NCBI GenBank assembly: GCA_963825025.1
Contig: CAWGRJ010000002.1
Span: forward strand, 1,218,497 to 1,282,496
DNA: 64,000 nt
Reading direction: 5' to 3'
Source: an uncultured Solirubrobacterales bacterium
GTDB lineage: Bacteria > Actinomycetota > Thermoleophilia > Solirubrobacterales > Solirubrobacteraceae
Shown here piece by piece: positions 1 to 64,000 of the stretch. Under the pieces are notes generated by a model. It was not told the origin of the DNA. It saw nothing but the letters and a program-made list of their open reading frames with translations, and made no database searches. How positions within the stretch are numbered: the first letter of the stretch is position 1; every line of letters begins with the position of its first letter. The position numbers were made by a program, and so were the translations under genes.

Positions 1-169
1 CCTCGCTCGCGAGCAGTTCTGCAAGCATCTCTGGCAACCAGTCAGAGAGCTGCGCCCAGGCAGCCGCTGAATTGATCGGCGTCCCGTCTGTGGGAGGCAA
101 GGACGACTCCGGCACGGGGCCGATCCTAGCCTCCTCGCTCGCACTGAGGATCGCTTCGCGCAAGCTCCA

Positions 170-2116
170 GTGCCCTCGGGTCGCCAGCGATCTACGCTAA
201 CGCTCACCGTGACCATGCTTGCACCGGACGTTGAGATCGCAGTCGAGCTTGTCCGCCGGGCCGGGGTCGATAGCTGGGGGTGGCTGACGGAGGATCTGAT
301 GTGTCCTGCACCGCGTATCCATCAGAGCAATGCGGAGCGCGCAGATGACCTTGTCGCCTGGCTGGCGCCCTACGCCGACGCGCAGCCGAGCATGGTGCAG
401 GCGGCGGTCGCCAACTTCGCCCGCGTTCTTGCTGACCTCCTTCTCGTGCTTCATTACGACCTGGACGTCGATAGCCCGTACCTTCGCGTGCCTAAGTGGT
501 ACAGGCAGGAACCGCGGTCGGTGCGCGCGCACGAAGAGTGGGACATTCACGTCACGCTGCTTGGCAACCTGACTATCGAGTTCACGCGCGCCATCAATCT
601 CGTGATCGCTCGCGCTCAGCAGGCGGACCCAGGCGTCCTACAGCGACGGGCGTTGGCGGTTTGCGACTGCGGGCCGGCTCACGCGCCGCTGCGGGCCGTC
701 ACCTACACGACGGAGCAATCAGAACAAGCTCAGCCCTACCCCGGCCTCGCCGGATTCCCCTCGGTAGTGGCCGATCGGACCGTCGGTGGCCTCGGCGTTC
801 GCGAAGGCGACGTTCCGCGAACCGCTGACGAATTCGAGCGATGGATCGCCAACCTCATCGAACGTCGAGGCGCGTGCAGCGAGCCACCGCCAGCGTCGGC
901 GGGGTTGCCGCTCGTTCTACCGAAGCCGCCGCGCTCAGCGGACACCGAGGGCGTTCCACCCGTCTTGACGATCGTCAGCGCGATCGTGGCGTTCTGCGCG
1001 GCCGTGGGAGGTGTCCTCGCCTATCCCTGGCTGGCGGGCGCCGCGATCGTCCTCGTCGCGGTCGCGGTCGCCTTTAGGAGGCGCCTCTGGCGGTGGCCCG
1101 CTTCGCCGCTCGCCGTGCTTTGTTTTGTGGTCGCCGGGTGTGTCGGCGGCGGGATCGGCGAGCTTGCCGCCGCCGCCTTTGACGGCACCGAAAAGACCCC
1201 TCTCCACGGTCCACCGCTACGTCCCTCTTCTTCCGCGAACTACCGGCCCATTGGACAGATAGAACAGGGCGCCTTCTTCCGTGGGGGCGATGGTCCGGTC
1301 GCCGCGTTCTCCGACCCTGTGTCGGTGCTTGTTGGACGAGAGGTGAGATTGGGAGTCCGACTGATAAACGGCGGGCCCGACGAAATCCCCCAAGCGATTG
1401 TGAAGGTGACGGTCCCGAACGTCGCTGCCTCCTCGGAGGCCGTCACCGCCACTGTTCGATCAGAAGCGATGCGTCCGAGCGAAGTGGCTGACACCCTGAC
1501 GGTGAACATCGATGCGAACCGAAGCGCGTGTCTCCGCTACATCCCAGGCTCGACCCAATTTCTGGATTCGCGTCACGGCATCGTCCGATCGTTGCCCGAT
1601 GGAGTGTTCGGCAGCGGCGTTGCAGTGGGGCCACTGGGGTTGGTTCTGTCGAACGGTACGCGGTACGTGGTGTTCTCGGTGCGGGCGGTCGGCCTCGCCA
1701 GCGGATCGCGCTGCTCCTATGCGACCTCCCAGGTGACCCCTTCTACAACAGCCCCCAAGGCCGTCCCGAGTCCCCGGCCGGGCGATGGACATGATCTCAA
1801 GGAATCCGGCTGCCCTCCATCCGCAGAAAACGTACCGTGCACGACAGTCACACTGGAAAGGGAAAGCCTTACGCTCGCAACGGTTGGGCTGCGCTACTCC
1901 CCTGTGCGTGATACGACGTGGGGCATGGTCAAAGGTCTAGGCTCCGAACAGAAACTGCGGCTCGTCACTGAAGGCGGGACAGTGAGCTACGCGCGCTTGA
2001 GTCTTTCCAACACCAACGGTGACAAGTTTTTTCAGACGCATGGCTGCGTGCGCTCTATCCAAGTGACTGAGCACGACCGCAAGACGCTCGATCGCAAACG
2101 AGTCCGCTGCCCATAG
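170..2116 (+). CDS. hypothetical membrane protein (cytoplasmic N-domain, central TM block, large C-terminal extracytoplasmic region)
   Basis: 648-codon ORF (GTG 170; alternative ATG 215). Hydrophobic segments VLTIVSAIVAFCAAVGGVLAYPWLAGAAIVLVAVAVAF and LAVLCFVVAGCVGGGIGELAAAAF. No catalytic motif recognised. Confidence 0.55.
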   Translation: MPSGRQRSTLTLTVTMLAPDVEIAVELVRRAGVDSWGWLTEDLMCPAPRIHQSNAERADDLVAWLAPYADAQPSMVQAAVANFARVLADLLLVLHYDLDVDSPYLRVPKWYRQEPRSVRAHEEWDIHVTLLGNLTIEFTRAINLVIARAQQADPGVLQRRALAVCDCGPAHAPLRAVTYTTEQSEQAQPYPGLAGFPSVVADRTVGGLGVREGDVPRTADEFERWIANLIERRGACSEPPPASAGLPLVLPKPPRSADTEGVPPVLTIVSAIVAFCAAVGGVLAYPWLAGAAIVLVAVAVAFRRRLWRWPASPLAVLCFVVAGCVGGGIGELAAAAFDGTEKTPLHGPPLRPSSSANYRPIGQIEQGAFFRGGDGPVAAFSDPVSVLVGREVRLGVRLINGGPDEIPQAIVKVTVPNVAASSEAVTATVRSEAMRPSEVADTLTVNIDANRSACLRYIPGSTQFLDSRHGIVRSLPDGVFGSGVAVGPLGLVLSNGTRYVVFSVRAVGLASGSRCSYATSQVTPSTTAPKAVPSPRPGDGHDLKESGCPPSAENVPCTTVTLERESLTLATVGLRYSPVRDTTWGMVKGLGSEQKLRLVTEGGTVSYARLSLSNTNGDKFFQTHGCVRSIQVTEHDRKTLDRKRVRCP

Positions 2117-2355
2117 CTCAGCCATGTCGCGGGGTGTCCGCTGCTTGGCTCAGGAGGGACTGCTTGCGCCGCATCGGACACAACCGGCTACCGCCTGTGA
2201 AAGGGGCCTGCACCTCGGTCTAGCCCGGCCGGGCAGGAGGTCGGGGGGATCCGACGCCGAGCTGGCCGCCGTCAATCCAGGGTGACCACCTTCGTGCCGG
2301 GCGTGCCATCGGCTCGCTGAGGCTGGCCACAACTCGCGGGGGCGTGTGCGGCTGC

Positions 2356-2712
2356 TCAGAGACGAACGCCTCGCACGCGCCCGCGTATGCTACGGCCGAA
2401 CGTGTCCGGTGCGACGGTGAGAGATGCGAACAGGTCGAGCGCGCCCTGCGCGTAGGGTTTGCGCCGCTGGCCGCTCGGGGCTGCGGCGGCCGCTGGCAGC
2501 GGAACGCCGGCCAGGCGCGTGCTGGCCTGGATGTGGCGCCGCATCGCGTGCTCGTCGTCCAGGCGCACGCACTTGTGAAACAGACGGTGCGCCAGCGTGG
2601 AGCGCGGCGCGATCCCGGCCTCGTCGAGAACGAGCGCGGCGCTCAGGACGTTCTGCGCGAGGCGGGCACGGTCCTCGGCCTCGCGCAGCCTGGTTTCGAC
2701 CGTGGTCTGCAT
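2356..2712 (-). CDS. hypothetical protein (118 aa)
   Basis: Minus-strand ORF. Start trimmed to ATG 2712 (MQTTVETRLREAEDRARL...). The competing plus-strand ORFs are Arg/Gly-rich and look like shadows. No family recognised. Confidence 0.35.
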   Translation of the reverse strand: MQTTVETRLREAEDRARLAQNVLSAALVLDEAGIAPRSTLAHRLFHKCVRLDDEHAMRRHIQASTRLAGVPLPAAAAAPSGQRRKPYAQGALDLFASLTVAPDTFGRSIRGRVRGVRL

Positions 2713-2887
2713 GTTCTCGCAGGGTAGGCGCCGCGCGGATGACGCGCCAGGCGCGAGTGGTCGCGACGTATGATCCGTCCTTGCCGACCTGGACGGACGC
2801 GACATCGTCACCGATCACGCCGGTGAAAACCCGACCTGGCCGACTGGGCCCGCTTGGTCTGGACGCCGGTCGCGAGGACTGAGAGGG

Positions 2888-3544
2888 ATGCCCGACCCTT
2901 CCTTCCCTGTCGTGGTGTTCGATCTAGACGGGACGCTGCTGCGGGGCACAACCGTCTCGATGTTGCTGGCGCAGTGGCTCGGCCAGGCAGATGCGATCGC
3001 GGAGCTGGAGCGAGCGTTCAGTGCGCACGAGATCTCGAATCGTGTGGTGGCCGACAGCACGGCGGGTTGGCTTGCGGGTCAGAGCACCGCCGAGGCTTGG
3101 CGAGTGCTGGCGGAGGGCCGCTGGATTGACGGCATGGCGGAGACGTTCCAGGCGCTCCGCGCCGCTGGGTCGAGCCTCCTACTAGGCACGATCACATGGA
3201 GCTTCGCGGCTGAGATGTTGCGGGAGCGACATGGCTTCGCCGCAGTCAGCGGGACGCAGATCCAGGTGAGCAACGGAGTCGTGTCCGGCACAGTCAGCAG
3301 ATACTTCGATGAGCACGACAAGGTGCGCTTCGTCGAGGACTGGTGCCAACAGAACGGTTTCTCTATGAGCCAGGTAGCCGCGATCGGCGACTCCCGCTCG
3401 GACGTGCCGCTCTTTAGACGCACGGGCATGTCGATCGCACTGAACGCCACAGCCGACGCTCGGGCGGCCGCAGACCATGTGCTCGATACGGAGGATCTTC
3501 GGGACGTGCTGCCGCTCTTGCAGCCGGTCGGGCGAGATGCGTGA
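2888..3544 (+). CDS. HAD-superfamily hydrolase, subfamily IB (phosphoserine-phosphatase-like)
   Basis: Motif I VVVFDLDGTLL (DxDxT). Late motif AAIGDSRSDVPLF. GAGAGGG Shine-Dalgarno just upstream of ATG 2888. Confidence 0.8.
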   Translation: MPDPSFPVVVFDLDGTLLRGTTVSMLLAQWLGQADAIAELERAFSAHEISNRVVADSTAGWLAGQSTAEAWRVLAEGRWIDGMAETFQALRAAGSSLLLGTITWSFAAEMLRERHGFAAVSGTQIQVSNGVVSGTVSRYFDEHDKVRFVEDWCQQNGFSMSQVAAIGDSRSDVPLFRRTGMSIALNATADARAAADHVLDTEDLRDVLPLLQPVGRDA

Positions 3545-3676
3545 TGGTGCGGCGGTCAGCTGCAGCTCGTTCGCGCTGTGTGTAGATGACCCGCGAGGTT
3601 CACGTAGGTCTCGATGCCCCACCCGGCTGTGCGTCGCCTCGCCGCGTGAGCCTAAGATCGCCCTTGAGCAAGCGAT

Positions 3677-3934
3677 GTGCAGATCTGTCTCCGAGCGTGC
3701 ATGGATGAGATCCCTGGCAATCCCTTCCGCGGCGAGGACGCCCCCGAGCGTGCCTACCGGCACCTGCAGCGCTATCACGGCGTGGACCCGGGCGAAGCCT
3801 CGGACCGTTTGCATGCGATCAAGCAGCGTCATGGACTCGGCGCAGCCGAGAGAGTCGTGATCGAGAAAACCGGTGGAGTGCTCCCGGAGTCCAGCGGTGA
3901 GCTGCTGGGCTCCCTAACAATGAGAAGCACATGA
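3677..3934 (+). CDS. small protein translationally coupled to the downstream giant gene
   Basis: 85-codon ORF (alternative ATG 3701). Its TGA (3932-3934) overlaps ATG 3931 of the next gene (ATGA). The sequence ...RAYRHLQRYHGVDPGEASDRLHAIKQRHGLGAAERVVIEKTGGV... looks protein-like. Family not recognised. Confidence 0.5.
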   Translation: MQICLRACMDEIPGNPFRGEDAPERAYRHLQRYHGVDPGEASDRLHAIKQRHGLGAAERVVIEKTGGVLPESSGELLGSLTMRST

Positions 3935-6900
3935 GCGCCTGGTCCAGAGACATAGAGGCCCTTCTGGAGGCGGCGAAGCGGGTGGGAAGCGATCCCCCCG
4001 CGGAGGATGAGGCGCGGGGGGCCCTCGAGCAGCTGCTGGCACGCGACGAAGAGACGGTCCGGATGCTCGCGGGCGAGCTGAGCGGCAGTCGCGACCGCGA
4101 CGATCGGGCGCTCGCTGCGCGGCTGCTTGGCGCCCACCTGAGCGCGGCACGCCTGCAAGCGCTGTTGAGGCTCTTGGAGCATGAGCGTGATCAGGCTGTC
4201 CTCGCCACGATCGCCGAGGCACTTCAGCGCTATGAAGGCGAGCTGCCTATCGAGCAGCTCGAGATGCTCGCTAATCACGAGGACGACGAGCTCAGGCGAA
4301 TCGCCGCGGCACGGCTCTATGGGCGGGACGATCAGCGCACGCTCTCGCTGCTGCTTGGCCTAGTGGAGGACCCCGACCCCGATGTGGCGGGCTGGGCGGC
4401 CTGGGCGCTCGCCGACGGCTTCAAGCCCTCCGCCGATCGCGACCTCGCCCTGGAGCGCTGGCTTCGGCTGACCCCCGCCGGCTCGCAGCTGGCTACACAG
4501 GTCAAGAGGTCCCTGCAGGAGCAGGCGAGCGTCACGAGGCACCCGCGGGGGCGCTCGAGAACCCGCAGGCGCGACCGCCAAAGCCGCAAGGCGCCGGAGC
4601 GCCTGCTGGTACTCGTCACTTCCGCGAACCCGATTGACACCGGTCGCCTGGCGCTCGACGAGGAGGTCCGGGACATCACAAGCGGCGTGCGCGCCACGCC
4701 CGCACGCGATGTCGTTGACCTGCGCACGGCGTGGGCGGCGCGCCCGCTGGATCTCCTGACGGAGCTAAACGAGCACCACCCCGCAGTGCTGCATTTCAGC
4801 GGGCACGGCACGGCTGATGGCCGGCTGGTGTTCCTGGACGCGGCGGGCGAGGCCAAGCCAGTGGACGGCGAGGCGTTCGCGGCGAGTCTCGCCACCGCCG
4901 GGGGGAGCGTGCGTGTGGTCGTTCTGAACGCGTGCTTCTCGGCGGATCTGGCCAGATCACTTACGCAGTTCGTGGATGTTGCGGTTGGGATGGAGCGCCC
5001 TGTCGGCGACGTGGCCGCGCGGGTGTTCGCGCGAGCTTTCTACTCGGCGCTCGGCTTCGGGGTGTCGGTCGGCGGCGCGTTCGAGCAAGGGCGTGCGGCG
5101 CTCGCCCTCGAAGGCATGCCTGAGAAGGACATTGCACAGCTTTCCGCGCGCGTGGGGGTAGACCCACATGAGCTGGTGCTCGTGGACCCAGAGGCGGCAC
5201 GGCGCTACGTCCCGGCCAGCGATCAGGAGGTGCTGCGGCAGCGAACGCAAACCCATCTGGCCCACCTGGCCCGGCATGCGAGCTTGCCACTCGGGGACGG
5301 TCTCTGCATTCAGCGTGACGTCGGGGAGCCGCTCTCCCGCCGCGCACGGGAGGGTTCGATGCTGGTGGTCGGCGCGCCGGGATCGGGAAAGACGGGCGCT
5401 CTGCACTCCCTGGCGCTGGAGCTGATCGACGCTGGTCGGGACGTGGTCGTGCTGGCGGCGGACCTCCTGGGGGCGTCGGGGCAGAGCGGACTGCGCGAGG
5501 AGCTGGACCTTCAGCGAAACGTCTTTGACGCGCTTGCGGCGTGGCCTGGGGAGCAGCCCGGGTTCCTGCTGATCGACGCACTGGACGCCGCCCGTGGGCG
5601 CGAAGCCGCGACGGCGCTTCTTTCGCTGGTGGCGCAGGTAGCCGCGGATAGCCGCCGCTGGCATGTGATCGCCTCTGTCCGTTCTTTTGACCTGCGCCAC
5701 AGTCCTGAGCTACAGGACGCCTTCCCGGCCGACCCAGCCGACGCGGCGGATGGTTTCACCGACCCGGAGTTCACCTCGGTGCGCCATCTCGCTGTCGGCG
5801 CGCTCTCCGAGCGCGAGCTTGGGGTCGTGACACGCTCCTCACCGCCGCTCGCGGAGCTCCTGCAGGACGCGCCGCCGGCACTCGGTGTGCTGGCACGTTC
5901 CCCCTTGAACCTGCAGCTCTTGTGCAGCCTACTGGCGCGGGAGGGTGCAGGCCAAGAGCGGCTCTCGGCGCTGGGCACGCAGCTACAGCTGCTGGATCTC
6001 TACTGGGATCGCCAGGTGCTCTCCCCGGTACAAGGGCGCGATACACGACACGCGGTGTTGGTCAGGCTCTGCGAACTGGCCGTAAAGCGGATGCGCCTAC
6101 AGGTCCCGCGCACGGGAATGATTGAAGGACAGGGCGACGCGGAGGCGCTTGAGGAGCTCCTAGGGTGCGGCGTCCTGGTCGAGACTAGGCAGGCAACGGG
6201 CGGGAGCTCCGACGAGGTCGCGTTCGCCCACCACTTGCTGTTCGACTACGCGGTTCACCGACTGCTGCTAGACGGTGAGGACGACGAGGTCACCGCGCGT
6301 CTGCGGGACACCGAGGAGCTCGTGCTGCTGACCGGCCCGAGCCTCGTGCTCACGCTGCAAGCGAGGATCGCGGCGGACCCGAGCTGGAGCGCGTTCTGGA
6401 CGCTAGCGCTCAGACTCGCCGACCCGCAAGTACCTGCGCTTGCACGCCTAATCGCGCCCTCCGTGGCGGTCGAACATCTCCGCCAGCCGCAGGCATTCGA
6501 GCCTCTGCTTATCTCACTGGAGCGTGGCGAGCCGGGCGCGGCGTTCCTGTTGAGGCACATCGTGAGCGCCGAGACAGCGCGTGGGCGCCCGGCGCACCCC
6601 CTCGCCGACGCGGACCTTTCGCTGTGGAGCGCGCTGGCTGAGATGCTCGCACGGGAGGTGAGCAGCGAGAACGCTTACCCACTGCGGCTGCTGGTCTGGG
6701 GGCTCAGCATGGAGCTAGAAGATCTCAACCCCGTGCAGCTACAGCGCCTCGGGCGCGCCGCCCGCGCGCTGCTCGCCTGGGCCTGGGATCAGGCGACCGC
6801 TTCGTGGCCGGACGTACAGACTGGCATTGAGGCGGTCGCTCGCAGCTGCGCAAGCAACCCGCAGGCCAGCCGGGAGATACTCCTCCGAGCGCTGTCACCC

Positions 6901-9312
6901 GAGCGAGTCAGCGACCACGGCTACCTCGAGCTGTGGGCACTCGCGCAGGAGATCCGTTCACTGCTCAGCTGCGCGCCGGATCTCGTCAGCGAGCTCTACC
7001 GCACGGTGTTCGGGCGCGACGAGCCCTCGAAGGCACCGACTCCGCTTGGCACGGGGCAGATTCTGCGTCTTGCCAGTAACCGCCAGCAGGACTGGAATAT
7101 GATCCGCTACGTCCTGGCCGAGCAGTACCCGCTCGTGCTGGAGCGCGAGCCGGGCGTGGCCGTTCGCGCCGCCGGCGCGGCGTGCCTGCATGAGGGTGAG
7201 CGTTACGCGTGGAGCGTGCCCCGTGTCATGGAGACGTTCATGTTCCGAGAGCGCAAGACCGGGATGATTGATGACGGCAGTGAGTTCTGGGATTCGGGCG
7301 AGGGACTCGCTGACGATGCCGGCAGGCTGCTTGATGCCTTCCAGCAGACCCTTGTTGCGGCAGCGGGCGCCAGCGACACTGAGCGTGTCGATGCGTTTCT
7401 TGACGCGGTCGCGGGCGACCGTCATCCGGCCGGCATATTCCGGCGGCTGCTGCGCGCCGGAGCCGAGACCCCCGCGTTCTTCGCCGAGCCGCTCTTCGAA
7501 CTGGTCCGGGATCACGAAATCCTCACGGACATAAGCACCAGCGAGCCGGCCGGGGCGTTCCTAGCCGCAGCGTCCGGCTACTGGGATGAGCGTCAGCGCG
7601 CCGCCGTGGAGGAGGCGATCCTGCGTGTCCCGGACCGCTTCCCGGCCGACCGGAAGGAGGCGGGCCTGCATGCGCGCGACCGGCTGCTCGGATGCCTAGA
7701 CCATGAGCGGATCGTGACCGAGCAGGCGCGCGAGGTCCTTGAAGAGCTCAAGCTGGGAGAGGGGCCTCCGGCGAACATCGAGCCGCACCGCGTCAGCGTG
7801 GGCGCAGTCGCAGTTGACCCACTCGAAGAGATGCGCCGTCGCGGGATCGACCCAGACGCTTCGGGGAACGCGCGCCTGCTGTCCATGATCGCGCCAGTGA
7901 GCGAGTTCGTCGGGACCCACGCGAACTCGCCGCCCTCGCCGGAGCAGGCCGATGCCGCGGTCAAGGCGATCCGGGCGTTGCGGGCAGGACGCATCGACCT
8001 GCAGGGCGAGTGCGACCCCGTGCTACTGGCGGAAGCGGAGGCGTGGCTCTCTGACGCCGCCGCCACGCTGGCCGCCCAGACACCGTTGTCCGGGTCGCGT
8101 GCGAGCGTGCGGCTCGCGCGGGAGCTCGCCATTGACGGCAGGGATGGGGTCCTCCCCAGCGTCGACGCCGACACAGACCCGGAGGGCTTTGAGAGCTTCC
8201 CGCACTGGTCGGTCCCCTCCGGACGTGTGGGGGCCGCGCGGGCGCTCCTGTTGCTCACCAGGGAGCCGGCGCTAACCGACGCCGAGGTCCTGTCCGCGAT
8301 CGGCAACCTCGCGCTGGACCCGGCACCGGCTGTCCGGTTGAACGTCGCGAGGCTGCTCGGGCTCGCAAGAGCGAGCGATCCGGAGTGGGCGTGGGCGCTG
8401 ACGCGGCAGATCGCCGAGCACGAGAGCAGCGGCCAGGTACTACAGACGCTGCTCAGTGCGCTGGTGGGTCTTGCCCGCGAACAGCCGGCCAGAGCGTTTG
8501 ACCTCACGGAGGAGATCTACGAGCGTGAGCTCGCGGGCCCACGGCGCGAGTCGCTACTCAGCGGCGCCGCCGGCTTGCTGATCGACGGCTGGATCTGGGA
8601 GGGACACCCAGCTGGCCGCCGGGTCATCGACGGTTGGCTGACGGACCCTGGAGCGAACGCCGCCAGCGCACGCAGCGTTTTCTTCCGGTTGCGGAAGCCC
8701 GTTACGGCGGGCGATGACACGCTCGCGCAGATCGCGGTCCGCCAACGCGCGATCGGCGTGTGGGCGGACCTCACCAGGGCAGCTTGGGACGCCTTTCAGG
8801 CGGTCGGCCCCGTACCCCTCGAGCAGGACGTGCCTGCGCTACGTGGGCTAGCCCAGCTGCTGGACGCCTCGGCAAGTGAGCTGTATTTCGCCTCGGGAGC
8901 GTACGGCGAGCAGCAGCCCGAGCGGGGCGAGCGGCTGCCGCCACGCGTGCGGCGCCGCTTCTATCGCGAGGGCGAGGCGATGATCGAGGTGCTCACCGCG
9001 GCGGGGGTCCCGTCGGTCGCCCACCGGGTGCTGCAGACGCTCTCGACCTACGTGCAGGATGACCCGCGCGGCGTGCTGCTTCGGATCGGACGGCTGCTGC
9101 AGGCAGGAAGGGCGTGGGGCTACCAACTAGAGAGTCTCGCCGAGGCCGAGTTCGTCGCGCTTGTCGAGCGTTATCTGGCCGCGCACAGAGACCTGTTCCT
9201 GCGCGACCGTGAGTGCCGGGAGGTGCTCGTAGGAGCGCTTGAGGGCTTCGTGGAGGCGGGCTGGCCGAGTGCGCGGCGGATGATGTATGGCCTGGACGAC
9301 ATGTTCCGCTAA
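3931..9312 (+). CDS. 1,793-aa multidomain protein: HEAT-like repeats, caspase/CHAT-like domain, P-loop (STAND-type) NTPase, long helical/HEAT-like C-terminal region
   Basis: HEAT-like repeats, e.g. DDELRRIAAARLYGRDDQRTLSLLLGLVEDPDPDVAGWAAWALAD. His-Cys dyad context LHFSGHG (H292, nt 4804-4806) and VRVVVLNACFS (C335, nt 4933-4935). Walker A GAPGSGKTG (nt 5371-5397) and Walker B-like FLLIDALDAAR. More than 1,100 aa of helical repeats follow, including NLALDPAPAVRLNVARLLGLARASDPEWAWAL. Confidence 0.85.
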   Translation: MSAWSRDIEALLEAAKRVGSDPPAEDEARGALEQLLARDEETVRMLAGELSGSRDRDDRALAARLLGAHLSAARLQALLRLLEHERDQAVLATIAEALQRYEGELPIEQLEMLANHEDDELRRIAAARLYGRDDQRTLSLLLGLVEDPDPDVAGWAAWALADGFKPSADRDLALERWLRLTPAGSQLATQVKRSLQEQASVTRHPRGRSRTRRRDRQSRKAPERLLVLVTSANPIDTGRLALDEEVRDITSGVRATPARDVVDLRTAWAARPLDLLTELNEHHPAVLHFSGHGTADGRLVFLDAAGEAKPVDGEAFAASLATAGGSVRVVVLNACFSADLARSLTQFVDVAVGMERPVGDVAARVFARAFYSALGFGVSVGGAFEQGRAALALEGMPEKDIAQLSARVGVDPHELVLVDPEAARRYVPASDQEVLRQRTQTHLAHLARHASLPLGDGLCIQRDVGEPLSRRAREGSMLVVGAPGSGKTGALHSLALELIDAGRDVVVLAADLLGASGQSGLREELDLQRNVFDALAAWPGEQPGFLLIDALDAARGREAATALLSLVAQVAADSRRWHVIASVRSFDLRHSPELQDAFPADPADAADGFTDPEFTSVRHLAVGALSERELGVVTRSSPPLAELLQDAPPALGVLARSPLNLQLLCSLLAREGAGQERLSALGTQLQLLDLYWDRQVLSPVQGRDTRHAVLVRLCELAVKRMRLQVPRTGMIEGQGDAEALEELLGCGVLVETRQATGGSSDEVAFAHHLLFDYAVHRLLLDGEDDEVTARLRDTEELVLLTGPSLVLTLQARIAADPSWSAFWTLALRLADPQVPALARLIAPSVAVEHLRQPQAFEPLLISLERGEPGAAFLLRHIVSAETARGRPAHPLADADLSLWSALAEMLAREVSSENAYPLRLLVWGLSMELEDLNPVQLQRLGRAARALLAWAWDQATASWPDVQTGIEAVARSCASNPQASREILLRALSPERVSDHGYLELWALAQEIRSLLSCAPDLVSELYRTVFGRDEPSKAPTPLGTGQILRLASNRQQDWNMIRYVLAEQYPLVLEREPGVAVRAAGAACLHEGERYAWSVPRVMETFMFRERKTGMIDDGSEFWDSGEGLADDAGRLLDAFQQTLVAAAGASDTERVDAFLDAVAGDRHPAGIFRRLLRAGAETPAFFAEPLFELVRDHEILTDISTSEPAGAFLAAASGYWDERQRAAVEEAILRVPDRFPADRKEAGLHARDRLLGCLDHERIVTEQAREVLEELKLGEGPPANIEPHRVSVGAVAVDPLEEMRRRGIDPDASGNARLLSMIAPVSEFVGTHANSPPSPEQADAAVKAIRALRAGRIDLQGECDPVLLAEAEAWLSDAAATLAAQTPLSGSRASVRLARELAIDGRDGVLPSVDADTDPEGFESFPHWSVPSGRVGAARALLLLTREPALTDAEVLSAIGNLALDPAPAVRLNVARLLGLARASDPEWAWALTRQIAEHESSGQVLQTLLSALVGLAREQPARAFDLTEEIYERELAGPRRESLLSGAAGLLIDGWIWEGHPAGRRVIDGWLTDPGANAASARSVFFRLRKPVTAGDDTLAQIAVRQRAIGVWADLTRAAWDAFQAVGPVPLEQDVPALRGLAQLLDASASELYFASGAYGEQQPERGERLPPRVRRRFYREGEAMIEVLTAAGVPSVAHRVLQTLSTYVQDDPRGVLLRIGRLLQAGRAWGYQLESLAEAEFVALVERYLAAHRDLFLRDRECREVLVGALEGFVEAGWPSARRMMYGLDDMFR

Positions 9313-9369
9313 GAGGCGAGGCGCCGAGCGGCAACCAACGGCGTTATCGCGTGGATGCCGGCTCCACAT

Positions 9370-9388
9370 GTTGGGCCCCGTGCCCAAC
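9370..9388 (+). terminator. short GC hairpin downstream of the giant gene (weak terminator candidate)
   Basis: GTTGGGC-cccgt-GCCCAAC, 7-bp stem, 58 nt after the TAA at 9310-9312. No T-run. Confidence 0.3.
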
Positions 9389-9816
9389 GCGCCCACCCCT
9401 GCGCGCGAAGCGTCACCCCAACGCTACGGATTTTTCCTTCTCTCCAGCTGTGCGCTGGTCGGGATCGCCAGCGACCCACCATTCGCTCCAGTGAGTGAAG
9501 GGCTCGGTCACGATCTCATTGTCTCGCGCAGCAATCTTGGGTGCGGCGTAGCGCACTCGCGGGCCACGCTGAGGTCAAGGGCGTGGAGCCTCGTCTTCTC
9601 GCGTCTGCCGCCTGAGTGCCCGGGGCCGGTGGTTGGCTATCCGGTGGGCGATCACGGGGCCGTGTGGCGCGTCGTCAGGGCGCACAGCACCGAACCCCGG
9701 CGCAAAAGGCCGCGCCGGGGCCAGTGCAAACCGCCGCCCCCAGCGTGGGGGGCACCGCGCAACCGCCTGGCGGGGCACCGTGTTGCCCAGGCTTGGGCCG
9801 CAGCTTGTCTCTGTGG

Positions 9817-10122
9817 TCAGGCGACCCAGCGGGCGTCTGCCAGCTCGTGCTTGTACTTGCCGGTGGCTAGGTAGGCGTGCAGGCGCCGCCCTGCGGCGAG
9901 GGGGCGGATCTTGCCCGCCGCTTGGTTGGGAGTCCGTGCCTCGGTCGCGTAGACCTCGCAGTAGCCTGGGTCTTCTGGAGAGACGGTCGGGTCGGTGGCG
10001 AACACCAGGTATCCGCGGCGGCGAGCTCGCTCCGCGTTGGTCTTGGCGATCCGCTCGTTCTCCTGCTCGAGCTCGCGAGCCCACGCGAACAGGTCGATCT
10101 GGGTGTCGGTGGCTGATGGCAT
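9817..10122 (-). CDS. hypothetical protein (101 aa) downstream of res
   Basis: ORF on the same strand as mod-res, 73 nt after the res stop (MPSATDTQIDLFAWARELEQENERIAKTNAERARRRGYLVFATD...). No family recognised. Confidence 0.45.
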   Translation of the reverse strand: MPSATDTQIDLFAWARELEQENERIAKTNAERARRRGYLVFATDPTVSPEDPGYCEVYATEARTPNQAAGKIRPLAAGRRLHAYLATGKYKHELADARWVA

Positions 10123-10195
10123 GGATCAGGGCCCCTGCATTAGAGCTTAGGGCTATCTTGCCACCGGGTTGGGACGGTACTCTCGCGCGGGCTTA

Positions 10196-12802
10196 TCACG
10201 TGTCCTTGCTGCCCGCGGCGATGAAGCGCCGTAGTCCGTCGAGATCCTGGCCGGTGTAGGCGTCGAACGTCTGCTGGACGACCTTCTCGTAGGCCCATTC
10301 GCGACCGGCGAGGCGGGTTGAGTCCGCGCACCAGCGACGAGCCCGGCGGTCCTTGAGCGCAACGTCGAGATCCTCCTGGCCCTTCGTCTCGACGATCAGA
10401 CACGTGTCGTCGGTCATGCGCACGACGAAGTCCGGGTAGTAGTAGCGCAGCGCGCCCGCCTTTGAGATGTACTCCAGCGCGAAGCGGCTGTTCATCGTGA
10501 GCTTGGCCCACGCCGCGACGTCGGTGGCCCGATCGAGGAAGCTCGCGAAGCGGGCCTCCAGGGCGTTGTCGACGGGCGTGACGTTGAACACCGTGTGCTT
10601 GCCATCCACGGTCTGACGAGACCAGGGGAACGGTGGGGTCTGGGACAGCCGAAAGGCGTTCTCGGTGATTGTTGGCTCGCGCTCGGTGATCGCCAGCGCA
10701 CGGATGGCCTCGCCGAATGCGTTCGCGACGAGTGCTTGTGCGTCGTTCTCGGCCAGTCGGCGCAGGATGACCTTGTCGTCAAGCTCTACGGTCCGCTCGA
10801 ACACGCGGTCCTTGAGGTAGTCGCGGACCATCGGGGCGAGCGTGGCGAACGCTCCGGATAGCCGGTCGACTCCGCCGGCCTTGGCAGCGCCGCGGGTGTA
10901 GTAGGTGATGACGCCGGAGGGGTCTTCGGCGTAGGGAACGTGGAACTCGTACTCCTCGATGATGCCCTTCTCGATCAGGTGCATGCCGCGGTAGTGGACG
11001 TACTCGTCGGGTTGGATGTCTGGGATCGCAAGCCGGTGCTTTGGGTCGGGCACGTCGGCTGGATTGAGTTGATTCAGCGCGCTGTCAGATCGCGCCAGGG
11101 CGCGTGTCAGCTGTGGGATGACGATGTCGTAGCGGCGCTTTGCCTCGTCGGGGAAGATGGTGAGCGCCCCAGTCTCGATCTTGTCGGCGTCCTTTCGTTC
11201 CACGATAAGCCCGCCGTCGAGCTCGGTGCTCCAGAGCTGGCGGAACGCCTCGTGCTCGATGACGACCACGCGCTCGTCAAAGCCCGATCCTGGTGGGGTC
11301 ATTCGCCGCAGGCCACGACCCAGGGCTTGCTCGGGGAGGATCCTGTTCGCGGCCGTGAGCGCTCGCAATGTGACGATCACGCACACGTTGCGCACGTCCC
11401 AGCCCTCTCGGAGCATGAGAACGCTGACGATGCAGCGGATGTGACTGTCGGGCTGGTCGACCTCGCGTGCCGCGCGGCGGGCCAGATCGAGGTCATCCTT
11501 GGTGATCTCACCCGAGCGGGTCGTATGGATCACAAGCAGCTGGTCCCCTGCGAAGTCAGGGAGCTGCCGCAGATAGTCACCAGCCTCATCGGCAGCCAAG
11601 GTGTTCTCGCACATCACGAACAGCACCGGGCGCTTCCCCGACGGTGAGAGAGACTCGTGGAACTTTCGCCAGCGCCCGACCGCGACATCAAGCCACTGGC
11701 GGTTGCGCTGAAAGGAGCTATCGCCCAACTCGACCTCGGCGCCCTTGACCTCCCCGATCACGGGGGTCTTGACAATCCCGTCGGTCACCGCCTGGGCGAG
11801 CGGGTAGTCCACCACTACATGGCGAAACATTCCGCCCTTCTCGTGCTTCGGGGTAGCGGAGAAGTCCAGCTGAGAGACCACGCCAGCATCGCGATCATCC
11901 GCCGCGCGTTTGCGTAGCTCGTCGTGGAGACGCTCGATCGTCTGGTTCCACTTCAGTTTCTCGTCGTGGACGTGGTGTGCCTCGTCGTTGAGGACCATGA
12001 CGCGTCCGCGCTCCGCGATCCCATCGAAGAGACGCTCAGCGGAAGATGCGTCCACGTCGCGGTTGACTCGCGGACCGACCATCGCCTCCACGGGGTTTGG
12101 CGCGTTCTTCGCGTTGCCGCGGCCGGTGGGTGTCTCATACAGCCGTTGGATGTTGGTGAGGTAGAGCGCCCCGCGAGCCGTCACAGGGGAAGGGTCGTCC
12201 TGAAGGAGCACGGCGAGATCGAAGTCATGTGCCCACTCGGGCGGGACCAGTGGATCGCGACGGAACGTCGCTCCATCCCCGAAGTCGCTCTTCAGACGCT
12301 CGAACACGATCAAGTTCGGTGCGATCACGAGGAACGAGGTGGTCATCGGCGAGTCGGACTCGTACAGCGAGTGGAAGTAAGACCACACGATGCAGAGGCT
12401 CATCGCCAATGTCTTGCCCGACCCCGTCGCCATCTTCATCGCCAACCGCTGGCGCTTGGGTTCGCCGGGCTGGAGAGTCATCCCGTGCTCGGCGAACTCA
12501 AGGAGATCCTTCAGCGCGTGTACCGGCTCGATCTCGGTCAGGAAGATGAATGTCTCAACGGCCTCGCGCTGGCAGAAGTAGAAACGGAACGGTTGCCCAT
12601 CTTCGGAGCGATGCTCATCGGCAAACCAGAAACCAAGCAGGCGCCGAGAAGTGGCTGAGGTGACACCAGGGTAGTTCTGCGCGCGCCAGGCGTCCACGCG
12701 TGCTCTAACTCCGTTGACGGCATACGTTGCTTCGCTGGGTTTACGTCGCTCGGGAACGGCGTAGGGGTCGCCAGACGGAGCTGTGGGCTCCTCCGGACTC
12801 AC
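10196..12802 (-). CDS. res: Type III restriction enzyme, Res subunit (SF2 helicase plus C-terminal PD-ExK nuclease)
   Basis: Walker A MATGSGKTL. Motif II VLNDEAHHV (DEAH). C-terminal YYYPDFVVRMTDDTCLIVETKG (PD...ExK). The GTG start at 12802 overlaps the mod stop (GTGA). Confidence 0.9.
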   Translation of the reverse strand: MSPEEPTAPSGDPYAVPERRKPSEATYAVNGVRARVDAWRAQNYPGVTSATSRRLLGFWFADEHRSEDGQPFRFYFCQREAVETFIFLTEIEPVHALKDLLEFAEHGMTLQPGEPKRQRLAMKMATGSGKTLAMSLCIVWSYFHSLYESDSPMTTSFLVIAPNLIVFERLKSDFGDGATFRRDPLVPPEWAHDFDLAVLLQDDPSPVTARGALYLTNIQRLYETPTGRGNAKNAPNPVEAMVGPRVNRDVDASSAERLFDGIAERGRVMVLNDEAHHVHDEKLKWNQTIERLHDELRKRAADDRDAGVVSQLDFSATPKHEKGGMFRHVVVDYPLAQAVTDGIVKTPVIGEVKGAEVELGDSSFQRNRQWLDVAVGRWRKFHESLSPSGKRPVLFVMCENTLAADEAGDYLRQLPDFAGDQLLVIHTTRSGEITKDDLDLARRAAREVDQPDSHIRCIVSVLMLREGWDVRNVCVIVTLRALTAANRILPEQALGRGLRRMTPPGSGFDERVVVIEHEAFRQLWSTELDGGLIVERKDADKIETGALTIFPDEAKRRYDIVIPQLTRALARSDSALNQLNPADVPDPKHRLAIPDIQPDEYVHYRGMHLIEKGIIEEYEFHVPYAEDPSGVITYYTRGAAKAGGVDRLSGAFATLAPMVRDYLKDRVFERTVELDDKVILRRLAENDAQALVANAFGEAIRALAITEREPTITENAFRLSQTPPFPWSRQTVDGKHTVFNVTPVDNALEARFASFLDRATDVAAWAKLTMNSRFALEYISKAGALRYYYPDFVVRMTDDTCLIVETKGQEDLDVALKDRRARRWCADSTRLAGREWAYEKVVQQTFDAYTGQDLDGLRRFIAAGSKDT

Positions 12803-14715
12803 TTGATACGAACCTCAGCCAGCTTGGTCGTGTCGTTGCCGAAGATGTCGATGATCTTCACGATGATCGAGTAACGGCCCGCCTTCGGATACTCATGCCA
12901 TTCGCTCTGCGTCGCGAGCGCTGGCTCCTCCCTTGTCCGGTACGCCTGCCACTGGTTATGAAATACCTCGTCACTGAAGTCGTAGTCCACCGACCAGTAG
13001 TCGATGAGATCAGACCACGAGGTGATGCTCTCACGCACCTTCGGCGGGATCAGCTCCTCGCTCGGAATGGCGAAGTCCTTGAGCACCACACACGCCTCCC
13101 GACCTTGGCGACGCACATCGAGATCGACAAATGCAAGGTCGAAGAACCGCACCGCATCCGCCTCCGTCACCTGACGCTCCATCACCTCCCGGGGAATCTG
13201 TCGTGGCCGGACATCCAGGCCGCGACGCCTCGCATTCTCGGAGATCGTGTCATGGAGCCCCATCTCCCACTCCCAGCCCAGCAGATCGCACGACTCGATG
13301 CCGTTGTCGGCCATCTCATCCATCACGTTTTCGGTCTCGTCGATCGTCACCGGCGCGTCAGTGGCCCCGACATGGACCATGCGATTGGCCTTGCGACCGT
13401 GGAGGTGCTCAAAGCCCTCAACGGGCTCTGCGTTATAGAACGCCAAGATCGTGTCGAGATAGGCACGCAGCACGCCGTTGCCAGACTCGATCTGCCACCG
13501 CTGCCGCTCGTAAGCGCCCAGATTCTTGATGTCGAACGGACGGCAGTCGGGGATGTTCAGGAGTCGCTTACGGGTAGTGTGAACAGCGAAACGGCCGAGA
13601 TCGCACGCAATCCAGCGCCGGCCGAGCTTCTCGGCGACTGCTGCGGTTGTTCCGGAGCCGCAGAAGAAGTCGGCGACAAGATCACCTGGATTGCTTGCCA
13701 GCTTGATGATGCGTTCCAACAACAACTCGGGCTTCTGAGTGTCGTAGCCCAACCGCTCGATAGCCTGCGAATTGATCGGCCGAATATCGGTCCAGACATC
13801 GCCGAGCGGACGTCCCCGCGAGTCTTCGAGATAGCGCTTTAGCTGGGGCACGCTACCCGGCTTCGTTTGCACGACCAGACCCGCGTCGTAGGCAGCTTGC
13901 ATCCGATCCTGAGTCCATCGCCATACACGCGTAACACCTAGAAACTCGTACGTGAGATTCGGTCTGTTTGGATTGGGGTTGGTGAGGTCGCTCAGTCGAT
14001 AGATGCGACCATCCTGGTCCTGGTGGGTGTACTTGCCGCCGGTCTTCTCGTCCAGGTTGTCCAAGTCGTACGGCTGAAAGACTGCGTCCTCGTTCCACGC
14101 AGAGGTCGGCCCCCTACGGTAGGCAAAGATCACGTCGTGGTTATTGGGGAGCCGGGTTGTCATGAGGCTCTTGGAGAGCGTTCGCTGCCAGACGATCTCA
14201 TTAGAGAAAGCATCGGATCCAAATATCTCGTCACAGACCAGCTTTACGTAGTGACTGACATTCGACCCAATGTGCAAGAAGAGCCAACCATCGTCTGCCA
14301 GGAGCTCATGGATCAGTGTGAGCCGTTCATAGACCATGCGAAGATATGAGGACCGACCGCTGCCCCACGTGTCTCGATAAGCGTGCTCTTCGAGCACCGA
14401 CGGTGCCTTCGTCCAGTCAGCATCGCCAACCTTTACGCGGAACGAGAAGTCAGCGCCTGTGTCGAAGGGCGGATCAATGTAGACGAGCTTCACCTGCCCC
14501 GCGTATTCCTCTAGCAAGCTGCTCATCACCAACTTGTTGTCGCCCCAGATGAGCGAGTTCCGCTCGCTTGCTTGGGTGCCGCTGCCGCCGAACAGCGCGC
14601 CCGTGTCCCGCTCACGAGTCGCTCTGGACTCGTTGATGGTCTCAACGGTCTGGAAGGGCAGGTGGAACCGCTCGACGTGCTCCGGCTTGCCGTCCCACTC
14701 AAGGCGTACGGTCAC
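12799..14715 (-). CDS. mod: Type III DNA methyltransferase, Mod subunit (beta-class N6A/N4C MTase)
   Basis: Motif IV VYIDPPFDTGADF lies before motif I FFCGSGTTAAVAEKLGRRW. N-terminus MTVRLEWDGKPEHVERFHLPFQTVETINE is typical of Mod proteins. 4-nt overlap with res. Confidence 0.9.
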   Translation of the reverse strand: MTVRLEWDGKPEHVERFHLPFQTVETINESRATRERDTGALFGGSGTQASERNSLIWGDNKLVMSSLLEEYAGQVKLVYIDPPFDTGADFSFRVKVGDADWTKAPSVLEEHAYRDTWGSGRSSYLRMVYERLTLIHELLADDGWLFLHIGSNVSHYVKLVCDEIFGSDAFSNEIVWQRTLSKSLMTTRLPNNHDVIFAYRRGPTSAWNEDAVFQPYDLDNLDEKTGGKYTHQDQDGRIYRLSDLTNPNPNRPNLTYEFLGVTRVWRWTQDRMQAAYDAGLVVQTKPGSVPQLKRYLEDSRGRPLGDVWTDIRPINSQAIERLGYDTQKPELLLERIIKLASNPGDLVADFFCGSGTTAAVAEKLGRRWIACDLGRFAVHTTRKRLLNIPDCRPFDIKNLGAYERQRWQIESGNGVLRAYLDTILAFYNAEPVEGFEHLHGRKANRMVHVGATDAPVTIDETENVMDEMADNGIESCDLLGWEWEMGLHDTISENARRRGLDVRPRQIPREVMERQVTEADAVRFFDLAFVDLDVRRQGREACVVLKDFAIPSEELIPPKVRESITSWSDLIDYWSVDYDFSDEVFHNQWQAYRTREEPALATQSEWHEYPKAGRYSIIVKIIDIFGNDTTKLAEVRIK

Positions 14716-15017
14716 GGGGCCTCGTCGACGAGGACGCTGGCCGGGGGGGACGAGGAGCGCGGAGCGGGCACGGGCGACATCTTTGCGAGCACGTCGGTCG
14801 TACGGATGCCGTGCGGCCGAAGCAGCACGCCGCGAGCAGGCTCAAGCACGGTCAGGGCGAAACCGGGTCAGCGACCGGGTGGCCACCCTGCCGCTACCGA
14901 AGTTGACCCGGGAGTACCGAGGAACCAGGGTGGGCACGTGAGAGCGAAACTCGTGCGCTGATTGTTCCGTCTGCCGTAGGACGTACGAATACAGGGCTGC
15001 CATGCGTTCGCAGCTTC

Positions 15018-15064
15018 CCCGCCAGGCGAGGCTTCGTCACCCTCGCCTGGCGGGTCCGGTTTTT
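15018..15064 (+). terminator. intrinsic-terminator-like hairpin plus T-run in the mod / GRDP-like divergent intergenic region
   Basis: CCGCCAGGCGAGG (15019-15031), 9-nt loop, CCTCGCCTGGCGG (15041-15053), then gtccgg and TTTTT (15060-15064). No obvious upstream plus-strand gene to terminate. Confidence 0.4.
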
Positions 15065-15179
15065 GACGTCCGGGCTCTCTGATTGTCTATGCGAGGACGG
15101 TTAGCGGTTGACCCCGCAGAGCGATGTCCGTCTACGCGAACGTAATCGAAGCAGCATCGGCACCAGGAGGTGCTCATCC

Positions 15180-15656
15180 ATGTCTACCGTCTTGACGAGC
15201 CCCATGAACGCCAGCGATGCGCTGGCCCGCCTCGATGAGGTCCTCGACCTCGGCAATATCCGTTCCAAGCTCGCCGATCCCGAGGAGGGCAAGGGCTATG
15301 GACAGGCGGTACTAGACCTCATGGAGGCCGAGTACCGCAAGTTCCTGGCGATGCACCTCGCGCATCCAGAGTCCGAAGTCGTGCCCTGCAAACTCGTCGA
15401 TGAGATGTGGCATCAGCACATCCTCGACACAATCGCCTACCGCGAGGACTGCGAGACCATCTTCGGTGGCTTCCTCGACCATTTCCCCTACTTCGGCATG
15501 AGGGGCGAGGAGGACGCCGAGGCTCTCGCCGACGCCTACCGGGACACGCTTGATATGTACGAACGGGACTTCGGCACCCCGCCTGAAGGGACCTGGATCT
15601 CGGCGGACGCCGCGAAGTGCAGCCGCACCAACTGCAAGCCAACGAAGTGTAAATAG
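15180..15656 (+). CDS. GRDP-like (DUF1399-like) protein with Cys/Lys-rich C-terminal tail
   Basis: AGGAGG at 15165-15170, 9 nt before ATG 15180. Motif VDEMWHQHILDTIAYREDCETIFG resembles the glycine-rich-domain-protein family core. Tail AAKCSRTNCKPTKCK. Confidence 0.7.
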   Translation: MSTVLTSPMNASDALARLDEVLDLGNIRSKLADPEEGKGYGQAVLDLMEAEYRKFLAMHLAHPESEVVPCKLVDEMWHQHILDTIAYREDCETIFGGFLDHFPYFGMRGEEDAEALADAYRDTLDMYERDFGTPPEGTWISADAAKCSRTNCKPTKCK

Positions 15657-16256
15657 GGAGTCTCCGATCCTCGTCGTCTCCCGACTGTCGACCGAAAGTT
15701 CTGGTTGCAGACGGGAGACCACGGGCAGGTCCGAGCGGTGTAGCGCCGGCCGAGTGTCCACGCCCGAGGTTTCCCGCTGCCGGTTGCTGTCTGTGAGAGG
15801 TCTGCGTGAACCCCGCCCGGCCTCGCCTTGACCACGGGCGGGTGCTCGCCGATCCTGGGCGGGGGCTGAGGGCTCGCAGGGGTGCGGCCCCTCGTTGTAT
15901 CGCTCGAGGTGAAGGTCGGCGACCACGGGCGGGGGAACGAGGCCGCAGCGCAGCCCCTCGTCGGAGATCGCGCCGAGGCTCCGCCAGTGCTGGCCGGCGC
16001 CGCGCAGGACGATCGCGCTGATCTGTCCTGGGCCTGTGAGGTATGCCAGCGCGAACGGGCCGCGCGTGCTCACCTTCACCCAATCGAGGTGGACGTGGAG
16101 CGTTTCCTCGCTCGGCGCGAGCAGCCGGTTGATCGCGGTGAACTCCGAGCGGGTCGCGGGTCGCTCGGCGAGCGCCGCCGCCGGACCCACCAACGCGACA
16201 ACGGCGGCGGAGAGCACAGCTACAACGCGCGCGCGAGCTGGCAGGCGGCTATGCAT
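15312..16256 (-). CDS. secreted protein; only the first ~130 codons look protein-like
   Basis: Signal peptide MHSRLPARARVVAVLSAAVVALVGPAAALA. The start overlaps the stop of the upstream gene by 8 nt. The ORF only stops at 15312, giving a 345-nt convergent overlap with the GRDP-like gene, and its distal part is low-complexity. Confidence 0.4.
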   Translation of the reverse strand: MHSRLPARARVVAVLSAAVVALVGPAAALAERPATRSEFTAINRLLAPSEETLHVHLDWVKVSTRGPFALAYLTGPGQISAIVLRGAGQHWRSLGAISDEGLRCGLVPPPVVADLHLERYNEGPHPCEPSAPAQDRRAPARGQGEAGRGSRRPLTDSNRQRETSGVDTRPALHRSDLPVVSRLQPELSVDSRETTRIGDSLFTLRWLAVGAAALRGVRRDPGPFRRGAEVPFVHIKRVPVGVGESLGVLLAPHAEVGEMVEEATEDGLAVLAVGDCVEDVLMPHLIDEFAGHDFGLWMREVHRQELAVLGLHEV

Positions 16257-17076
16257 GACGGCGGCGGTGGTGTCGCTTGCTGGGTTGTGGTGCCGGCGGC
16301 TGCGTGCCGACGTGGACGGTCAGCGACGTCGAGGCTTGCGGTTCCAACCCGGAATCCTGCGTTGGGTCCGCCCATGCGCAGAAGATGTAGGTGCCGCGGC
16401 GCAGCGGTTCGACGTTGCTCGCCAGCCGCCACGGCCCGCCGGTTATGTCCTGGTCGATGAGGTGCTGGTCGTTTTCGACACTGGAGTTGATCGGGCAGCC
16501 GTGCTTGGTCGCGGTCATTCCCTCAACGACCATGTGGCGCTGCACTTCGCTTGTGGCGGTGAGGTTCAGCACGAACGGCCGGCCGGGCTGCGGCGCCCTT
16601 GGGAGGCTGAGCTTCAGCGAGATCACCGGCGCGCGAACCTGCACCTGCAGGGACGTGGAAGTTGTGATCGGCCCGCCGTCGGTTTCGATCAAGCCGGCCG
16701 GTTCCTCAAGCCAGCCGCAGAGAATGTAGGCGCCTGGGGTGGGCGGCGTGAAGCCCGCCGAGCCGCTCCAGTCGCCGACGTGCCCTCCTTCGAGGAGATG
16801 GCCGGGTGTGAGCGTGGTGCCCTGATCGGCTGCCGGCGTGGACGCGCACGGCACGCCGGGATTGTTCGCCGCCACGACGGCCAAAGCGGGCTCTTCGCTG
16901 ACGGCGCTCCAGCTGACCTGCCCGCCGATTTCCTGCACCGGCGTGGCGGGCACGGTGAGTGTCATCGAGTCCGCCCAGCCAGCGGCGGGCACAGCGAGCG
17001 CGGCGAGCGCCGAGATCGCCAGGAGGGCGAGCCCGCGCCGGCCACGACGTTTGGGTGCTTGGTTGGTGTTCATCAA
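16249..17076 (-). CDS. secreted protein (275 aa)
   Basis: GGAGGA Shine-Dalgarno before ATG 17076. N-terminus MMNTNQAPKRRGRRGLALLAISALAALAVPAAGWA is signal-peptide-like with a basic n-region. Beta-rich body. Confidence 0.65.
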   Translation of the reverse strand: MMNTNQAPKRRGRRGLALLAISALAALAVPAAGWADSMTLTVPATPVQEIGGQVSWSAVSEEPALAVVAANNPGVPCASTPAADQGTTLTPGHLLEGGHVGDWSGSAGFTPPTPGAYILCGWLEEPAGLIETDGGPITTSTSLQVQVRAPVISLKLSLPRAPQPGRPFVLNLTATSEVQRHMVVEGMTATKHGCPINSSVENDQHLIDQDITGGPWRLASNVEPLRRGTYIFCAWADPTQDSGLEPQASTSLTVHVGTQPPAPQPSKRHHRRRHA

Positions 17077-17178
17077 TCCTCCGTTCGGTGACGTTCAGGC
17101 CGCGTGGAAAAGCGGGCCCTATATGGAGGACTGCGAGCTGGCCCTCGCGCGCGACAGCCAATTTGCGCGCCGGCCCGC

Positions 17179-18876
17179 TCAGCGGCGAACGGCGACGTGG
17201 ATGGTGGCGCTTTCGTGGCTTGTGAAGGGGTAGCTGCCGTTGCGCACGGCGATCGCGCGGAACGCCCACCTGGTGCCTGGTTCCAGGGTGAAGGCGTAGC
17301 GGTACTTCCACTGTCCGCGGCTGTTGGTGTCCACGAGTTGAAGCTCGCGCCACCGGCCGCCGTAGTTGATCTGCACCTGGACTTCCTCTCCACCGGCGGG
17401 GATGTAGCCGCCGGTGAGCTGACCGGAGAAGGTGAAGAACTGGCCGAGGTTGACGTGCCGGGGCGCGTGGATCGAGATCGTCGCGGGGACGTTCTCGTGG
17501 AAGTCGAGCGTCGCCGCCGGCACCGCGTCGAGGGTGTGCGAGTAGAACGCGACTCGAAGCAGCCGGGATGGACCGGCGGGCGCCTTCAGCGACCATGACC
17601 CGTCGGCCGTGGTGGTCGCCGTCGCCACCGGAGTCACAGAGACGGAGCCGACGATCTGCTGCAGGAGCTTGACCTGCGCGTCCTTGATCGGGGCGCCGGA
17701 TGTGGTGGTCAGTCGGCCGGTGAGCGTGACGGTCGAGTGCTTCAGCGCTTTGTTGAAGGATCGCGCCTCGCCTGGGGTTGCGGTGAGCTTCGCGGCTTCG
17801 ACGCACGGCGTGCCACTACACGGCCCGCGTTCCACCGGCGCGGGAGTGGGCGTGAACACCGTGGCGTGGTTGATGGTGGTCAGCGTGCCCGAGTAGACCG
17901 TCGTGACATCTCCGGCGGCGTCTTCGACTTCGACCGTGAGCGCGTGCGTGCCATCGGGCAGCCCGGCGGTGTTGATTTCCGCGTGGACGGCCGTTTCGGT
18001 CGGGCATGGCTGGGCGTAGTTGAACGCACGGACGCCTTCGAGGCTGCCGGTCGAGACGCACTTGCCTTCGTTCAGGTTCGGGGTCGCTGCCCACACCTGC
18101 TGACCGTCGACCTTCGCTCGCACCTGATAAACACCGGGACCTGGGTCGGTGGCCTTGAAGGCGAGCGTGCCTGTGCCGGTGACGGTCCCGCCGAGCAGCG
18201 TCCCGCTGAAACCGGAGGCGGCCGGGCTCACGCTGGTGGAGAGCACGATCTGCGCGCTTGAGATGTTGACTTCGGCGGCCTCGTGACCGTTGCCTTCGTG
18301 TTCGTTGAAGTCCTCGGCGGGGCAGACGCCTTCGCTGTTGGGAAAGCAGTACGCCGTCTCGTACAGTTCGCTCGCCCCGCTGGCGTTGATCGCCAGGATT
18401 TTTTCGTAGCCGTGGCAGCCGGGGTTTTCGCAGATAGCGAGCGTGACCGACTGTTCTTTGACCTTGGCTGCGACCAGCGCACCGCCGTCGCGGGCCGTCA
18501 TCGTGACAGCCAGGTCACCCCCCGCGATCGTGGCGTAACGCGGCGCCTTGTATCGCCATGTTGTGCCCGAGTCCGGTTTGGTGCCGTTCCACCCGGCGGC
18601 ATACGCCGCGAGCCCGCCGCCGTTGTAATACCTTTCGCAATTGTCGGGCGGCAGCCCGACGTAGCCGTAATTCGCTTCCCCTTCCCAGTCTTCGGGGGCG
18701 ATGTATTCGGTGCCGCCGAACGAGCACGAGCGCTGCACCCACTCGCCCGCGTTTGCCGTCGAGATCGGAGCGAGCAGAGCCCAGCCCACCAAGAACAAGG
18801 CGCTCGCCAAGAGCAACGCGGCGGCGAGCCACCCGCGGCTGGACGTAGAGAACTGAAGAGAGGGTTGGGTATTCAT
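17179..18876 (-). CDS. secreted protein (565 aa) with C-terminal Ig/carboxypeptidase-regulatory-like beta domains
   Basis: Start trimmed to ATG 18876 (MNTQPSLQFSTSSRGWLAAALLLASALFLVGWALLAPISTANA), because the upstream 151 codons of the track ORF overlap the sigma-like gene in another frame. C-terminal VTLTGRLTTTSGAPIKDAQVKLLQQ...ADGSWSLKAP. Confidence 0.7.
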   Translation of the reverse strand: MNTQPSLQFSTSSRGWLAAALLLASALFLVGWALLAPISTANAGEWVQRSCSFGGTEYIAPEDWEGEANYGYVGLPPDNCERYYNGGGLAAYAAGWNGTKPDSGTTWRYKAPRYATIAGGDLAVTMTARDGGALVAAKVKEQSVTLAICENPGCHGYEKILAINASGASELYETAYCFPNSEGVCPAEDFNEHEGNGHEAAEVNISSAQIVLSTSVSPAASGFSGTLLGGTVTGTGTLAFKATDPGPGVYQVRAKVDGQQVWAATPNLNEGKCVSTGSLEGVRAFNYAQPCPTETAVHAEINTAGLPDGTHALTVEVEDAAGDVTTVYSGTLTTINHATVFTPTPAPVERGPCSGTPCVEAAKLTATPGEARSFNKALKHSTVTLTGRLTTTSGAPIKDAQVKLLQQIVGSVSVTPVATATTTADGSWSLKAPAGPSRLLRVAFYSHTLDAVPAATLDFHENVPATISIHAPRHVNLGQFFTFSGQLTGGYIPAGGEEVQVQINYGGRWRELQLVDTNSRGQWKYRYAFTLEPGTRWAFRAIAVRNGSYPFTSHESATIHVAVRR

Positions 18877-18916
18877 CGTCGTGGATTCCTTTCCAAATCC
18901 GGTGGGTCGCTGGCTC

Positions 18917-20326
18917 TCAGCGCCCGAGGTAGTGGAGGCTGGTCCCGCCTCCGGTCGGTGTCGGCGGCGGGGACTGGCCTTCGCCCTGTCCCGATTCGCT
19001 GCTTGTAGCTGTGCTCGCCGCTCTCGCCGTCGCCGTCGTGGTCGGGGCGGTTGGAGAGCCGCCGATCGCGAGATATCCATCTGCACGGCTAGGCGGGGGC
19101 GGCGGGTGCTGCGGCCGATCCGTGCTCCGCGCGGGGGTCGGTGCTGGTTTCGCGGCGGTAGTCTGAGTCGTGGGCAGCCCGCCGGGCTCGCTGGTCGGCG
19201 CGATGCTGCTGGCGCCCGGGACCGTGGTGCGCGCGACCGGATGCCAGGCGACGCGGCGATGCTGGGGCGGGGCTGAGCCCTCCAGAGAGTGGACAGCGCT
19301 GACGCCAGCACCAGCGACGGCGAGCACACCGACGCCGGCAGCTACGGCGACCTTCGCCCCAGCTCCTCCGCCCAGCAGCAAACCCGCGCGCTCCGCGCTC
19401 GCGGCGCCACCGGAAGGCATACGGCCGTTATGCAGGAGGCCGAGCAGCCGTTCCAGCCAGCCGTGGGCGTGGGGTAGCACGACCGGCATAGGCAGCAGGG
19501 CGGCGCTCGCAGCGCGCTTGTACTGAGCACCCGCCATCTCGCGGGCGAGCAGGATGTGCTCGTGCCGGCACGCGCTGCAGGCGTCCAAGTGCGCTTGGGC
19601 GATCTTGGCTTCTTCCTCCAGCGCCGTGCCGTCGGCGAGCGCGTGCAGCGCCCCGGCGCGGTACTCGCACATCCGTCCAGCGGCCAGGATCGCGGTGACG
19701 TGCTCGAGCTTGCGATTCGCGCTGCGCGAGGCCGCGAGCACCGTCTTGGCCGGCAGACCCAGGGCCTTCGCGGCACGCTTCACGCCGACGCCGTAGCCGC
19801 CCATGATCGCGAGCACCCGACGCTCCAGCGGATCCAGCTGGGAGACCAGGTCCAGGGCGCGCAGGACACGATCGCGAGCTTCCACGAAGTCAAACGGCTC
19901 GTCCTCCCCGGCGAGCTCGCCTTCCAGCGGCTCGAACGCAACCCGGCGCTGTGACCCGACGCGCAGCTCGTGGCGGCCGGCCCTGCGCTCACCCACGAGA
20001 TACCCGACGGAGGTCCAGAACGCGCCCTGCAGGTGTTCTTCGTTCTGGATCGCCTTGCGGGACATCACCACGACCGCGATCGCTTCGTCCACGACTTCAT
20101 CGCGCACCCCTGGGCTCAAGAAGCGGGCGTCCTTGCGCCGGTCGACCGCCGCGCGCAGCTCGGCGCGGCGGGCCTGTAGTGCGTGGGCGGCCTCGTCCGG
20201 GGAAAGCACCCCGCTGCGGCCGGGCGCCCTGACGATCCACCGCGTACTCGCGCGCGAAACCATTGGCAGCCCCATCAGCCGGGGCCTCGGGATTGTTTGG
20301 GCTGAACTCGCCATCAATAGGTTCAT
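18917..20326 (-). CDS. sigma-70 region-4-like domain fused to a zf-HC2 anti-sigma domain, one TM helix and a Pro/Thr-rich tail
   Basis: LDPLERRVLAIMGGYGVGVKRAAKALGLPAKTVLAASRSANRKLEH (region 4 HTH). HLDACSACRHEH (HxxxCxxC). TM AGAKVAVAAGVGVLAVAGAGV. GGAGGG lies 12 nt upstream of ATG 20326. Confidence 0.6.
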   Translation of the reverse strand: MNLLMASSAQTIPRPRLMGLPMVSRASTRWIVRAPGRSGVLSPDEAAHALQARRAELRAAVDRRKDARFLSPGVRDEVVDEAIAVVVMSRKAIQNEEHLQGAFWTSVGYLVGERRAGRHELRVGSQRRVAFEPLEGELAGEDEPFDFVEARDRVLRALDLVSQLDPLERRVLAIMGGYGVGVKRAAKALGLPAKTVLAASRSANRKLEHVTAILAAGRMCEYRAGALHALADGTALEEEAKIAQAHLDACSACRHEHILLAREMAGAQYKRAASAALLPMPVVLPHAHGWLERLLGLLHNGRMPSGGAASAERAGLLLGGGAGAKVAVAAGVGVLAVAGAGVSAVHSLEGSAPPQHRRVAWHPVARTTVPGASSIAPTSEPGGLPTTQTTAAKPAPTPARSTDRPQHPPPPPSRADGYLAIGGSPTAPTTTATARAASTATSSESGQGEGQSPPPTPTGGGTSLHYLGR

Positions 20327-20621
20327 GCGAGCAGCACCCTCCGGGAGACAACGAATTCCCTCCGAGCAGCCTCCAGCGAACCCTCCGAAAACGGAGCAGC
20401 AGTGGGCTGATCGCCTTTTGCGCGCGCTGGCTTCATAGACGTCCCCTTACCTACCTAACTCTTTTCGGCAAGTTGGACTTCCAGCCTGACCCACGGCTGG
20501 ACGCGCACACCATCGCCCGCTCCAAACCCACGGCACACGCGCCCGCCGCATGGGCTCGTCGGCGCTCCCGTAGTCAACGCGGCCGTCTGCCCGGGGAGGC
20601 CCTGCGGATAGGGTTTCGCGC

Positions 20622-21192
20622 GTGACTACGCGCCTGCAGGGACCAGGATCGCGGCCGAGGCTCTGGATGAGCCGCAAGCACTGGATGATCGTCCTCGGCA
20701 CCGCGACGGTCGTGCTGACCGTGGTTGGTGTTCTGCTCGAACGGCCGATGGAGCACGCAGGCGCACCGGGAATCCTCGCGTTCGAGTTCGCCGCGACGAA
20801 GGCACGGGTGAGTCAGCTACTCGCGGAATGGGGTCCGGCCGGCCGGCACGCCGCGCGCGTATCGCTGATCGTGGACTACGCCCTACATGGTCAGCTACGG
20901 CGGGTTCTTCACGCTCGCCGGGCTTGCCACCAGAGACCTCTCGGCCCGGCAAGGCTGGCGGCGCCTCGCCGCGGCCGGCCAGATCGTGCCGTTCTTCGCC
21001 GCCACGGCGGCCTGCTTCGACGCAATCGAAAACGTGTTCCTGCTGATCGCGCTCGCCGGCAACGGCGGCAATACAGCGCCTTTGCTCGCGACGGTCTGCT
21101 CCAGCATCAAGTGGATGCTGATTACGCTCGCCATCATCTACGCAATCTGCGGCGCGGTCGGCTGGTTCCGGCGCACCCCCCAGCCCGCATAA
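20622..21192 (+). pseudogene. membrane protein interrupted by an apparent +1 frameshift near 20869-20890
   Basis: Frame A (20622 on) reads ...MIVLGTATVVLTVVGVLL...GILAFEFAATKARVSQLLAEWGPAGRHAARVSLIVDYA and then turns Arg-rich. Frame B (ATG 20887) continues YMVSYGGFFTLAGLA... with three more hydrophobic helices up to 21192. Confidence 0.4.
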
Positions 21193-21202
21193 CAGCCTCG
21201 AT

Positions 21203-21862
21203 ATGGCGAGCGAGACAACAGCGGTCCTGCTCGACCTCGACGGTGTGCTCGTTGATTCCCGCACCGCGATCAGCCGGTCCATCAGCCACGCCCTCGCCGA
21301 GCAGGACTTCCCGCAGCCGAACCTCGCGTCGCTGGAGCGGTTCATCGGCCCCCAGCTCACGCTCGCGTTCGCCGAGCTCACCGGGCAGCCCCCGGACTCG
21401 CCGGCCGTGCTGGCGTGTCTGGCGAGCTACAGAGCAAGATACCGCGACGCTTCGCTACGCGAAACGACCGTGTTCGACGGCATCCCCGCCGTGCTCGGAG
21501 TGCTGGGCGAACGGCACCTGCTCGCCGTCGCCACGTCCAAGCCACTCGCTTTCGCCGAGCCCCTGCTGACGGCGCTCGACCTTCGCGGCACCCTCGATCA
21601 CGTCGCCGCCCCCGACCTCGACGCGCACCACGAGGACAAGGCAGCCACGATCCGCTCCGCGCTCTCCGCAATCGGCACCGAGCGCGCGGTCATGGTCGGC
21701 GACCGCTCCTTCGACATCCTCGGCGCGCACGCCTGTGGCATCCCCGCCGTCGGCGTGTCCTGGGGCATCGGCACCCGCGATGAGCTGGCCAATGCGCGCG
21801 CCGACCGGATCGTTGACGAGCCTGGCGAGCTGCCAGAAGCCATCGGCGACCTCCTCGCCTGA
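21203..21862 (+). CDS. HAD-superfamily hydrolase, subfamily IA (phosphoglycolate-phosphatase-like)
   Basis: Motif I AVLLDLDGVLVDS. Motif III/IV VMVGDRSFDILGAHACGIPAVGVSWG. Confidence 0.85.
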   Translation: MASETTAVLLDLDGVLVDSRTAISRSISHALAEQDFPQPNLASLERFIGPQLTLAFAELTGQPPDSPAVLACLASYRARYRDASLRETTVFDGIPAVLGVLGERHLLAVATSKPLAFAEPLLTALDLRGTLDHVAAPDLDAHHEDKAATIRSALSAIGTERAVMVGDRSFDILGAHACGIPAVGVSWGIGTRDELANARADRIVDEPGELPEAIGDLLA

Positions 21863-22326
21863 GCCACCGGGCCGCGCGCGCTGGTCAAAGTCCGCAGCGA
21901 GCGGTCGTAATGAGCGAGCCGCGCGCGGCGATACGCCGACGGTGAGACGCCGTGACAGCGCCGGAAGTTCCGCGCGAAGGTCGGCCCACGGCTATACCCG
22001 ACCAGTCGCGGCACCTCGGCGAGTGGCGGCGTAGGGTGAGCCAGAAGCTCACTGGCGGCGGTCATCCGTCGCCAGAGAAGCTCCTCACGGAAGGTGCGGC
22101 TCCCGAACTGCTCGAACACGCGCTGTAGCTGTCGAGGGGAAATCGCGAGGATCGCGGCGACTGCCGAAACGGTGAGCCGCCGACGATAGCCGTGCTCGAT
22201 CAGCGCGCACGCCCGGAGGTACATCCTGCGGCGTTCGCTCATCGTCTGCCCGCGCATCCCGCTTCGCGTTGGGCCGGGGGCTGGCGTCCAGCCGCCGGAG
22301 TGAACGTGCGCTGGCACGCCGGTCAT
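21598..22326 (-). CDS. AraC-family transcriptional regulator (HTH domain only)
   Basis: Double HTH: LTVSAVAAILAISPRQLQRVFEQ... and LAEVPRLVGYSRGPTFARNFRRCHGVSPSAYRRA. ATG 22326 overlaps the upstream stop (ATGA). The distal 265 nt overlap the convergent HAD gene and are probably not functional sequence. Confidence 0.65.
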   Translation of the reverse strand: MTGVPAHVHSGGWTPAPGPTRSGMRGQTMSERRRMYLRACALIEHGYRRRLTVSAVAAILAISPRQLQRVFEQFGSRTFREELLWRRMTAASELLAHPTPPLAEVPRLVGYSRGPTFARNFRRCHGVSPSAYRRARLAHYDRSLRTLTSARGPVAQARRSPMASGSSPGSSTIRSARALASSSRVPMPQDTPTAGMPQACAPRMSKERSPTMTARSVPIAESAERIVAALSSWCASRSGAAT

Positions 22327-22862
22327 ACCGTTAGCTGGTCGTAGCGCAGCGCTGCCCTGGACAGAAACAGCATCCCCTCGCAGCTGTCCAGTAGGCCGGC
22401 CGCGATGAGCCTCTCGATCGCGTCGGTGATTCTGTTGCGCTTTCGTTTGGATTTTCCGAGCTCGCGCAGTAGCTCTTGGCGGGACAGCGGTCGGCTGCCG
22501 TCGGTGGTGGCCAGCATCAGCTCGAGCACGATCGACTCGTCGTGGTGCTCGTGCGCGGAGGAGCTGTCGTGGTCGTGGTTGATCCCGCAGACGCGCAGCG
22601 CCGCGTAGCTGGCAGCGGCGAACTCGCCCCAGCGGTTGATCAGCCCGTCGTCCTTCAGGCGCGCGAGCGCCGCGGGGACCTCACCGCCGGAGCTGACAGC
22701 GCGGGCTAGCTCGGCTTCGGTCCACGGGTGCGACGTTTGGAGCATGAGGTCAAGGAGCGCCCGGTCGAGGACGGTCTCGTCGGGCTGGGTTTCCCGCTTG
22801 GAATGGTCGTTCACTTCGCCTGTTACCTCCCATGCCGTCACTTCACGGGCCGCCGTCGGCAC
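22323..22862 (-). CDS. hypothetical protein with two winged-helix-like repeats
   Basis: Two similar segments: WTEAELARAVSSGGEVPAALARLKDDGLINR and LSRQELLRELGKSKRKRNRITDAIERLIAAGLLD. Confidence 0.6.
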   Translation of the reverse strand: MPTAAREVTAWEVTGEVNDHSKRETQPDETVLDRALLDLMLQTSHPWTEAELARAVSSGGEVPAALARLKDDGLINRWGEFAAASYAALRVCGINHDHDSSSAHEHHDESIVLELMLATTDGSRPLSRQELLRELGKSKRKRNRITDAIERLIAAGLLDSCEGMLFLSRAALRYDQLTV

Positions 22863-22970
22863 CGGCGCAACGGCTTACGGTTACAGGACAACCAACATAC
22901 GCACACCCCGCCCACCTTCAGCCCAGGATGCACAGTTGACACATACCTGCATCACTACGGACCGCAACCT

Positions 22971-23741
22971 TCACGCCGCGCGCACGGCCGGTGGTCGAAC
23001 GGCCGCGCGATCTCTGACGCACAGCGAGTAGCCGACCCCGCGAGCGTTGACGATCCACCCCTCGGCTCCCACGGCCGCGAGCTTGCTGCGCAACCGTGAA
23101 GCATGCGAGTCAAGTGTGCGGGTGTTCCCGAGCGCCTTGTAACCCCACACGTCCGATAGCAGCTCTGACTTCGTGAACACCCTCCCAGGGCAGCGTGCGA
23201 GACACACAAGCAGGTCGTACTCCATCCGCCGCAGCACGACCGGGTTAGAGTTAAACGTCACGCTTCGCGCCTCCAGGTCGATAACGAGGTCGCCGAGCGA
23301 CACCAAGCCCGACGAGGCAAGGGACGGTGAACGACGCACGAGGGCGGCGATCCGCGCGAATAGCTCCCGTGGATAAACGGGCTCTCGGATCACATCGTCG
23401 CTTCCAGCGTCAAACGCGCGCAGCACATCGATCTCCGTATCACCGGGCGCGATCCATAGAACTCGCATGGTCGGGCTGACCGCCGGGGCAAGCGCGCCCG
23501 CCCGAAGTTCTCGCAGCACCGCGAGCGAGGCCGCGTCGCGCCCGCAGCCGAAGATCAGCAGCTCGACATCCCCAGGCTCGCAGCACAATCTCAAAAACTC
23601 TTGATTGGGTGCCTTGCGAGCGTCAAAGCCGTCGAGCAGTAGCTCATCCACGATCGGCTTGTTTCGCAGGGTGTCCCCAAAGACGACGATCGTCCTGCAC
23701 ACCGCATCGCGTGCTTCCCCGTTGCTCGATGTACCTATCAT
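22971..23741 (-). CDS. OmpR/PhoB-type response regulator with degenerate receiver domain
   Basis: AAGGGGA Shine-Dalgarno before ATG 23741. C-terminal winged helix ...LRRMEYDLLVCLARCPGRVFTKSELLSDVWGY...TLDSHASRLRSKL...GVGYSL. The receiver positions are substituted (see finding). Confidence 0.8.
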   Translation of the reverse strand: MIGTSSNGEARDAVCRTIVVFGDTLRNKPIVDELLLDGFDARKAPNQEFLRLCCEPGDVELLIFGCGRDAASLAVLRELRAGALAPAVSPTMRVLWIAPGDTEIDVLRAFDAGSDDVIREPVYPRELFARIAALVRRSPSLASSGLVSLGDLVIDLEARSVTFNSNPVVLRRMEYDLLVCLARCPGRVFTKSELLSDVWGYKALGNTRTLDSHASRLRSKLAAVGAEGWIVNARGVGYSLCVRDRAAVRPPAVRAA

Positions 23742-23941
23742 CTCTATTCCCCTTTTCCCGGTTTCATGAACTCGGCTCCCGCCCGCGGGCAAGCAGCGAC
23801 GCTTCACCCGCCTAAAGGTGAAGTGCTGCAATCCTGCGAGTTAGGTGCTTTGGTCTGGTTCGCGCGGCTCGTCTCGCTTAGACCGCCGCCGCCACAGAAT
23901 CGCGTTGACGGCACACACGTCTAACTGGCCGACCGGACGGG

Positions 23942-24277
23942 CTAATTCACGACCGCAACCAACGCCGCAAAGGCTCCCGGTCGCGACAACAAAGGCGAGA
24001 CCAGCAAGTTGCCCGGCCGTGGCGCGCTTGCGATTTGTCGCCTGGAGAGGTACACCTGTCGCGTGGCGATGAGAACGGGCGACTTCCAGACAGGCGCGAT
24101 GAAAGCAGCCTCAATCCTTCCCCAGCCAGAAGGGCTCGACACTGAGTTCCTGCCATTCTCGGCGAGGTCGACACGCCTCTGGCTCTCAAGAGTCTTCTCC
24201 TGGCTCGCAAGACTCCTGTAGATGGCGTCCAGCGGTTGATGATTCTTCGGCTGTTTCTCCTGCCAAGGATCGTCCAT
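23942..24277 (-). CDS. hypothetical protein (111 aa), divergent from the lipoprotein gene
   Basis: ORF trimmed to ATG 24277 (MDDPWQEKQPKNHQPLDAIYRSLASQEK...). Moderate-GC region. No family recognised. Confidence 0.3.
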   Translation of the reverse strand: MDDPWQEKQPKNHQPLDAIYRSLASQEKTLESQRRVDLAENGRNSVSSPSGWGRIEAAFIAPVWKSPVLIATRQVYLSRRQIASAPRPGNLLVSPLLSRPGAFAALVAVVN

Positions 24278-24339
24278 AGAGTGTTGATGATCACGGGCTC
24301 GCCGGATGACTGGCGTTTTGCGCACCCCGAAGCGTTAGG

Positions 24340-25278
24340 ATGCGCAACATGCGGGGGTTGCTTACGGCGCTGACGGTGCTCGCACTTGGGTGCGGTCTGG
24401 CGGACTGCGGGTCGAGCGCTACCCACCACGCTCAGACGAGCATGACGAGCAAAACGCCCGCGCCAACGCGGGCGCAGTACATTGCCGCCGTTGATGCCAT
24501 CTGCCGCGCTAGCGATGCTGCTGAAAAGCCTCCAAACGAAAAGTCCGACTCAATCCTTGCAATGCATCTGAGCAACGAAGCGACTGCCCCCAAACTAGTC
24601 CCGATCTTTCGCACTGACGTAGCCAACTATCACACGTTCATCAAGAAAGTGGCGGCAGTGCATCAACCGCGTGGCGACCAAAAAATCCTAGAAAGGATTG
24701 CGGTCGCTCATGAAGATCTCGCCGCTGCTGCCGAACGCGAGACACATGTTCTGGAACACTACGAAGCCGAAGCGTGGAAAGCCGCTTCTAACGACGAGAC
24801 TGAAATAAAGAAGCACCTCGATGCGCTAGAGCAGGGGTATGGCTTCACGGTCTGCGGCACAGAAGGCAAGGGGGAAGCTAAGTCGCACACTGCTGCTCAT
24901 CAGGGCTTGCGAATCGGTGAAGCCGCGACCATCGGAACGCTTGTGATCCGTCCTATCTCGTTCGTAAGGTACAGAAGCAATGGGACCGAAGCAGTATGGA
25001 GAGCCACAATAACGGTAACCAACAATGGCTCTACGGGCGTGACTCCGTTTTGCCGAATTGGCGAAGAATGGGCGTCACTGATCGATAGCAAAGAACGCGT
25101 CTACGAAGCGCAGCACGAATCACAGTTTGAGGGTAGCTGTGAAACTATTGAGCCGGGCTTGTCTAACAACCACATTACCGTAGATTTCAAGATGCCTGCC
25201 GATGACAAGCCCTCAATGCTCAACTTGTGGGGCGAAGCCGAATACGAATCTCAGGCACGCGCATGGAGCGTCGGATAG
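24340..25278 (+). CDS. lipoprotein (312 aa) in a low-GC patch
   Basis: N-terminus MRNMRGLLTALTVLALGCGLADCGSS has a lipobox-like LALGC. Two 60-nt lines inside the gene were hand-counted at 48-50% G+C. Confidence 0.7.
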   Translation: MRNMRGLLTALTVLALGCGLADCGSSATHHAQTSMTSKTPAPTRAQYIAAVDAICRASDAAEKPPNEKSDSILAMHLSNEATAPKLVPIFRTDVANYHTFIKKVAAVHQPRGDQKILERIAVAHEDLAAAAERETHVLEHYEAEAWKAASNDETEIKKHLDALEQGYGFTVCGTEGKGEAKSHTAAHQGLRIGEAATIGTLVIRPISFVRYRSNGTEAVWRATITVTNNGSTGVTPFCRIGEEWASLIDSKERVYEAQHESQFEGSCETIEPGLSNNHITVDFKMPADDKPSMLNLWGEAEYESQARAWSVG

Positions 25279-25845
25279 GCGACGCCAGGTGGGACCCTAT
25301 GCCAGGGTCGGGGTCTCCGGTCTGCCCCGCACCGCAGGCGGTCTGGCAATCCCGCAGGAAAGCTCATCTAGGAGCAGCACGCCGTTGTGCATCCTAGAGC
25401 CCGCTTCGTCAACGCTCAAGCACCTCTGAACTCCGCCGAAGGTCAATTACGGCGCCGCTCGCGGGCGTAAGCTACGTTGCAGTCTTGTGGCCCAAGGACC
25501 AGCAGCGCATCGAGGAGGAGCAGGCGGGGATCGCTCGTCCGGCTCCCGCCACCCTCGCGTCGTCTCACCTAGCGCAGGCGCTCGAACGCGTTTGACGACG
25601 CGTGTAGTCCCGAGGCGGTCTTCGCGCCGCGGAAGATCTGGCCGCTTCAGTCCTCCGACTCGGTTCGCAGCCGACGAACACTCTCGGAGGTCACGCAGCG
25701 CAACCTGGCCCTGACCGCAACGCTTTTCACTGCGTTCGCGGCGGAGGCGTTCGTCAACAACTTCCTCGACGTCCATGATCTGAAATCGCGTGTCAGTGCT
25801 ACGAGGTTTAAGAAGCTCGATCGCGGAAGCACGGTCCAGAAGTAC

Positions 25846-26388
25846 GTGGAGGGGGTCGCCATCGCATATGAGCCCCTATTCGAACCGAACGACGAGGCGA
25901 TACCGGCCATCTCAGAGTTGTTTGAGGTGCGGAACAAACTGGTCCACGCACGACCCGGGATCGGGCCGCCAATCGCCTACATGCCAGATCCCACGTGGCG
26001 CGGCATGTACCCGCCGAGCAAGGTGGCCAGGTGGCTGATCGCTGTTGCTGGAGCGGCGGAGCTCATGGAGGTCCGCTGCTATGGCTTCGACTATCACTCA
26101 TTTCCGGCTGCGTTTATCTGGCATGGCCGCAACATCATTACTGATATTGCCGCGAGGTCTGAGCCCCTTCCGGACCCGGCTATGACGGGCCGGGCGGCGG
26201 TCGTTCAACTCCTGGCCGAGGAGGCGGCAGAGCAAGCGAAACGGGCTGGCGGCATGAGGCTCACGGTCGACGAGCTACGGGATGCGCGGCTGAGACTTGC
26301 CGGGGAGGTGGGTCCTTGGGATAAGTTCACCGAGCTGCTTTCGCGCGATCCTCACGCAGGATACGACGAAGCGTCTGATTCAGACTGA
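25846..26388 (+). CDS. HEPN-domain protein (Rx4H motif); 5' end unresolved
   Basis: ELFEVRNKLVHARPG contains R-N-K-L-V-H (Arg codon 25930-25932, His codon 25945-25947). The frame stays open and protein-like for 91 codons upstream of the first ATG/GTG/TTG (GTG 25846), back to TAG 25570-25572. Confidence 0.55.
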   Translation: MEGVAIAYEPLFEPNDEAIPAISELFEVRNKLVHARPGIGPPIAYMPDPTWRGMYPPSKVARWLIAVAGAAELMEVRCYGFDYHSFPAAFIWHGRNIITDIAARSEPLPDPAMTGRAAVVQLLAEEAAEQAKRAGGMRLTVDELRDARLRLAGEVGPWDKFTELLSRDPHAGYDEASDSD

Positions 26389-26853
26389 CCCCCCCGGATA
26401 TCTTTCGGATACAGGAAGCTGCTCGATCTCTTCACGAATTGCCGAGAGCGCGGATACGGCGCGCGAGACGTTGTGACCTCGGTCCCCAATCCTCTGGTTA
26501 GCGCCGTTCGCTTGATCGGTGTCCTCCGCCAGCGCGCCAGCTTACCGCTCACGGGCGGCCTGCCGCGACAGCATCTCGCGATGCCTCGCGCGAGCGAGAA
26601 TCGGATCAAGAATCTGGCGGAACTCCGATGTCGTCTGCGCGGCGGCTTCATGAACCCCTTCCATGAACAGCGACCTCCCGGTGTTCGGGAAGGCAATCAA
26701 CAAGAACGCAATGCCTGCCGCTACGGCGCTCTTGAACCGCCGCGGAGTGAGCGATAGCAAATCGAAGCGAGTCATCCCGTAAGGGTACGACAACTGCTCG
26801 AGCAGGCATGTGGCGAGAAGCTCGCCATCGACCCTCCCGGCCCTTGTGGACAA
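26380..26853 (-). pseudogene. hypothetical gene with an in-frame TAA (26542-26544)
   Basis: The 103-codon ORF 26542-26853 ends in TAA. The same frame then stays open for 53 more protein-like codons (AGALAEDTDQANGANQRIGDRGHNVSRAVSALSAIREEIEQLPVSERYPGGSV) up to TGA 26380-26382. Confidence 0.3.
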
Positions 26854-27379
26854 GACTTGCGAGGCCCTCGGAATGGACGATTTTCAACTGTGCCGACTGA
26901 GGATCGGCACACGCTCGGTTGGGCCGGGGGGGAAGCGCAAGCAATTGCCTCGCGGCGCTTCAGACTCGGTCATCGTCCGAGCAGGCACGCCGGTGCGACC
27001 GTCGCGAAGCCTGCTCCTGGCCGAAAACAGCACCGAGGTGCGGCGTGTCCTCACTGGTTTCTTCGCGGCTCGTGTTGCTGTGGGTGGGCGCCGCAGTGTC
27101 AGTTACGTGCCAAGGTGCCGAGCCGCATTTAGTGTAGTTCTGAGGTAGTTAGGTCCGGCAAGGCGAGGGCGCTACTTGGCCGCGATGACCACGGTAGCTT
27201 CGGCCAGGGCCAAAGAGAAGCCACGACGGCGCCGGGCGCCTGCAGGTCCAGTTCGCCCTGTGCGAGCATCCGTGAAGGGCTGATCGAGCCGCTTTCTGGG
27301 CATCGACCGCGGCGGCCTCCGGGCACTCGGGAAAGCCCGACCTCGTGCATGGATGGAAAAGGGAGGTGCGAACGGACCG

Positions 27380-30196
27380 TCACGACGTGTCCTCTGGCCC
27401 GTCGATTTGGGCAGTATCGGGGACCAAGTCGCGAAACTCGGTCATTCCTCGCGCGCCCAGCAAGTGCACAAGATCCTCGGCCTCCCGCCGCGTGTCCGCG
27501 TCCTCACTCGCCAGCGCGAGGCTCAGTGCCTCTCGGGTCTTGTCGACCGCCCCGTGCAGGCTCCACCCCTCTGTGTCCGTGAGCACCATGCCGCGCAAGA
27601 CCGCAACGGCTCCGCGCGGATGCTCCGAGGCAAGGCGCGGGAGGGCTCGGTAGACGACGAAGTGGGGGTCCAGGTGCACACCTAGACCGAGCACGGCTCG
27701 TGCCTGTTCGAGGAGCCAGCGTGCGTCGAACGTCGGCGCCCCGAGCCATGCGCCAAACCCGGCGAGTGCTCCGGGATCGCTCGCCTTCGTCTCCCTGAAG
27801 ATCCACTCCCACGTGGCCATGAAGCGACTGCCTATCTCGGACTGCAGCTTTGGGCTTTTCTCCAACGCCCACCCTGCGCGCGTGAGGACCTGCTTACGAA
27901 GCGCCGACCCGGCCGTCCTCCAGAACGTTGCGAAAAGGTCGTCGTCACCGCCGGCCGTCGCGCCGAGGACTCGGTACGTGAGCAGGTGATCGGCCAAGTG
28001 CTCGTCGGGACCGTCAGACTTCGGTGCGGCGTCCTCTTGCTCCGCGGCTTTCTGCACCGCGCGGCCGTACGCATCCTGTAGGACTCCGAATACGTCTGTG
28101 AACGGACGGTTGAAGACGACGTACGTATTCCACGCCGCGTCAAAGTGCGCGGCCAGCTCCGGAGCCGTCGGGAACACGAGCGGTGCGAGCTGGCCCGCCC
28201 AGCTCTTGTCGAGCCTCACGAACTGAGGAAACCACTGGCCGTAAACAGCGCGGATCGCGAGCGACGGGTCCGTGGTTGGGTCGAGGTGCTGTTCAAGGAG
28301 GTCCCTCGCCTCCGGTGCGAACCCGATCCCTGCCGTCTGCGCATCCTCTCCCAGCGCCCGCTCCACCCAGAGCAGATAACGGATCACGGCGTGGATCGCC
28401 TCGCCACGCGTCGTGTTGATCGCTAGCGTCGCGGGGTCCATCCCATCGCCGTTATGGCTCTGCTCCTGTCCGGGGGTAGGGTCTGGGTTCTCGGTGAGCA
28501 CCGCGAGCAAAGCCCAGATGGCCTCGCGCTCGGACTGCGGAGCTTCGGCCGGTCCCTTTGCGAAGCCCTGCGAGATCAACGAGGCGACCTGCTTGTGTGC
28601 CCATCCCCAGTCGGGATCACGATCCATGTAGGTGCCGGGCTCCTCGCCATTCGCCGTCTGCTGCAGCACCCATTCGCATAGCTCGATGACGGGTCGCCAG
28701 GGGAACGGCTGTTCCGCCCGGACGGCATCAGCAAGCCCGGCGAGCAACGCCCTGACGTAGGTCGCATCCATCCCGACGAACTCGCTGGCGATTCCGGCGA
28801 ACTCATCTGGTCTCTCCGCCACGACTTTCTCGAGTACTCGCCCCAAACCCTCGCCCGACGGCGCCCGACCGCCTGGCTCGGGTATCCACTCGCGTATCTT
28901 CCCGACGACTTCACGCGGGTCTAGTTCTCCCAGGTCCGCCTCGGTGTATGGGGACGTAGGGCCGGTCCAAGAGCTGGTGTACGAGAGAAAGGTCGGGTGC
29001 TCCGGCTCCCCGAACTCCTCACGCAATGCCTCGTACGCCTCGCGGTACTCTCCCGTGAGCTGCTCCGCGATCAGCACGTAGCGTTCCAGCCGGGAGCGCC
29101 GCTCCATGCGACGAAGGTCGTCGAGCGTGTAGCCCCTCTCCTCGCGCCACTCCGTCATATCCAGCTCGGGTCCGCGAGCAATCGTCGCGAGCACGACTTC
29201 CTGCTGCTCCGGCGTGAGGTCCGCGAATCGGTCGCGTAGCAGCTCCCCCCACTCGTGCCACACGTTGATGTCATAGGCAAGCTCGTGGTCACTCAGAGCT
29301 GCCGTCGCCGCCTCCACCGGCCCCTGAACGCGTACCAGGTGGATAGCTATGCGTCGGAACATCGCACCTGGCCGCTGCTGCAGCACCGAGGTTGCTAGTT
29401 GCCAGCCGTCCGGCCTCTCCGCGACCACAAGCGAGTAGTCACGGACCGCATCCACAAGTGTGTCGAGAAGCCCTTGCCCAAGGTTCTGCTCGTGGTTCTC
29501 AACGGCGTGCCGCCAAAAGCTCGTGAGGTCAACGTCGCCCTGCTGTCCGTCGCCAGCTTGCATTACGTCGCGCAAGCGGTCACACAGGAAGTTCAAGGCG
29601 CGGCCCGGGTCGGCCTCGATCAAGGCGGGCCAGGACCCCTTGACGACTTGTGCGTACTCGTATTCGCTCAGCCGCGAGGTCGCGGCTTCGCGGCTGAGAG
29701 CACGACTCTCGTTCGGCACAACAGCAAGAAGGGCGGTGGCCAGATCAAACGCGGCCTTGATCTGCCCCTCGCCAGCAAGGTACGCGAGCAGCTGCACGGC
29801 CGCAGACGGAATGCCCACGAGGTGCCCCGTGTAGCCGCGAAGCCACTTGGCCTCCTTGCTAGCAAGCTCAGCCGCCATCGGACCCGGTAGCTGTGCCGCG
29901 ATCTCGAACACGTTTTCGTGAACACGCGGATTGTCTGTTTGAGGGATGGCCCGCGCCAGCTTCAACACGTCTCCCGGCGCCCTAGCAGCCACCCTCGCCA
30001 GGTAGCGGGACTCCGGCCATGCCGGGTATCGCACCCAGTCTTCGCCGCGTTCCGGCTCGGGCGGCGCGCGAAAGAACTTCATCGCGGCAAGGCTCCGCAG
30101 CCAAGCCGGATCGTCCAGCTTCTCAAAGAAGTACTCGTAGCTCGCCGGACTCTTGCGGATCTGCGCGGCTGTGCGCTCCAGGTCGGTCTCAGGCAT
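27380..30196 (-). CDS. 938-aa alpha-helical repeat protein of unknown function
   Basis: Start trimmed to ATG 30196 (MPETDLERTAAQIRKSPASYEYFFEKLDDPAWLRSL...), which overlaps the upstream gene by 8 nt (ATGCCTGA). No P-loop or nuclease motif seen. Confidence 0.75.
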   Translation of the reverse strand: MPETDLERTAAQIRKSPASYEYFFEKLDDPAWLRSLAAMKFFRAPPEPERGEDWVRYPAWPESRYLARVAARAPGDVLKLARAIPQTDNPRVHENVFEIAAQLPGPMAAELASKEAKWLRGYTGHLVGIPSAAVQLLAYLAGEGQIKAAFDLATALLAVVPNESRALSREAATSRLSEYEYAQVVKGSWPALIEADPGRALNFLCDRLRDVMQAGDGQQGDVDLTSFWRHAVENHEQNLGQGLLDTLVDAVRDYSLVVAERPDGWQLATSVLQQRPGAMFRRIAIHLVRVQGPVEAATAALSDHELAYDINVWHEWGELLRDRFADLTPEQQEVVLATIARGPELDMTEWREERGYTLDDLRRMERRSRLERYVLIAEQLTGEYREAYEALREEFGEPEHPTFLSYTSSWTGPTSPYTEADLGELDPREVVGKIREWIPEPGGRAPSGEGLGRVLEKVVAERPDEFAGIASEFVGMDATYVRALLAGLADAVRAEQPFPWRPVIELCEWVLQQTANGEEPGTYMDRDPDWGWAHKQVASLISQGFAKGPAEAPQSEREAIWALLAVLTENPDPTPGQEQSHNGDGMDPATLAINTTRGEAIHAVIRYLLWVERALGEDAQTAGIGFAPEARDLLEQHLDPTTDPSLAIRAVYGQWFPQFVRLDKSWAGQLAPLVFPTAPELAAHFDAAWNTYVVFNRPFTDVFGVLQDAYGRAVQKAAEQEDAAPKSDGPDEHLADHLLTYRVLGATAGGDDDLFATFWRTAGSALRKQVLTRAGWALEKSPKLQSEIGSRFMATWEWIFRETKASDPGALAGFGAWLGAPTFDARWLLEQARAVLGLGVHLDPHFVVYRALPRLASEHPRGAVAVLRGMVLTDTEGWSLHGAVDKTREALSLALASEDADTRREAEDLVHLLGARGMTEFRDLVPDTAQIDGPEDTS

Positions 30197-30806
30197 CTGG
30201 AGGCCCCTCCGCAATCAGGTTGTCTATCCCGCTGATGTCCGTGAAGGTCCGGGGTCGCAGCCAGTCGAGCAGGAAACGCTCAAACGCCCGCAGTTGGGAC
30301 AGAAACGACTCCTCGGTCGGGCGCCTACCTCCGTGAAGGACACCGCTGAAGTAGCCACTGAAATCCATCCATTCGTCCCCTCGGGCACGATGCACTACGG
30401 GAGGTGCCATGCGCCCTGATGGATCGAGCCGCTGGATGGTGTCGCTGGCCTGGTTCCTGCGGCCTGGGTAGTCCTGTTCGAACTCAACGAAGAAGTCGTC
30501 GAGCATTGCGGCGAAACCCTTCCCGTCGCCGTCTGGTGCCGCCCCGAACGAGCGGCTGGCTACCTCCCATCGTTTTTTGAGCTGCTTCACGCGCTCGCCT
30601 AGCTTCTCACCCTTCGGACCCTCTTGAAACTCGTCGAGCAGCTCGCGCAGGCCGCAGGCCGCCAGGCGGATGCGTGCCGGGTTCTCGCGATCCGCGAGAG
30701 CCCGTAGAGCGCCTTCGTAAAGAGCGCCGGCCTCGTCCTTGCGCTCCGTGAGGGCTGCGAGAAGCTCGCGAGCACGACCGCTCAGCTCTAGCGGAAACCT
30801 ATCCAT
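30189..30806 (-). CDS. 205-aa protein of unknown function, first gene of the pair
   Basis: Start trimmed to ATG 30806 (MDRFPLELSGRARELLAALTERKDEAGALYEGALRALADRENPARIRLAACGLRELLDEF...). The stop lies inside the start region of the 938-aa gene. Confidence 0.65.
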   Translation of the reverse strand: MDRFPLELSGRARELLAALTERKDEAGALYEGALRALADRENPARIRLAACGLRELLDEFQEGPKGEKLGERVKQLKKRWEVASRSFGAAPDGDGKGFAAMLDDFFVEFEQDYPGRRNQASDTIQRLDPSGRMAPPVVHRARGDEWMDFSGYFSGVLHGGRRPTEESFLSQLRAFERFLLDWLRPRTFTDISGIDNLIAEGPPDA

Positions 30807-31209
30807 TCTCGAATCATCACCAGACGGCGACACCTTCTCACTGCTCACACGAGCCGCCCGTGCGTTGTGGCGGTCTGCTGCAACCCACCCCCTGCACGCC
30901 GACGAGCCAGCCGTTTGAGAGCTGCTGACTGCAGCACCGATTCGGGGACAGCAAGAACATGTGCCCACGGTAGCGCCACCCGCCGGCTACCAACTAAAGT
31001 CCGTGCAGCGTGGGCATCGCTGCTGCTGCGCTGACCGGCGTCGATGACACAGACTCCGCGGGAGCGTTCGGCTTTCGCACGGATGCGAGCGTCCCGCCCG
31101 ACCTCGCACCGGCTCCCGGATCGGACGAGGACCAGCACTTTCCGAAAGCGCCTCGCTCGCTCTCGCTTGTGCCGGATACGTGCGCGAACTTGCGAGGGAG
31201 ACCACTTTG

Positions 31210-32253
31210 TCAGCGTGCGAGCGGGAAGCGCCGCTGGAGGAAGTCGCGGAAGTGAGGGACGGTGAACTCGGTCGTTCCGTAGGAGGGGCTGTAGACGAGG
31301 CCCTTCTCGATCAGCCGCCCGCGTGTCGGACCGACGCTGGTCGGGCTCTTACGCCCGAGCTTTCCGGCTATGTCACCTGAGCGGTATGGCCCCTCGCCGA
31401 GCGCGGCCATCGCGGCGAGGTAGTCAAGCTCCGCCTGGGTCGCCCTTCCGATACGAACCTCGAAGAAGCTCTCGTCAAGCTCTAGCTGGACGAGCCGTTC
31501 AGCGACTTGGACGTCCTGGAGAGTGATGGCTGGCCCTGTCGCGACATTCCAGGCGTGCTTGCCGTACTCCTGCAGGAAGTAGGGGTAACCGTCGGTGAAG
31601 TGAAGGATGTGGGCGGTCGCAGCGGTCTCGTAGCTCACCTGCGCCGCGTGGGCTGGCAGCTCAAGCGCGCCTCGGGCGGCGTCGTCCGCGAGGCGCCCGA
31701 TCGAGGGGAACCGAAAGAGGCGCTCCGAGTAGGACTTCGCTGCTCCGGTGAGGGCGGGTAGCTGTGGCAGGCCCGCGCCTGCGAGCGTGAGCGGTAGCGC
31801 GCGCTGGGAAACCTGGTGTAGAGCAGCGATCAGCGCTTCAAGCTCGGGCCGCGCGAGGTACTGAACCTCATCGAGCAGGAACACGACACCCGTATCGTGC
31901 TCTTGGGCGGCTTCGCCAAGGCCGACAAAGAGGTCGGAGAGGTCGTCGCTGAGGTCGCCCGAGTCGCCTCGGCCGAGCAGTGCATCAACGTCCACGCCGA
32001 TCTCCGGGCCGTCCGGTATCCGCACCGTGAACGCCTTGAAGATCGCTGCGGCGCGACGCGCGCGCTCGCGCATCCGATCGGCTGGGCTGATCGCGAGCAA
32101 GGCTCTACGTGCGAGCCGTGCGAGCATCGGCCGGAAGTCAGTCTCATGCGTGATCTCGCTCTTGGCGGTCCGGAAGCCAGCCTCTTCCGCGAGGGCCTCA
32201 AAGGTGTTCAGCAAGACAGTCTTCCCTACGCCCCTCAGCCCCGTGATCAGCAT
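31210..32253 (-). CDS. P-loop ATPase of the Arch_ATPase/AAA_16-like type with C-terminal winged helix
   Basis: Walker A LITGLRGVGKTVLL. Walker B VVFLLDEVQYL. C-terminal wHTH YRSGDIAGKLGRKSPTSVGPTRGRLIEKGLVYSP. The conserved-looking N-terminus lies upstream of the first canonical start (see finding). Confidence 0.8.
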   Translation of the reverse strand: MLITGLRGVGKTVLLNTFEALAEEAGFRTAKSEITHETDFRPMLARLARRALLAISPADRMRERARRAAAIFKAFTVRIPDGPEIGVDVDALLGRGDSGDLSDDLSDLFVGLGEAAQEHDTGVVFLLDEVQYLARPELEALIAALHQVSQRALPLTLAGAGLPQLPALTGAAKSYSERLFRFPSIGRLADDAARGALELPAHAAQVSYETAATAHILHFTDGYPYFLQEYGKHAWNVATGPAITLQDVQVAERLVQLELDESFFEVRIGRATQAELDYLAAMAALGEGPYRSGDIAGKLGRKSPTSVGPTRGRLIEKGLVYSPSYGTTEFTVPHFRDFLQRRFPLAR

Positions 32254-32475
32254 GCTCTTCTCAGGGTGGCCAGCACGGAGGCGGCCGAGGAGGACCCGGA
32301 ACTGCTCGATCTCGCTGTCGCGGCCGGTCAGCGCTGGCGGGCGGGAGCCCGCGCCTGGGCTATAGGGGTTGTTGATCGGGTCGATGCCCGGACTATACGG
32401 AGTTATAGGCGGTTTATCGAGGTCGCGTAAACCCTCTAAAACTTGGTAAGACTCCGCTTGGGAAGGTGCCCGCGC

Positions 32476-33162
32476 TCACCCGAGCCGGCCGGCGTCGCAG
32501 GCGCGTTCGGCGAGTTGATCCCAGCCGATGTAGTGGGCGCGCGAAGCGCGCCCGTCGACGTTGACCGGGACGCCCTCGCCCGCCAGGAGCCGCACGCACT
32601 CTCCGGGGTCGGCGGTCTTGGTCGCAAAGCTCCGCCACGCCGCGGGCACTTGCCCACCTGGCGGCAGCACGCGGTGAGCGGGAAAGTCGGGCAGCTCGAC
32701 GGCGGCGCGCAGCACCTCGCGGCCGTGACGGAGGTCGCCGTGTATCACGAGGGAGATGTCGTCAAAGGTCGTCCACTCGCCGGCCGTGATTAGCTGCGCG
32801 ATCGCGAGGTACGGGTTAGCGGACCGATGCCTCGGCGTGAGTCGCCAGCGGGTGTGCTCGGCGTGGCGGAAACTTTCCGCGATGCCGCGCGCGGCGAGGG
32901 CGTACAGCGCGGCGTGGGTGTTCGCCGCGTCGTAGTCGATATCCCGCGCTACTTCGCTCGTTGACAGGCCCTCATCGGTGTCCAGGCCGGCCAGCGCGGC
33001 GATCTCCTGCTGGCGGCGTCCGAGGCCGAGGCTGGCGAGGTCGGCGCCGTCGCCGTCACGGTCAGAGGCGGGGCGGACTGCCTGCGCGAACGCGAGCAGC
33101 GCGGAGGCGGTCGACTCGGCGAGCTCGGCGAGTGTCTCCTGGCCCTGCGGGGTCTCGATCAT
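32476..33162 (-). CDS. winged-helix protein fused to a Cys-less MGMT/ATL-like DNA-binding domain
   Basis: GGAAGGAGA Shine-Dalgarno before ATG 33162. The C-terminal block EWTTFDDISLVIHGDLRHGREV...FPAHRVLPPGG resembles the alkyltransferase PCHRV motif with Cys replaced by Ala. Confidence 0.7.
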   Translation of the reverse strand: MIETPQGQETLAELAESTASALLAFAQAVRPASDRDGDGADLASLGLGRRQQEIAALAGLDTDEGLSTSEVARDIDYDAANTHAALYALAARGIAESFRHAEHTRWRLTPRHRSANPYLAIAQLITAGEWTTFDDISLVIHGDLRHGREVLRAAVELPDFPAHRVLPPGGQVPAAWRSFATKTADPGECVRLLAGEGVPVNVDGRASRAHYIGWDQLAERACDAGRLG

Positions 33163-33275
33163 TGCTCTGCTCTCCTTCCGTTGAGGGATTGCGCGCTGGG
33201 CCCGCCCCCTCGCCCCACCGCCTACGTGGGCGGCGGGGGTGAGGGGGCGGGCGCCGTTATCGGTCAGCGCCACGA

Positions 33276-33860
33276 TCACGCGAGGCTGTAGCGGCGCGGC
33301 TTCTCATTGACGAGCTTCACCTTTTTCGCGTCGGTCAGCCGCACGAGGCAGTTGCCGACCGCACCCGAGCTGCGCTCGAGGGCCTTGGCGATCTCGGTCG
33401 GCCCGTGCGGGCCGCTGCCGGCGTTGTCCTCGAGGTAGCCCATCACGAGCGGGTCAAGGCCACCCGGTTTGAGCTTGCCGTCCGCGGGCTCGCTGGCGCT
33501 TGCCGCGGGCGCGCTCTTCCCACCGGCCGGCTTGTCGGCGGCGGGTGCCTTGGCGCCCTTGCCGTCGCCCGCCGCAGTGGCCGGCTGCTCGGCCGCGAGC
33601 ACATGCCCGGCGTAGGCGGCGGGCATCTCGACCCCGGCGAGCGTCCAGCGGTCCGGCAGCCGCTTCCCGTGGTCGCGCCCGCCCTGATGGCGGGTGACCT
33701 CACCGGCGTCGGCGAGCCGCCCGAGCACCTTCCCGGCCGTGGAGCGGCCGATCCCGGCGACCTGCGCGATGCCCTCGGTCGTGCCGCCCGCGGTCGTCTT
33801 CACCGCCGCCTTGACGGCCTCCTCGGGGCCCTTCGATTCGGTCTTCGTCTTGCTGCTCAT
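33276..33860 (-). CDS. DNA-binding protein with two winged-helix (MarR-like) domains joined by an Ala/Lys/Pro linker
   Basis: AAGGAGA Shine-Dalgarno before ATG 33860. GTTEGIAQVAGIGRSTAGKVLGRLADAGEVTR and GPTEIAKALERSSGAVGNCLVRLTDAKKVKLV. The upstream 273 codons of the track ORF were rejected. Confidence 0.7.
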   Translation of the reverse strand: MSSKTKTESKGPEEAVKAAVKTTAGGTTEGIAQVAGIGRSTAGKVLGRLADAGEVTRHQGGRDHGKRLPDRWTLAGVEMPAAYAGHVLAAEQPATAAGDGKGAKAPAADKPAGGKSAPAASASEPADGKLKPGGLDPLVMGYLEDNAGSGPHGPTEIAKALERSSGAVGNCLVRLTDAKKVKLVNEKPRRYSLA

Positions 33861-34112
33861 CGTCGATTCTCCTTTGTTAGAGCCCTTTCCGGGCCTTTGG
33901 CGGAGGACGTGGTAGCTCTCCCGGCGGGGCAAGTCAAGTCCTCTCGCACGACCCCTCGCAGGCCGATAGCGCGGTTCGCTAGCACCTGTGCGAGACACGG
34001 CCAAGACGACGATTCGAGGCGGCGGATGCGCGCTGCGGCGGATCGGCCGCCCCTCGCGCGCGGCTCGGCCGAGGCCGGCGAGAGCGCGGTGCGGCGGACC
34101 TCGCAGGCGAAC

Positions 34113-34145
34113 TTGACTTGTGCTGGTGGGTCGAGCTAGACGTGT
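34113..34145 (+). promoter_or_regulatory. promoter P1: TTGACT, 12 nt, then conserved TCGAGCTAGACGTGT
   Basis: TTGACT at 34113-34118. The 15-nt motif at 34131-34145 contains a TAGACG -10 candidate 18 nt after the -35. Lies 74 nt upstream of GTG 34219. Confidence 0.5.
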
Positions 34146-34218
34146 CCGCCATGACCGAAGCCGCCCAGCAAAACAGCCTCGCGCCGGACCCGGCGTCGCC
34201 ACGCCCAAGGAGCCGACC

Positions 34219-34890
34219 GTGATCGGCGCTGACATCCGCCGCGGCGAATGGGGCAGCAAGTTCCCCACCGACTTGGTCCGCGACTTCATCCGCAGCTCGC
34301 TTCGGCATTCCGCCGCCGCGGACATGGTGAGCGAGTACGTGTTCGACATCGCCACCAGCGGCGAGGAGCCTCCAGCCGATATCGGCGAGGCGCTCCGGGT
34401 CGCGATAGGCGAGGTGCTCAGCGCCGCCACCAGCGAGGATTGGGAGCAAGTCGGCCGCGATCTCTTGGCGGACGCCCGCGACTGCATCGGTGACGACCCG
34501 CCGCCGGGAGCGCCGCCCGAGGAGCCGATCCCGACGGCATGGCGGCCCCTACCCGCAGGCCGCTCGCGGCGCAAGACGCCGGTCATCATCAGGCAGGAAG
34601 CGATCCTCGACTGGCTGACAGAGGTGCGCTCGGCAACGCTGCGTGAGATCGCCGAGCACTTCGGTATCAGCAAGCACACCGCGCGAATGAAATCCGACGG
34701 GCTTGTAGCTCAGGGCAAGCTCGAAGTCAGACCCGGCGCCCGCGCGAACCGCGACCGGCCTGTAATCGAGCGCCGGTACACCGTCACGCGCCCGCCCGAT
34801 CCGCCAGCCGAGGGGCTCGGCGGCGGGCTTCCAGTCGCGCACGGGGACGGCCCGCATGACCGACTTGAGCTTTCCGCTGGATCGAGCTAG
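34219..34890 (+). CDS. 223-aa protein with C-terminal winged-helix DNA-binding domain
   Basis: AAGGAG (34207-34212) 6 nt before GTG 34219. C-terminal ILDWLTEVRSATLREIAEHFGISKHTARMKSDGLVAQGKLEV. Confidence 0.6.
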   Translation: MIGADIRRGEWGSKFPTDLVRDFIRSSLRHSAAADMVSEYVFDIATSGEEPPADIGEALRVAIGEVLSAATSEDWEQVGRDLLADARDCIGDDPPPGAPPEEPIPTAWRPLPAGRSRRKTPVIIRQEAILDWLTEVRSATLREIAEHFGISKHTARMKSDGLVAQGKLEVRPGARANRDRPVIERRYTVTRPPDPPAEGLGGGLPVAHGDGPHDRLELSAGSS

Positions 34891-34896
34891 ACGTGT
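34865..34896 (+). promoter_or_regulatory. promoter P2: TTGAGC, 11 nt, then TCGAGCTAGACGTGT
   Basis: TTGAGC at 34865-34870. The motif at 34882-34896 spans the TAG stop (34888-34890) of the preceding gene. Lies 33 nt upstream of ATG 34929. Confidence 0.5.
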
Positions 34897-34928
34897 GTCC
34901 CGATGCAGACAAACGGACTCGATAGGCG

Positions 34929-35255
34929 ATGAGCGCCGTGGTGAGCCTTGCCGCGAGCGGCGTGCTGGTCGCGCTCGGCGTGTGGCTCCTTGGGGGATTC
35001 GTCCTGCGTACTGGCGGAGCGTTCCTCGCGGTCGGCGGCCTTTTCGCTACCGCGACGACCGGGTCACTCACAATTGCGGCAGCAACCATCACCGGCACCG
35101 TTGCGTGGCTTGCCGGGCACTGGCTGTTCGCGTTGCGCCACCACTACTTCCGCTCACCGCTCGCGCGTCGCGTCTTTCTCGATCAGCTACCCGCCGCGCT
35201 CGATCCGACGAGGCGGTGGGGTGTACCGAATATCCCGCCGGGGTGCCGCCGATGA
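34929..35255 (+). CDS. small membrane protein (108 aa, about 3 TM)
   Basis: VVSLAASGVLVALGVWLLGGFVL, GGAFLAVGGLFATATTGSLTIAAATI and TGTVAWLAGHWLFAL. Confidence 0.65.
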   Translation: MSAVVSLAASGVLVALGVWLLGGFVLRTGGAFLAVGGLFATATTGSLTIAAATITGTVAWLAGHWLFALRHHYFRSPLARRVFLDQLPAALDPTRRWGVPNIPPGCRR

Positions 35256-35488
35256 GCCAACGTGAGCCCGAAATCACCTCGCACCGAAAAGGCGCCACCA
35301 TCGGCGTTAACCGTGACGGTATGCCAGTCGGCGTCGTGACCGACCTCGGCCACCGCCGGTTCGCGATGCGCCTCTACACGGCCGAGTGCCCGTGGGAGAC
35401 ATACGCAGGCGTCGCCACCTCCGAAGCTCAGGCCATCACGACCGTCGGGCTGCGCGGCGAGACCCCCGCCCACATGGAGGATCGATGA
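35252..35488 (+). CDS. hypothetical protein (78 aa), ATGA-coupled to the membrane protein
   Basis: ATG 35252 overlaps TGA 35253-35255. MSQREPEITSHRKGATIGVNRDGMPVGVVTDLGHRRFAMRLYTAECPWETYAGVATSEAQ... Confidence 0.5.
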   Translation: MSQREPEITSHRKGATIGVNRDGMPVGVVTDLGHRRFAMRLYTAECPWETYAGVATSEAQAITTVGLRGETPAHMEDR

Positions 35489-35737
35489 GCAGTGGCCGGA
35501 GTCCCCTTTTGCTACCAGCCCGAGCGGGCAGGCAATCTCGGGGGGAAGTCTTACCGCGAGGCCGTGGGCATCGCGGTAGAGCAAGGCGTCCCACTGACGG
35601 AATGGTGAGGCACGCCATGCGACTTGTAGGGCGGCGGGAGGCCCATCGCTCCCCTCATAAACAAAGGCCAGCCGCCGCCCTACAAGCAACCTTCGCGGCG
35701 CGAGGCGCGAGTGTCACAAAAAGGTTTCCGGCAAGCC

Positions 35738-35769
35738 TTGATCTTTACCTGCGGTCGAGCTAGACGTGT
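35738..35769 (+). promoter_or_regulatory. promoter P3: TTGATC, 11 nt, then TCGAGCTAGACGTGT
   Basis: TTGATC at 35738-35743. Motif at 35755-35769. Lies 41 nt upstream of ATG 35810. Confidence 0.5.
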
Positions 35770-35809
35770 CTCGGCCAGCAAGGCACGTTCTAGTCAAAGG
35801 AGAAAACGC

Positions 35810-36163
35810 ATGGGATCACCACACTCGCAGGACACAGACGGCGGCGAGGAGCGCACCTCACCAAAAGGCGCGACATTCGACCGTGAGAGCCTGCTCGACC
35901 TGGTGCGCTCGATCGTCGGGCACTCCGCGGTGAGAGGCGCCACTGTCGAGATGGTCCGAGAGGGGCTCAGCCGGCCGGCCGAAGCGCGCATGTCCGAGGG
36001 TATTCGCGCCGGTGCGAACGATGCGCTCACCCGCCTTTCGGATGGGCTGCGCGGCGGTGTGAAGGATGCGCTCGACGCGCTCGATGATGACGACTGGACG
36101 CTGATCGCCCGCGAGATGCTGGAGGACGCGCAGGAGGAATCCGAGGCGGCATTGGTGGCGTAG
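35810..36163 (+). CDS. hypothetical acidic protein (117 aa), paralogous to the N-terminal part of 34219-34890
   Basis: AAGGAG (35797-35802) 7 nt before ATG 35810. LLDLVRSIVGHSAV...DDDDWTLIAREMLEDAQEE resembles DLVRDFIRSSLRHSAA...TSEDWEQVGRDLLADARDC. Confidence 0.6.
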   Translation: MGSPHSQDTDGGEERTSPKGATFDRESLLDLVRSIVGHSAVRGATVEMVREGLSRPAEARMSEGIRAGANDALTRLSDGLRGGVKDALDALDDDDWTLIAREMLEDAQEESEAALVA

Positions 36164-36178
36164 CCAGCGGAGCGTCTC

Positions 36179-36240
36179 GCAGGGCGACGGGAGCACCCCA
36201 CGTTCCGTGACCCCACACACGGTTCATCCCGTCGCCCTGC
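36179..36240 (+). other. 14-bp perfect inverted repeat with 34-nt loop (structured RNA, terminator or protein-binding site)
   Basis: GCAGGGCGACGGGA (36179-36192) pairs with TCCCGTCGCCCTGC (36227-36240). The loop contains CACGttcCGTG and two ACCCCAC copies. Confidence 0.4.
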
Positions 36241-36283
36241 GAGATGACCCCGGCTTCCGCGACCCGCTTTGGAGGGCTCAGAA

Positions 36284-36445
36284 ATGGACAGCTTTTTCAC
36301 TGTGAGAATCACGAGCAGCGACGAGTTCGACGTGCCATCGCTCAGCGCGCCGGATGTGAGAGACGCGGTGCAGGCGAAGGCCGTCGAAGAGGACGTCCCG
36401 GTCGAAAGCGTCTCGGTGCAGGCGTGGGTGCAGGTGCAAGCGTGA
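36284..36445 (+). CDS. small acidic protein (53 aa), below the ORF-track cutoff
   Basis: GGAGGG (36271-36276) 7 nt before ATG 36284. MDSFFTVRITSSDEFDVPSLSAPDVRDAVQAKAVEEDVPVESVSVQAWVQVQA. TGA 36443-36445 overlaps GTG 36442 of the next gene (GTGA). Confidence 0.5.
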   Translation: MDSFFTVRITSSDEFDVPSLSAPDVRDAVQAKAVEEDVPVESVSVQAWVQVQA

Positions 36446-36984
36446 GCCCCGACGACGAGGTGGGACGCACACGAGAGCTTCTGCTGACGCGGATCGCTCT
36501 TTACGGCTACACGATGACTCAGGTGATCCCGACGAGAGAGTGGAGCGATCCGAGCTACACCTACACGATCGGCCTCCCTGAGCACATCGGTCACCCCGAG
36601 CTAGCCGTTAGCGGCCTCAGCCCGAAGGCGAGCATCCGCGTGATCACCTCGGTCGTTGCGCTGCTGGAGGAGACGCCCGAGGCCGAAGGGCGCGTGGTCG
36701 GAGCGTTCGCAAATGACGTGCCGTGTTGGATAGCGCCCATTCCCGACCGGATGGTCGACTCCTACCTCGGCCTCGCCGAGTGGTGGCGACGCGAGCACCA
36801 TGACGGCGGGAGCGCCGCAGTGAAGCAGATCATCGTTTGCGATCCCGCCGGCCGCTTTCCGTGGGAGCAGGGCTGCCAACACGGCTACCGGACCGGGCAG
36901 TCCCTGCTGCTCCCACAGATCATGGTCCGCGAGCCGAGGACCACCGTCACCAGCCAGCAGGGCGGTGCCAGTGCGACCAGCTGA
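36442..36984 (+). CDS. DUF4262-like protein
   Basis: LYGYTMTQVIPTREWSDPSYTYTIGLPEHIGHPELAVSGL matches my recollection of the DUF4262 core. The start is set at GTG 36442 because of the coupling to the small ORF. Confidence 0.7.
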   Translation: MSPDDEVGRTRELLLTRIALYGYTMTQVIPTREWSDPSYTYTIGLPEHIGHPELAVSGLSPKASIRVITSVVALLEETPEAEGRVVGAFANDVPCWIAPIPDRMVDSYLGLAEWWRREHHDGGSAAVKQIIVCDPAGRFPWEQGCQHGYRTGQSLLLPQIMVREPRTTVTSQQGGASATS

Positions 36985-37097
36985 GGCCCCCACAGCCCGC
37001 CCTATAGGGCGCTGTAGCGCCACGTCGCGGCCACACGCCGGACGGTGCGCTCAACCCCCACGATCGCCAGCACCCGGCCCCACGACAGCCCACAGCT

Positions 37098-37343
37098 ATG
37101 CGCTACCGCGTCCTCGTACCGGCTGAGCCCAACGACGCGATCGACGGCGAACTGCGCACCCAACGCCCCGGCGTCGCCGCGCTTGAGCGATGGCTCGGCC
37201 GGCGCGTGTACCGCAACGACCTCGAAGCGTTCGATAACCGGCAGACGCGACGGCAGCGCGCCCGCCGACTCGCGCTGCAGGGCCCCACCGCCGAGGCCGC
37301 GAACTCGATCCCCGCCTGGGCATATAGCCCCGGACGCCGATGA
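37098..37343 (+). CDS. hypothetical protein (81 aa), ATGA-coupled to the RNase H-like gene
   Basis: ORF ending at TGA 37341-37343, overlapping ATG 37340. MRYRVLVPAEPNDAIDGELRTQRPGVAALERWLGRRVYRNDLEAFDN... Confidence 0.5.
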   Translation: MRYRVLVPAEPNDAIDGELRTQRPGVAALERWLGRRVYRNDLEAFDNRQTRRQRARRLALQGPTAEAANSIPAWAYSPGRR

Positions 37344-37885
37344 TCTACGTTAACTGCGATGCGTCCTACCGCAATGGCTGGGCAGGGATCGCGTACCAAA
37401 GCGATCACCTCGAAAGCCAAAGCCGGCTCGTGGAATGCAAGAACAACGGCGAGGCCGAGCTGCGAGCGCTCCTGCTGGCGATGAGCACAGCCGAGCAGGC
37501 GAAGCTGAGCAACGTCACCTTCAGAACCGACTGCGAGTCCGCTGCGCGACCGCACCGCGGCGAAAGCGAGCACCTGCGCCCGCTGCGCGAGGAGGCGTGC
37601 CGCTATCTGGCCAGGCACCAGCCGAAGTGGTCGATCGCCCAAATCTCCCGCACCGAAAACGTGCTCGCCCACGCCCTCGCACGGCAGGCACGCCGGGCCC
37701 ACGACGACGTATCGGTAAGCATCGACAGCGTCGTGGCCGCGGCGCTCATCGAGCGCGCTGGCATCACCGAAACGACCGAGGGCCGCTGGCGGGTGGCGCC
37801 CGATCGACTCGCATCGAGCATGGGCGGAGCGCTGAGCGCCGCACTGCTGAAGCTCGCCACCGACGCCCCAAGCCACGCGAGCTGA
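37340..37885 (+). CDS. RNase H-like (RVT_3 / RNase HI fold) protein
   Basis: Acidic triad context: IYVNCDASY, NNGEAELRALLLAM, FRTDCES. Also SRTENVLAHALAR. Confidence 0.75.
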   Translation: MIYVNCDASYRNGWAGIAYQSDHLESQSRLVECKNNGEAELRALLLAMSTAEQAKLSNVTFRTDCESAARPHRGESEHLRPLREEACRYLARHQPKWSIAQISRTENVLAHALARQARRAHDDVSVSIDSVVAAALIERAGITETTEGRWRVAPDRLASSMGGALSAALLKLATDAPSHAS

Positions 37886-38023
37886 CAGCGGAGATGACTG
37901 ATCACCACACCACCCCGGCTATCGCTGGCCTCGCCGGTCACGAAGAGGACCACACCGAGGACAGACGATGACACTTGGCATTATGCTGGCGGCCGTGCGC
38001 AAGACCCAAGAGATGGGCAGCAG

Positions 38024-38749
38024 ATGACGGAGATCCGGTTGTCGAGCGACGAGGCGAGGCTGCACGAGGCCTACCGCTCCGCGCTCTCTGAGTTCGAGTC
38101 AGCGGCGGCCTGTGGTCATCCCACCGCCTCTGCTCCAGCAGCTCTTGACGCCGTGAGGCGAGAGAGCACACAGGAGCTGTTCGCTCTGTGTAACCTGGCG
38201 GCTATCAAGCTCGCCAGAGTGACCGTGCCCGACCTCATTGTCACGAGACCGAGCACCATGCCTTGGCGCCGATCGGCGCAGGCAGCCAAGAAGGGCCGCC
38301 AGGTGCTTGAGGTCCAATCTCTCATCGATAAGCTCCTCGCTGACGGCTTCGTCGCCGGCGCCGCGATGGCCGAGCTCCGAGGGGAGGAGCTGGACGTGGA
38401 TGCCAGCACGCCTATCTACCCAGAAGCCGCCATCGAGTGGCGTTGGGAGAGAGCGAGCGAGTCCATCGGGGAAGGTTTGGATGCAGACCCCGTGGCCTCA
38501 GACCTACTCCACGCGCTGAGCGCCGGCAACGTAGTTCTCTTCTCTCGGCCCGCAGACGAGGCTTGGCGCAGGCTGGGCCAGACGCCAGACCCCATCCTCT
38601 CCGCTTCCCACGGCGAACACATTGCGCGTCGCGGCTACACGCTCCACTGGGCGCACTCGAAGGCGGTCGCGGAACGCTTCAAGGACGAGCACATGGCCTG
38701 TGTCAGGCGAACGATGAGCGCCGTGCCACCACCCGCGCAAGCGCCGTAG
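38024..38749 (+). CDS. hypothetical protein (241 aa)
   Basis: Clean ORF with ordinary amino-acid composition. No family recognised. Ends 20 nt before the IS66 target duplication. Confidence 0.6.
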   Translation: MTEIRLSSDEARLHEAYRSALSEFESAAACGHPTASAPAALDAVRRESTQELFALCNLAAIKLARVTVPDLIVTRPSTMPWRRSAQAAKKGRQVLEVQSLIDKLLADGFVAGAAMAELRGEELDVDASTPIYPEAAIEWRWERASESIGEGLDADPVASDLLHALSAGNVVLFSRPADEAWRRLGQTPDPILSASHGEHIARRGYTLHWAHSKAVAERFKDEHMACVRRTMSAVPPPAQAP

Positions 38750-38776
38750 GCCGCGATGTGCGGCAAATGGCAAATA

Positions 38777-40375
38777 GTAAGCGTTCAGTCGTGGTCTTCC
38801 TGTAGCGAGGATTGGCGGGCGGTGCAGCGAATCTTGCGGGTATGGACCGCTCGGAGGCGGAGGCGATCTTTGGTGCGGGGCGGGAGCGGTGCGTCGATGC
38901 GATCGTTGAGCTGGCGGGCGAGCGTGAGCAGTTCGCGGCGCGTTGTGAGCGTCTGGAGGAGCGGGTCGCTCGGCTTGAGGAGCAGGCGCGAGGGGATTCG
39001 CGTAACTCGTCGAGCCCTCCGTCGCAGGATCCGCCCAAGACACGGGCGGAGCGTCGCGCGGAGGCGCGTCGTAAGGCGAAGCTGTGGAGCAAACGCGACG
39101 GCGAGAAGCGAAAGGCGGGCGCCCAGTCCGGGCATGAGGGCTCCGGTCGCAAGCTGCTACCGGAGGACCGGGTGGATGAGATCGTTGATCACTACCCGCA
39201 GGAGTGCGGCGGATGCGGGCGTGTGTTCAGCGAGCAGGAGCGGCAGCCTGGCAAGCGGTTCGGGCGCCATCAGGTAGCCGAGCTGCCGCCGATCGTGGTG
39301 CTCTTCTGCGAGCATCGCACTCACCATCTGTGCTGCCCAGGGTGTGGCAAGAAGGCTGTGGCGCGCCTGCCCGACGGGGTAGGCGACTCGCCGTTCGGCA
39401 CCGACTTGCAGGCCGCGGTCGTGACGATGACCGCACGTAACCGGGTTTCGCGGCGCGACATGTCCGAGCTTGCGCGGGACCTGTTCGGACTCCGGTTATC
39501 CGTCGGGGCGGTCGATGCGATCTGCCAGCGCGCGGGGAAAGCGCTGCGGGCCCCACACGAGCTGCTGGTCGAGAGCGTGCTGGCATCACCAGTCCTCAAC
39601 GTCGATGAGACCGGCTGGTTCACCGCGCATGAGGGCCGCACAATGTGGGCCGCGACCACGCCCGAGGCAGCCATCTTCCGGATCGCAGAGGATCGTCATC
39701 GCGACCGCCTCAAGGAACTGCTCGGCGCGGACTTCAAAGGGATCGTGGGCTCGGATCGCTGGTGGGCATATGAGCTGGTCGATCCCGCCTCGCGCCAGGC
39801 CTGCTGGGAGCATCTCAAGCGAGACTTCGCCTTCCACGCGGGAGGAGCCCTGGCCGAGCAGAAGCAGTTCGGAGAAGCCGCCAGCGAACTGACCAAAAGG
39901 CTGTTCGAGACCTGGCACGCCTTTGGCGAGCACCAAGATCGCCGGCGCCTCGCGGGCGAGATAGCCCCCATCCAAGCCGAGCTCCGGGAGCTACTGGAAC
40001 GCGCCGCACGCAAGAGCACCTACACGCGCTTTCACCGCCGCTTCGCCAAGAACCTGCTGAGGATCTGGCCGGCGCTCTGGACTTTCGTCACCGTCGAAGG
40101 GGTCGAGCCCACCAACAACGCAGCCGAGAGAGCGCTACGCGGGCCGGTCATCTACCGCAAGCTCTCACACGGCACCCAATCCACCGACGGCGAGCGATTC
40201 ATCGAGCGCGCGCTGTCAGCCTCGGTCACATGCCGCCTGCAAGCCCGCTCGATGTTCGCGTACATGCGCGAACTGCTCACCGCCCACGCCCGCGGCGACC
40301 CACTCCCAGCCCTGACCTGAGCCCCCGCACCTGCCCACCAGCACACCCCACCGGGACCCACGACTGAACGCTTAC
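38777..40375 (+). mobile_element. IS66-family insertion sequence (1,599 bp, single transposase ORF)
   Basis: IRL GTAAGCGTTCAGTCGTGG (38777-38794) and IRR CCACGACTGAACGCTTAC (40358-40375) form a perfect 18-bp inverted repeat with the GTAAGCG terminus typical of IS66. 8-bp direct repeat GGCAAATA at 38769-38776 and 40376-40383. Confidence 0.9.
38842..40320 (+). CDS. IS66-family transposase
   Basis: N-terminal coiled coil then RGDSRNSSSPPSQDPP. Zinc-finger-like CPGCG. DDE-region blocks VLNVDETGW and GIVGSDRWWAY. Alternative TTG start at 38812. Confidence 0.9.
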   Translation: MDRSEAEAIFGAGRERCVDAIVELAGEREQFAARCERLEERVARLEEQARGDSRNSSSPPSQDPPKTRAERRAEARRKAKLWSKRDGEKRKAGAQSGHEGSGRKLLPEDRVDEIVDHYPQECGGCGRVFSEQERQPGKRFGRHQVAELPPIVVLFCEHRTHHLCCPGCGKKAVARLPDGVGDSPFGTDLQAAVVTMTARNRVSRRDMSELARDLFGLRLSVGAVDAICQRAGKALRAPHELLVESVLASPVLNVDETGWFTAHEGRTMWAATTPEAAIFRIAEDRHRDRLKELLGADFKGIVGSDRWWAYELVDPASRQACWEHLKRDFAFHAGGALAEQKQFGEAASELTKRLFETWHAFGEHQDRRRLAGEIAPIQAELRELLERAARKSTYTRFHRRFAKNLLRIWPALWTFVTVEGVEPTNNAAERALRGPVIYRKLSHGTQSTDGERFIERALSASVTCRLQARSMFAYMRELLTAHARGDPLPALT

Positions 40376-40405
40376 GGCAAATAGCTCATTTGCAGGGCTT
40401 TCGAG

Positions 40406-40478
40406 TGGCGAGAGGCGGACTTGAACCGCCGACACCTCGATTTTCAGTCGAGTGCTCTACCAACTGAGCTATCTCGCC
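40406..40478 (-). tRNA. tRNA-Phe: tRNA-Phe (anticodon GAA), 73 nt, CCA not encoded
   Basis: Hand-folded cloverleaf: acceptor GGCGAGA/TCTCGCC, D-stem GCTC/GAGC, anticodon stem CTCGA/TCGAG with loop CTGAAAA, variable GTGTC, T-stem GGCGG/CCGCC with loop TTCAAGT, discriminator A. Confidence 0.95.
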
Positions 40479-40496
40479 GGGACCACGATCCTAGCG
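40441..40496. repeat. attL-like repeat (5' half of the intact tRNA-Phe plus 18 nt upstream)
   Basis: Shares an exact 21-mer TTTTCAGTCGAGTGCTCTACC (40441-40461) and an exact 17-mer ACTGAGCTATCTCGCCG with 62746-62803. The rest is similar with two 1-nt indels. Confidence 0.75.
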
Positions 40497-40779
40497 CCTC
40501 AACGGCGGTTGAGCCACTGCGGCTCGGGCTCCGGCGGCCCCCAGCCGTGGGCCCTTCCGGACGTGCGATGATCGTGAACTGAGCGTCCTCCCGGACGCCC
40601 AGGAATTGGCACTCCAACCCCCGTGTTCTACTTCCCAGCCGGCGCGACCGGAGTCGAGATCGAAGATCCGCTGCAGAGCGTCCATCGACTCCGACAAAGC
40701 ATCAGTGTTAAGAGCGAGCCCTTCGCCGCACAAGCGTGAAAGTCCGGCGACACGTCACAGATACCTCGATGCATCGGTC

Positions 40780-40818
40780 GCTGAGCCTGTCCTGGCGGTC
40801 CTGGCGGACAGGCTCAGC
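40780..40818 (-). terminator. stem-loop immediately after the SRPBCC gene stop
   Basis: GCTGAGCCTGTCC (40780-40792), 13-nt loop, GGACAGGCTCAGC (40806-40818). Starts 6 nt from the stop codon at 40824-40826. No T-run, which is common in high-GC genomes. Confidence 0.6.
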
Positions 40819-40823
40819 GCGGT

Positions 40824-41273
40824 TCAAGACCTGACCTCGCGCCTTTCTCCGAGCGTCTTGCGCAGGCCGGCGAGTGCGCGAGCGCCGACTCGTTTGAAAG
40901 CGATCCCGAGCAGCGGGTCGGCGAGCCTGAACGGCCCTTTCAGTGCGAGATCTGCGTCGTAGGTGATTCGTGTGCCCTGCTCGGAGGGCTCGAAGGTGAT
41001 CCGGTCCAGCGAGACGACGGTCGAGCTTTCGCCGCGGAATGTGACGGCGTTTGGTGGGTCGTACTCGACGATGCGGTAGATGAGTGGGATCTTTCGGTGA
41101 AGGAAGCTCGCCAGGAGCCGGAACTCGGTCCCTTGCTGGACTGGTGCGTCGCCGAGGCGCTCAGCTTCGATGACGCCCGGGTCCCACTCCTGGGTGCTCG
41201 AGAAGTCGCTCAGGTAGGCGAACATCTCATCGGGCGGACGCGACGTATCGATGCTTGCGTTGTAGTGAGCCAT
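40824..41273 (-). CDS. SRPBCC-superfamily (polyketide cyclase/dehydrase-like) protein
   Basis: 149 aa. FAYLSDFSSTQEWDPGV...GTEFRL...YRIVEYDPPNAVTFRGESSTVVSLDRITFEP is typical of the SRPBCC fold families. Confidence 0.75.
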   Translation of the reverse strand: MAHYNASIDTSRPPDEMFAYLSDFSSTQEWDPGVIEAERLGDAPVQQGTEFRLLASFLHRKIPLIYRIVEYDPPNAVTFRGESSTVVSLDRITFEPSEQGTRITYDADLALKGPFRLADPLLGIAFKRVGARALAGLRKTLGERREVRS

Positions 41274-41283
41274 CGGGTTCTCC

Positions 41284-42255
41284 TTATCGGTCTGAGTCGC
41301 CGGGGGCTGGTGTTTCGTGCCAGCCGCTGAGGCGTTCGCATTCGGTCCATAGCCGCTCGTGGTCTTGGGGTGTCTGTTTGGTCCACGGCACGCGGTGGGT
41401 TGGGCGCTCTCGGCGGTCGTGCCAGAGGCCGCCAGAGCTGTGCGCCGGTCGGGCGGCAGCGCCGAGCCAGACGATCGTGTCGGCGCCTTCTTGGGGCGTG
41501 CGCAGCAGCCGCTTTGTTAGGGCGTGGAAGCGTGGTAGCGAGGACTTTAGGCCCGGGGTATCCGCCCAGCCCGGGTGCATCGCGTGGACAACGACGCCGG
41601 TGCCCCGCAACCGCTCCGCCCACAGTTCGGTCAGGATGACCTGGGCGCGCTTGGTGCGCGCGTACGCGGTGGCTCCGTCGAACTTCTCGTGGGCCATCTG
41701 CAGGTCGTCGGGGTGGATTCGCTGCGTGTACATGCCGCCCGAGGACACGTTTATGATGCGGGCAGGCCGGCTCCGTTCGAGTATGGGGAGGAGCAGGTTG
41801 GTCAGCAGGAACGGCCCGAGAACGTTGGTCGCGAAGGTCAGCTCGATCCCATCGACGGAGAGCGTCCGCTCGCCCGCCAGCGCACCGGCGTTGTTGACGA
41901 GCACGTCCAGGCGCCCCGTCTCCCCGCCGAGACGCTTGGCGAGGAGCCGCACGGATTCCAGGTCGCTGAGGTCGCAGAGGCTGACCTGAACGTCGCTGTT
42001 TCCAGACCGTTCGACGACGCTCGCGCGGGCACGCTCGCCGCGCTGCTCGCTGCGGGCGAGCAGCCGGACGGTGGCGCCGAGGCGCGCGAAGCCCTCGGCG
42101 GCGGCGAGGCCGAGCCCCGAGGTGGCGCCGGTGACGAGCACGACCTTCCCGTCCATCGACTGCAGGTCGCTTGGGTTCCACATGCTCCTGCGGATGCGAT
42201 AGCCGACGCGCGTATAGCCCGCAATGACGGTACGGTCGAGGATCGTGTCGAGCAT
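41284..42255 (-). CDS. short-chain dehydrogenase/reductase (SDR)
   Basis: GKVVLVTGATSGLGLAAAEGFARLGATV (TGxxxGxG). NNAG. Catalytic YARTK (YxxxK). 10 nt upstream of the SRPBCC gene. Confidence 0.85.
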   Translation of the reverse strand: MLDTILDRTVIAGYTRVGYRIRRSMWNPSDLQSMDGKVVLVTGATSGLGLAAAEGFARLGATVRLLARSEQRGERARASVVERSGNSDVQVSLCDLSDLESVRLLAKRLGGETGRLDVLVNNAGALAGERTLSVDGIELTFATNVLGPFLLTNLLLPILERSRPARIINVSSGGMYTQRIHPDDLQMAHEKFDGATAYARTKRAQVILTELWAERLRGTGVVVHAMHPGWADTPGLKSSLPRFHALTKRLLRTPQEGADTIVWLGAAARPAHSSGGLWHDRRERPTHRVPWTKQTPQDHERLWTECERLSGWHETPAPGDSDR

Positions 42256-42316
42256 CCTATGTGCAGAATAGTGCTATGTAGATGACTTTGGAAACGTTTG
42301 ATGTACTGGAACACGC

Positions 42317-42448
42317 ATGAGGATCGCTCGTATCACCGCGCGCTACCCGGCGGCGACGCTGCGCGTGCTCGCGCTCATCTACCGTCATGCGCTTGCGCTG
42401 AAGCTCAAAGGCGTGCCGCTACACGCCCCTCCCGGGGAGCCGGCGTGA
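42317..42448 (+). pseudogene. 3' remnant of a DUF1365-like gene
   Basis: MRIARITARYPAATLRVLALIYRHALALKLKGVPLHAPPGEPA resembles the extreme C-terminus of DUF1365 proteins, which usually precede cfa. The frame opens only at 42302. Its TGA overlaps GTG 42445 (GTGA). Confidence 0.45.
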
Positions 42449-43683
42449 CGGTGTCCCAGCGCGTCGCGCGAGGCATCGCGCTTGGCGTGCTGGCGCGTTT
42501 GCGCTCTGGCCGGCTGACTGTCGTGGAGGGCGAGCGAGCACTGGTGCTGGGGCACGGCGGCCCGCGGGCGACGGTGCAGGTTCGCTCGCCTCGCCTGTGG
42601 CCGAGATTGTTGCACGGCAGCCGCGGGATGGCCGAGGCATACGCGCAGGGCTTCTGGGAGTCCCCGGATCTGACGGCCGTGGTGCGCGTGGCGGCGCGCA
42701 ACGTGAGGAGCCTTGATGAGTGGCGTCGCCGGCTCGCGCCGGCACGGGTCCCGCTGCAGGCCGCGCGCGGTATCCGTGCACGCAACACCCACTCGCGCAG
42801 CCGCCGCGGCATTGCGGCCCACTACGATCTCGGGAACGAGCTGTTCGCGTTGATGCTCGACGAGACGATGATGTACTCCTCGGCGTACTTCCCGCACCGG
42901 GGGATGACGCTCGCCCAGGCATCGAAAGCGAAGCTCGAGCTGGTGTGTGACAAACTCGATCTGCAAGCCGGCGACCATGTCCTTGAGATCGGCACGGGAT
43001 GGGGCGGGTTCGCCGTCCACGCCGCGAAAACAAGGGGCTGCCAGGTCACGACCACCACGATCTCGCACGAGCAGTACGAGCACGCCCGCAAGTGGGTGCA
43101 GGCCGCCGGGGTCGCCGATCGAGTCACTGTGCTGTGCGAGGACTACCGCGACCTACGCGGACGCCACGAAAAGCTCGTCTGCATCGAGATGATCGAGGCC
43201 GTCGGGTATCGCGACTTCGACACGTTCTTCGAGCGCTGCTCGAACCTGCTGGCCGCTCACGGGAGGATGCTGCTGCAGGCGATAACCATCGACGATCGAG
43301 CCTACGAGGTCGAGAAGGCCTCGCGGAGCTTCATCCGCACCCACATCTTCCCGGGCGGCTGCCTGCCCTCGCTCGCCGTGATCGCGCGCTGCGTCGCTCG
43401 GCGCACCGACATGCGAACCATCGAAGTCAGGGATCTGACGCCGCACTATGCCGAGACGCTGCGGCGCTGGCGCGCCAACTTCGAGGGGGCGACCCCGCGC
43501 CTGGAGGATCTCGGCTACGACGAGCGCTTCCGGCGGCTGTGGCGGATGTACCTCGCCTACTGCGAGGCCGGTTTCGCCGAGCGGCGGATCGGCGTCATCC
43601 AAATGACACTGGCAAAGCCAGGGTGGCGCAAGTACGCCGGCCACACGAGTGCGTACGAGTCGCAACGGGCGCTGGCCTTCTGA
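42445..43683 (+). CDS. cfa: cyclopropane-fatty-acyl-phospholipid synthase family SAM methyltransferase
   Basis: AHYDLGNELFALMLDETMMYSSAYF and VLEIGTGWGGFAVHAA match the Cfa/mycolic-acid MTase signatures. GGGGAG precedes GTG 42445. The upstream part of the track ORF was rejected. Confidence 0.85.
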   Translation: MTVSQRVARGIALGVLARLRSGRLTVVEGERALVLGHGGPRATVQVRSPRLWPRLLHGSRGMAEAYAQGFWESPDLTAVVRVAARNVRSLDEWRRRLAPARVPLQAARGIRARNTHSRSRRGIAAHYDLGNELFALMLDETMMYSSAYFPHRGMTLAQASKAKLELVCDKLDLQAGDHVLEIGTGWGGFAVHAAKTRGCQVTTTTISHEQYEHARKWVQAAGVADRVTVLCEDYRDLRGRHEKLVCIEMIEAVGYRDFDTFFERCSNLLAAHGRMLLQAITIDDRAYEVEKASRSFIRTHIFPGGCLPSLAVIARCVARRTDMRTIEVRDLTPHYAETLRRWRANFEGATPRLEDLGYDERFRRLWRMYLAYCEAGFAERRIGVIQMTLAKPGWRKYAGHTSAYESQRALAF

Positions 43684-43685
43684 AC

Positions 43686-44603
43686 ATGGGCCGCGCGCTT
43701 GTCACCGGAGCCTCCGGCTACATCGGCAGCCGACTGGTGCGCGAGCTTCACGCGCGAGGCGTTCCGGTTGGGTGCGTAGCGCGCGACCCGAGCCGGGTCA
43801 GCTTCGATCCGGCCGTCACGGTACACCGCGCCGACATGCTCGATCCAAGCTCCCTGAGCGCGATCGGCGAGGGCTACACGACGGCCTATTATCTCGTCCA
43901 CTCGATGGGTCGGGGCGGCGACTCCGACTACGAGCAGCGCGACGCCACAGCCGCCTCCAACTTCGCTCGCTTCGCGATCGCCACGGGCATCGAGCGGATC
44001 GTGTACCTCGGCGGCCTCGGCGACCGCCCCGCATCCCAGCACCTGCGCTCGCGGCTGCACGTCGGAGAAATCCTGCGCGATCAGGGACCACCGCTGAGCT
44101 GGTTTCGCGCCGGCATGGTGGTGGGAGCCGGATCGGAGAGCTACCGAACGCTACGCTCGCTCGTCGAGCGCCTACCAGTGATGCTCGCCCCCTCGTGGCT
44201 GGCCACACCCACCCAAGCGATCGGCATCGGCGACGTTCTGCGCTACCTCATCGAGGCTCCTCGGATCCCGCAGACGCGCTCCCGGGAGATCCAGATCGGA
44301 TCGGCCGAGATACTCACATACGGCGAGATGCTCGACCAAATGGCCGACGCGCTGGGACTGCACCGCCGCCCACGCATCCCCGTACCACTGCTGACACCAT
44401 GGCTCTCCTCGCACTGGATCGGGCTCATCACACCCGTCGACGCAGGCGTCGCAAGACCACTGATCGAGGGGCTCTCCACCGACACGACCATCACCGACCC
44501 ATCCGGCATGGAACTGTTCGACATCCAACCCAGATCCTTCAAACAGGCCCTGCGCGAAGCAATCATTGAGGAGAACCAAGCCAGTCGAAGCCAGTCGGTG
44601 TGA
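43686..44603 (+). CDS. NAD(P)-binding epimerase/dehydratase (NmrA/atypical SDR-like)
   Basis: MGRALVTGASGYIGSRLVRELHARG (GxxGxxG Rossmann). ATG 43686 lies 2 nt after the cfa stop. Confidence 0.8.
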   Translation: MGRALVTGASGYIGSRLVRELHARGVPVGCVARDPSRVSFDPAVTVHRADMLDPSSLSAIGEGYTTAYYLVHSMGRGGDSDYEQRDATAASNFARFAIATGIERIVYLGGLGDRPASQHLRSRLHVGEILRDQGPPLSWFRAGMVVGAGSESYRTLRSLVERLPVMLAPSWLATPTQAIGIGDVLRYLIEAPRIPQTRSREIQIGSAEILTYGEMLDQMADALGLHRRPRIPVPLLTPWLSSHWIGLITPVDAGVARPLIEGLSTDTTITDPSGMELFDIQPRSFKQALREAIIEENQASRSQSV

Positions 44604-44961
44604 ACCGACGGCCGCCAATCGCGTGGTCCACTTGGAGCGCGACCAGTTCGTAGCGGCAACCTCCCGGCCCATACCGCTAACCGCACTCCTCAGACACGCC
44701 CACGAGGTTATGCGAGCACCACGACGGCACCTGCGCACTGCTCGCCGCGGGCGTGGCGTCCGTGGAGCGAGCTCTCACGGCGCACTACACGCCCGCCTGA
44801 TGTTCAGTGTCCGGCGCCAGTTCGGTGGCCTTGACGGGGAGCATCAGCGCGGAGATGAGCAGGTAGCCGCGCAGCGTGAGCATTCCTACGCGCCGGGTGC
44901 GCGACCAGTACGGTCGCGCGTTGACGGGCTGGACGTCAGGTCGTTTAGAGTGCCGCCCGGC

Positions 44962-45183
44962 ATGACCGACGAGGAACTTGACGAGCTGATACTCGGTCGA
45001 CTGAGGAACCGGCAGGAGGCCGCTCACGCGCGCCTCAGCGCCGCGGCGACTCAGAGTCCAGCCGACCTGGCTAGCTCGTTCAACGAGCCCGAGAGCCTAG
45101 TAGAGGCGCGTATTCTCGTGCTCGCGAGCGAAGACAGGATCAAGGAGTCTGACGCGGCGCCGGGCCGCTGGATGATCGCCTGA
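44962..45183 (+). CDS. possible small winged-helix-like protein (73 aa)
   Basis: MTDEELDELILGRLRNRQEAAHARL...ESLVEARILVLASEDRIKESDAAPGRWMIA. No clear Shine-Dalgarno. A competing minus-strand ORF lies at 44785-45027. Confidence 0.35.
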   Translation: MTDEELDELILGRLRNRQEAAHARLSAAATQSPADLASSFNEPESLVEARILVLASEDRIKESDAAPGRWMIA

Positions 45184-45864
45184 ATGCCGGCCCGGCCGAC
45201 GTGATCCCGGCCCGCCGCAGCTCGCGGGCCGCAAAGTTAGTGTTCCGCTGGGATCGCGGTTCACATTCACTTGTATGGACCCCACCGACCCCGAGCACGA
45301 CGCGCCGGACGCGCCGTCCCAGCTCACGGTCACCTTCGATGACGTGCAGGGCCCCTACCGGCGCCGCCTCCTCCTGGGCGCCGCCGCGGTCGCGCTGACC
45401 CTCGTCGTGTCCGGCGCGGCTTGGCGTCTGAGCACTCTCCCCAGTTCTCGTTCGACCCGCCAGGCGCACCACTCCGCTGGCCACGGCCGACATAACGCGC
45501 GCCGCCCTCGGCGGGTCGCGCCGGCCCGCCGAGCGTCTGGACCGCCCGCCGCCCGCCCGCGACGCCTCACGCAAGCTCGGTCTCCCAACAGACGCCGCGC
45601 AGTTGCAACGAGCGCGATCCCGCCCAATCCGGGTCCTTCGCGTCTCAAAATTTACTCGTCGGTCGGACCGGCGCGTCCACTTTCCCGGCCCGCTGTCGGT
45701 CAAGGTCCAAGACAGGGACAGTTCGACTATCTCGGCAAGTAAGCCAAAGGCCCACTAACCGGGTCAACGGCACGCGAGGCTCTTCTGACGATGGTGTGGG
45801 GTCAACTAAAACGCCCATCGTTGGAGGTGCGCGCCGCTGCGCTCACGGGAGCCAGTGGAGGCAA

Positions 45865-46200
45865 ATGATGAGCCCAAATATGTCAGCTCCGTTCCTGGAC
45901 TTTGTGGCCCGCCGGCTACAGGCCGTGGCAGAGCCCAATCGCATACGCATCCTGAAGATGCTCGAGGGCGGGGAAGCGACCGTTCAAGACCTCACGGACG
46001 AGCTCGCGACGACCCATCAGAACGTGTCGCGGCATCTCGCTGTGCTCTACCAATCGGGCATGGTGAGCCGCCGCAAGGACGGCAGAACCGTGTGGTACAC
46101 GCTCGCTGACTTCAGTGCCCTGCGCTTGGTCGAGCAGGCGGCACAGAGCGCCAGCGGCTATGTTGAGGAGCTGGCGACGATCGCCGGCCTCGACGTTTAG
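45865..46200 (+). CDS. ArsR/SmtB-family transcriptional regulator
   Basis: TGGAGG (45856-45861) before ATG 45865. LQAVAEPNRIRILKMLEGGEATVQDLTDELATTHQNVSRHLAVLYQSGMVSRRKDGRTVWYTL. Confidence 0.85.
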   Translation: MMSPNMSAPFLDFVARRLQAVAEPNRIRILKMLEGGEATVQDLTDELATTHQNVSRHLAVLYQSGMVSRRKDGRTVWYTLADFSALRLVEQAAQSASGYVEELATIAGLDV

Positions 46201-46311
46201 CTCACCTGACTGCCCCCAACACGCGCGCGGCCCCAGCTCGCCGCCGATATAGCCGTCTTCCTCCCCGCGCAGCGGGGCCGATTACCGCTGCCCGCATTCA
46301 CGGTGGCAGTC

Positions 46312-46370
46312 CGCAAATAAGTGATTACGTATTTACGTGAATACGTAAATGATTATTTGTAGTAAATAGC
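46312..46370. promoter_or_regulatory. AT-rich palindromic region (operator/promoter, or oriT candidate) ahead of the T4SS operon
   Basis: aaataagtgATTACGTATTTACGTGAATACGTAAATgattatttgtagtaaata. Perfect inverted repeat ATTTACGT-gaat-ACGTAAAT (46331-46350) and three (T)ACGT(A) cores. This is the only AT-rich stretch in an otherwise high-GC neighbourhood. Confidence 0.45.
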
Positions 46371-46395
46371 ACAGCCGCTCCTTACCTTCGGCCCT

Positions 46396-46647
46396 ATGAC
46401 TAGTTCTCGTAGGACCCACAAAGGTGAGAGCCAGGACCGCTTCGCCCGGCCACAGACGGACGGCGTGAAGCGCCTGGCGCGTATCGCGGCTCGTGCGTTG
46501 TTGTGGGGATGCGTGCTGCTGCTGCTAATTCGCGGCGCGCTCTCGATGCTGAACACGGAATCCCGCGTGCCCACCACCACAAGCGGTGTGACGGTTACTG
46601 CGACGCAGCCCGCCAGCACCGGATCAACGAGTGCGCAAAGGCGGTGA
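46396..46647 (+). CDS. small single-pass membrane protein, first gene of the transfer operon
   Basis: 83 aa. TM RALLWGCVLLLLIRGALSML. The stop overlaps the next start (GTGA at 46644-46647). Confidence 0.55.
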   Translation: MTSSRRTHKGESQDRFARPQTDGVKRLARIAARALLWGCVLLLLIRGALSMLNTESRVPTTTSGVTVTATQPASTGSTSAQRR

Positions 46648-46964
46648 TTGCAGTGTTTTCACAGAAACGACGTCTCGGGCTTCTGGCCCTTCTGTTGGCG
46701 ATCTGTGCGTTGATGATGTTCCCGGTCGCGGCATTCGCGTCCGGCAACAACGTCGGGCAGAACGTCGCGAACCTGCTGAAAGGGTACGCGACGGAGCTGT
46801 ACGGCGGGATCGTGGGCGTCGTAAGCCTGATGTTTCTCGTCAATCGCCGCTACACGGAGCTGGCGGTTTTCCTGTTCGCGGCGATCGTGGTCGCGTGGAT
46901 GGTGTTCGCCTCGGCGGACATTGCCACCGCTGCGGAAGCCATCGGCAAACAGATCTTCGGTTAA
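46644..46964 (+). CDS. pilin-like (TrbC/VirB2-like topology) small membrane protein
   Basis: Signal-like LGLLALLLAICALMMFPVAAFA, then two hydrophobic helices (LYGGIVGVVSLMFLV and LAVFLFAAIVVAWMVFA). Confidence 0.55.
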   Translation: MIAVFSQKRRLGLLALLLAICALMMFPVAAFASGNNVGQNVANLLKGYATELYGGIVGVVSLMFLVNRRYTELAVFLFAAIVVAWMVFASADIATAAEAIGKQIFG

Positions 46965-46980
46965 GCGGAGCTGCTTTCAG

Positions 46981-47685
46981 ATGAGTGACTCCACGCATCC
47001 GATCCGCTCCTACCAGCGGATATTCAAGCCCGACCGGCGGGTCTACGCGATCGACGGGCGGCGGCTGCCTGTGCCGGGCGGCGTGCCGCTTGAGTGGCTC
47101 GGCTGGGCGTTCTGCTCGCTGGTCGTGGTGCTGGTCGTAAGCCAGCGCTCGATCTTCTTCGCGGTAGTGACCGCGGCGGTCGTGGGGCTGCTCGGTGCAA
47201 GCTCACACGGCTGGCCCGGCGCGGTCCTCGGTGCGCTCGCTGGGTTCGCCGGGACGTTGCTGGCGGGCGTCGTGCTCGACTGGCTCGATTGGCCGCTTCG
47301 GCTGCTGATCGCGCCGGGCATGATCGCGACGCTCGCCGGGCAGGCAGCACCGGACGGACGCCCAGCGCACCGCTATCTCACCTCCTGGGCGGCGCTTCGT
47401 ATGCGCTCGGCTCGCCGCTCGCTCGACTCCGCGATCGGCGCCGAGGACGAAGCCCACGATTGGGCGCCGAAGGTGTGGGTCGCGCCGGACGAGCACTCCC
47501 CGGTGCTTCACCACGGCAAGGTGCGCGGCCCCGCTCGGCTCGTGTTCGCACGCCCGGTGGTCGCGATCCCCGGCCGGCGGCGACTGATCGTCCGCCGCGC
47601 TGCCGGCCATCGCCTGCGCACGGGCGAGCGGCTTGCCGAAGTCATCGAGCTGGACGAGGGCCAGGTCGTGGAGGTCCGGCCATGA
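46981..47685 (+). CDS. TcpE-like conjugal-transfer membrane protein
   Basis: N-terminal RSYQRIFKPDRRVYAIDGRRLPVPGGVPL resembles the TcpE-family signature. Several TM helices follow. Confidence 0.6.
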   Translation: MSDSTHPIRSYQRIFKPDRRVYAIDGRRLPVPGGVPLEWLGWAFCSLVVVLVVSQRSIFFAVVTAAVVGLLGASSHGWPGAVLGALAGFAGTLLAGVVLDWLDWPLRLLIAPGMIATLAGQAAPDGRPAHRYLTSWAALRMRSARRSLDSAIGAEDEAHDWAPKVWVAPDEHSPVLHHGKVRGPARLVFARPVVAIPGRRRLIVRRAAGHRLRTGERLAEVIELDEGQVVEVRP

Positions 47686-48911
47686 CGACCTTCTCCCTGC
47701 GCTACGCGCACGGCAACGTGCTGCTCGGGCGAAGCGGTGACAGCGCCGCGCTCTACCGGCTGGCGATGACCTCCTACCCGTACCTGCCGACGGGCGGCAA
47801 GTGGGGGCTCCAGCGTCGCCTGCAGCGGTTGGCGCACACCGTCGGCGCAGACTTTTCGCTGTGGCGGGTCAGCCGCGCGTATCCGGCTGATGAGTACGTC
47901 GAGCACACCTCCGGTCTGCTCGACAGCCGCCACCAAGACCCCGCCGCGTGGCAAGCGTTCTTGGAGGGCCACCAGGCGAGGCTGCGCGACCTCGGCTCGC
48001 ACATCCCCGAGTGCTACCTCGCGGTATCCCTCGCGGGCAAGAGCCCGACGGGCGTCGGCTCCGGCCTGGTCAGGAGCGTCGACCGAGTTCGTCGTCGCGT
48101 CGAGGAGGCGGCCGGGATCGGGTCGGCCTCGCCGATCACCGGCGGCGAGCTGTCCGAACTCCAGACGCGCGAGCAGCGCACGTTCGAGCGGCTGAACGGC
48201 GTCATCGCCTCGCGGCGTGCGAGGACCGTAGAGCTTCAGTGGCTTTTGCGCCGGTCGGTGTGCCGCGGCATCGGCGAGCCCGTCCTTGACCGGCACTGGT
48301 CCCCGGATGCGCTGATCGTCTCCGCGCCCGGCGGCGGCGTCTCCTTCGAGCCGCTCGGGAGCGACCTTCGCCAGTGCGCGCAGGCCGCGATCACCGAGCG
48401 GGAGCAGTCGCTGATCGTGCACAGCGAGCGAGGCTGCTCCTACCAGGCGCTGCTGTGTGTCGGAGCGCTCGCCGAAGCACCTGAGTTCCCAGGCTGGACA
48501 GCGGAGGTGCTGTTCGCGCCGTTGGAGTCGCTGCCGTGGCCGGTCGACGCGGTCGCGCATTGCCGCTGGCTTGGCAACAGGCAAGCGCTCACCCAGGTCC
48601 GCAAGCGGATCGCGGACGTCGAGCACGCCTTCTACGAGCAGGTTCATGGTGCCGCGCACGGCCCGAGCGTTCTTGCCGGTGTCGACCGTGTCCTCGCTCG
48701 CGAATACGAGGCGCAACTGCAGGCCGGCGGGCACCCGCCGATGCTCTACGGGCAGATCGGCCTCGCGGTCGGCGCCCCGACCGAGGAGGAGCTAGAGCGC
48801 AGGGTCGCGGCGCTGCGGGAGCAGTACGGCGACCTCGCGCTGCACAGGCCGGTCGGTCTTCAGTACCAGCTCTGGCTTGAGCACCTCCCGCGAGCGGACG
48901 GGTGGGTGTGA
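47682..48911 (+). CDS. VirB4/TcpF-like ATPase, N-terminal half
   Basis: 409 aa. ATG 47682 overlaps the upstream TGA (ATGA). No P-loop in this half. The ATPase half follows directly in another frame. Confidence 0.65.
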   Translation: MTTFSLRYAHGNVLLGRSGDSAALYRLAMTSYPYLPTGGKWGLQRRLQRLAHTVGADFSLWRVSRAYPADEYVEHTSGLLDSRHQDPAAWQAFLEGHQARLRDLGSHIPECYLAVSLAGKSPTGVGSGLVRSVDRVRRRVEEAAGIGSASPITGGELSELQTREQRTFERLNGVIASRRARTVELQWLLRRSVCRGIGEPVLDRHWSPDALIVSAPGGGVSFEPLGSDLRQCAQAAITEREQSLIVHSERGCSYQALLCVGALAEAPEFPGWTAEVLFAPLESLPWPVDAVAHCRWLGNRQALTQVRKRIADVEHAFYEQVHGAAHGPSVLAGVDRVLAREYEAQLQAGGHPPMLYGQIGLAVGAPTEEELERRVAALREQYGDLALHRPVGLQYQLWLEHLPRADGWV

Positions 48912-50113
48912 TGCGCGACTACACCCAGCAGCTCACTGTCGAGCAGTTCGGGGCGATGGTCCCGACCGCGAGCCGCATCGTCGGCTCCCAGCGCGGCCCA
49001 TATCTCGGGTACACGCCGGTCGGCGCACCGCTGCCCGTCAGGTTCGATCCGACTCAGGCGCCCCGCGAAGATCGCGCCTCAGCGGTCCTTCTGATCGGCA
49101 CCCTCGGGTCGGGCAAGACGGTCGCCTCGCAGGCGATCGAGTACGCCGCCGAGCGCCGGGGATCGCTCGTGGTGGACTTCGATCCGAAGCCCGACCACGG
49201 GTGGGAGAACCTGCCCGAGCTGGCCGACCGGCTGCAGGTGCTCGAGCTGTCCGGCGCCGAGGCGCAACAAGGGCGACTCGATCCGCTGCGGATCGGGCTT
49301 GAGGACATCCGCGAGGAGCTGGCGTGCAGCTACCTGCTGGAGCTTTTGCCGGGCAGCCCCGCGCAGTGGGAGAACGCCGTTTCGCTCGCGGTGAAGGACA
49401 CCGTCCGCGAGGGATCACGCAGCCTTCTGCGCGTTGTCGAGCAGCTCCTGGCCTCCGATCGTGCCGGTGCGAGGGAGGCCGGGGAGGCGCTTGAGGTAAT
49501 CCGCGACTTCGGCCTCGCGAGGCTCGGGTTCGGTGGCGGCGCCGGCAGCGACGTGCAGGCCGCGATGCCGGTCACGACGATCCGCATGCCCGGCCTCTCG
49601 CTGCCGGAACCGACGGCAGCTCGCGAGAGTTACACGCGCGCGGAGCGGATCTCGGTCGCGACGTTGAGCTTGGTCGCGGCCTACGCGCTGCAGCTCATCT
49701 CCAAGGACCGCTCGCGTCACAAGATCGTCGGCCTGGACGAGATTTGGTTCCTGCTCGCCTCGCCGCAGGGCCGGCAGATCATTCACCGTCTCGTCCGGCT
49801 CGGCCGCGCGTACAACGCGACGCTGCTGCTCGGCACTCACAGGATCGCCGACCTCGGGGACCTCGCCGACCTGATCGGCGTCGTGTTCGTCTTCGGGCAG
49901 GACTCAGATGCCGGCGCCTCGGCGGCTCTGCGGTTCATCGGCCTTGACCCGACGCCTGAGCTGATCGGCAAGGTCCGCGAATTCCGCGCCGGGCATTGCC
50001 TGATGCGCGACCTGCACGGCCGCGTAGGGGAGGTGCAGATCGACCTCGTCTACCCGCACCTCCTCCAAGCGCTCGGAACCACACCCCAGCAGCCCGGAAG
50101 GAGCGAAGCATGA
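48911..50113 (+). CDS. VirB4/TcpF-like ATPase, C-terminal P-loop half
   Basis: Walker A LLIGTLGSGKTV. Walker B IVGLDEIWFLL. ATG 48911 shares one base with TGA 48909-48911 (alternative GTG 48902/48908). Confidence 0.8.
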   Translation: MRDYTQQLTVEQFGAMVPTASRIVGSQRGPYLGYTPVGAPLPVRFDPTQAPREDRASAVLLIGTLGSGKTVASQAIEYAAERRGSLVVDFDPKPDHGWENLPELADRLQVLELSGAEAQQGRLDPLRIGLEDIREELACSYLLELLPGSPAQWENAVSLAVKDTVREGSRSLLRVVEQLLASDRAGAREAGEALEVIRDFGLARLGFGGGAGSDVQAAMPVTTIRMPGLSLPEPTAARESYTRAERISVATLSLVAAYALQLISKDRSRHKIVGLDEIWFLLASPQGRQIIHRLVRLGRAYNATLLLGTHRIADLGDLADLIGVVFVFGQDSDAGASAALRFIGLDPTPELIGKVREFRAGHCLMRDLHGRVGEVQIDLVYPHLLQALGTTPQQPGRSEA

Positions 50114-52560
50114 AGACCCTGATCCTCCGGCCGGCGAGGTGGGCTGGCCGTCATCGCCGCAGCATGATCGTCCTCTTCTTCGTGACGTTCTTGACGTTGC
50201 TCGGCGCGCACCCCTCAGCGCACGCCGCTGACGTGTTCAGCAACATCGACCCGGCGCCGCAGCTCCCGCCCGGCGGCTGGGTCGGCCGCTACCCCGTCGG
50301 GAACTACGAGCTAGACCAGTACTTCCCGGCGATCAGCGTCGGCTTCACCAGCGGCGTCGATGCCTCTGGGGTCGCGCCGATGATCGCGTACTTCGGCGCG
50401 GAGGTGCTGTGGGAAATCACCTCATTCCTCGCAAACGGGGTGATTCTCCTTTTCGCGCTCGCGTTCAACCTCGACTTGGTCAACGGGTCAACGCCGGGAT
50501 CGGGCGCGCTCGCGCCGGTCTCCCAGGCGATCCACAACCTGTACGAGAGCACCTTCGGGACGCCTTGGCTGATAGCGGCAATCACCCTCGTCGGCTGCTG
50601 GGCGATGTGGAAGGCGCTCATCCAGCGCCGCTACGCGGAGACTGCGGGGGCGCTCGCCGTCTCGGCGCTGTTCTTCGTCCTCGCGATCGGGATAGTCACC
50701 CAGCCCGAAGAGACGATCGCCCCGGCGAGCAAACTGTCCAATCAGCTCTCCACGGCGCTGCTGTCACTCGGCAGCGAAGGAAGCGTCGGCAACGAATCGC
50801 AGGCGAAGACAGCAGCCAGCGACCAGCTCTTCGAACTTCTCGTCCTGAACCCCTGGACGGTTCTCGAGTTCGGCGGGATCGAGCACTGCGCGACCGTCAG
50901 CCACGGAAAGCCGCAATCGGTCGCAGTCAGACCGCTCAGCTCAAACCCGGCGACCGACACGCAGCTCGCCGCCCAGCTCGAACACGGCACCGAAGTCAAA
51001 GCCAACGGCAAGACGTGCATCAACGACCGCAACAAGTACGCCACCCATTTCCTCCAGTTCCCTCCGGGGTCACACCGCCGCGGCGCCGAGCACGAAGCGC
51101 TCGAACACGGCGATAACGAAGACCTCCCAGCGTCCGACCCCGGCAAGAGCGACGGCACCTACCCGCTAGGCCCGTCCGACGAGCCCGCCGCGGAAGCGAT
51201 GGGCAAGGGCGGCCAGTACCAGCGGCTGCTGCTCGCCATCGTGATTCTGCTCGGCGAGATCGGCGCCTATCTGCTGCTCGGCGCGCTCGCGGTCGGGGTC
51301 ATCCTCGCTCAGATCCTGCTGCTGACGCTGCTCGCGTTCGCGCCGGTCGCGCTCCTGATCGGCATCTTCCCCGGCCGCGGGCACGAGTTCTTCCGCGCAT
51401 GGGTATCGAAGCTCGCCGGCTACCTCGCCCGGAAGGTCATCTACAGCCTGATCCTCGCCATCGTCCTCGCGGTCTGCTCCGCGCTGGACGACGCGACCTC
51501 GAACCTCGGGTGGCTGCTCGCGTTCGCCTTGCAGGCCGCGTTCCTCTGGACCGTCTTCCTGCAACGCAACCGACTGACGAGCGACCTCCTCGCCGGGACG
51601 GTCGGGCCACGCGCCGCGAACGACGGCACCAACCGCCTCGCGAACCTCTACTACGCCACGCGCCTCGCGCGGCTGATGCCCACGCCGAACCTGCCTCGGC
51701 TCCCGCGCCTGCCGCGGAAACTCCCGACGCTCACGCCCAACGGCTCCCCCGGCGGCGGGACGCCCGGCGGAGAAGAAGCTCCACCGTCGAGCGAAGGCCC
51801 GAGCGGCGGAACACCACCACCGCCCACGGGCGCACCCTCCGGTGGCGGCCCGAGCGGCGACGAGCAGTTCGGAGACGACGAGCCACCGACGACGGCGCCA
51901 GCGCCGAACGAAACGCCGACGCACGGGCCAGGCGCCCCGAGTCCCCGCCCGAGCTACGACCACGAGGACACGCACGCCCAGGAGGACTCGACCTCGCCTC
52001 ACCCTCGCGGTTCGGCAGATCGGGCGCCCGCGAGCGACGCTCCGCCATCGCCGTCAACCCCGACGCGTGCTCAGCCTCCCGAGGACGAGCTGCCCCAAGA
52101 CGACACGGGCATCCCTAGATCCCCGACGGCGAACACGACACCCGCCAGCGCCCGCCCGCAAGGCGCACGCCCCGAAGCGAGGAGCGACGCGCCGACGACG
52201 CCAGCGGCCGAGGCGGGCGCGAGAACCTCCCCGACCCGCCCCGCACCCCCACCGCCGGCAGTGGCGCCGTCAGCGCAGCAGGCGCCCGTCGCAATCGAGC
52301 CTCCGCCGCCGGTTGCGTCGGCGAGCACCCCGGCGCCGGGCATCCCGCCACGGCGATCGGGCGGCGATGACTTCGGCGACGGGCCTCCGTCGCAGCCGAC
52401 CCCTGAGCCCGCCGCCGCGGCGCGTCCACCTCGCGACCAGCCGCCGTCGGCATCTACCGCCCCCGCGATCGGTGCCGAGGAGCCCGTCTCGCTCTTGCTC
52501 AGAGCGCGATACGGCACCGGCGCGGCTGACCCCGCAAACCAGGAGGACGAACACCCATGA
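50110..52560 (+). CDS. VirB6/TrbL-like polytopic membrane protein with a ~330-aa Pro-rich C-terminal tail
   Basis: GGAAGGAG before ATG 50110, which overlaps the upstream TGA. Signal peptide plus at least 6 TM helices. From about aa 490 the sequence is P/A/S/T-rich (PPPPTGAPSGGGPSG...). Confidence 0.7.
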   Translation: MKTLILRPARWAGRHRRSMIVLFFVTFLTLLGAHPSAHAADVFSNIDPAPQLPPGGWVGRYPVGNYELDQYFPAISVGFTSGVDASGVAPMIAYFGAEVLWEITSFLANGVILLFALAFNLDLVNGSTPGSGALAPVSQAIHNLYESTFGTPWLIAAITLVGCWAMWKALIQRRYAETAGALAVSALFFVLAIGIVTQPEETIAPASKLSNQLSTALLSLGSEGSVGNESQAKTAASDQLFELLVLNPWTVLEFGGIEHCATVSHGKPQSVAVRPLSSNPATDTQLAAQLEHGTEVKANGKTCINDRNKYATHFLQFPPGSHRRGAEHEALEHGDNEDLPASDPGKSDGTYPLGPSDEPAAEAMGKGGQYQRLLLAIVILLGEIGAYLLLGALAVGVILAQILLLTLLAFAPVALLIGIFPGRGHEFFRAWVSKLAGYLARKVIYSLILAIVLAVCSALDDATSNLGWLLAFALQAAFLWTVFLQRNRLTSDLLAGTVGPRAANDGTNRLANLYYATRLARLMPTPNLPRLPRLPRKLPTLTPNGSPGGGTPGGEEAPPSSEGPSGGTPPPPTGAPSGGGPSGDEQFGDDEPPTTAPAPNETPTHGPGAPSPRPSYDHEDTHAQEDSTSPHPRGSADRAPASDAPPSPSTPTRAQPPEDELPQDDTGIPRSPTANTTPASARPQGARPEARSDAPTTPAAEAGARTSPTRPAPPPPAVAPSAQQAPVAIEPPPPVASASTPAPGIPPRRSGGDDFGDGPPSQPTPEPAAAARPPRDQPPSASTAPAIGAEEPVSLLLRARYGTGAADPANQEDEHP

Positions 52561-53327
52561 GCTGGCGCATCGAAACCGCAAACCCGTTCGCCCTTCTGAG
52601 CGAGCTTCCTGACGATTGGGCGCAGACGTGCTTTCTACGCCCGCCGAGGGACCTACCGACGCCGTGCCTGATCGCGATTCTCGACAGGGTTCGCCGTGTC
52701 CTTCGCGACGACGGGACGCTCTGGCTCTCATTGCCGGGACGTGGCAGCCAGCCGCAGGCGCTCCAGCTGGTCGAGGACGCCGGATGGCTTCGCCAGGATC
52801 GCGCGCTGCACCGCAGCCGTCTCTCGCTGATCGTCGGGCACTCGACGGTCGCGCTGTTCACCAAGCAGCAGGAGTTCCATTTCAACGCACGGCTTGCGCT
52901 GCGCGCCCCGGCAGTGAGGCAAGGCGCGGGAGCCTGCTCTTCGCAGCGTAGCCGCGCGATCTCTGCCCGGCGACTTCAGCGACGCGCGTGGTGCGTTCCC
53001 GCCGCTGGCGAGGCCCAATCGCCGCAGGAGGTCATCGATTGGTGTGTTCGCGCGAGCACCTCGCCTCGCGCGTGCGGGGTCTGCGGCACACCTTGGCGAC
53101 GGCTGCCCGGCGGACCCGATCAGCCTGCTCGGTGGCGGCCCGCTTGCTCGCACACCAACGACCGGGGGCGCTGCCTCGCCCTCGATCCCTTCTGCAGCGC
53201 GTTCGCGGACGTCGGGCTCGCGTCGGTCCGCGCGGGCCGCAGCTACCTCGGCTCGACGCACGACTGTGACACCGCCATGCGCGCGCGAGCGCGCCTTGAG
53301 GTGATCGAGAAGGAGGCGCGGCGATGA
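52557..53327 (+). CDS. DNA-methyltransferase-like protein with degenerate catalytic motifs
   Basis: AGGAGGA before ATG 52557 (ATGA overlap). Aligns by eye with the MTase at 59508-60632, but motif IV is RPPRD instead of DPPY and motif I is LDPFCSAFADVG instead of LDPFTGSGSTG. Confidence 0.6.
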   Translation: MSWRIETANPFALLSELPDDWAQTCFLRPPRDLPTPCLIAILDRVRRVLRDDGTLWLSLPGRGSQPQALQLVEDAGWLRQDRALHRSRLSLIVGHSTVALFTKQQEFHFNARLALRAPAVRQGAGACSSQRSRAISARRLQRRAWCVPAAGEAQSPQEVIDWCVRASTSPRACGVCGTPWRRLPGGPDQPARWRPACSHTNDRGRCLALDPFCSAFADVGLASVRAGRSYLGSTHDCDTAMRARARLEVIEKEARR

Positions 53328-53851
53328 GCGCCGCCGCAGCGTGGATTCGCCGGCAGCTCGACAGGCCGATCGGCGAGAGCGAGCGGCGCGCAGCGTTCAC
53401 CGCGATCTCGGTCGTGCTGATCGCGGCAGCCCTCCTGCTCGCGATGACCAGCACGGGCGTGCCCGCCAGCCAACAGGCCCGCGCGCCCCACCCGCCGACG
53501 AGCACGGTCGGTCCGGTGAAGGGCGGAGCAGCTCCTGCCGAGGCGCTTCGGACCGCACGAACGTTCCTCGACGGCTACCTCGCGTTCGCCTACGGGCACG
53601 GGCCGGCGAGCGCCGTGAAGGACGCGGCCAGCGGCCTCGCCGCCGCACTTCGGAAACGAGCGCGCCTGGTGCCGCCAGCGCTCCGCAGGCTTCACCCGAG
53701 GCTGGTCGCCCTACGCGCCACCAGCTCGACGGGCGCAGCGATCGTCGTCACCGGGCTTGTCAAGGACAGCGAAGTTGTCGCGTACCCGATCAGGGTCGTG
53801 CTCGCCGAGCACGGCGGCCGATATCTCGTCACCGGATTGGCAGGTGCGTAA
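53324..53851 (+). CDS. membrane-anchored transfer-operon protein (175 aa)
   Basis: ATGA overlap at 53324-53327. TM AAFTAISVVLIAAALLLAMT. No family recognised. Confidence 0.6.
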   Translation: MSAAAAWIRRQLDRPIGESERRAAFTAISVVLIAAALLLAMTSTGVPASQQARAPHPPTSTVGPVKGGAAPAEALRTARTFLDGYLAFAYGHGPASAVKDAASGLAAALRKRARLVPPALRRLHPRLVALRATSSTGAAIVVTGLVKDSEVVAYPIRVVLAEHGGRYLVTGLAGA

Positions 53852-55014
53852 TGCGACGCGCTGCCTTGATGTGGCTCATTGGCGGATTCTCCACGGCGGC
53901 GATTGCGCTGCTGCTGGCGTTCGCGGTCGCGGTCGCTGTGCTCGGCGCGAGCCTCAACGGCTGCTCGCCACAGGCAGCACCGTCACCCACCGTTGAAGGG
54001 CCAACGCCGTCGGCCTACGCGCTGCAGAGCATCCCGCCCGAACGCCTCGCGCTGTACGAGCGAGCCGGGGAGCGGTTCGACATCGACTGGTCGTTCCTCG
54101 CGTCGATCGGCGCGCAGGAGTGCGGCAACGGCGAGTGCGCCGGCACCAACGAGGCCGGTTGCGCGGGACCGATGCAGATCGCCTACGTGCGCGGCAGCGA
54201 ATGCAGCCCAGGCTCCGGCCCGACGCTGTGGGAAACCTACGCCGTCAACGCCGACCCCGGCCATCCGCTGTCGATCAACGACCCAGCGGACGCGATCTTC
54301 ACCGCCGCGAGGATCTTGCGCGAAGCCAAGGGCGCCCCACCGACGGGCGGCACCTTCGCCGAATATCACGAAGCCGCCTGCCACTACTACGGCGCGTGCG
54401 GCGACTCGACCGTGGCGTATGCGGAAGAGGTCATGGCCCAAGCCGTCCAGTACGGCTTCACCGGGTCCGGTGCGCCGACGGCGACAAGCCCGCCGCTCGC
54501 CGAACCAGTCAGCGGCGGCTGCGAAGCCAGCTCGGGGCCACCGACGCCGGCCAGCAGCTCAAGGATCGTCCGGGTCGCCGAAAGTCAGCTCGGGCAAGGC
54601 GAGCACCCGCCTGGGAGTAACTGCACGATTTTCGGGCCGTGCGAGGAGTGGTGCAGCCTCTTCGCGAGCTGGGTCTGGAAGCGCGCGGGCGTTCCGCTGC
54701 CCGGCTCGACCGCCACCTACGGCTACTCCGGGTCGCTCTACACCTGGGCGAAGGAACACGGCGGCAGAGTTCTCCCGCCGACCGCTAGACCGTCGCCCGG
54801 CGACCTCGTGTTCTTCGGGGCAGGCCCAACCGAAAGCGTGCATGTCGCGATCGTGCAGAGCGTCTACAGCGACGGGCGAATCACGACGATCGACGGCAAC
54901 GACGATCACAACGAAGTCGGCATCGCCGGCCCGTTCCTCCCGAGCGAAGCGGTCGTCCAAGAACAGCACATCTACGGCTTCGCGCAGCCACCGACGACGG
55001 GAAGGCACGGGTGA
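53851..55014 (+). CDS. bifunctional cell-wall hydrolase: lytic-transglycosylase-like domain plus CHAP/NlpC-P60-type cysteine peptidase
   Basis: SLT-like FLASIGAQECGNG...CAGPMQIAY. Peptidase C..H context GPCEEWCSLFASWVWKRAG, GDLVFFG, VHVAIV and TIDGND. ATG 53851 shares one base with TAA 53849-53851. Confidence 0.85.
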   Translation: MRRAALMWLIGGFSTAAIALLLAFAVAVAVLGASLNGCSPQAAPSPTVEGPTPSAYALQSIPPERLALYERAGERFDIDWSFLASIGAQECGNGECAGTNEAGCAGPMQIAYVRGSECSPGSGPTLWETYAVNADPGHPLSINDPADAIFTAARILREAKGAPPTGGTFAEYHEAACHYYGACGDSTVAYAEEVMAQAVQYGFTGSGAPTATSPPLAEPVSGGCEASSGPPTPASSSRIVRVAESQLGQGEHPPGSNCTIFGPCEEWCSLFASWVWKRAGVPLPGSTATYGYSGSLYTWAKEHGGRVLPPTARPSPGDLVFFGAGPTESVHVAIVQSVYSDGRITTIDGNDDHNEVGIAGPFLPSEAVVQEQHIYGFAQPPTTGRHG

Positions 55015-55172
55015 GCGGCGCCATGCCACAGCGCAAAAACAAGGCAGCCGGCAACGCTGTCCCGCCGCCGCTCGCGCACCCCCCGGCGCGGCAGCACGCG
55101 CCAGCGCCAAGCGGGCGGCGTCGATCGGCGACGGCGGGCCGCTGTGGTCGGGGGGCGCGGCGATGAGCTGCC

Positions 55173-55244
55173 GGGTCCGTTTGAGGTTCCGTCTAAGGGG
55201 CCGTTTGAGGTTCCGTCAGAGGGTCCGTCTGCGGTTCCCTGCGC
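55173..55244 (+). repeat. three tandem 24-nt repeats
   Basis: gggtCCGTTTGAGGTTCCGTCtaa / ggggCCGTTTGAGGTTCCGTCaga / gggtCCGTcTGcGGTTCCcTgcgc. They lie in a G+T-rich stretch between the hydrolase and the coupling-protein genes. Confidence 0.85.
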
Positions 55245-55632
55245 TTTGCGTGCCGTTGGGTCTTTTCCCCTGCACCTTTGCGGGTTTTGTGGGCGACTGC
55301 GCCGCCGACATCTCTGTGTCCGCTGGTGAATGTCCTGTCTCCCGCTCGCTGACTGGAGACCCTGCGGTGCTCTGCCTCGCGGGGCGTGCTGCCACTCTGG
55401 GGTTGCCGTTGGCTACCTGGCTGGCTGCCATCTTCGCGGTGCTCTCCGATAGGAGGCCCGTGGTGACCCTGCGCGGCGCTGTGCCTTCCGCGGATCGTGT
55501 CGTCGCTGGTCGTCGTCGCTGCTTCGCTGCGCCTGCGCGTCTGGCTAGTCCAGTTGCCTTCCCGGTGCTGCGGTGCCTCGCTGTTCGAGGTCGCACCGTC
55601 CAGCCGTCGCTATCGCGTCGGCTGCCCGGTAG

Positions 55633-58440
55633 ATGGTGCAACGGCCCGCGCGTGGCGCGGCGGCGGTCGGGCGGTGCCCGGTGAGCGGGAAGGGATCACA
55701 GGACCCCCGCCCGCTTGTCGCGGTCGTCGCCGGGCTGATCGTGGCCTCGCTGATCGGTGGCGCTCGCGGCTCGCACCTCGCCGCGGTCGAGACCGCTGGA
55801 CGGGTGCTGCCGGTCGTGTTGATCGCCGCCACGGTTCTCGGTTCGGTCGCGTTGGCGTGTCGGGTGGTGGCGACGAGGAGGGCGCTCGCCTCTCGGACTC
55901 GGCTGGTGGTGCTCGCGCCCGATTCGTTCGATCCGTCGCTCGATGCGGTGCTGCGCTGCGCGGCTCAGCTCTCGCGCGTGCGCAGGCTCGTCGGCGGCTG
56001 GCTTGATCCGCGGGCGAGGGCAGTTCGGGTGCTGCTCGATTGCGACGAGCAAGGCCGGATGCGCTACTCGCTGAGCGTGCCCGAGCGGGCGCTGCCGGCG
56101 GTCCGAGCAGCGGTTGGCGTGTTCGATCGCGTGCAGCTTCAGGTCATCGACCCGAACGCCGAGCCGGCAAGCGAGGGGGATCGTCGTGTTGAGGTCGTGC
56201 GGGCTGAGCTTCGTCTCGCTCGCCCGAGCAGCGAACCGCTCGCGCATCTCCCGCTGACACCCGATCCGTTGCAGAGCTTCGCGAGGGTTCTCTCTCGGCT
56301 TGATCCGGCGCACCGCGAGCAGGCGGAAGTCGCTGTCGATCTGTTGCCGACGACGGCAGCGACCCGCAGGCGCCTTCGCCGCCGGCTGCTCAAGGAGGCT
56401 CTGCGTCGCGGGGGCCAATCGAGCGAGCCCAACCGAGGCGGGGGATGGCTCGACTTCGACTCCGGCCGGGTAGGGCGTCGGCGGCCTGCGGAAATGGTCG
56501 AGCAGCGCGCCGAACGTGAGGAGATCGCGGCGAAGCTCGTGCAGGCCGAGCCTCTGTTCCGGCTGCAGGTTCTGATCCGCTGTGCATCCCCGGAGCGCGG
56601 CAGAGCGGTCGCTTGCCTGCAAGGGCTGCTCGGCTGCTTCGACGGGTTCGCTGGCGCTAACTCGCTGCGGGTCGTCGGCGTTCGTTTCTTCGGGCTGGCG
56701 TTCGCCGGATCGGACCTCCCTGGCCGTCGGGGCTGGTTCGATCGCCGGATACGCACGGGGCTGTTTCGCCCCGCTCGTCGTGACTACGTGACCGCGCGGG
56801 AGATGGCCGGTCTTCTGAAGCCGCCGACCGCGAAGTGCGCCGCGCCTGAAGTGCTGCGCCTCGGCCCAGCGGTGTATCCGGCGCCGAGGACGCTCCCGAC
56901 GTTCAAAGGTCAGGCGAACCTCGTGCCGCTCGGGAAGGTGGAGGACGAGACGGGACAGCGCACGATCGGGCTCCGCGTCGAGGACTCGTTCTTCACCTAC
57001 ACCGCTGGACGGAGCCGATGGGGGAAGACCGAGCTTGCGCTCACGCAGTTCCTGCACCTCGTGCGAAGCGGTCACGGCGGGCTGTTCCTCGACCCGCACC
57101 AAGACGCCGTCCAAAGGGTCAAGAGCTGCCTGACCGAGGAAGGGCTCGCCGAGCGCGTCATCGAGCTTGACCTCGTCGGGCCGCGCAGCCGCCAGGGGCA
57201 GCCGGGATGGAACCTCTTTGCCGCCAGGGGCCTCGATCCCGACGCCGCCGAGCGGCGGGTCGAGGCGATCGTGGACAGCTTCGCGTCCGCCTTGCAGTGG
57301 TCCGAGCGCAACAACCGGGCGCTCACCCTGACGACGCAGGCGACCGCCGCGCTGATCGAGCTGGCCGGCGTGCTGCCCGAGGGGCTGCAGCCGACGATCT
57401 TCCAGATACCGTCGATCCTGGGGAACCCCGACTGGCTCGCCGCCGCTTTGCCGCACCTCTCCCCGGCGCGGCGCCAGTTCTTTACCGAGCGGTTCCCGCG
57501 CCTGTCCGAAGAGGCGATAACGCCGGTCACGAACCTGATCGACCGGCTTCGCTCATCGACGCAGCTCGCCGCGCTGCTCGGCTCGCAGACCTCCAGCTAC
57601 GACATCGGCCGCGCAATGAACGAACGGCGGATCGTGCTCGCCTGCCCTGGTGCGGGAGGAGCTAAGGACAAGCTCGTCGCGAACCTGCTCGTCTATGACC
57701 TTCTGCATGGCGCGAAGGGACGCGCGTCGATGGCGCCCGAGCAGCGCCTGCCGTTCTACGTCTTCCTCGATGAGGTCCAGACCTACGACGGCGCGGCTGG
57801 CGGGAACCTCGCAGCTTTGCTTGAGCAGACAGCGAAGTACGGCATCCGCGCCACCTTGCTCAATCAGAACCCGGAGCGGCTGACGAGCGACACGCTGAAC
57901 GCGCTCACGACCAACCGCAGCCACCTGATCACGACGGCGCTCAACGCGCACGCCGCCGCGCTGATCGCGAGGGAGTGGGGAGGCGATCCGCCCGCCGCTG
58001 CGATCACGGGCCTGCCGCGCTGGACGTTCATCGCTCAGGTCACGCACGAGGGCAAGCAGACCCGGCCGTTCATGTTCGAAGGCCACTCAGTCGAGGAGCA
58101 GTTCGCCGACGCCTACAGGCCAGACGCTCTAGTTGACGTCCAGGCAACGATCGACAAGGCATCGGGACGCACCCCCGCCTCGGAGACAGTCGCCGATCTC
58201 GACACGCTGGACGAGCGGATCAAGCAGCACCTCGAAGGACAATCCGGCGGCAGCGGCGGAGGTGCCCGTCTCGATCCCGAGGCGCCGTGGACGGCGCCAG
58301 CGCCGAGCGAGCCTAGTCCGCGGGCCAGCTTGATCGTGCGCGGGCGCGGCGAGCACTCGGCGGCACCTCGTCGGTTTCCGCGTCTGCGGGACGGGCACGC
58401 TGCGCGGCCCGCTTGGATGCCCGCTGGAGCACGGCCATGA
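55633..58440 (+). CDS. type IV coupling protein (VirD4/TraG/TcpA-like)
   Basis: Two N-terminal TM helices (LVAVVAGLIVASLIGG and VLPVVLIAATVLGSVALACRVV). Walker A TAGRSRWGKTELAL. Walker B FYVFLDEVQTY. Start uncertain (ATG 55633 or GTG 55681). Confidence 0.85.
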   Translation: MVQRPARGAAAVGRCPVSGKGSQDPRPLVAVVAGLIVASLIGGARGSHLAAVETAGRVLPVVLIAATVLGSVALACRVVATRRALASRTRLVVLAPDSFDPSLDAVLRCAAQLSRVRRLVGGWLDPRARAVRVLLDCDEQGRMRYSLSVPERALPAVRAAVGVFDRVQLQVIDPNAEPASEGDRRVEVVRAELRLARPSSEPLAHLPLTPDPLQSFARVLSRLDPAHREQAEVAVDLLPTTAATRRRLRRRLLKEALRRGGQSSEPNRGGGWLDFDSGRVGRRRPAEMVEQRAEREEIAAKLVQAEPLFRLQVLIRCASPERGRAVACLQGLLGCFDGFAGANSLRVVGVRFFGLAFAGSDLPGRRGWFDRRIRTGLFRPARRDYVTAREMAGLLKPPTAKCAAPEVLRLGPAVYPAPRTLPTFKGQANLVPLGKVEDETGQRTIGLRVEDSFFTYTAGRSRWGKTELALTQFLHLVRSGHGGLFLDPHQDAVQRVKSCLTEEGLAERVIELDLVGPRSRQGQPGWNLFAARGLDPDAAERRVEAIVDSFASALQWSERNNRALTLTTQATAALIELAGVLPEGLQPTIFQIPSILGNPDWLAAALPHLSPARRQFFTERFPRLSEEAITPVTNLIDRLRSSTQLAALLGSQTSSYDIGRAMNERRIVLACPGAGGAKDKLVANLLVYDLLHGAKGRASMAPEQRLPFYVFLDEVQTYDGAAGGNLAALLEQTAKYGIRATLLNQNPERLTSDTLNALTTNRSHLITTALNAHAAALIAREWGGDPPAAAITGLPRWTFIAQVTHEGKQTRPFMFEGHSVEEQFADAYRPDALVDVQATIDKASGRTPASETVADLDTLDERIKQHLEGQSGGSGGGARLDPEAPWTAPAPSEPSPRASLIVRGRGEHSAAPRRFPRLRDGHAARPAWMPAGARP

Positions 58441-59351
58441 GCGGGCCTCGCGCGTTGCCGCCGGTCGCCGGGTCGATGCTCGCGGGCATCTATGAGCACC
58501 GGCTGCTGAGCACAACCCAGCTTCATGCGCTCTACACCCCGGCCGCGCAGGCAAGGTGGGCACGGCAAGTGCTGGCGCTGCTTGAGCGGCGCGGCTTCGT
58601 AGATCGCATTCGCAGCCCCCGGCGGCTATCGCTGTGGTTCCTCACCGACACCGGAGCGGACGCCGTCGAGGCCGGTGGTGCTCCTGTCGAGTTCCGCCGC
58701 CGAGTCACCAGCCGCGAGCAGGCCGAAGGGCCGCTGAAGAAGCACACGATCGCCGTCAATCAGGTCGGTGTCGAGTTCGTCCGGGCAGCGCGACAGCGAG
58801 GCGACGAGTGCGGCCCGGACTCTTGGCGCAACGAGGTCGCGCACCCCATCAGCCATGCACGCGGACGCAGGCCCGCCGAGCTGGTCATCGCCGACGCCCT
58901 TCTCACCTACCTTGAGACCTCAAGCGACGGAGCGCTCGCGCTGCACCAGCGCTTCATCGAGCTTGACCGCGGCACCCGAACCACCGAGCAGCTCGCCGGA
59001 AAGATCACCCGGTATGCGCGGCTGCGCCACTACGCTCCACCGGCCTCGGGCGAGAACACGCCAGAGCCCCTGTGGCGGAGCTACTACCGCGCCTGGCCGC
59101 ACCTCCTGATCGTTCTCGCCGACCAATCGCGCGAGACGATGCGCCAGCGGGTGCAGCGCACCCTCGCCTTGCAGGCGTCGGACCCCGCCGGCCGCGTCGG
59201 CCAGGTCCCCGTGTGGTTCGTCGCGCTCGATGACCTCGCGGCGCACGGCCCGTTCGCGCCGATCTTCCTCAGCAACCAACAACCCGAGCAGCGCGTCGAC
59301 TGGCTCGGCCAACCACGACCCCAGGAGCACCAGAACGATGGCCTGCACTAG
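58437..59351 (+). CDS. replication-relaxation (Replic_Relax) family protein, candidate relaxase
   Basis: ATG 58437 overlaps the coupling-protein TGA (ATGA). MLAGIYEHRLLSTTQLHALYTPAAQARWARQVLALLERRGFVDRIR matches the N-terminal wHTH signature of the family. Confidence 0.7.
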   Translation: MSGPRALPPVAGSMLAGIYEHRLLSTTQLHALYTPAAQARWARQVLALLERRGFVDRIRSPRRLSLWFLTDTGADAVEAGGAPVEFRRRVTSREQAEGPLKKHTIAVNQVGVEFVRAARQRGDECGPDSWRNEVAHPISHARGRRPAELVIADALLTYLETSSDGALALHQRFIELDRGTRTTEQLAGKITRYARLRHYAPPASGENTPEPLWRSYYRAWPHLLIVLADQSRETMRQRVQRTLALQASDPAGRVGQVPVWFVALDDLAAHGPFAPIFLSNQQPEQRVDWLGQPRPQEHQNDGLH

Positions 59352-59507
59352 CCGCCTACGACCGTGCCTCGATCGCGCCGCGCGTAGCCCTCCCGCCGCC
59401 CACTGACGCACCTCCGCCACTGCGCCCGCTCGCGAGCGCCCGAGCCTCGACTGCCGTTTTGCCGAGGACGTCCTCGTTCCAGCCCGACCCCAAAAAGGGG
59501 GACTTCA

Positions 59508-60632
59508 ATGACCCGCCGCCGACCCTCATGCATCCCACAATCAACATGGAAAGTCACCCACGCCGACTGCTTCGGAGTACTCCAGAGCCTCGACGCCAAC
59601 ACGGTTGACGCGATCATCACCGACCCGCCCTACGGCATCGGCGTCAACGGCATGGAGTGGGATCGCCCGGCAAGGCTCGACCCGGCAGCACCAGCCGGCA
59701 AACCACGGCGGCGCCCCCCGACCGAGGACCCCCTCGACCGCTTCCAACAGTTCTCGCGCGAGTGGAGCCGCGCCTGCCTGCACGGCCTGAAGCCCGGCGG
59801 GCACCTCGCCGCGTTCGCCGCGCCGAGAACCGCTCACCGGCTGACGTGCGGGCTCGAAGAAGCAGGCTTCGAAATCCGCGACGTGCTCATGTGGCTCCAG
59901 GGCCAGGGCTATCCCGCCACGCGCGTTCTGCCCGACGGGCAGGGCACCGGCCTGAAGCCCGCTTGGGAGCCGATCATCCTCGCGCGCAAGCCGCTCGACG
60001 GGACGCTCGATCAGACCCTCGCCGAGCACGGGACGGGAGCCATGAAAATCGACGCCTGCCGAATCGAGCTGGCGCAAGAGGACGCCGCCAGGGAAGGGCG
60101 GGCGCACGGCCGGCTGATCACCGCGAGCCCGCAAGGCCGCTGGCCCGCCAACCTCCTGCTCTCACACGGCGATTCATGCACCGAGGAGGCGTGCGAAGCG
60201 GACTGCCCGATCGAGCTGCTCGGCGATCGGCACCGCTTCTTCTACGCCGCGAAGGCATCGCGCCGCGAGCGCGACGCCGGCTGCGAGAACCTGCCGCGCA
60301 AGGTCGTGCAGACCTTCAAGATCGGCGCCCACAACGAGAAGATGTGCGACGAGAACCCGGTCGCGAACATCCATCCGACCGTCAAGCCGATCGACCTGAT
60401 GCGCTGGCTCGTCAGGCTGCTCACGCCGCAGGGCGGCCTCGTGCTCGACCCATTCACCGGCAGCGGCTCGACCGGAGCTGCCGCCGTGCTCGAGGGGGCG
60501 CGCTTCCACGGCATCGAGCGAGAAGCCGAGTACCTGCCTATCGCGCGTGCCCGGATCAAGCACTGGTCAGACTCTCGGCGGCGCGGGTGCGGTTCGGCGA
60601 CCGCTCGGGTGAGACAGAAGGCCAAGGCATGA
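59508..60632 (+). CDS. orphan DNA methyltransferase (beta-class N6A/N4C)
   Basis: Motif IV VDAIITDPPYGIG lies before motif I LVLDPFTGSGSTGAAAVLEGARFHGIERE. GGGGGA Shine-Dalgarno before ATG 59508. No restriction partner nearby. Confidence 0.85.
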   Translation: MTRRRPSCIPQSTWKVTHADCFGVLQSLDANTVDAIITDPPYGIGVNGMEWDRPARLDPAAPAGKPRRRPPTEDPLDRFQQFSREWSRACLHGLKPGGHLAAFAAPRTAHRLTCGLEEAGFEIRDVLMWLQGQGYPATRVLPDGQGTGLKPAWEPIILARKPLDGTLDQTLAEHGTGAMKIDACRIELAQEDAAREGRAHGRLITASPQGRWPANLLLSHGDSCTEEACEADCPIELLGDRHRFFYAAKASRRERDAGCENLPRKVVQTFKIGAHNEKMCDENPVANIHPTVKPIDLMRWLVRLLTPQGGLVLDPFTGSGSTGAAAVLEGARFHGIEREAEYLPIARARIKHWSDSRRRGCGSATARVRQKAKA

Positions 60633-61054
60633 CCCTCGACCCCGACGACATCGAGTCCATCGCGACTCGCGTGGTCGAACTGCTGCAGGACGAGGCGACC
60701 GGCGCGGCGAGGTACGTGGACGCTGCCCTGGTCGCGCAGAAGCTCGGCGTCGACCGCGATTGGGTCTACGCGCACGCGCGGGAGTTGGGCGGCGTGCGCC
60801 TGGGAGGGCCTCACGGGCGGCTGCGCTTCGACCTCCAAAAGATCCGCCGCCAGCTCGACTGCCCCGACGAGGGGCGGCTGAGGCCCGGCGAGCGTCGGCG
60901 CGCACGGCCGCGAAAACACCCGCCAAGACGGCTCGGAAACGTTGATCTTCTGCCCTACACAGAGGTACGATCCACCGGCCAAATAGGTGGCCGGGCGGCG
61001 CGCGAACGCCCCCGGCCCGACAACGGGAGATGCCCCGATGTACCCATACCGTAG
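60629..61054 (+). CDS. excisionase-family HTH protein (Xis-like)
   Basis: ATG 60629 overlaps the MTase TGA (ATGA). YVDAALVAQKLGVDRDWVYAHARELGGVRLGGPHGRLRFDL is the excisionase/MerR-type winged-helix pattern. Basic tail. Confidence 0.6.
   Translation: MTLDPDDIESIATRVVELLQDEATGAARYVDAALVAQKLGVDRDWVYAHARELGGVRLGGPHGRLRFDLQKIRRQLDCPDEGRLRPGERRRARPRKHPPRRLGNVDLLPYTEVRSTGQIGGRAARERPRPDNGRCPDVPIP
60908..60927 (+). repeat. 20-nt exact direct repeat, copy 1 (CCGCGAAAACACCCGCCAAG)
   Basis: Identical 20-mer at 62628-62647. The two copies are read in different frames in the two genes, so conservation is at the DNA level. Confidence 0.9.
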
Positions 61055-61078
61055 AACCTCAACGCGGGAGCGTGCCTG

Positions 61079-62773
61079 ATGGCACGCCCCGCCACCGGAA
61101 GAGTCGAAGTCGAGACGCACGCTGACGGAACGCTCAAGTTCCGCCTGCGGTTCTCCGCCTGCGGCGAACGCCAAAGCCTGATGCTGCACGAGGCGCGCGA
61201 CTGCGCGTGCGGCTGCACCGGCGGCTGGACCGAGAACAACGCTCGGCGTGAGCTACAGAACATCCTCGCTCGCGTCCAGGCAGGAATATGGGAGCGACCG
61301 AAGCCGGCGCCAAAGGTCGAAAAGGCGTTCAAGGGTATGCCGAGCTTCCACGAGTACGCCTCCTATTGGCTGAAGGCAAAGCTCGAAGGCGTCATCGGCA
61401 AGAAGCCGATATCCGAGAACACGCACGCCGGTTACGAGATCTCGCTGAGGCTGCACCTGCTGCCTTTCTTCGGCCGCTACGCCCTCGATGAAATCGATAA
61501 GGAACTCTGCGAAGCGTTCAAGAAGCACCTGATCAAAGAGGCGCACGAGCTGAGGGACGCACTCGCTGCTGGCGCGGATCTTCGTGACATCAACAATCGC
61601 AAGCTCCGCCCGCTCGGCCCGGCGTCGATCCGAGGTCAACTCACCCTGCTTGGCCAGATACTTGACGAGGCCGTAGAGGACGAGTGGATCCCGTTCAATG
61701 CGGCCCGCAGCAAGCGGCTCAAGGTTCACGTCCCCAAGCCAAAGCGCACGTTCCTGGAGATGGACGAGCTCGCTTGCATCGAAGACGCGGCAGCCGAGCA
61801 AGACCCCTCCCTTGAGCGCTTCGCCCTCGCCGCTCGCGAAGCGAGGCCCGGATCGACGGCCGAGGCAGTCGCGATCCGCCTCTCTGACGGCAAGCGCCTA
61901 AAGCTGATCGCGGCCGAACTCGGAGTCGCGCCAGGCACAGTCCACTTCCACGTCCGCAAACTCGATGCCGTGGGTCTCGGTGTCTATGTCGGGCGCAAGG
62001 CGATCGTCCGCACGCTCGGGCGCGCTGGCGTCCGAAACGGCGAGCTGTGCAGCATCCAGATCGGCCACGCGCGTCTGCACGACGTCAACAACGCCCGCCT
62101 TGATATCCCCGACTCCAAGACAGAAACCGGCATCCGCGTGCTAGAGCTGAGCCCGGAGCTAGCCGAAGCACTCATCGAGCACATCGGCCGGCTCGTCCGA
62201 GCCGGCAACGACACGAGCCCAACGGCTCCTCTCTTCCAGAACGAACGCGGCGGGAAGATGACCCGCAAGGCCGTCGGCAAAATCGTCCGCGAAGCCACGG
62301 TGCTCGCCACCGAGAGAATGCAGGAGATGGGGATGCCCCCGCTGCCGCACATAACGCCGCACAGCTTCCGGCGCACCTACATCTCGATCCTGCTGCTCGC
62401 CAGCGAATTCGACCTCGAATGGGTGAAGAAACAGGTCGGCCACGCCGACTCGAAGATGACGCTCGAGGTTTACAACCAGCTACAGCAGCGCGTCAAGCGG
62501 GAGCACGGCGCATCGTTCGACCGGCTCATCCGCGAGGCCCGTGAGCGGCTACACGCCAGCCAGGAGCCGCCACCAGGCGACAGCACGCCCGACACCGGCG
62601 GGGTTTGTGCCGAGGTTTGTGTCGAGCCCGCGAAAACACCCGCCAAGCCCCGTCCTCCGCGCCGTCCTGGGCGTGGCAAAAACCTAGCGATTAGCAGGAC
62701 AAACGGCGGGCTGCGGCGACGGGACTCGGCCGCTGGGCATAAATGTTTTCAGTCGAGTGCTCTACCGGACTGA
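61079..62773 (+). CDS. int: tyrosine recombinase / integrase
   Basis: GVRNGELCSIQ (Arg), HSFRRTYIS (HxxR), VGHADSKMTLEVYNQL (His and catalytic Tyr465). A 99-aa low-complexity tail follows. The last codons lie inside the attR repeat. Confidence 0.9.
   Translation: MARPATGRVEVETHADGTLKFRLRFSACGERQSLMLHEARDCACGCTGGWTENNARRELQNILARVQAGIWERPKPAPKVEKAFKGMPSFHEYASYWLKAKLEGVIGKKPISENTHAGYEISLRLHLLPFFGRYALDEIDKELCEAFKKHLIKEAHELRDALAAGADLRDINNRKLRPLGPASIRGQLTLLGQILDEAVEDEWIPFNAARSKRLKVHVPKPKRTFLEMDELACIEDAAAEQDPSLERFALAAREARPGSTAEAVAIRLSDGKRLKLIAAELGVAPGTVHFHVRKLDAVGLGVYVGRKAIVRTLGRAGVRNGELCSIQIGHARLHDVNNARLDIPDSKTETGIRVLELSPELAEALIEHIGRLVRAGNDTSPTAPLFQNERGGKMTRKAVGKIVREATVLATERMQEMGMPPLPHITPHSFRRTYISILLLASEFDLEWVKKQVGHADSKMTLEVYNQLQQRVKREHGASFDRLIREARERLHASQEPPPGDSTPDTGGVCAEVCVEPAKTPAKPRPPRRPGRGKNLAISRTNGGLRRRDSAAGHKCFQSSALPD
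62628..62647 (+). repeat. 20-nt exact direct repeat, copy 2 (CCGCGAAAACACCCGCCAAG)
   Basis: See copy 1. Lies 99 nt before the attR core. Confidence 0.9.
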
Positions 62774-62803
62774 GCTATCTCGCCGCGACCCCCGATCCTA
62801 GCG
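62746..62803. repeat. attR-like repeat: orphan 5' half of a tRNA-Phe gene (62746-62784) plus 19 nt of its upstream flank
   Basis: TTTTCAGTCGAGTGCTCTACCggACTGAGCTATCTCGCCGcgacccccgatcctagcg. It has no 3' half. D-loop variant AGTCCGGTA versus AGTTGGTA in the intact gene. Confidence 0.75.
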
Positions 62804-62997
62804 TTTCCGGGCCGTCGTATGAGCGCTGCGAGCCTGATCGGAGGCCACCGCTTGGCCGGGCAGATGGCGCAGAGTTCGAGACATGGCGCTGATCTTGGGG
62901 GGTGCGGATGATCTGATCCGGCTTCTTCTCGGCGCTGGTGATCTGTCCTGGATTTGGAGCTCGGGGGCCGGACATGAGCGCGAGAAGATACGAGTCT

Positions 62998-63897
62998 TCA
63001 GCTTGTGTCTATGGCGTGGATGAGCGCGTGGATGGCTTCGACTGCTTCGTTGAGGTCGGTGATCGGCATGTCGAGGCTGCTGGCCATGGCGGTGTAGCGG
63101 TCGCTCCAATCGGGGTAGGTCGTGATTTGTGGTGGCCAGGATTGCCAGCCACGTGCAGCGAATATGCGCTGGCAGGCGTCCTTGACGGGCGCGAGGTTCT
63201 CCCCAGCTAGTGCTTGGAGGAGTCGCAGGTCGATGAGGTCCCAGTAGCGAGGGTTCTCCCCGCCGGGTCGTAGTGGTGGCTCGGTGACGGCATGCAGCTT
63301 CTGGGCGATCTGCCAGCGGACCGCGAGCACCGGAATGATGTCGGGGCCATCTAGGCCAATGGTGCTGAGGTCGTGGGCGGCTATCTCTTCGATCTCATCG
63401 CCTCCGGCCTCGACAGGTGCGACCTCGACGATTAGCGTCATGAAGGGCTTGGTGCGGAACGCGACCTTCACCCGGATCCTGTGAACGTGGGGGCGCAGTT
63501 CCAGCGGTTGGGGCTCGTTGCGTTCGAAGGAGAAGTCTTTGTAGTCGTCTGCGAGGGAGGCATCGAGATGCGCTAGCAGGGACTCGGGGTCACCGCGCAA
63601 GACGAGATCCACGTCGCCCGTAACGCGCGCCTTCTCGCCGGCTCGCAGCTCCATCGCCACGCCTCCTCTGGTGGCGAACACGACGGCTCCGTCATCGTCG
63701 ACCGCGCGTCCTAGTGCGCCGGCCAGCATCATTGCGGCGACCCTGAGGTTCAGGCGCCGCACCGGCTGTCCAGACTCGCGCTCCCACCCGGTGATCAGCT
63801 GCTGCAGCCGATTGACCGTCTTGGGGCGCTGGGTGGTGTGCTCATGCTCGCCCGCTGACGCCTTCGAGCCCGAGCTCCCGCACCAGCGTCTCGGCAC
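62998..63897 (-). CDS. AbiEii/AbiGii-family nucleotidyltransferase toxin (type IV TA)
   Basis: TRGGVAMELRAGEKARVTGDVDLVL (GG...R.T.DvDl NTase motif). Later VLAVRWQIAQKLHAVTEP and NPRYWDLIDLRLL. GTG start at 63897. Confidence 0.8.
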   Translation of the reverse strand: MPRRWCGSSGSKASAGEHEHTTQRPKTVNRLQQLITGWERESGQPVRRLNLRVAAMMLAGALGRAVDDDGAVVFATRGGVAMELRAGEKARVTGDVDLVLRGDPESLLAHLDASLADDYKDFSFERNEPQPLELRPHVHRIRVKVAFRTKPFMTLIVEVAPVEAGGDEIEEIAAHDLSTIGLDGPDIIPVLAVRWQIAQKLHAVTEPPLRPGGENPRYWDLIDLRLLQALAGENLAPVKDACQRIFAARGWQSWPPQITTYPDWSDRYTAMASSLDMPITDLNEAVEAIHALIHAIDTS

Positions 63898-64000
63898 CGA
63901 TCCGCATTCTCAGACGCTCCTCCGCGGGGTCTGCATCGTGCTTTCGTGGACTAGGCCAAAGTGTGGCCCAGCGGCCTGCAGTCGAGTGCGGATTGATCCT
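63842..64000 (-). CDS. 3' end of the upstream gene (possible AbiEi-like antitoxin), truncated by the window edge
   Basis: The frame is open from the window edge to TGA 63842-63844 (...DADPAEERLRMRIGAETLVRELGLEGVSGRA). It overlaps the AbiEii start by 56 nt. Identity not verifiable from 52 residues. Confidence 0.3.
   Translation of the reverse strand, partial: RINPHSTAGRWATLWPSPRKHDADPAEERLRMRIGAETLVRELGLEGVSGRA

Follow-up and report, generated by a model that had tools for sequence, protein, structure and literature searches.

A free-standing RHS-type toxin-tip homologue coupled to a HEAT-CHAT-STAND protein: a candidate two-gene conflict module

The CHAT protease of SAVED-CHAT, from type III-B CRISPR, is activated by oligomerization and cleaves its operon partner. 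Protease-effector modules fused to STAND sensors are also documented (Pepco, EACC1, MBL and alpha/beta-hydrolase; PMC12642450; Kaur et al. 2020, PMC7159879). In the Pepco case, a small protein is encoded upstream of a protease-fused Avs4, and cleavage makes Pepco toxic (Evans et al. 2025, PMC12642450). Among polymorphic toxin systems, Imm-HEAT is a recognised class of immunity proteins (Zhang et al. 2012, PMC3482391). A further STAND-type family, PDC-M54, was put forward as a ‘phage defence candidate’ in a guilt-by-embedding screen (Payne et al., bioRxiv 10.1101/2024.01.29.577857), in which PDC-M54A was flagged because its members occur inside BREX, DISARM or Type I R-M systems. The locus compared with these systems here lies in a 64-kb window (the whole stretch of DNA that was analysed) and consists of a small gene followed by a giant one. 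It is tentatively read, at somewhat short of even confidence, as a two-gene conflict module, probably anti-phage, in which a putative toxin held by a HEAT domain would be freed by a STAND-activated CHAT protease.

The small gene and its RHS-linked relatives

The small gene (3701..3934, + strand) encodes 77 aa. The 85-codon frame with a GTG start given by the first-pass annotation is present (3677-3934, +), but the true start is almost certainly the ATG at 3701 (MDEIPGNPFRG...), since all homologues start at its equivalent and the gene callers on public contigs agree. The homologues form 88 clusters, in which no or almost no variation is seen at R36, H38, K41, T57, G58, V60, G70 and L72, and the C-terminal G70, L72, T73 motif (LGSLT tail) is conserved. 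A Pfam domain was found in 0/88 clusters, and a Pfam search of the small protein itself gave zero matches. Its AF2 model (pLDDT 83.7) consists of two helices and a beta-hairpin; Foldseek returned no fold match in PDB or BFVD, and no characterised toxin was matched in fold or sequence. The protein (GRAVY -0.72) lacks pore-forming features, whether transmembrane or amphipathic, does not belong to the beta-barrel formers and carries no secretion or trafficking domain.

The relationship of this protein to RHS toxins emerges from a metagenome scan that used it as a seed and gave 51 loci. The giant protein directly follows the small-protein domain in only four of them; in the others, RHS_repeat proteins (with Pfam E values as low as 5e-70) end in this domain, which in one case lies immediately C-terminal to PT-HINT (7.3e-19). 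The 77-aa protein corresponds to the bare RHS toxin module, beginning at the IPGxPFxG junction right after PT-HINT, and the STAND-linked copies retain all the conserved core residues of the RHS-linked toxin-tip family. Judged by homology, an unnamed C-terminal domain of RHS polymorphic toxins occurs here as a free-standing small protein.

In RHS loci, a conserved ORF of ~80 aa is found 3′ of the toxin tip in 27 loci and a DUF4279 ORF in five, and in many cases these ORFs start next to the toxin stop codon or overlap with it. They are the usual immunity genes of the RHS-linked toxin tip. No member of either immunity family was detected at E<=1 in the 64-kb window, nor at any of the HEAT-CHAT-STAND loci. 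A HEAT immunity gene was found in none of the 47 RHS-linked toxin loci, so this toxin offers no independent precedent for a pairing with HEAT.

Coupling of the two genes, already proposed in the first-pass annotation, is confirmed by an ATGA overlap (3931..3934, +) in which the ATG of the giant gene (3931-3933) lies on the TGA of the toxin gene (3932-3934). The identical 4-nt overlap occurs in five loci (L003, L005, L006, L007 and L008), the pair is conserved across homologous loci, and toxin and immunity genes overlap in a like manner in RHS loci. Homologues keep the small partner when they carry HEAT: all ten intact HEAT-bearing loci that were reached via the giant protein contain it, and none of the HEAT-less CHAT-STAND loci, a comparison group of three, does (Fisher exact p about 0.0035).

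Build and family of the giant protein

The giant gene (3931..9312, +) encodes 1793 aa from its ATG start and comprises a HEAT domain, a basic linker, a CHAT domain, a STAND NTPase module and a C-terminal body specific to PDC-M54A. The HEAT domain (residues ~31-190; 4021..4500, +) is of the PBS/YibA type and acidic (pI 4.8). HEAT/PBS repeats are generic binding scaffolds. Significant matches were obtained with Pfam HEAT_2 (1.5e-10), NCBIfam PRK09687 of the YibA family (1.7e-7) and, in the PDB, alphaRep and YibA (1oyz), while BLASTP against E. coli YibA (3e-10, 26% identity) indicates a likeness at the level of the repeat family. In E. coli K-12, yibA lies 20 nt downstream of rhsA, and at the present locus the HEAT domain starts where RHS loci start their immunity gene. 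We propose that it serves the toxin as a fused domain for immunity or docking. Of the HEAT arrays first described on both sides of the protein, the N-terminal one is confirmed and the C-terminal one is not confirmed, no repeat family being significant in the last ~1,000 aa. The N-terminal array is probably not a second sensor, given its immunity-gene position, its YibA/Imm-HEAT type and its strict co-occurrence with the toxin. It is followed by a disordered linker (residues 196-222, QEQASVTRHPRGRSRTRRRDRQSRKAP; 4516..4596, +) of pI 12, a candidate cleavable tether, whose sequence is unconserved among homologues and always Arg/Lys-rich (7-15 R+K per homologue over aligned residues 176-232, the linker plus flanks).

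The short CHAT domain (residues 223-425; 4597..5205, +) is a cysteine protease of caspase fold with a dyad formed by H292 (nt 4804-4806), in LLVLVTSANP...LHFSGHG, and C335 (nt 4933-4935), in VRVVVLNACFS. In isolation it matches Pfam CHAT at 7.2e-10 (39.2 bits, gathering cutoff 24). The match spans positions 123-250 of the 289 in the profile, and with ~200 aa the domain is a short form; CHAT was matched in 43/43 relatives. The CHAT profile aligns with SAVED-CHAT (PDB 8tl0) at 1.2e-30, HFSGHG and VVLNAC included; the His and Cys motifs are aligned with 8tl0 at a 47-residue spacing, that of the SAVED-CHAT H375/C422 dyad. Among full-length or nearly full-length homologues, C335 is conserved in 27/27 and H292 in 26/26 (one sequence being truncated). 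The caspase/CHAT fold suspected from the His-Cys block is thereby borne out. As the small partner is an RHS toxin tip by homology, CHAT is probably a trigger that releases or activates the toxin and not the terminal effector; the protease, NTPase and sensor logic of STAND systems first proposed for this protein thus holds for the domain calls and probably not for the role given to the protease.

The STAND NTPase module (residues ~465-780; 5323..6270, +) was delimited with AF2 and Foldseek into a nucleotide-binding domain (NBD), a helical domain (HD) and a winged helix (WHD). The NBD contains Walker A GAPGSGKTG with K487 (nt 5389-5391), Walker B LLIDALD within FLLIDALDAAR, and R584; K487, D552, R555 and R584 are invariant in all 27 full-length or nearly full-length homologues. 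The NBD-HD-WHD model (pLDDT 88, pTM 0.86) is best matched in the PDB by NLRC4 (2.7e-10, TMq 0.58-0.61), with NOD2, NLRP9, Avs4, NLRP3, Apaf-1 and MalT as further top matches; values for NLRC4, NOD2, NLRP9 and Avs4 range from 1e-10 to 1e-8. Pfam matches in the family are weak (nSTAND3, AAA_16, NACHT). The original identification of a P-loop STAND-type NTPase is confirmed by these folds and by the invariant lysine. The C-terminal body (~1,010 aa; 6271..9309, +), a candidate and presumed sensor, ends in an invariant YGLDDMFR. No solved relative of it was found by sequence, and the part modelled by AF2, up to residue 900, is helical.

PADLOC assigns residues 429-1793 to PDC-M54A, a defence-candidate family (profile positions 271-1657, 2e-286). 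The arrangement, initially regarded as unnamed, is therefore covered for the NTPase and the C-terminal body, and it is the N-terminal part that is unlike most members. The family comprises 1,065 clusters at E<=1e-30 (50% identity clustering); 117 of 127 representatives have in common another, unannotated N-domain, and Trypsin_2, Peptidase_C14, full-length CHAT or alpha/beta-hydrolase domains are swapped in elsewhere. PDC-M54B was not matched in any neighbour scanned.

A Type III R-M operon on the opposite strand (10196..14715, -; res 10196-12802, mod 12799-14715) is convergent with the giant gene. Its identity is given by Pfam ResIII and N6_N4_Mtase and by PADLOC REase_III (9.4e-23) and MTase_III (1.8e-119), and the 884 nt from stop to stop agree with the distance of under 1 kb noted before. 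Across loci, the neighbours include Type III R-M, integrases, transposases, HicAB, TIR_2, HNH, PLD and FokI-like genes, as well as RHS genes, a context typical of defence or mobile-element regions.

Proposed storage and release of the putative toxin

In the preferred model, gene 1 would provide the mature-sized, 77-aa warhead of an Rhs-type polymorphic toxin, which in the resting state would be bound and neutralized by the HEAT domain translated together with it. Recognition of a phage-derived cue by the C-terminal body would lead the NTP-bound STAND module to oligomerize, bringing CHAT domains together and activating them. Cleavage by CHAT, in the tether or within HEAT (or in the tail of the toxin itself), would follow, and the freed toxin would arrest or kill the infected cell. 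In this best model, we infer that the small protein is toxic and bound by HEAT, that cleavage takes place, that phage is the trigger and that the outcome is defence. The pair points to an undescribed mode of toxin storage and release by a bacterial immune sensor.

Cleavage could instead activate the small protein itself, which would be a CHAT substrate, inert until trimmed (for example at its LGSLT tail) and docked on HEAT without being inhibited. The co-occurrence of HEAT and toxin suits this mechanism, as does the conserved G70, L72, T73 motif; Pepco/Avs4 offers the precedent of a small gene directly upstream of a protease-fused STAND (PMC12642450), and both SAVED-CHAT and Craspase cleave operon partners. 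It is nevertheless unlikely: RHS-linked copies without a CHAT partner conserve the tail just as well, the 77-aa protein is the bare toxin module without an extra autoinhibitory segment, and this module has a dedicated immunity gene in RHS loci, so it is presumably active as made.

That CHAT is the terminal effector, degrading host or phage proteins, with the small protein as an ex-toxin regulator or adaptor (e.g. a minimal DNA-binding or sensor-assisting subunit), appears quite improbable. The small protein keeps every core residue of the RHS toxin family, and such a role would not explain why it is strictly coupled to a HEAT domain of YibA type in immunity position. The profile similarity to HTH regulators that would suit such a subunit is weak and non-significant (AsnC, E 0.12), and Foldseek found nothing to match. 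However, HEAT-less CHAT-STAND relatives exist without the small partner, which implies that CHAT-STAND can apparently work alone, and trypsin or caspase is the sole N-terminal domain of other family members.

A role outside phage defence, in interbacterial conflict or addiction (an island-stabilizing toxin/immunity cassette, or a HEAT-based guard detecting incoming toxins of this family), would accord with the RHS-mediated competition that the toxin family otherwise serves and with the RHS genes, transposases, integrases and HicAB adjoining the loci, but is very unlikely, as a 1,793-aa STAND-protease fusion far exceeds the needs of immunity or addiction, the small protein lacks a secretion or trafficking domain, and the family of the STAND body was flagged through BREX, DISARM or Type I R-M embedding and swaps effectors in a way typical of anti-phage STANDs.

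Comparison with known systems

The giant protein shares with PDC-M54 the STAND NTPase and the C-terminal body of ~1,000 aa, whereas HEAT, linker and CHAT stand in place of the first ~270 profile positions. By definition, PDC-M54 is a cassette of two genes, and the partner at this locus is an RHS-type toxin module instead. With Avs1-4 and bNACHT it has in common the tripartite logic of N-terminal effector, STAND ATPase and C-terminal sensor, and with Avs and NLR proteins the fold of the NTPase (Avs4 8dgf, NLRC4, NOD2) and the interchangeable N-terminal domains of the family. It differs by the extra HEAT domain, the separate toxin gene and a C-terminal body without a solved relative, and the Avs models gave no significant sequence match (Avs2 E 0.064).

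As in Pepco/EACC1-type systems, the gene for a small effector directly precedes that of a protease-fused STAND whose protease is predicted to gate lethality. Here, however, the small protein is an RHS toxin tip without pore-forming features and the immunity-like HEAT is fused, which points to release from an inhibitor and not to zymogen cleavage. Among solved structures, the protease domain is most closely related to SAVED-CHAT, which has the same dyad motifs; the mode of action of SAVED-CHAT, like that of TPR-CHAT/Craspase, in which an oligomerization-activated CHAT cuts an operon partner, is only proposed for the giant protein. The sensor here is a STAND ATPase and not a cA3-binding SAVED or a crRNA complex, and CHAT is a short form. 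In CalpL-CalpT-CalpS and in type II toxin-antitoxin systems, a protease removes an inhibitor and the effector is freed. The likeness is limited to this conceptual step, regulated proteolysis of an inhibitor releasing its partner, as the sensors, proteases and effectors are different.

Rhs toxin/immunity pairs (rhsA-yibA, Imm-HEAT; PMC3482391) resemble the present pair in gene order, with the toxin first and a putative binding partner starting on the toxin stop, in the homology of the small protein to the RHS tip and in the YibA type of the HEAT domain. The usual immunity proteins of this toxin family are unrelated to HEAT. The toxin at this locus is free-standing, without an RHS shell, PAAR, LXG or other trafficking part, and the immunity-like domain forms one polypeptide with a protease and a STAND module.

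Layout and domain architecture of the two-gene unit

The first-pass annotation described two coupled open reading frames, and both are present as claimed: a small one at 3677–3934 (+, GTG start, 85 codons) and a giant gene at 3931–9312 (+, 1793 aa), which have the ATGA at 3931–3934 in common. All homologues of the small protein begin at the equivalent of ATG 3701 (MDEIPGNPFRG...), the start also chosen by gene callers on public contigs, and the true small product is therefore taken to be 77 aa long. The small gene occurs directly upstream of every intact HEAT-bearing homologue inspected, mostly with the same 4-nt overlap; the coupled partner is kept in 10/10 intact HEAT-bearing loci (those named are the window, L002, L003, L005, L006, L007, L008, L011 and L020). 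The two-gene unit is constant across loci while the flanks vary. A 195-aa ORF at 9287–9874 (+), which shares 26 nt with the 3' end of the giant gene and is annotated as a gene in public contig L001, has no Pfam or PADLOC match, is not kept downstream in other loci and was rejected as part of the system.

The catalytic motifs of the giant protein sit at the residues originally quoted, with H292 encoded by nt 4804–4806, C335 by 4933–4935 and K487 by 5389–5391. Its N-terminal HEAT domain (residues ~31–190) is borne out by Pfam HEAT_2 (1.5e-10) and by PDB and NCBIfam matches. It is acidic (pI 4.8) and is followed by a linker (residues 196–222) whose sequence is not kept, but which is basic in every homologue (pI 12).

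The CHAT domain covers residues 223–425 and is recognised by Pfam PF12770 and by a profile match to PDB entry 8tl0. Residues 215–430 scanned alone match Pfam CHAT at 7.2e-10 (39.2 bits against a cutoff of 24), whereas the whole 1,793-aa protein gives no CHAT or Peptidase_C14 match in Pfam at E≤1; the isolated-domain scan proves that the whole-protein miss is a false negative. The loss of PF12770 from a whole-protein scan (E>1), when the domain alone passes the gathering score, calls for care wherever giant multidomain proteins are annotated automatically. A homologous protein that is 57% identical (P0123) matches CHAT at 1.5e-12, and 43/43 short relatives aligned with the domain also match it. 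Among solved structures the CHAT-domain profile retrieves a single relative (1.2e-30): 8tl0, a ‘CHAT domain-containing protein’ of 496 aa in 7 chains. The HFSGHG and VVLNAC motifs of the giant protein align with HFIGHG and VVLNAC of that structure. Among full-length homologues the dyad is kept, H292 in 26/26 and C335 in 27/27. The assignment of a CHAT/caspase-type His-Cys dyad is upheld by a profile above threshold, canonical motifs and conservation; the caspase fold and protease activity are predicted. The His-Cys spacing in the 8tl0 chain is 47 residues, equal to that of H375/C422, the catalytic dyad reported for a cA3-activated SAVED-CHAT filament (bioRxiv 10.1101/2023.06.23.546230), and we infer that 8tl0 is that SAVED-CHAT protein.

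The P-loop module (residues ~465–780) belongs, as proposed, to the STAND NTPases. The AF2 model of residues 430–900 (pLDDT 88, pTM 0.86) contains an alpha/beta nucleotide-binding domain, a helical domain and a winged helix; Foldseek against the PDB places NLRC4 first (2.7e-10, TMq 0.58–0.61), followed by NOD2, NLRP9, Avs4 (8dgf), NLRP3, Apaf-1, ORC/Cdc6 and MalT. The Walker A motif is GAPGSGKTG (K487) and the Walker B motif FLLIDALD (D549, D552); across 27 homologues K487, D552, R555 and R584 are invariant and D549 is kept in 26/27. Pfam STAND models match the giant protein below threshold (nSTAND3 0.0087, nSTAND_NTPase5 0.028, NPHP3_N 0.15), and relatives match NACHT (4.9e-4) and also AAA_16.

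Residues 429–1793 correspond to PDC-M54A, a PADLOC candidate-defence model, at 2e-286 (profile positions 271–1657 of 1657). Profile positions 1–270 have no match in the giant protein, where HEAT and CHAT stand instead. The C-terminal body is conserved and is helical as far as it has been modelled (up to residue 900). Its earlier description as HEAT-like is not confirmed: the Pfam scan detects no repeat family there, and the family profile finds no solved relative in the PDB past the NTPase. An exhaustive HMMER search with residues 430–1629 returns 1,934 clusters at 50% identity, 1,065 of them at E≤1e-30. Most PDC-M54A relatives are ~1,650 aa long with a match beginning near residue 280, and 117/127 representatives (P0248–P0389) have in common one unannotated N-domain of ~280 aa. 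Neither Pfam nor the PDB yields a match for this canonical N-domain, in which motifs recognized by eye, GxxYQ and D...(Q/E)VK, suggest a PD-(D/E)xK-type nuclease. Rare N-terminal swaps comprise Trypsin_2, Peptidase_C14, full-length CHAT (3.6e-32), a DUF676-type alpha/beta-hydrolase and an HNH-like domain. Such exchange of effectors in PDC-M54A follows the pattern of Avs and of further STAND proteins in defence. The HEAT-CHAT form is a small branch, with five representatives in the HMMER search and about 27 clusters at 90% identity; in species-representative genomes it is found in Solirubrobacterales, Conexibacteraceae, Egibacteraceae and other Actinomycetota MAGs.

The PDC systems have the status of untested ‘phage defence candidates’ and were picked because members lie within loci for BREX, DISARM or Type I R-M; PDC-M54 is a two-gene cassette (FAM_02606>>FAM_00589) seen 54 times, for whose component B the supplement gives only family numbers (bioRxiv 10.1101/2024.01.29.577857). 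PDC-M54B has no match in the small ORF, in the window ORFs scanned at 170–3860 and 9287–14715, or among the neighbours of five canonical homologues, and a literature search for ‘PDC-M54’ found no paper. The wider family has a defence-island context at locus L010 (10660–16367, −), where a 1,402-aa SIR2_2 + HEAT protein (LmuA and ThsA-like PADLOC matches) lies beside a canonical PDC-M54A homologue, together with a SLFN/AlbA_2 protein. At L015 7396–8457 (+), a PDC-S05 candidate defence protein (3.7e-157) comes right after a Chloroflexi PDC-M54A homologue.

The small partner and its RHS-linked relatives

The 77-aa protein encoded at 3701..3934 (+) is hydrophilic (GRAVY −0.72), and its AF2 model (pLDDT 83.7) consists of two helices and a beta-hairpin. 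It has nothing significant in Pfam, PADLOC or NCBIfam, the sole Pfam entry at E≤1 being ANTAR (0.18), and its model finds nothing better than E 1.4 in the PDB and BFVD. A profile search gathers 88 clusters, all of 54–134 aa and all devoid of a Pfam domain. Against PDB sequences its profile meets only insignificant HTH regulators (AsnC 0.12), and a winged-HTH regulator identity was accordingly dropped. In a less likely rival account CHAT is the terminal effector and the small protein a regulator.

With the small protein as seed, a scan of metagenomes yields 51 loci, and the giant protein follows it in only 4. In the other loci the ~75-aa domain forms the extreme C-terminal tip of larger ORFs, which are RHS-repeat proteins by Pfam. 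Examples are L052 (RHS_repeat 5.3e-70), L046 (1e-38), L061 (5.8e-25, with NHL repeats) and L047, a protein of 2,063 aa with RHS_repeat (4.5e-46), FG-GAP and DUF6531. In L038, another RHS_repeat protein, a PT-HINT domain (7.3e-19, residues 635–765) is directly followed by the toxin domain (768–842). In the established architecture of polymorphic toxins, toxicity resides in the C-terminal tip (Zhang et al. 2012, PMC3482391). As the 77-aa protein starts at the IPGxPFxG junction that follows PT-HINT, it corresponds to the bare toxin module. Residues R36, L37, H38, K41, T57, G58, V60, G70 and L72 are ~100% conserved in STAND-linked and RHS-linked copies alike, and STAND-linked copies keep H21, H26 and E67 at 100%; because the conserved core residues are all retained, the STAND-linked copies look like active, if putative, toxins.

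The module has no match to any characterised toxin in Pfam, in the PDB profile search or in the PDB/BFVD fold search. Tox-REHH (STox_30), compared by its published description only, was rejected on motif order and spacing and on immunity partners: it keeps R46, H52, E53, H102 and H121 over >75 residues and is accompanied by Imm22, SUKH, CdiI-like or Imm24 proteins, while the order in the small protein is H21, H26, R36, H38, K41, T57, E67 within 77 aa. The C-terminus of RhsA is unrelated to the toxin profile.

Downstream of the RHS-linked tips, 27 loci (within L021–L071) carry one family of about 72–94 aa that has no Pfam match and bears the motif KYDHVFAIIRxD...AExEVxRLNxLN...Y.Q.TRL (for example L021 3208–3468, L030 2994–3233 and L039 7235–7474). 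In L055, L056, L058 and L071 this family constitutes the N-terminal part of a ~301-aa protein. A toxin sub-branch in five loci (L051, L053, L060, L062 and L065) is followed by DUF4279 proteins (Pfam 7.9e-21). In both cases the downstream gene frequently starts right at the stop codon of the toxin or overlaps it. Both sets are presumably the expected immunity genes, the KYDHVFAIIRxD family being an undescribed one, and since DUF4279 replaces the ~80-aa family in the second sub-branch, the toxin family has at least two unrelated immunity families. At E≤1 neither is found among the HEAT-CHAT-STAND loci or anywhere in the 64-kb window, and at that threshold both the window and the giant protein were rejected as hiding places of the usual immunity family.

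The HEAT domain as candidate keeper of the toxin

In the window, the HEAT N-terminus of the giant gene takes the position of an immunity gene, on the toxin stop codon. The two features also occur together: toxin genes accompany 10/10 intact HEAT-bearing proteins against 0/3 HEAT-less CHAT-STAND proteins (own Fisher exact p about 0.0035). In the HEAT-less loci L013, L018 and L019 the small gene is absent even at E≤10, and it is absent from distant PDC-M54A loci too. L014 was left out of this count as a decayed copy; in this Actinomycetes MAG (3771–11837) the toxin gene is gone along with 89 residues at the start of the giant protein, several frameshifts are present and a ~3-kb insertion occurs at residue ~1190. 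In L013, the Egibacteraceae HEAT-less CHAT-STAND gene has upstream of it a 478-aa HTH + ImmA/IrrE-type peptidase (4375–5811, +; PD-Lambda-2_B 8.6e-22), which is RmrA- and CapH/CapP-like and may regulate the system in response to damage.

Among the immunity classes recognised for polymorphic toxins, one of the minor ones consists of HEAT repeats (Imm-HEAT; PMC3482391). The giant-protein family profile retrieves PBS-type HEAT proteins from the PDB, among them alphaRep binders (up to 4e-25), E. coli YibA (1oyz, 4.5e-8) and MTH187. The best NCBIfam match of the HEAT region is PRK09687, the YibA family (1.7e-7), and BLASTP aligns the window HEAT domain with E. coli YibA at 3e-10. The yibA gene of E. 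coli, which encodes a HEAT protein, lies 20 nt downstream of rhsA. This likeness should be read with caution, as one that holds at the level of the repeat family. HEAT immunity proteins for the RHS-linked copies of the toxin were also considered and rejected (0/47 loci). Taken together, the N-terminal HEAT array is best read, from gene position and co-inheritance, as a putative fused keeper of the toxin.

Under this reading, the toxin would be co-produced with the giant protein and then held by its HEAT domain. A phage cue would be sensed by the C-terminal body, upon which the NTP-bound STAND module would oligomerise and the clustered CHAT domains would become active, as in SAVED-CHAT filaments. 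The cut made by CHAT would fall in the HEAT domain or the basic linker, or else in the conserved tail of the toxin, and the freed toxin would stop the cell. The domain and homology assignments are held with high confidence. The full mechanism, with a HEAT-held toxin and STAND-triggered release by CHAT, is tentative and falls a little short of an even balance. The most specific formulation is an NLR-like receptor whose polymorphic-toxin warhead is docked non-covalently on a fused HEAT immunity domain and freed by the receptor's own caspase-like protease, the whole having originated when an Rhs toxin/immunity cassette was fused in frame to a gene for CHAT-STAND; this is more doubtful again and is offered as a possibility rather than an expectation. 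A neighbour-joining tree of the 75-aa toxin domains has too weak a resolution for a single capture event to be claimed.

A first rival to HEAT-keeping has the small protein activated in a zymogen-like manner. Of the initial interpretation, a STAND-type conflict system with a caspase-like protease stands; the STAND body proves to be already catalogued as PDC-M54A, the small partner turns out to be a toxin module of Rhs type, for which the N-terminal HEAT repeats are best read as the candidate keeper.

A further rival assigns the unit to interbacterial conflict or addiction and not to phage defence. HEAT-CHAT-STAND loci sit amid integrases, transposases, HicAB, TIR_2, HNH, PLD, FokI-like and RHS genes, and the neighbour in the window is a Type III R-M system, whose res/mod operon is present as first noted (10196–14715), convergent with the giant gene and with 884 nt between the giant-gene stop and the res stop. 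The viral contigs searched contain only two distant PDC-M54A-type genes and no HEAT-CHAT form; these are on IMG/VR contigs L073 (1391–5440) and L074 (6661–10710), with 28% identity. The HEAT-less CHAT-STAND locus L018 adjoins integrase, ParB-methylase and terminase genes, and given these neighbours and the IMG/VR copies, some family members may ride on prophages or satellites. On the other side of the unit, a 648-aa ORF at 170–2116 (+), upstream of a HAD hydrolase (2888–3544), has no Pfam or PADLOC match. The GC content is 0.59–0.65 at ~10–30 kb against 0.68–0.72 elsewhere in the window, and most large ORFs there are devoid of a Pfam match. Positions 10000–30000, with a Trans_reg_C regulator (22971–23831, −), and 38812–40320, an IS66 transposase (+), look like a variable, island-like region; an AAA_16 ATPase is encoded at 31210–32253 (−).

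Significance and comparison with known systems

The usual description of bacterial STAND/NLR-like receptors is of one polypeptide chain with the N-terminal enzyme as effector, and some have lately been found to act as proteases cleaving a zymogen or a pore-former. The present unit suggests a third solution, in which a ready-made Rhs toxin is kept safe by the receptor's own immunity domain and a caspase-like protease is the release trigger. If true, polymorphic-toxin/immunity cassettes would have been recruited into intracellular immunity, tying the weaponry of interbacterial competition directly to innate anti-phage immunity. A bacterial CHAT protease would gain a substrate and read-out that are both defined and testable, a toxin family of ~75 aa would be newly defined with its two immunity families, and the large PDC-M54A STAND candidate family would have its first functional handle.

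Several known systems resemble parts of this arrangement. Pepco is encoded upstream of a protease-fused Avs4 and is a precedent for a protease-gated payload beside a STAND protein (PMC12642450), and so are the EACC1 and NucA-peptidase systems predicted by Kaur et al. 2020 (PMC7159879). With Pepco and EACC1 only the gene arrangement is shared, as the small protein is hydrophilic, with two helices and a hairpin, and not of the pore-forming/transmembrane type; for the Pfam comparison, the set used may not include the Pepco and EACC1 models. None of Pepco, EACC1 and NucA-peptidase has a fused immunity domain holding an Rhs-type toxin, a combination for which a literature search found no paper. The giant protein falls below model significance for Avs1–4, the best being Avs2 (E 0.064, 8.9 bits). 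With 8tl0, probably SAVED-CHAT, its CHAT domain shares the His and Cys motifs, and with PDC-M54 it shares the NTPase and body of the A model, being devoid of the N-domain of that model and of PDC-M54B in the neighbours scanned. With Imm-HEAT/YibA, the window HEAT domain has in common PBS-type repeats, a site directly downstream of the toxin and co-inheritance, and a neutralising role is predicted for it.

Follow-up and report, generated by a model that had tools for sequence, protein, structure and literature searches.

Integrases that use the anticodon loop of tRNA genes, the classical type, correspond to the sublocation 'A' that Williams (2002) defined and PMC4383910 summarises. Among the tDNA islands collected by Islander, a 5' tDNA fragment was present in 159 of 3919 (PMC4383910). 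Islands of reversed orientation in tRNA and tmRNA genes were reported by Zhao & Williams (2002, J Bacteriol 184:859), as cited in PMC6563490, where elements of archaea that recombine with a tRNA gene in its 5'-distal part are also cited (Krupovic & Bamford 2008; Gaudin 2014; Cossu 2017; CalSub-E1). The AICEs, such as pSAM2 and SLP1 (Ghinet et al. 2011, PMC3218068), move double-stranded DNA by an FtsK-like TraB, replicate by Rep proteins and are reported to be restricted to Actinomycetales.

The window analysed here is a stretch of 64,000 nt from an uncultured soil bacterium of the Solirubrobacterales (contig CAWGRJ010000002.1, GCA_963825025.1; 1,218,497-1,282,496), and all coordinates below are positions within it. 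Between an intact tRNA-Phe gene and an orphan that repeats its 5' half lie 22.3 kb with a Tcp/Tn916-like T4SS gene set, genes for a coupling-protein-like ATPase, a Replic_Relax protein, a methylase and a tyrosine integrase, a xis-like gene and variable cargo. Judging from the sequence, it is highly probable that an ICE of 22.3 kb occupies about 40441-62745, inserted into tRNA-Phe by its tyrosine integrase, with a new 5' half and core promoter supplied by the element. The case is real and well delimited, and its 5'-restoring mode of integration is rare but already described. The first-pass annotation had called the reversal unusual, which stands as to rarity and not as to precedent, given the Islander count and Zhao & Williams 2002. 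What is added here is a probable decayed 3' half beside the integrase, with a probable switch of the restoring side, and a probable older AbiE island, which would turn the locus into a tandem array.

The two tRNA-Phe copies and the crossover

40405-40478, minus strand: intact tRNA-Phe(GAA), a probable chimera of resident 3' half (40405-40440) and element 5' half (40441-40478), D-loop AGTTGGTA (ARAGORN, Rfam)
40441-40497: attL repeat copy, running from the anticodon loop through nucleotide 1 of the tRNA and on into about 18-19 nt of upstream sequence
40488-40493, minus strand: -10-like hexamer TAGGAT (ATCCTA on the plus strand), probably element-supplied, 9 nt upstream of the tRNA 5' end
62746-62804: attR repeat copy, with the displaced 5' half (62746-62784; D-loop AGTCCGGTA) and an upstream flank containing TAGGAT (62795-62800, ATCCTA on the plus strand)

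ARAGORN finds a single tRNA in the window, the tRNA-Phe(GAA) at 40405-40478 on the minus strand. It scores 75.5 bits in Rfam against a gathering score of 29; the right copy, at 18.6 bits, lies below this score and is not called as a tRNA. The plus-strand 21-mer TTTTCAGTCGAGTGCTCTACC occurs in the window exactly twice, at 40441 and 62746 (two matches were obtained in 0 of 100 shuffles). In the pairwise alignment it is followed by AA in the D-loop of the left copy and GGA in that of the right, then by an exact 17-mer, ACTGAGCTATCTCGCCG, and by a similar flank that continues to GATCCTAGCG (40497 / 62804), beyond which the two copies diverge. To the left of TTTTCAG the alignment shows zero identity, the identity of the copies beginning exactly at the anticodon loop, and searches with a 42-mer and a 22-mer (up to 3 mismatches) found no second copy of the 3' half in the window. 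The repeat anatomy proposed in the first-pass annotation, namely the exact 21-mer, the exact 17-mer, the similar flank and the start at the anticodon loop, was thus reproduced by alignment.

The AA D-loop and its flank reappear at the element end in locus L050 of our comparison set (about 130 Solirubrobacterales loci, labelled L001 etc.), to which the left copy (AA plus GGGACCAC) is a match. The GGA D-loop of the right copy, with a flank near-identical to its own (GCGACCCCC), is also found in the intact genes of L066 and L135. Because the right copy resembles these intact genes and the left one the L050 element end, the exchange should have taken place within the first 21 nt, and we place the crossover within 40441-40461.

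TANNNT hexamers are found within 40 nt upstream in 111 of 117 intact Solirubrobacterales tRNA-Phe loci, the dominant position being offset 9-11. The TAGGAT of the element end lies at offset 9, the native distance, and would be the core promoter of the chimeric tRNA-Phe; a generic sigma-70 scan gave no promoter at either tRNA-Phe copy.

Comparison with the loci of relatives

Inspection of the tRNA-Phe loci of relatives, a check put forward with the first-pass annotation, revealed a single intact gene with the same flank at the position of the orphan (L092, L135 and others). In L092 (90.9%) and L135 (90.5%) the intact tRNA-Phe is joined to a homologue of window 62746-63893, with no conjugative element between. 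In many genomes, the sequence upstream of intact tRNA-Phe aligns collinearly with the right flanks of the orphans in L003, L128, L109 and L001 (L003 with L014 at 82-91% identity, for instance, and L128 with L054 at 81%). Likewise, the M23 peptidase/epimerase/HD protein synteny seen beside intact tRNA-Phe in several dozen of about 120 loci is present beside all seven testable orphans (L001, L003, L041, L066, L109, L128, L133). The int-adjacent orphans retain the ancestral upstream neighbourhood of tRNA-Phe.

The junction of integrase, about 150 nt and orphan 5' half recurs in at least seven related elements of different hosts (L001, L003, L109, L066, L128, L129, L130/131, L133), with varying native flanks. 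In L131 the element proteins are 94-98% identical to those of the window, yet the element lies beside a different flank; on these identities, this is recent spread of the element. The repeats and relatives' loci uphold the earlier view of a tRNA-Phe split by an element, with the 5' side duplicated and the integrase distal to the intact gene, and orphan synteny, the recurring int/orphan junction and the -10-like TAGGAT at the element end lend it support.

The two-ended picture is based on the window, L050 and the mini-island of L135. The 10 kb that precede TcpE in L124, L126 and L132 contain no tRNA, and the far (left) end is not reached in the other full-size elements. Since the left tRNA flank is not conserved among relatives, none carries both native flanks of the exact site.

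Transfer and integration genes

46396-46964, plus strand: a pair of small conserved ORFs (83 aa, 46396-46647; about 101 aa, with its end at 46964)
46921-47685, plus strand: TcpE-family conjugal transfer membrane protein (Pfam PF12648, E 6e-10)
47682-50113, plus strand: VirB4/TcpF-type ATPase in two ORFs (47682-48911, N-terminal part; 48911-50113, AAA_10 part)
50110-52560, plus strand: CD3337/EF1877-family, TrbL/VirB6-like polytopic membrane protein (NCBIfam NF046089, E 1.6e-35; Pfam TrbL weak)
52557-53851, plus strand: two conserved ORFs (256 aa, 52557-53327; 175 aa, 53324-53851), position kept in relatives
53851-55014, plus strand: CHAP/NlpC-P60 cell-wall hydrolase (Pfam CHAP, E 3.4e-11)
55173-55244, intergenic, ahead of the coupling-protein gene: six tandem 12-nt units resembling GGKTCCGTYTRA (repeat search)
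55633-58440, plus strand: type IV coupling-protein-like, 935 aa, two N-terminal TM helices (motif inspection)
58437-59351, plus strand: Replic_Relax (replication-relaxation) family, candidate relaxase (Pfam PF13814, E 8e-27)
59508-60632, plus strand: N6/N4 DNA methyltransferase (Pfam PF01555, E 1.3e-30)
60629-61054, plus strand: xis-like small ORF, candidate recombination directionality factor, directly upstream of int
61079-62773, plus strand: tyrosine integrase, 564 aa as integrated (Pfam Phage_integrase, E 2e-14; SAM-like N-terminal domains)

The transfer module, which we take to be of the MPF_FA class, the Gram-positive type of Tn916, ICEBs1 and pCW3 Tcp, begins with two small ORFs that precede TcpE at the same sizes in L124, L126, L127 and L132. 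TcpE has more than 860 homologues under the NCBI name TcpE; as these are of 234 aa, its likely start is 46981. The ATPase matches NCBIfam TcpF over residues 224-399 and Pfam AAA_10 at E 4.6e-59. Neither of the ORFs at 52557-53327 and 53324-53851 has a family match in Pfam or NCBIfam. The 935-aa protein, with a Walker A motif (GRSRWGKT) at residue 459 and a Walker B motif (VFLDE) at residue 710, is 68-98% identical across related elements and has no match in Pfam, NCBIfam or the PDB sequences. The tandem units ahead of its gene lie in a region conserved in L003 at 83.5% and may represent oriT or protein-binding iterons. The integrase has 662 homologues. The xis-like ORF precedes int in loci of the window type (L001, L003, L109, L128, L130, L131) and of the intact type (L030, L057, L058), at 39-95% identity; profile searches gave no family match, and a weak HTH hint only.

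The genes between the repeats, a transfer and integration module with cargo, are as first described. Eight of the nine start/stop overlaps listed with them are true ATGA or TGATG/TAATG junctions, while the GTGA at 46644 is out of frame with the stop at 46984.

These genes bear on the possibility that the element is a fixed remnant that has lost excision and transfer, its repeats marking an old event. Neither an attP nor an attB joint was seen in the available assembled soil-metagenome contigs, the VirB4/TcpF gene is in two ORFs, and decayed integrases occupy the locus in L064, L095, L066 and L092. In addition, the integrase ORF carries a long unconserved tail that crosses the arm and the crossover and reaches its stop inside the orphan tRNA half (in the excised form it would have 602 aa). 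However, contigs cannot show rare excision products, and the ATPase split (409 + 400 aa) is kept in L124, L127 and L132 and so is no recent break. Moreover, every backbone ORF is open, the eight translationally coupled junctions are intact, and L131 holds the 94-98% identical element at another host flank. We therefore regard a fixed remnant as unlikely and favour an ICE that may still be mobile.

Left end and cargo

40540-44955: variable cargo module (Pfam), missing from the related L050 left end
40824-41273, minus strand: SRPBCC/polyketide-cyclase-like (Pfam)
41284-42255, minus strand: short-chain dehydrogenase (Pfam)
42298-43683, plus strand: cyclopropane-fatty-acid-synthase-like methyltransferase (Pfam)
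about 43.7-44.6 kb, plus strand: NAD-binding NmrA-like protein (Pfam)
45796-46200, plus strand: ArsR/MarR-type HTH regulator (Pfam), first backbone gene kept in related elements

DNA conservation of the backbone begins at about 45660 (blastn to L126/L127). In L050, from another species, the left-end flank (40479-40539) is joined directly to 44956-45136, without the cargo of 40540-44955. Both observations, together with the tandem arrays at this locus (L135 and the window right flank), would fit a composite in which an ICE backbone (about 45.7-62.7 kb) adjoins an independent cargo segment or second island (40.5-45.6 kb) that owns the left repeat. Yet the same L050 joint couples the left-end flank (AA D-loop, GGGCCCACGATCCTAGCGCCTCAG) to a segment inside the 22.3 kb and near the backbone, and between the repeats a second integrase or further tRNA fragment is absent. 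We give the composite little credence; from the L050 joint, the left repeat is part of the ICE, and the 4.4 kb are cargo within it.

The integrase-proximal arm and a probable decayed 3' half

62602-62626, plus strand: GGTTTGTGYCGA, a 12-nt direct repeat in two tandem copies; candidate arm-type sites for integrase binding
62711-62745, minus strand: probable decayed tRNA-Phe 3'-half relic, 35 nt (collinear alignment with the intact-type relatives L057, L030, L058)

Exact copies of GGTTTGTGYCGA are confined to 62602-62626, and co-varying tandem repeats are found at the equivalent position in all aligned relatives. The 35 nt that follow the arm occupy the exact place of the 3' half in the intact-type relatives and are probably a decayed tRNA-Phe 3' half. 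Their in-register identity to the common 3' half is 17-19/35 (P ~0.0008-0.007) and to the window's own 3' half 13/35 (P 0.15); a gapped semi-global test of the window relic was not significant. In-register values are 17-20/35 in window-type loci and 23-24/35 in L041, against 10-11/35 in the unrelated control L117; the stronger relic of L135 was detected by the repeat finder, at 72%. Since integrases of about 50% identity adjoin an intact tRNA-Phe in the same orientation, the restoring side was probably switched within this integrase lineage. From the arm-type repeats and the decayed 3' half in the int-proximal arm, the ancestor of attP would have been either an entire tRNA-Phe gene or an attP of the classical 3'-half kind.

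Alternatively, attP held a complete tRNA-Phe whose int-proximal 3' half decayed after integration, the reversal being an accident of one copy. The relic does sit where a 3' half belongs, but the decayed sequence is near-identical in the window, L001 and L130/131 and related in L003, L128, L109, L133 and L066. As it is common to elements in different hosts and flanks, the decay would predate these integrations and travel with attP, and decay after integration is very improbable. An orphan left behind by a local tRNA-Phe duplication or as a pseudogene, the element having entered by another route, recalls the tandem tRNA-Phe genes of one relative (L105) and can practically be dismissed: the identity sets in exactly at the anticodon loop, a homologous integrase with conserved arm repeats always precedes the orphan by about 150 nt (at least eight loci), and relatives have the single intact gene at this position with the same flank.

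The right flank

62805-63897, minus strand: flank and AbiEii toxin gene (62998-63897), outside the ICE (Pfam AbiEii)

This region is 90.5% identical to L135 2114-3256, the left end of a complete 3.5-kb island of tRNA, AbiEii, AbiEi, int and orphan, which is reversed in the same way and has its two ends in a single locus. The 5' half beside int, described in the first-pass annotation as the displaced chromosomal one, is displaced as stated; by its likeness to L135, the GGA D-loop half probably belongs, as its head, to an older island that carries AbiE and is reversed in the same way, rather than being a virgin chromosomal half. The locus would therefore be a tandem array at tRNA-Phe.

Discussion

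According to our model, the tyrosine integrase crosses over in or just beside the 7-nt anticodon loop. Across the crossover from int, attP would carry a tRNA copy from the anticodon loop to nucleotide 1 together with a core promoter. The left product would be a functional chimeric gene, with the resident 3' half and the 5' half, D-arm allele and -10 element of the ICE, and the right product a dead copy by int, composed of the relic 3' half and the displaced 5' half with its own promoter. With the products so arranged, the integrase comes to lie distal to the intact gene. Transfer would proceed via the Gram-positive-type T4SS (TcpE, split TcpF/VirB4, VirB6-like protein, CHAP hydrolase) with the coupling-protein-like ATPase and Replic_Relax.

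With Tn916, ICEBs1 and pCW3 Tcp the element shares TcpE, the TcpF/VirB4 AAA_10 ATPase, the CD3337/EF1877 VirB6-like protein, the CHAP/NlpC-P60 hydrolase and a membrane-anchored Walker ATPase at the coupling-protein position. It differs in the two-ORF ATPase, the Replic_Relax candidate relaxase, a coupling protein without family match and a host from a deep-branching actinobacterial order. AICEs likewise have an actinobacterial host, a tyrosine integrase and a tRNA target, whereas here FtsK-like TraB and Rep are absent, a T4SS is present and the 5' side is restored. The archaeal 5'-distal elements, as cited in PMC6563490, belong to another domain of life and other integrase families and are without a conjugation module.

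The reversed tRNA/tmRNA islands, among them the 159 with a 5' tDNA fragment in Islander (PMC4383910), share with the ICE a displaced fragment that is the 5' part, lies upstream of the regenerated gene and is directly oriented, a tyrosine integrase between the copies, and the need to bring a 5' part and promoter. Different here are the T4SS-type ICE family of uncultured Solirubrobacterales and, with Zhao & Williams compared by title, the 3'-half relic by int, sister integrases at an intact tRNA and AbiE tandem accretion. Those sisters (L057, L030, L058; integrases about 50% identical) are of the classical type and have the same target gene, the same orientation of int to the tRNA and the xis-like gene upstream of int; their int-proximal arm likewise has tandem repeats and an AGCAGG motif, with the anticodon loop 47-48 nt further on. 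Their int directly adjoins the intact gene, whose functional 3' half makes up the neighbouring 35 nt; in the window these 35 nt look decayed, and the functional substitute, a 5' half with its promoter, would be carried at the opposite end of the element.

Two copies of the tRNA-Phe 5' half delimit the element

The only tRNA gene of the window is tRNA-Phe(GAA), at 40405-40478 on the minus strand (Rfam, 75.5 bits). Read on the plus strand, it contains a 21-mer, TTTTCAGTCGAGTGCTCTACC, which spans the anticodon loop and anticodon stem and reaches into the D-stem. Exact copies of this 21-mer occur twice in the window, at 40441 and 62746, and none of the shuffled sequences gave two matches. Beyond it the copies differ in the D-loop (AA on the left, GGA on the right), share an exact 17-mer and have a similar flank as far as GATCCTAGCG, where they diverge. 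Pairwise alignment revealed no identity between the two copies to the left of TTTTCAG, and the window holds no second copy of the tRNA-Phe 3' half. As a tRNA, the right copy scored 18.6 bits, under the Rfam gathering score. The identity block extends from the anticodon loop to tRNA nucleotide 1 and further, and the restored part is thus not the 3' part, as it is in the classical arrangement. The element is delimited by att repeats at 40441-40497 and 62746-62804; the displaced 5' fragment and the regenerated tDNA have the same orientation, the fragment lying upstream and the integrase gene between the two, which is the configuration of the reversed (5' fragment) class.

Since identity sets in at the loop and both differences between the copies come only after the first 21 nt, the exchange should have taken place within TTTTCAGTCGAGTGCTCTACC. 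TTTTCAG, at which identity begins exactly, corresponds to anticodon loop positions 32-38, which would be a canonical sublocation; comparison with tRNA integrases of the anticodon-loop class suggests the 7-nt anticodon loop as the most likely point of exchange.

The origin of each copy can be traced in relatives, whose tRNA-Phe and element loci are denoted by L numbers. The right copy, with its GGA D-loop and the flank GCGACCCCCGATCCTAGCGTTTCC, has counterparts with an identical D-loop and a near-identical flank in the intact genes of L066 and L135. The left copy, with its AA D-loop and the flank GGGACCACGATCCTAGCGCCTCA, recurs in L050, from a different species, where it is followed by 61 nt resembling 40479-40539 and then directly by sequence resembling 44956-45136. 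This arrangement indicates that the left flank belongs to the element and that 40540-44955 is a cargo module which the L050 element lacks.

Gene content between the repeats

Genes between the att repeats, from left to right
Left part of the element: cargo block with an SRPBCC protein, a short-chain dehydrogenase, a cyclopropane-fatty-acid-synthase-like methyltransferase and an NAD-binding protein
Right of the cargo, before TcpE: ArsR-type regulator and two small ORFs
After the two small ORFs: TcpE
47682-50113: TcpF/VirB4 ATPase, as two adjacent ORFs (409 and 400 aa) that meet at a TGATG (AAA_10, E 4.6e-59; TcpF N-terminal part)
Next: CD3337/EF1877 VirB6-like membrane protein, then two ORFs of no assigned family
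Right of the two unassigned ORFs: CHAP hydrolase
Next: 935-aa coupling-protein candidate (two membrane helices at the N-terminus; Walker A and B motifs)
Next: Replic_Relax protein (candidate relaxase; E 8e-27), then an N6/N4 DNA methylase
Next: xis-like small ORF, then, at 61079-62773, a tyrosine integrase of 564 aa (Pfam PF00589, E 2e-14)

The conjugation genes are of the Gram-positive Tcp/Tn916 kind. A recombinase gene lies inside the element together with a VirB4-family ATPase, TcpE, CD3337/EF1877 and CHAP, as expected of a T4SS-type ICE. The 935-aa protein had no sequence match in Pfam, NCBIfam or PDB and is read as a candidate coupling protein from its motifs and helices. The split of the ATPase into 409 and 400 aa is also found in the element loci L124, L127 and L132 and therefore looks like a conserved two-chain arrangement rather than a pseudogene. 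Nine start/stop overlaps had been taken to chain the transfer genes in the first-pass annotation; eight of these are real, but the stop downstream of the GTGA at 46644 lies in another frame. Six tandem 12-nt units (GGGTCCGTTTGA, GGTTCCGTCTAA and similar) occupy 55173-55244, within the 600-nt gap that precedes the coupling-protein-like gene, in a region conserved in L003. They constitute a candidate oriT or an iteron-like binding array.

After the catalytic domain the integrase ORF stays open for about 95 codons, passing over the arm repeats, relic and crossover described below, and ends within the orphan tRNA half; the protein is 564 aa long when integrated and would be 602 aa once the element is excised. 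As the tail is of low complexity and homologues vary from 555 to 634 aa, the extension probably reflects read-through, stops being scarce in such GC-rich DNA. An exact 20-nt direct repeat, CCGCGAAAACACCCGCCAAG, flanks the integrase gene (60908-60927 and 62628-62647), one copy lying at the 3' end of the xis-like ORF and the other in the arm directly after the tandem repeats.

The orphan marks the original position of the tRNA-Phe gene

When species-representative genomes were scanned for the 5'-half pattern, 120 loci emerged. Every one belongs to Solirubrobacterales or other Thermoleophilia, and soil metagenome-assembled genomes account for nearly all of them; homologues of the integrase number in the hundreds. 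L001 (integrase 95% identical) and L003 (74%) have the window's gene order (coupling protein, Replic_Relax, methylase, xis, int), and what comes after int is an orphan tRNA-Phe 5' half and no tRNA. The same junction from int into the orphan was found in L109, L066 and L133 and in four JGI metagenome contigs (L128-L131). The element proteins of L131 are 94-98% identical to those of the window, yet the DNA past its orphan is unrelated, which argues that the element entered different chromosomes recently.

Across the order, genes for an M23 peptidase, an epimerase and an HD-domain protein are conserved upstream of tRNA-Phe, at 40-2500 nt. This synteny adjoins the intact gene in several dozen loci, and it adjoins every int-adjacent orphan that could be tested (L001, L003, L041, L066, L109, L128, L133). 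Right flanks are collinear with the regions upstream of intact genes (L003 versus L014, 82-91%; L128 versus L054, 81%). Window positions 62746-63893 are 90.9% identical to L092 and 90.5% to L135. A complete tRNA-Phe is joined to the homologue of this right flank in L092, L135 and L066, in the first two without a conjugative element. The synteny and these relatives lacking the conjugative element identify the orphan as the original position of the tRNA-Phe gene. The 3' half has accordingly been moved 22 kb away and would function there together with a newly supplied 5' half. That the tRNA gene was the site of insertion, for which comparison of relatives had been proposed as the check, is borne out by the synteny and the joins in L092 and L135. 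The first-pass annotation was right in all its structural points: an intact tRNA-Phe and an orphan 5' half (two 21-mers, 18.6 bits for the right copy, a single 3' half) enclose a transfer and integration module, whose T4SS genes, Replic_Relax protein and integrase were recovered by family matches.

At the loci reached through TcpE homologues (the genomes L124, L126 and L132 and the contig end L127), more than 9 kb of different cargo was present and no tRNA was found within 10 kb; the far ends of other full-size elements lie beyond the sequence of relatives that was covered. No homologue of the left flank of the empty site L014 occurred among the fetched loci.

Two further arrangements at tRNA-Phe were observed. 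L134 (3134-5700) and L066 (5811-7852) carry an intact tRNA-Phe upstream of (xis-)int, inverted relative to the orphan downstream of int. This misfits simple integration and may reflect integrase-mediated inversion or rearrangement between the copies. L005 (tRNA at 7380-7452) has an AT-richer flank, GCCTGCTAATC...TTTT, at the 5' end of its intact tRNA-Phe, beside coupling-protein and Replic_Relax homologues, and the same type of flank occurs on the orphan 5' half of L117 (at 569, reverse strand), where no homologous integrase was found. The common flank type suggests a second, unrelated element family using the 5' side of tRNA-Phe.

The 3' side of the tRNA gene

Directly downstream of the tRNA 3' end lies an IS66-family transposase gene (38812-40320, plus strand; Pfam DDE_Tnp_IS66 and DUF6444), ending near 40385. 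The homologous context in L050 (an RNase H-like gene, then the tRNA) is free of this transposase, a fragment 49% identical to it occupies the same position beside tRNA-Phe in L023, and contigs of the soil-metagenome run X1 part from the window just before 40386. Further out, 31210-37885 encodes an AAA_16 ATPase, HTH proteins, a DUF4262 protein and an RNase H-like (RVT_3) protein, and looks accessory as well; tblastn found no integrase in this region. Nor did tblastn reveal a second integrase anywhere in the window, which would have pointed to a classical island on this side.

A candidate promoter carried by the element

A TANNNT hexamer, mostly TAGCAT or TAGGAT, was found upstream of 111 of 117 intact tRNA-Phe loci, overwhelmingly at a distance of 9-11 nt to the mature 5' end. 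At the element end the hexamer is TAGGAT at offset 9 (40488-40493); the displaced copy retains a TAGGAT of its own at offset 10 (62795-62800). The 18 nt of upstream flank that had been reported as duplicated are mostly this hexamer, and upstream of it the element end shares nothing with native flanks. A generic scan for sigma-70 or consensus promoters and terminators gave nothing useful at either repeat. With TAGGAT at the native offset, the element probably brings a candidate core promoter, in keeping with the earlier deduction that it must supply a tRNA promoter region of its own. Metatranscriptomes covered only 4-7% of the sequence words in the int/att region.

The int-proximal arm and a probable relic of a tRNA 3' half

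In L057, L030 and L058, integrases about 50% identical to that of the window and in the same orientation adjoin the 3' end of an intact tRNA-Phe with native upstream synteny, which is the position expected of int in classical islands. The int-3' flanks of these intact-type loci and of window-type loci can be aligned collinearly. Both contain an arm of two tandem 12-nt repeats (62602-62626 in the window), whose sequence co-varies between lineages and which are candidate arm-type sites, followed by an AAAA...AGCAGG motif and then 47-48 nt to the anticodon loop. No copies of the arm-type repeat were found within 520 nt of the left end.

The last 35 nt before the anticodon loop are the tRNA 3' half in intact-type loci. 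The same 35 nt in window-type loci match the common 3' half in register at 17-20 positions, against a mean of 10 for random 35-mers (P ~1e-4 to 8e-3). L041, a strong relic, has 23-24 matches of 35 and the unrelated control orphan L117 10-11; the relic of L135 was paired with the real 3' half at 72% by a repeat finder. For the window itself the match is significant against the common 3' half (17-19/35) and not against its own (13/35), a modest value, so that the claim rests on the series of loci rather than on the window alone. Gapped end-free alignment of the window relic with a 3' half gave no significance; the crossover fixes the register, which makes the ungapped in-register test the appropriate one.

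From these sequence comparisons we conclude that the attP of this integrase module probably once held the 3' half or the whole of a tRNA-Phe gene and that, in the window lineage, the 3' half appears to have decayed while repair passed to a 5' half and promoter at the opposite end. Weak-relic, strong-relic and intact types form separate clades in a rough neighbour-joining tree. Its deep order is not resolved, so this polarity of the switch in restored side is likely rather than proven.

An AbiE mini-island and a probable tandem array

Both ends of an island of reversed design are held in a single locus by L135 (2114-6138). The 3.53-kb island consists, in order, of an intact tRNA-Phe (GGA D-loop), AbiEii, AbiEi, an integrase 56% identical to that of the window, the relic 3' half and an orphan 5' half (AA D-loop); past the orphan come the remains of another AbiE copy and, after it, M23, epimerase and HD. 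AbiEii/AbiEi is a type IV toxin-antitoxin (abortive infection) system, here in a mini-island with its own integrase hosted by tRNA-Phe in this clade. L092 carries a decayed version with a 155-nt integrase remnant.

The right flank of the window, from the orphan into AbiEii (62805-64000), is homologous to the left end of the L135 island, and the window ends at 64000. The right copy, called the displaced chromosomal half in the first-pass annotation, is indeed a displaced 5' half, but by this homology it is probably the head of an older AbiE island rather than chromosomal. The window would then show the newest member of a tandem array. Its AbiEii is probably the first gene of an AbiE mini-island.

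Excision products in metagenomes

All runs that contain the sequence are soil metagenomes. No attP or attB joints were visible in their contigs (Logan), in which rare junctions would not appear; X1 carries the right end with zero differences. A loose end of X1 at 62628, considered as an int deletion between the 20-nt repeats at 60908 and 62628, was gone at 95% likeness and most likely stems from a cross-mapped contig.

Discussion

The window presents a cleanly delimited, recurrent and apparently recently mobile case of a rare reversed integration into a tRNA gene, in an abundant, uncultured soil lineage from which, to our knowledge, scarcely any ICEs of the T4SS type are described. At this locus one integrase module exists in intact-type, strong-relic and weak-relic forms, a natural series that bears on how elements change the side of a tRNA gene that is repaired. 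The case shows that a mobile element can replace the 5' half, and apparently also the promoter, of an essential tRNA. Programs for island detection would overlook or misplace such elements if they expect int beside the intact tRNA or allow for 3' fragments only.

The findings may be combined in one tentative scheme, which we regard as possible rather than probable. The Solirubrobacterales integrase module (xis, int and arm repeats) would derive from an ancestor whose attP held a whole tRNA-Phe gene, its lineages having diverged in which half stayed functional. Reversed lineages, ICEs and AbiE mini-islands alike, would stack in tandem on the 5' side, each newcomer swapping the D-arm allele and promoter of what seems to be the sole tRNA-Phe gene in the cell, so that expression of an essential tRNA would come under element-borne control. 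The orphaned native promoter might be left firing antisense over the arm sites and the int 3' end, and could act as a brake on integrase expression or arm-site occupancy while the element is integrated.

Among known systems, classical tRNA islands restore the 3' part of the gene and have int adjoining the regenerated copy, whereas here the 5' side is duplicated. AICEs combine a TraB/FtsK-type translocase with Rep, and Ghinet et al. (PMC3218068) found them only in Actinomycetales. The window element has T4SS genes instead, with no TraB/FtsK-like translocase or Rep domain in any ORF of 40.5-62.8 kb, and lacking such a translocase it is not an AICE. Islander assigns 3760 islands to the class with a 3' tDNA fragment and 159 to the 5' class (PMC4383910), by which the reversed configuration is rare (about 4%) but already described. 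The window element is hence a new example of an uncommon but established kind of integrating element, found in a bacterial order about which little is known. To this kind it adds a probable evolutionary trace of a switch in the restored side and the probable tandem re-heading of tRNA-Phe.
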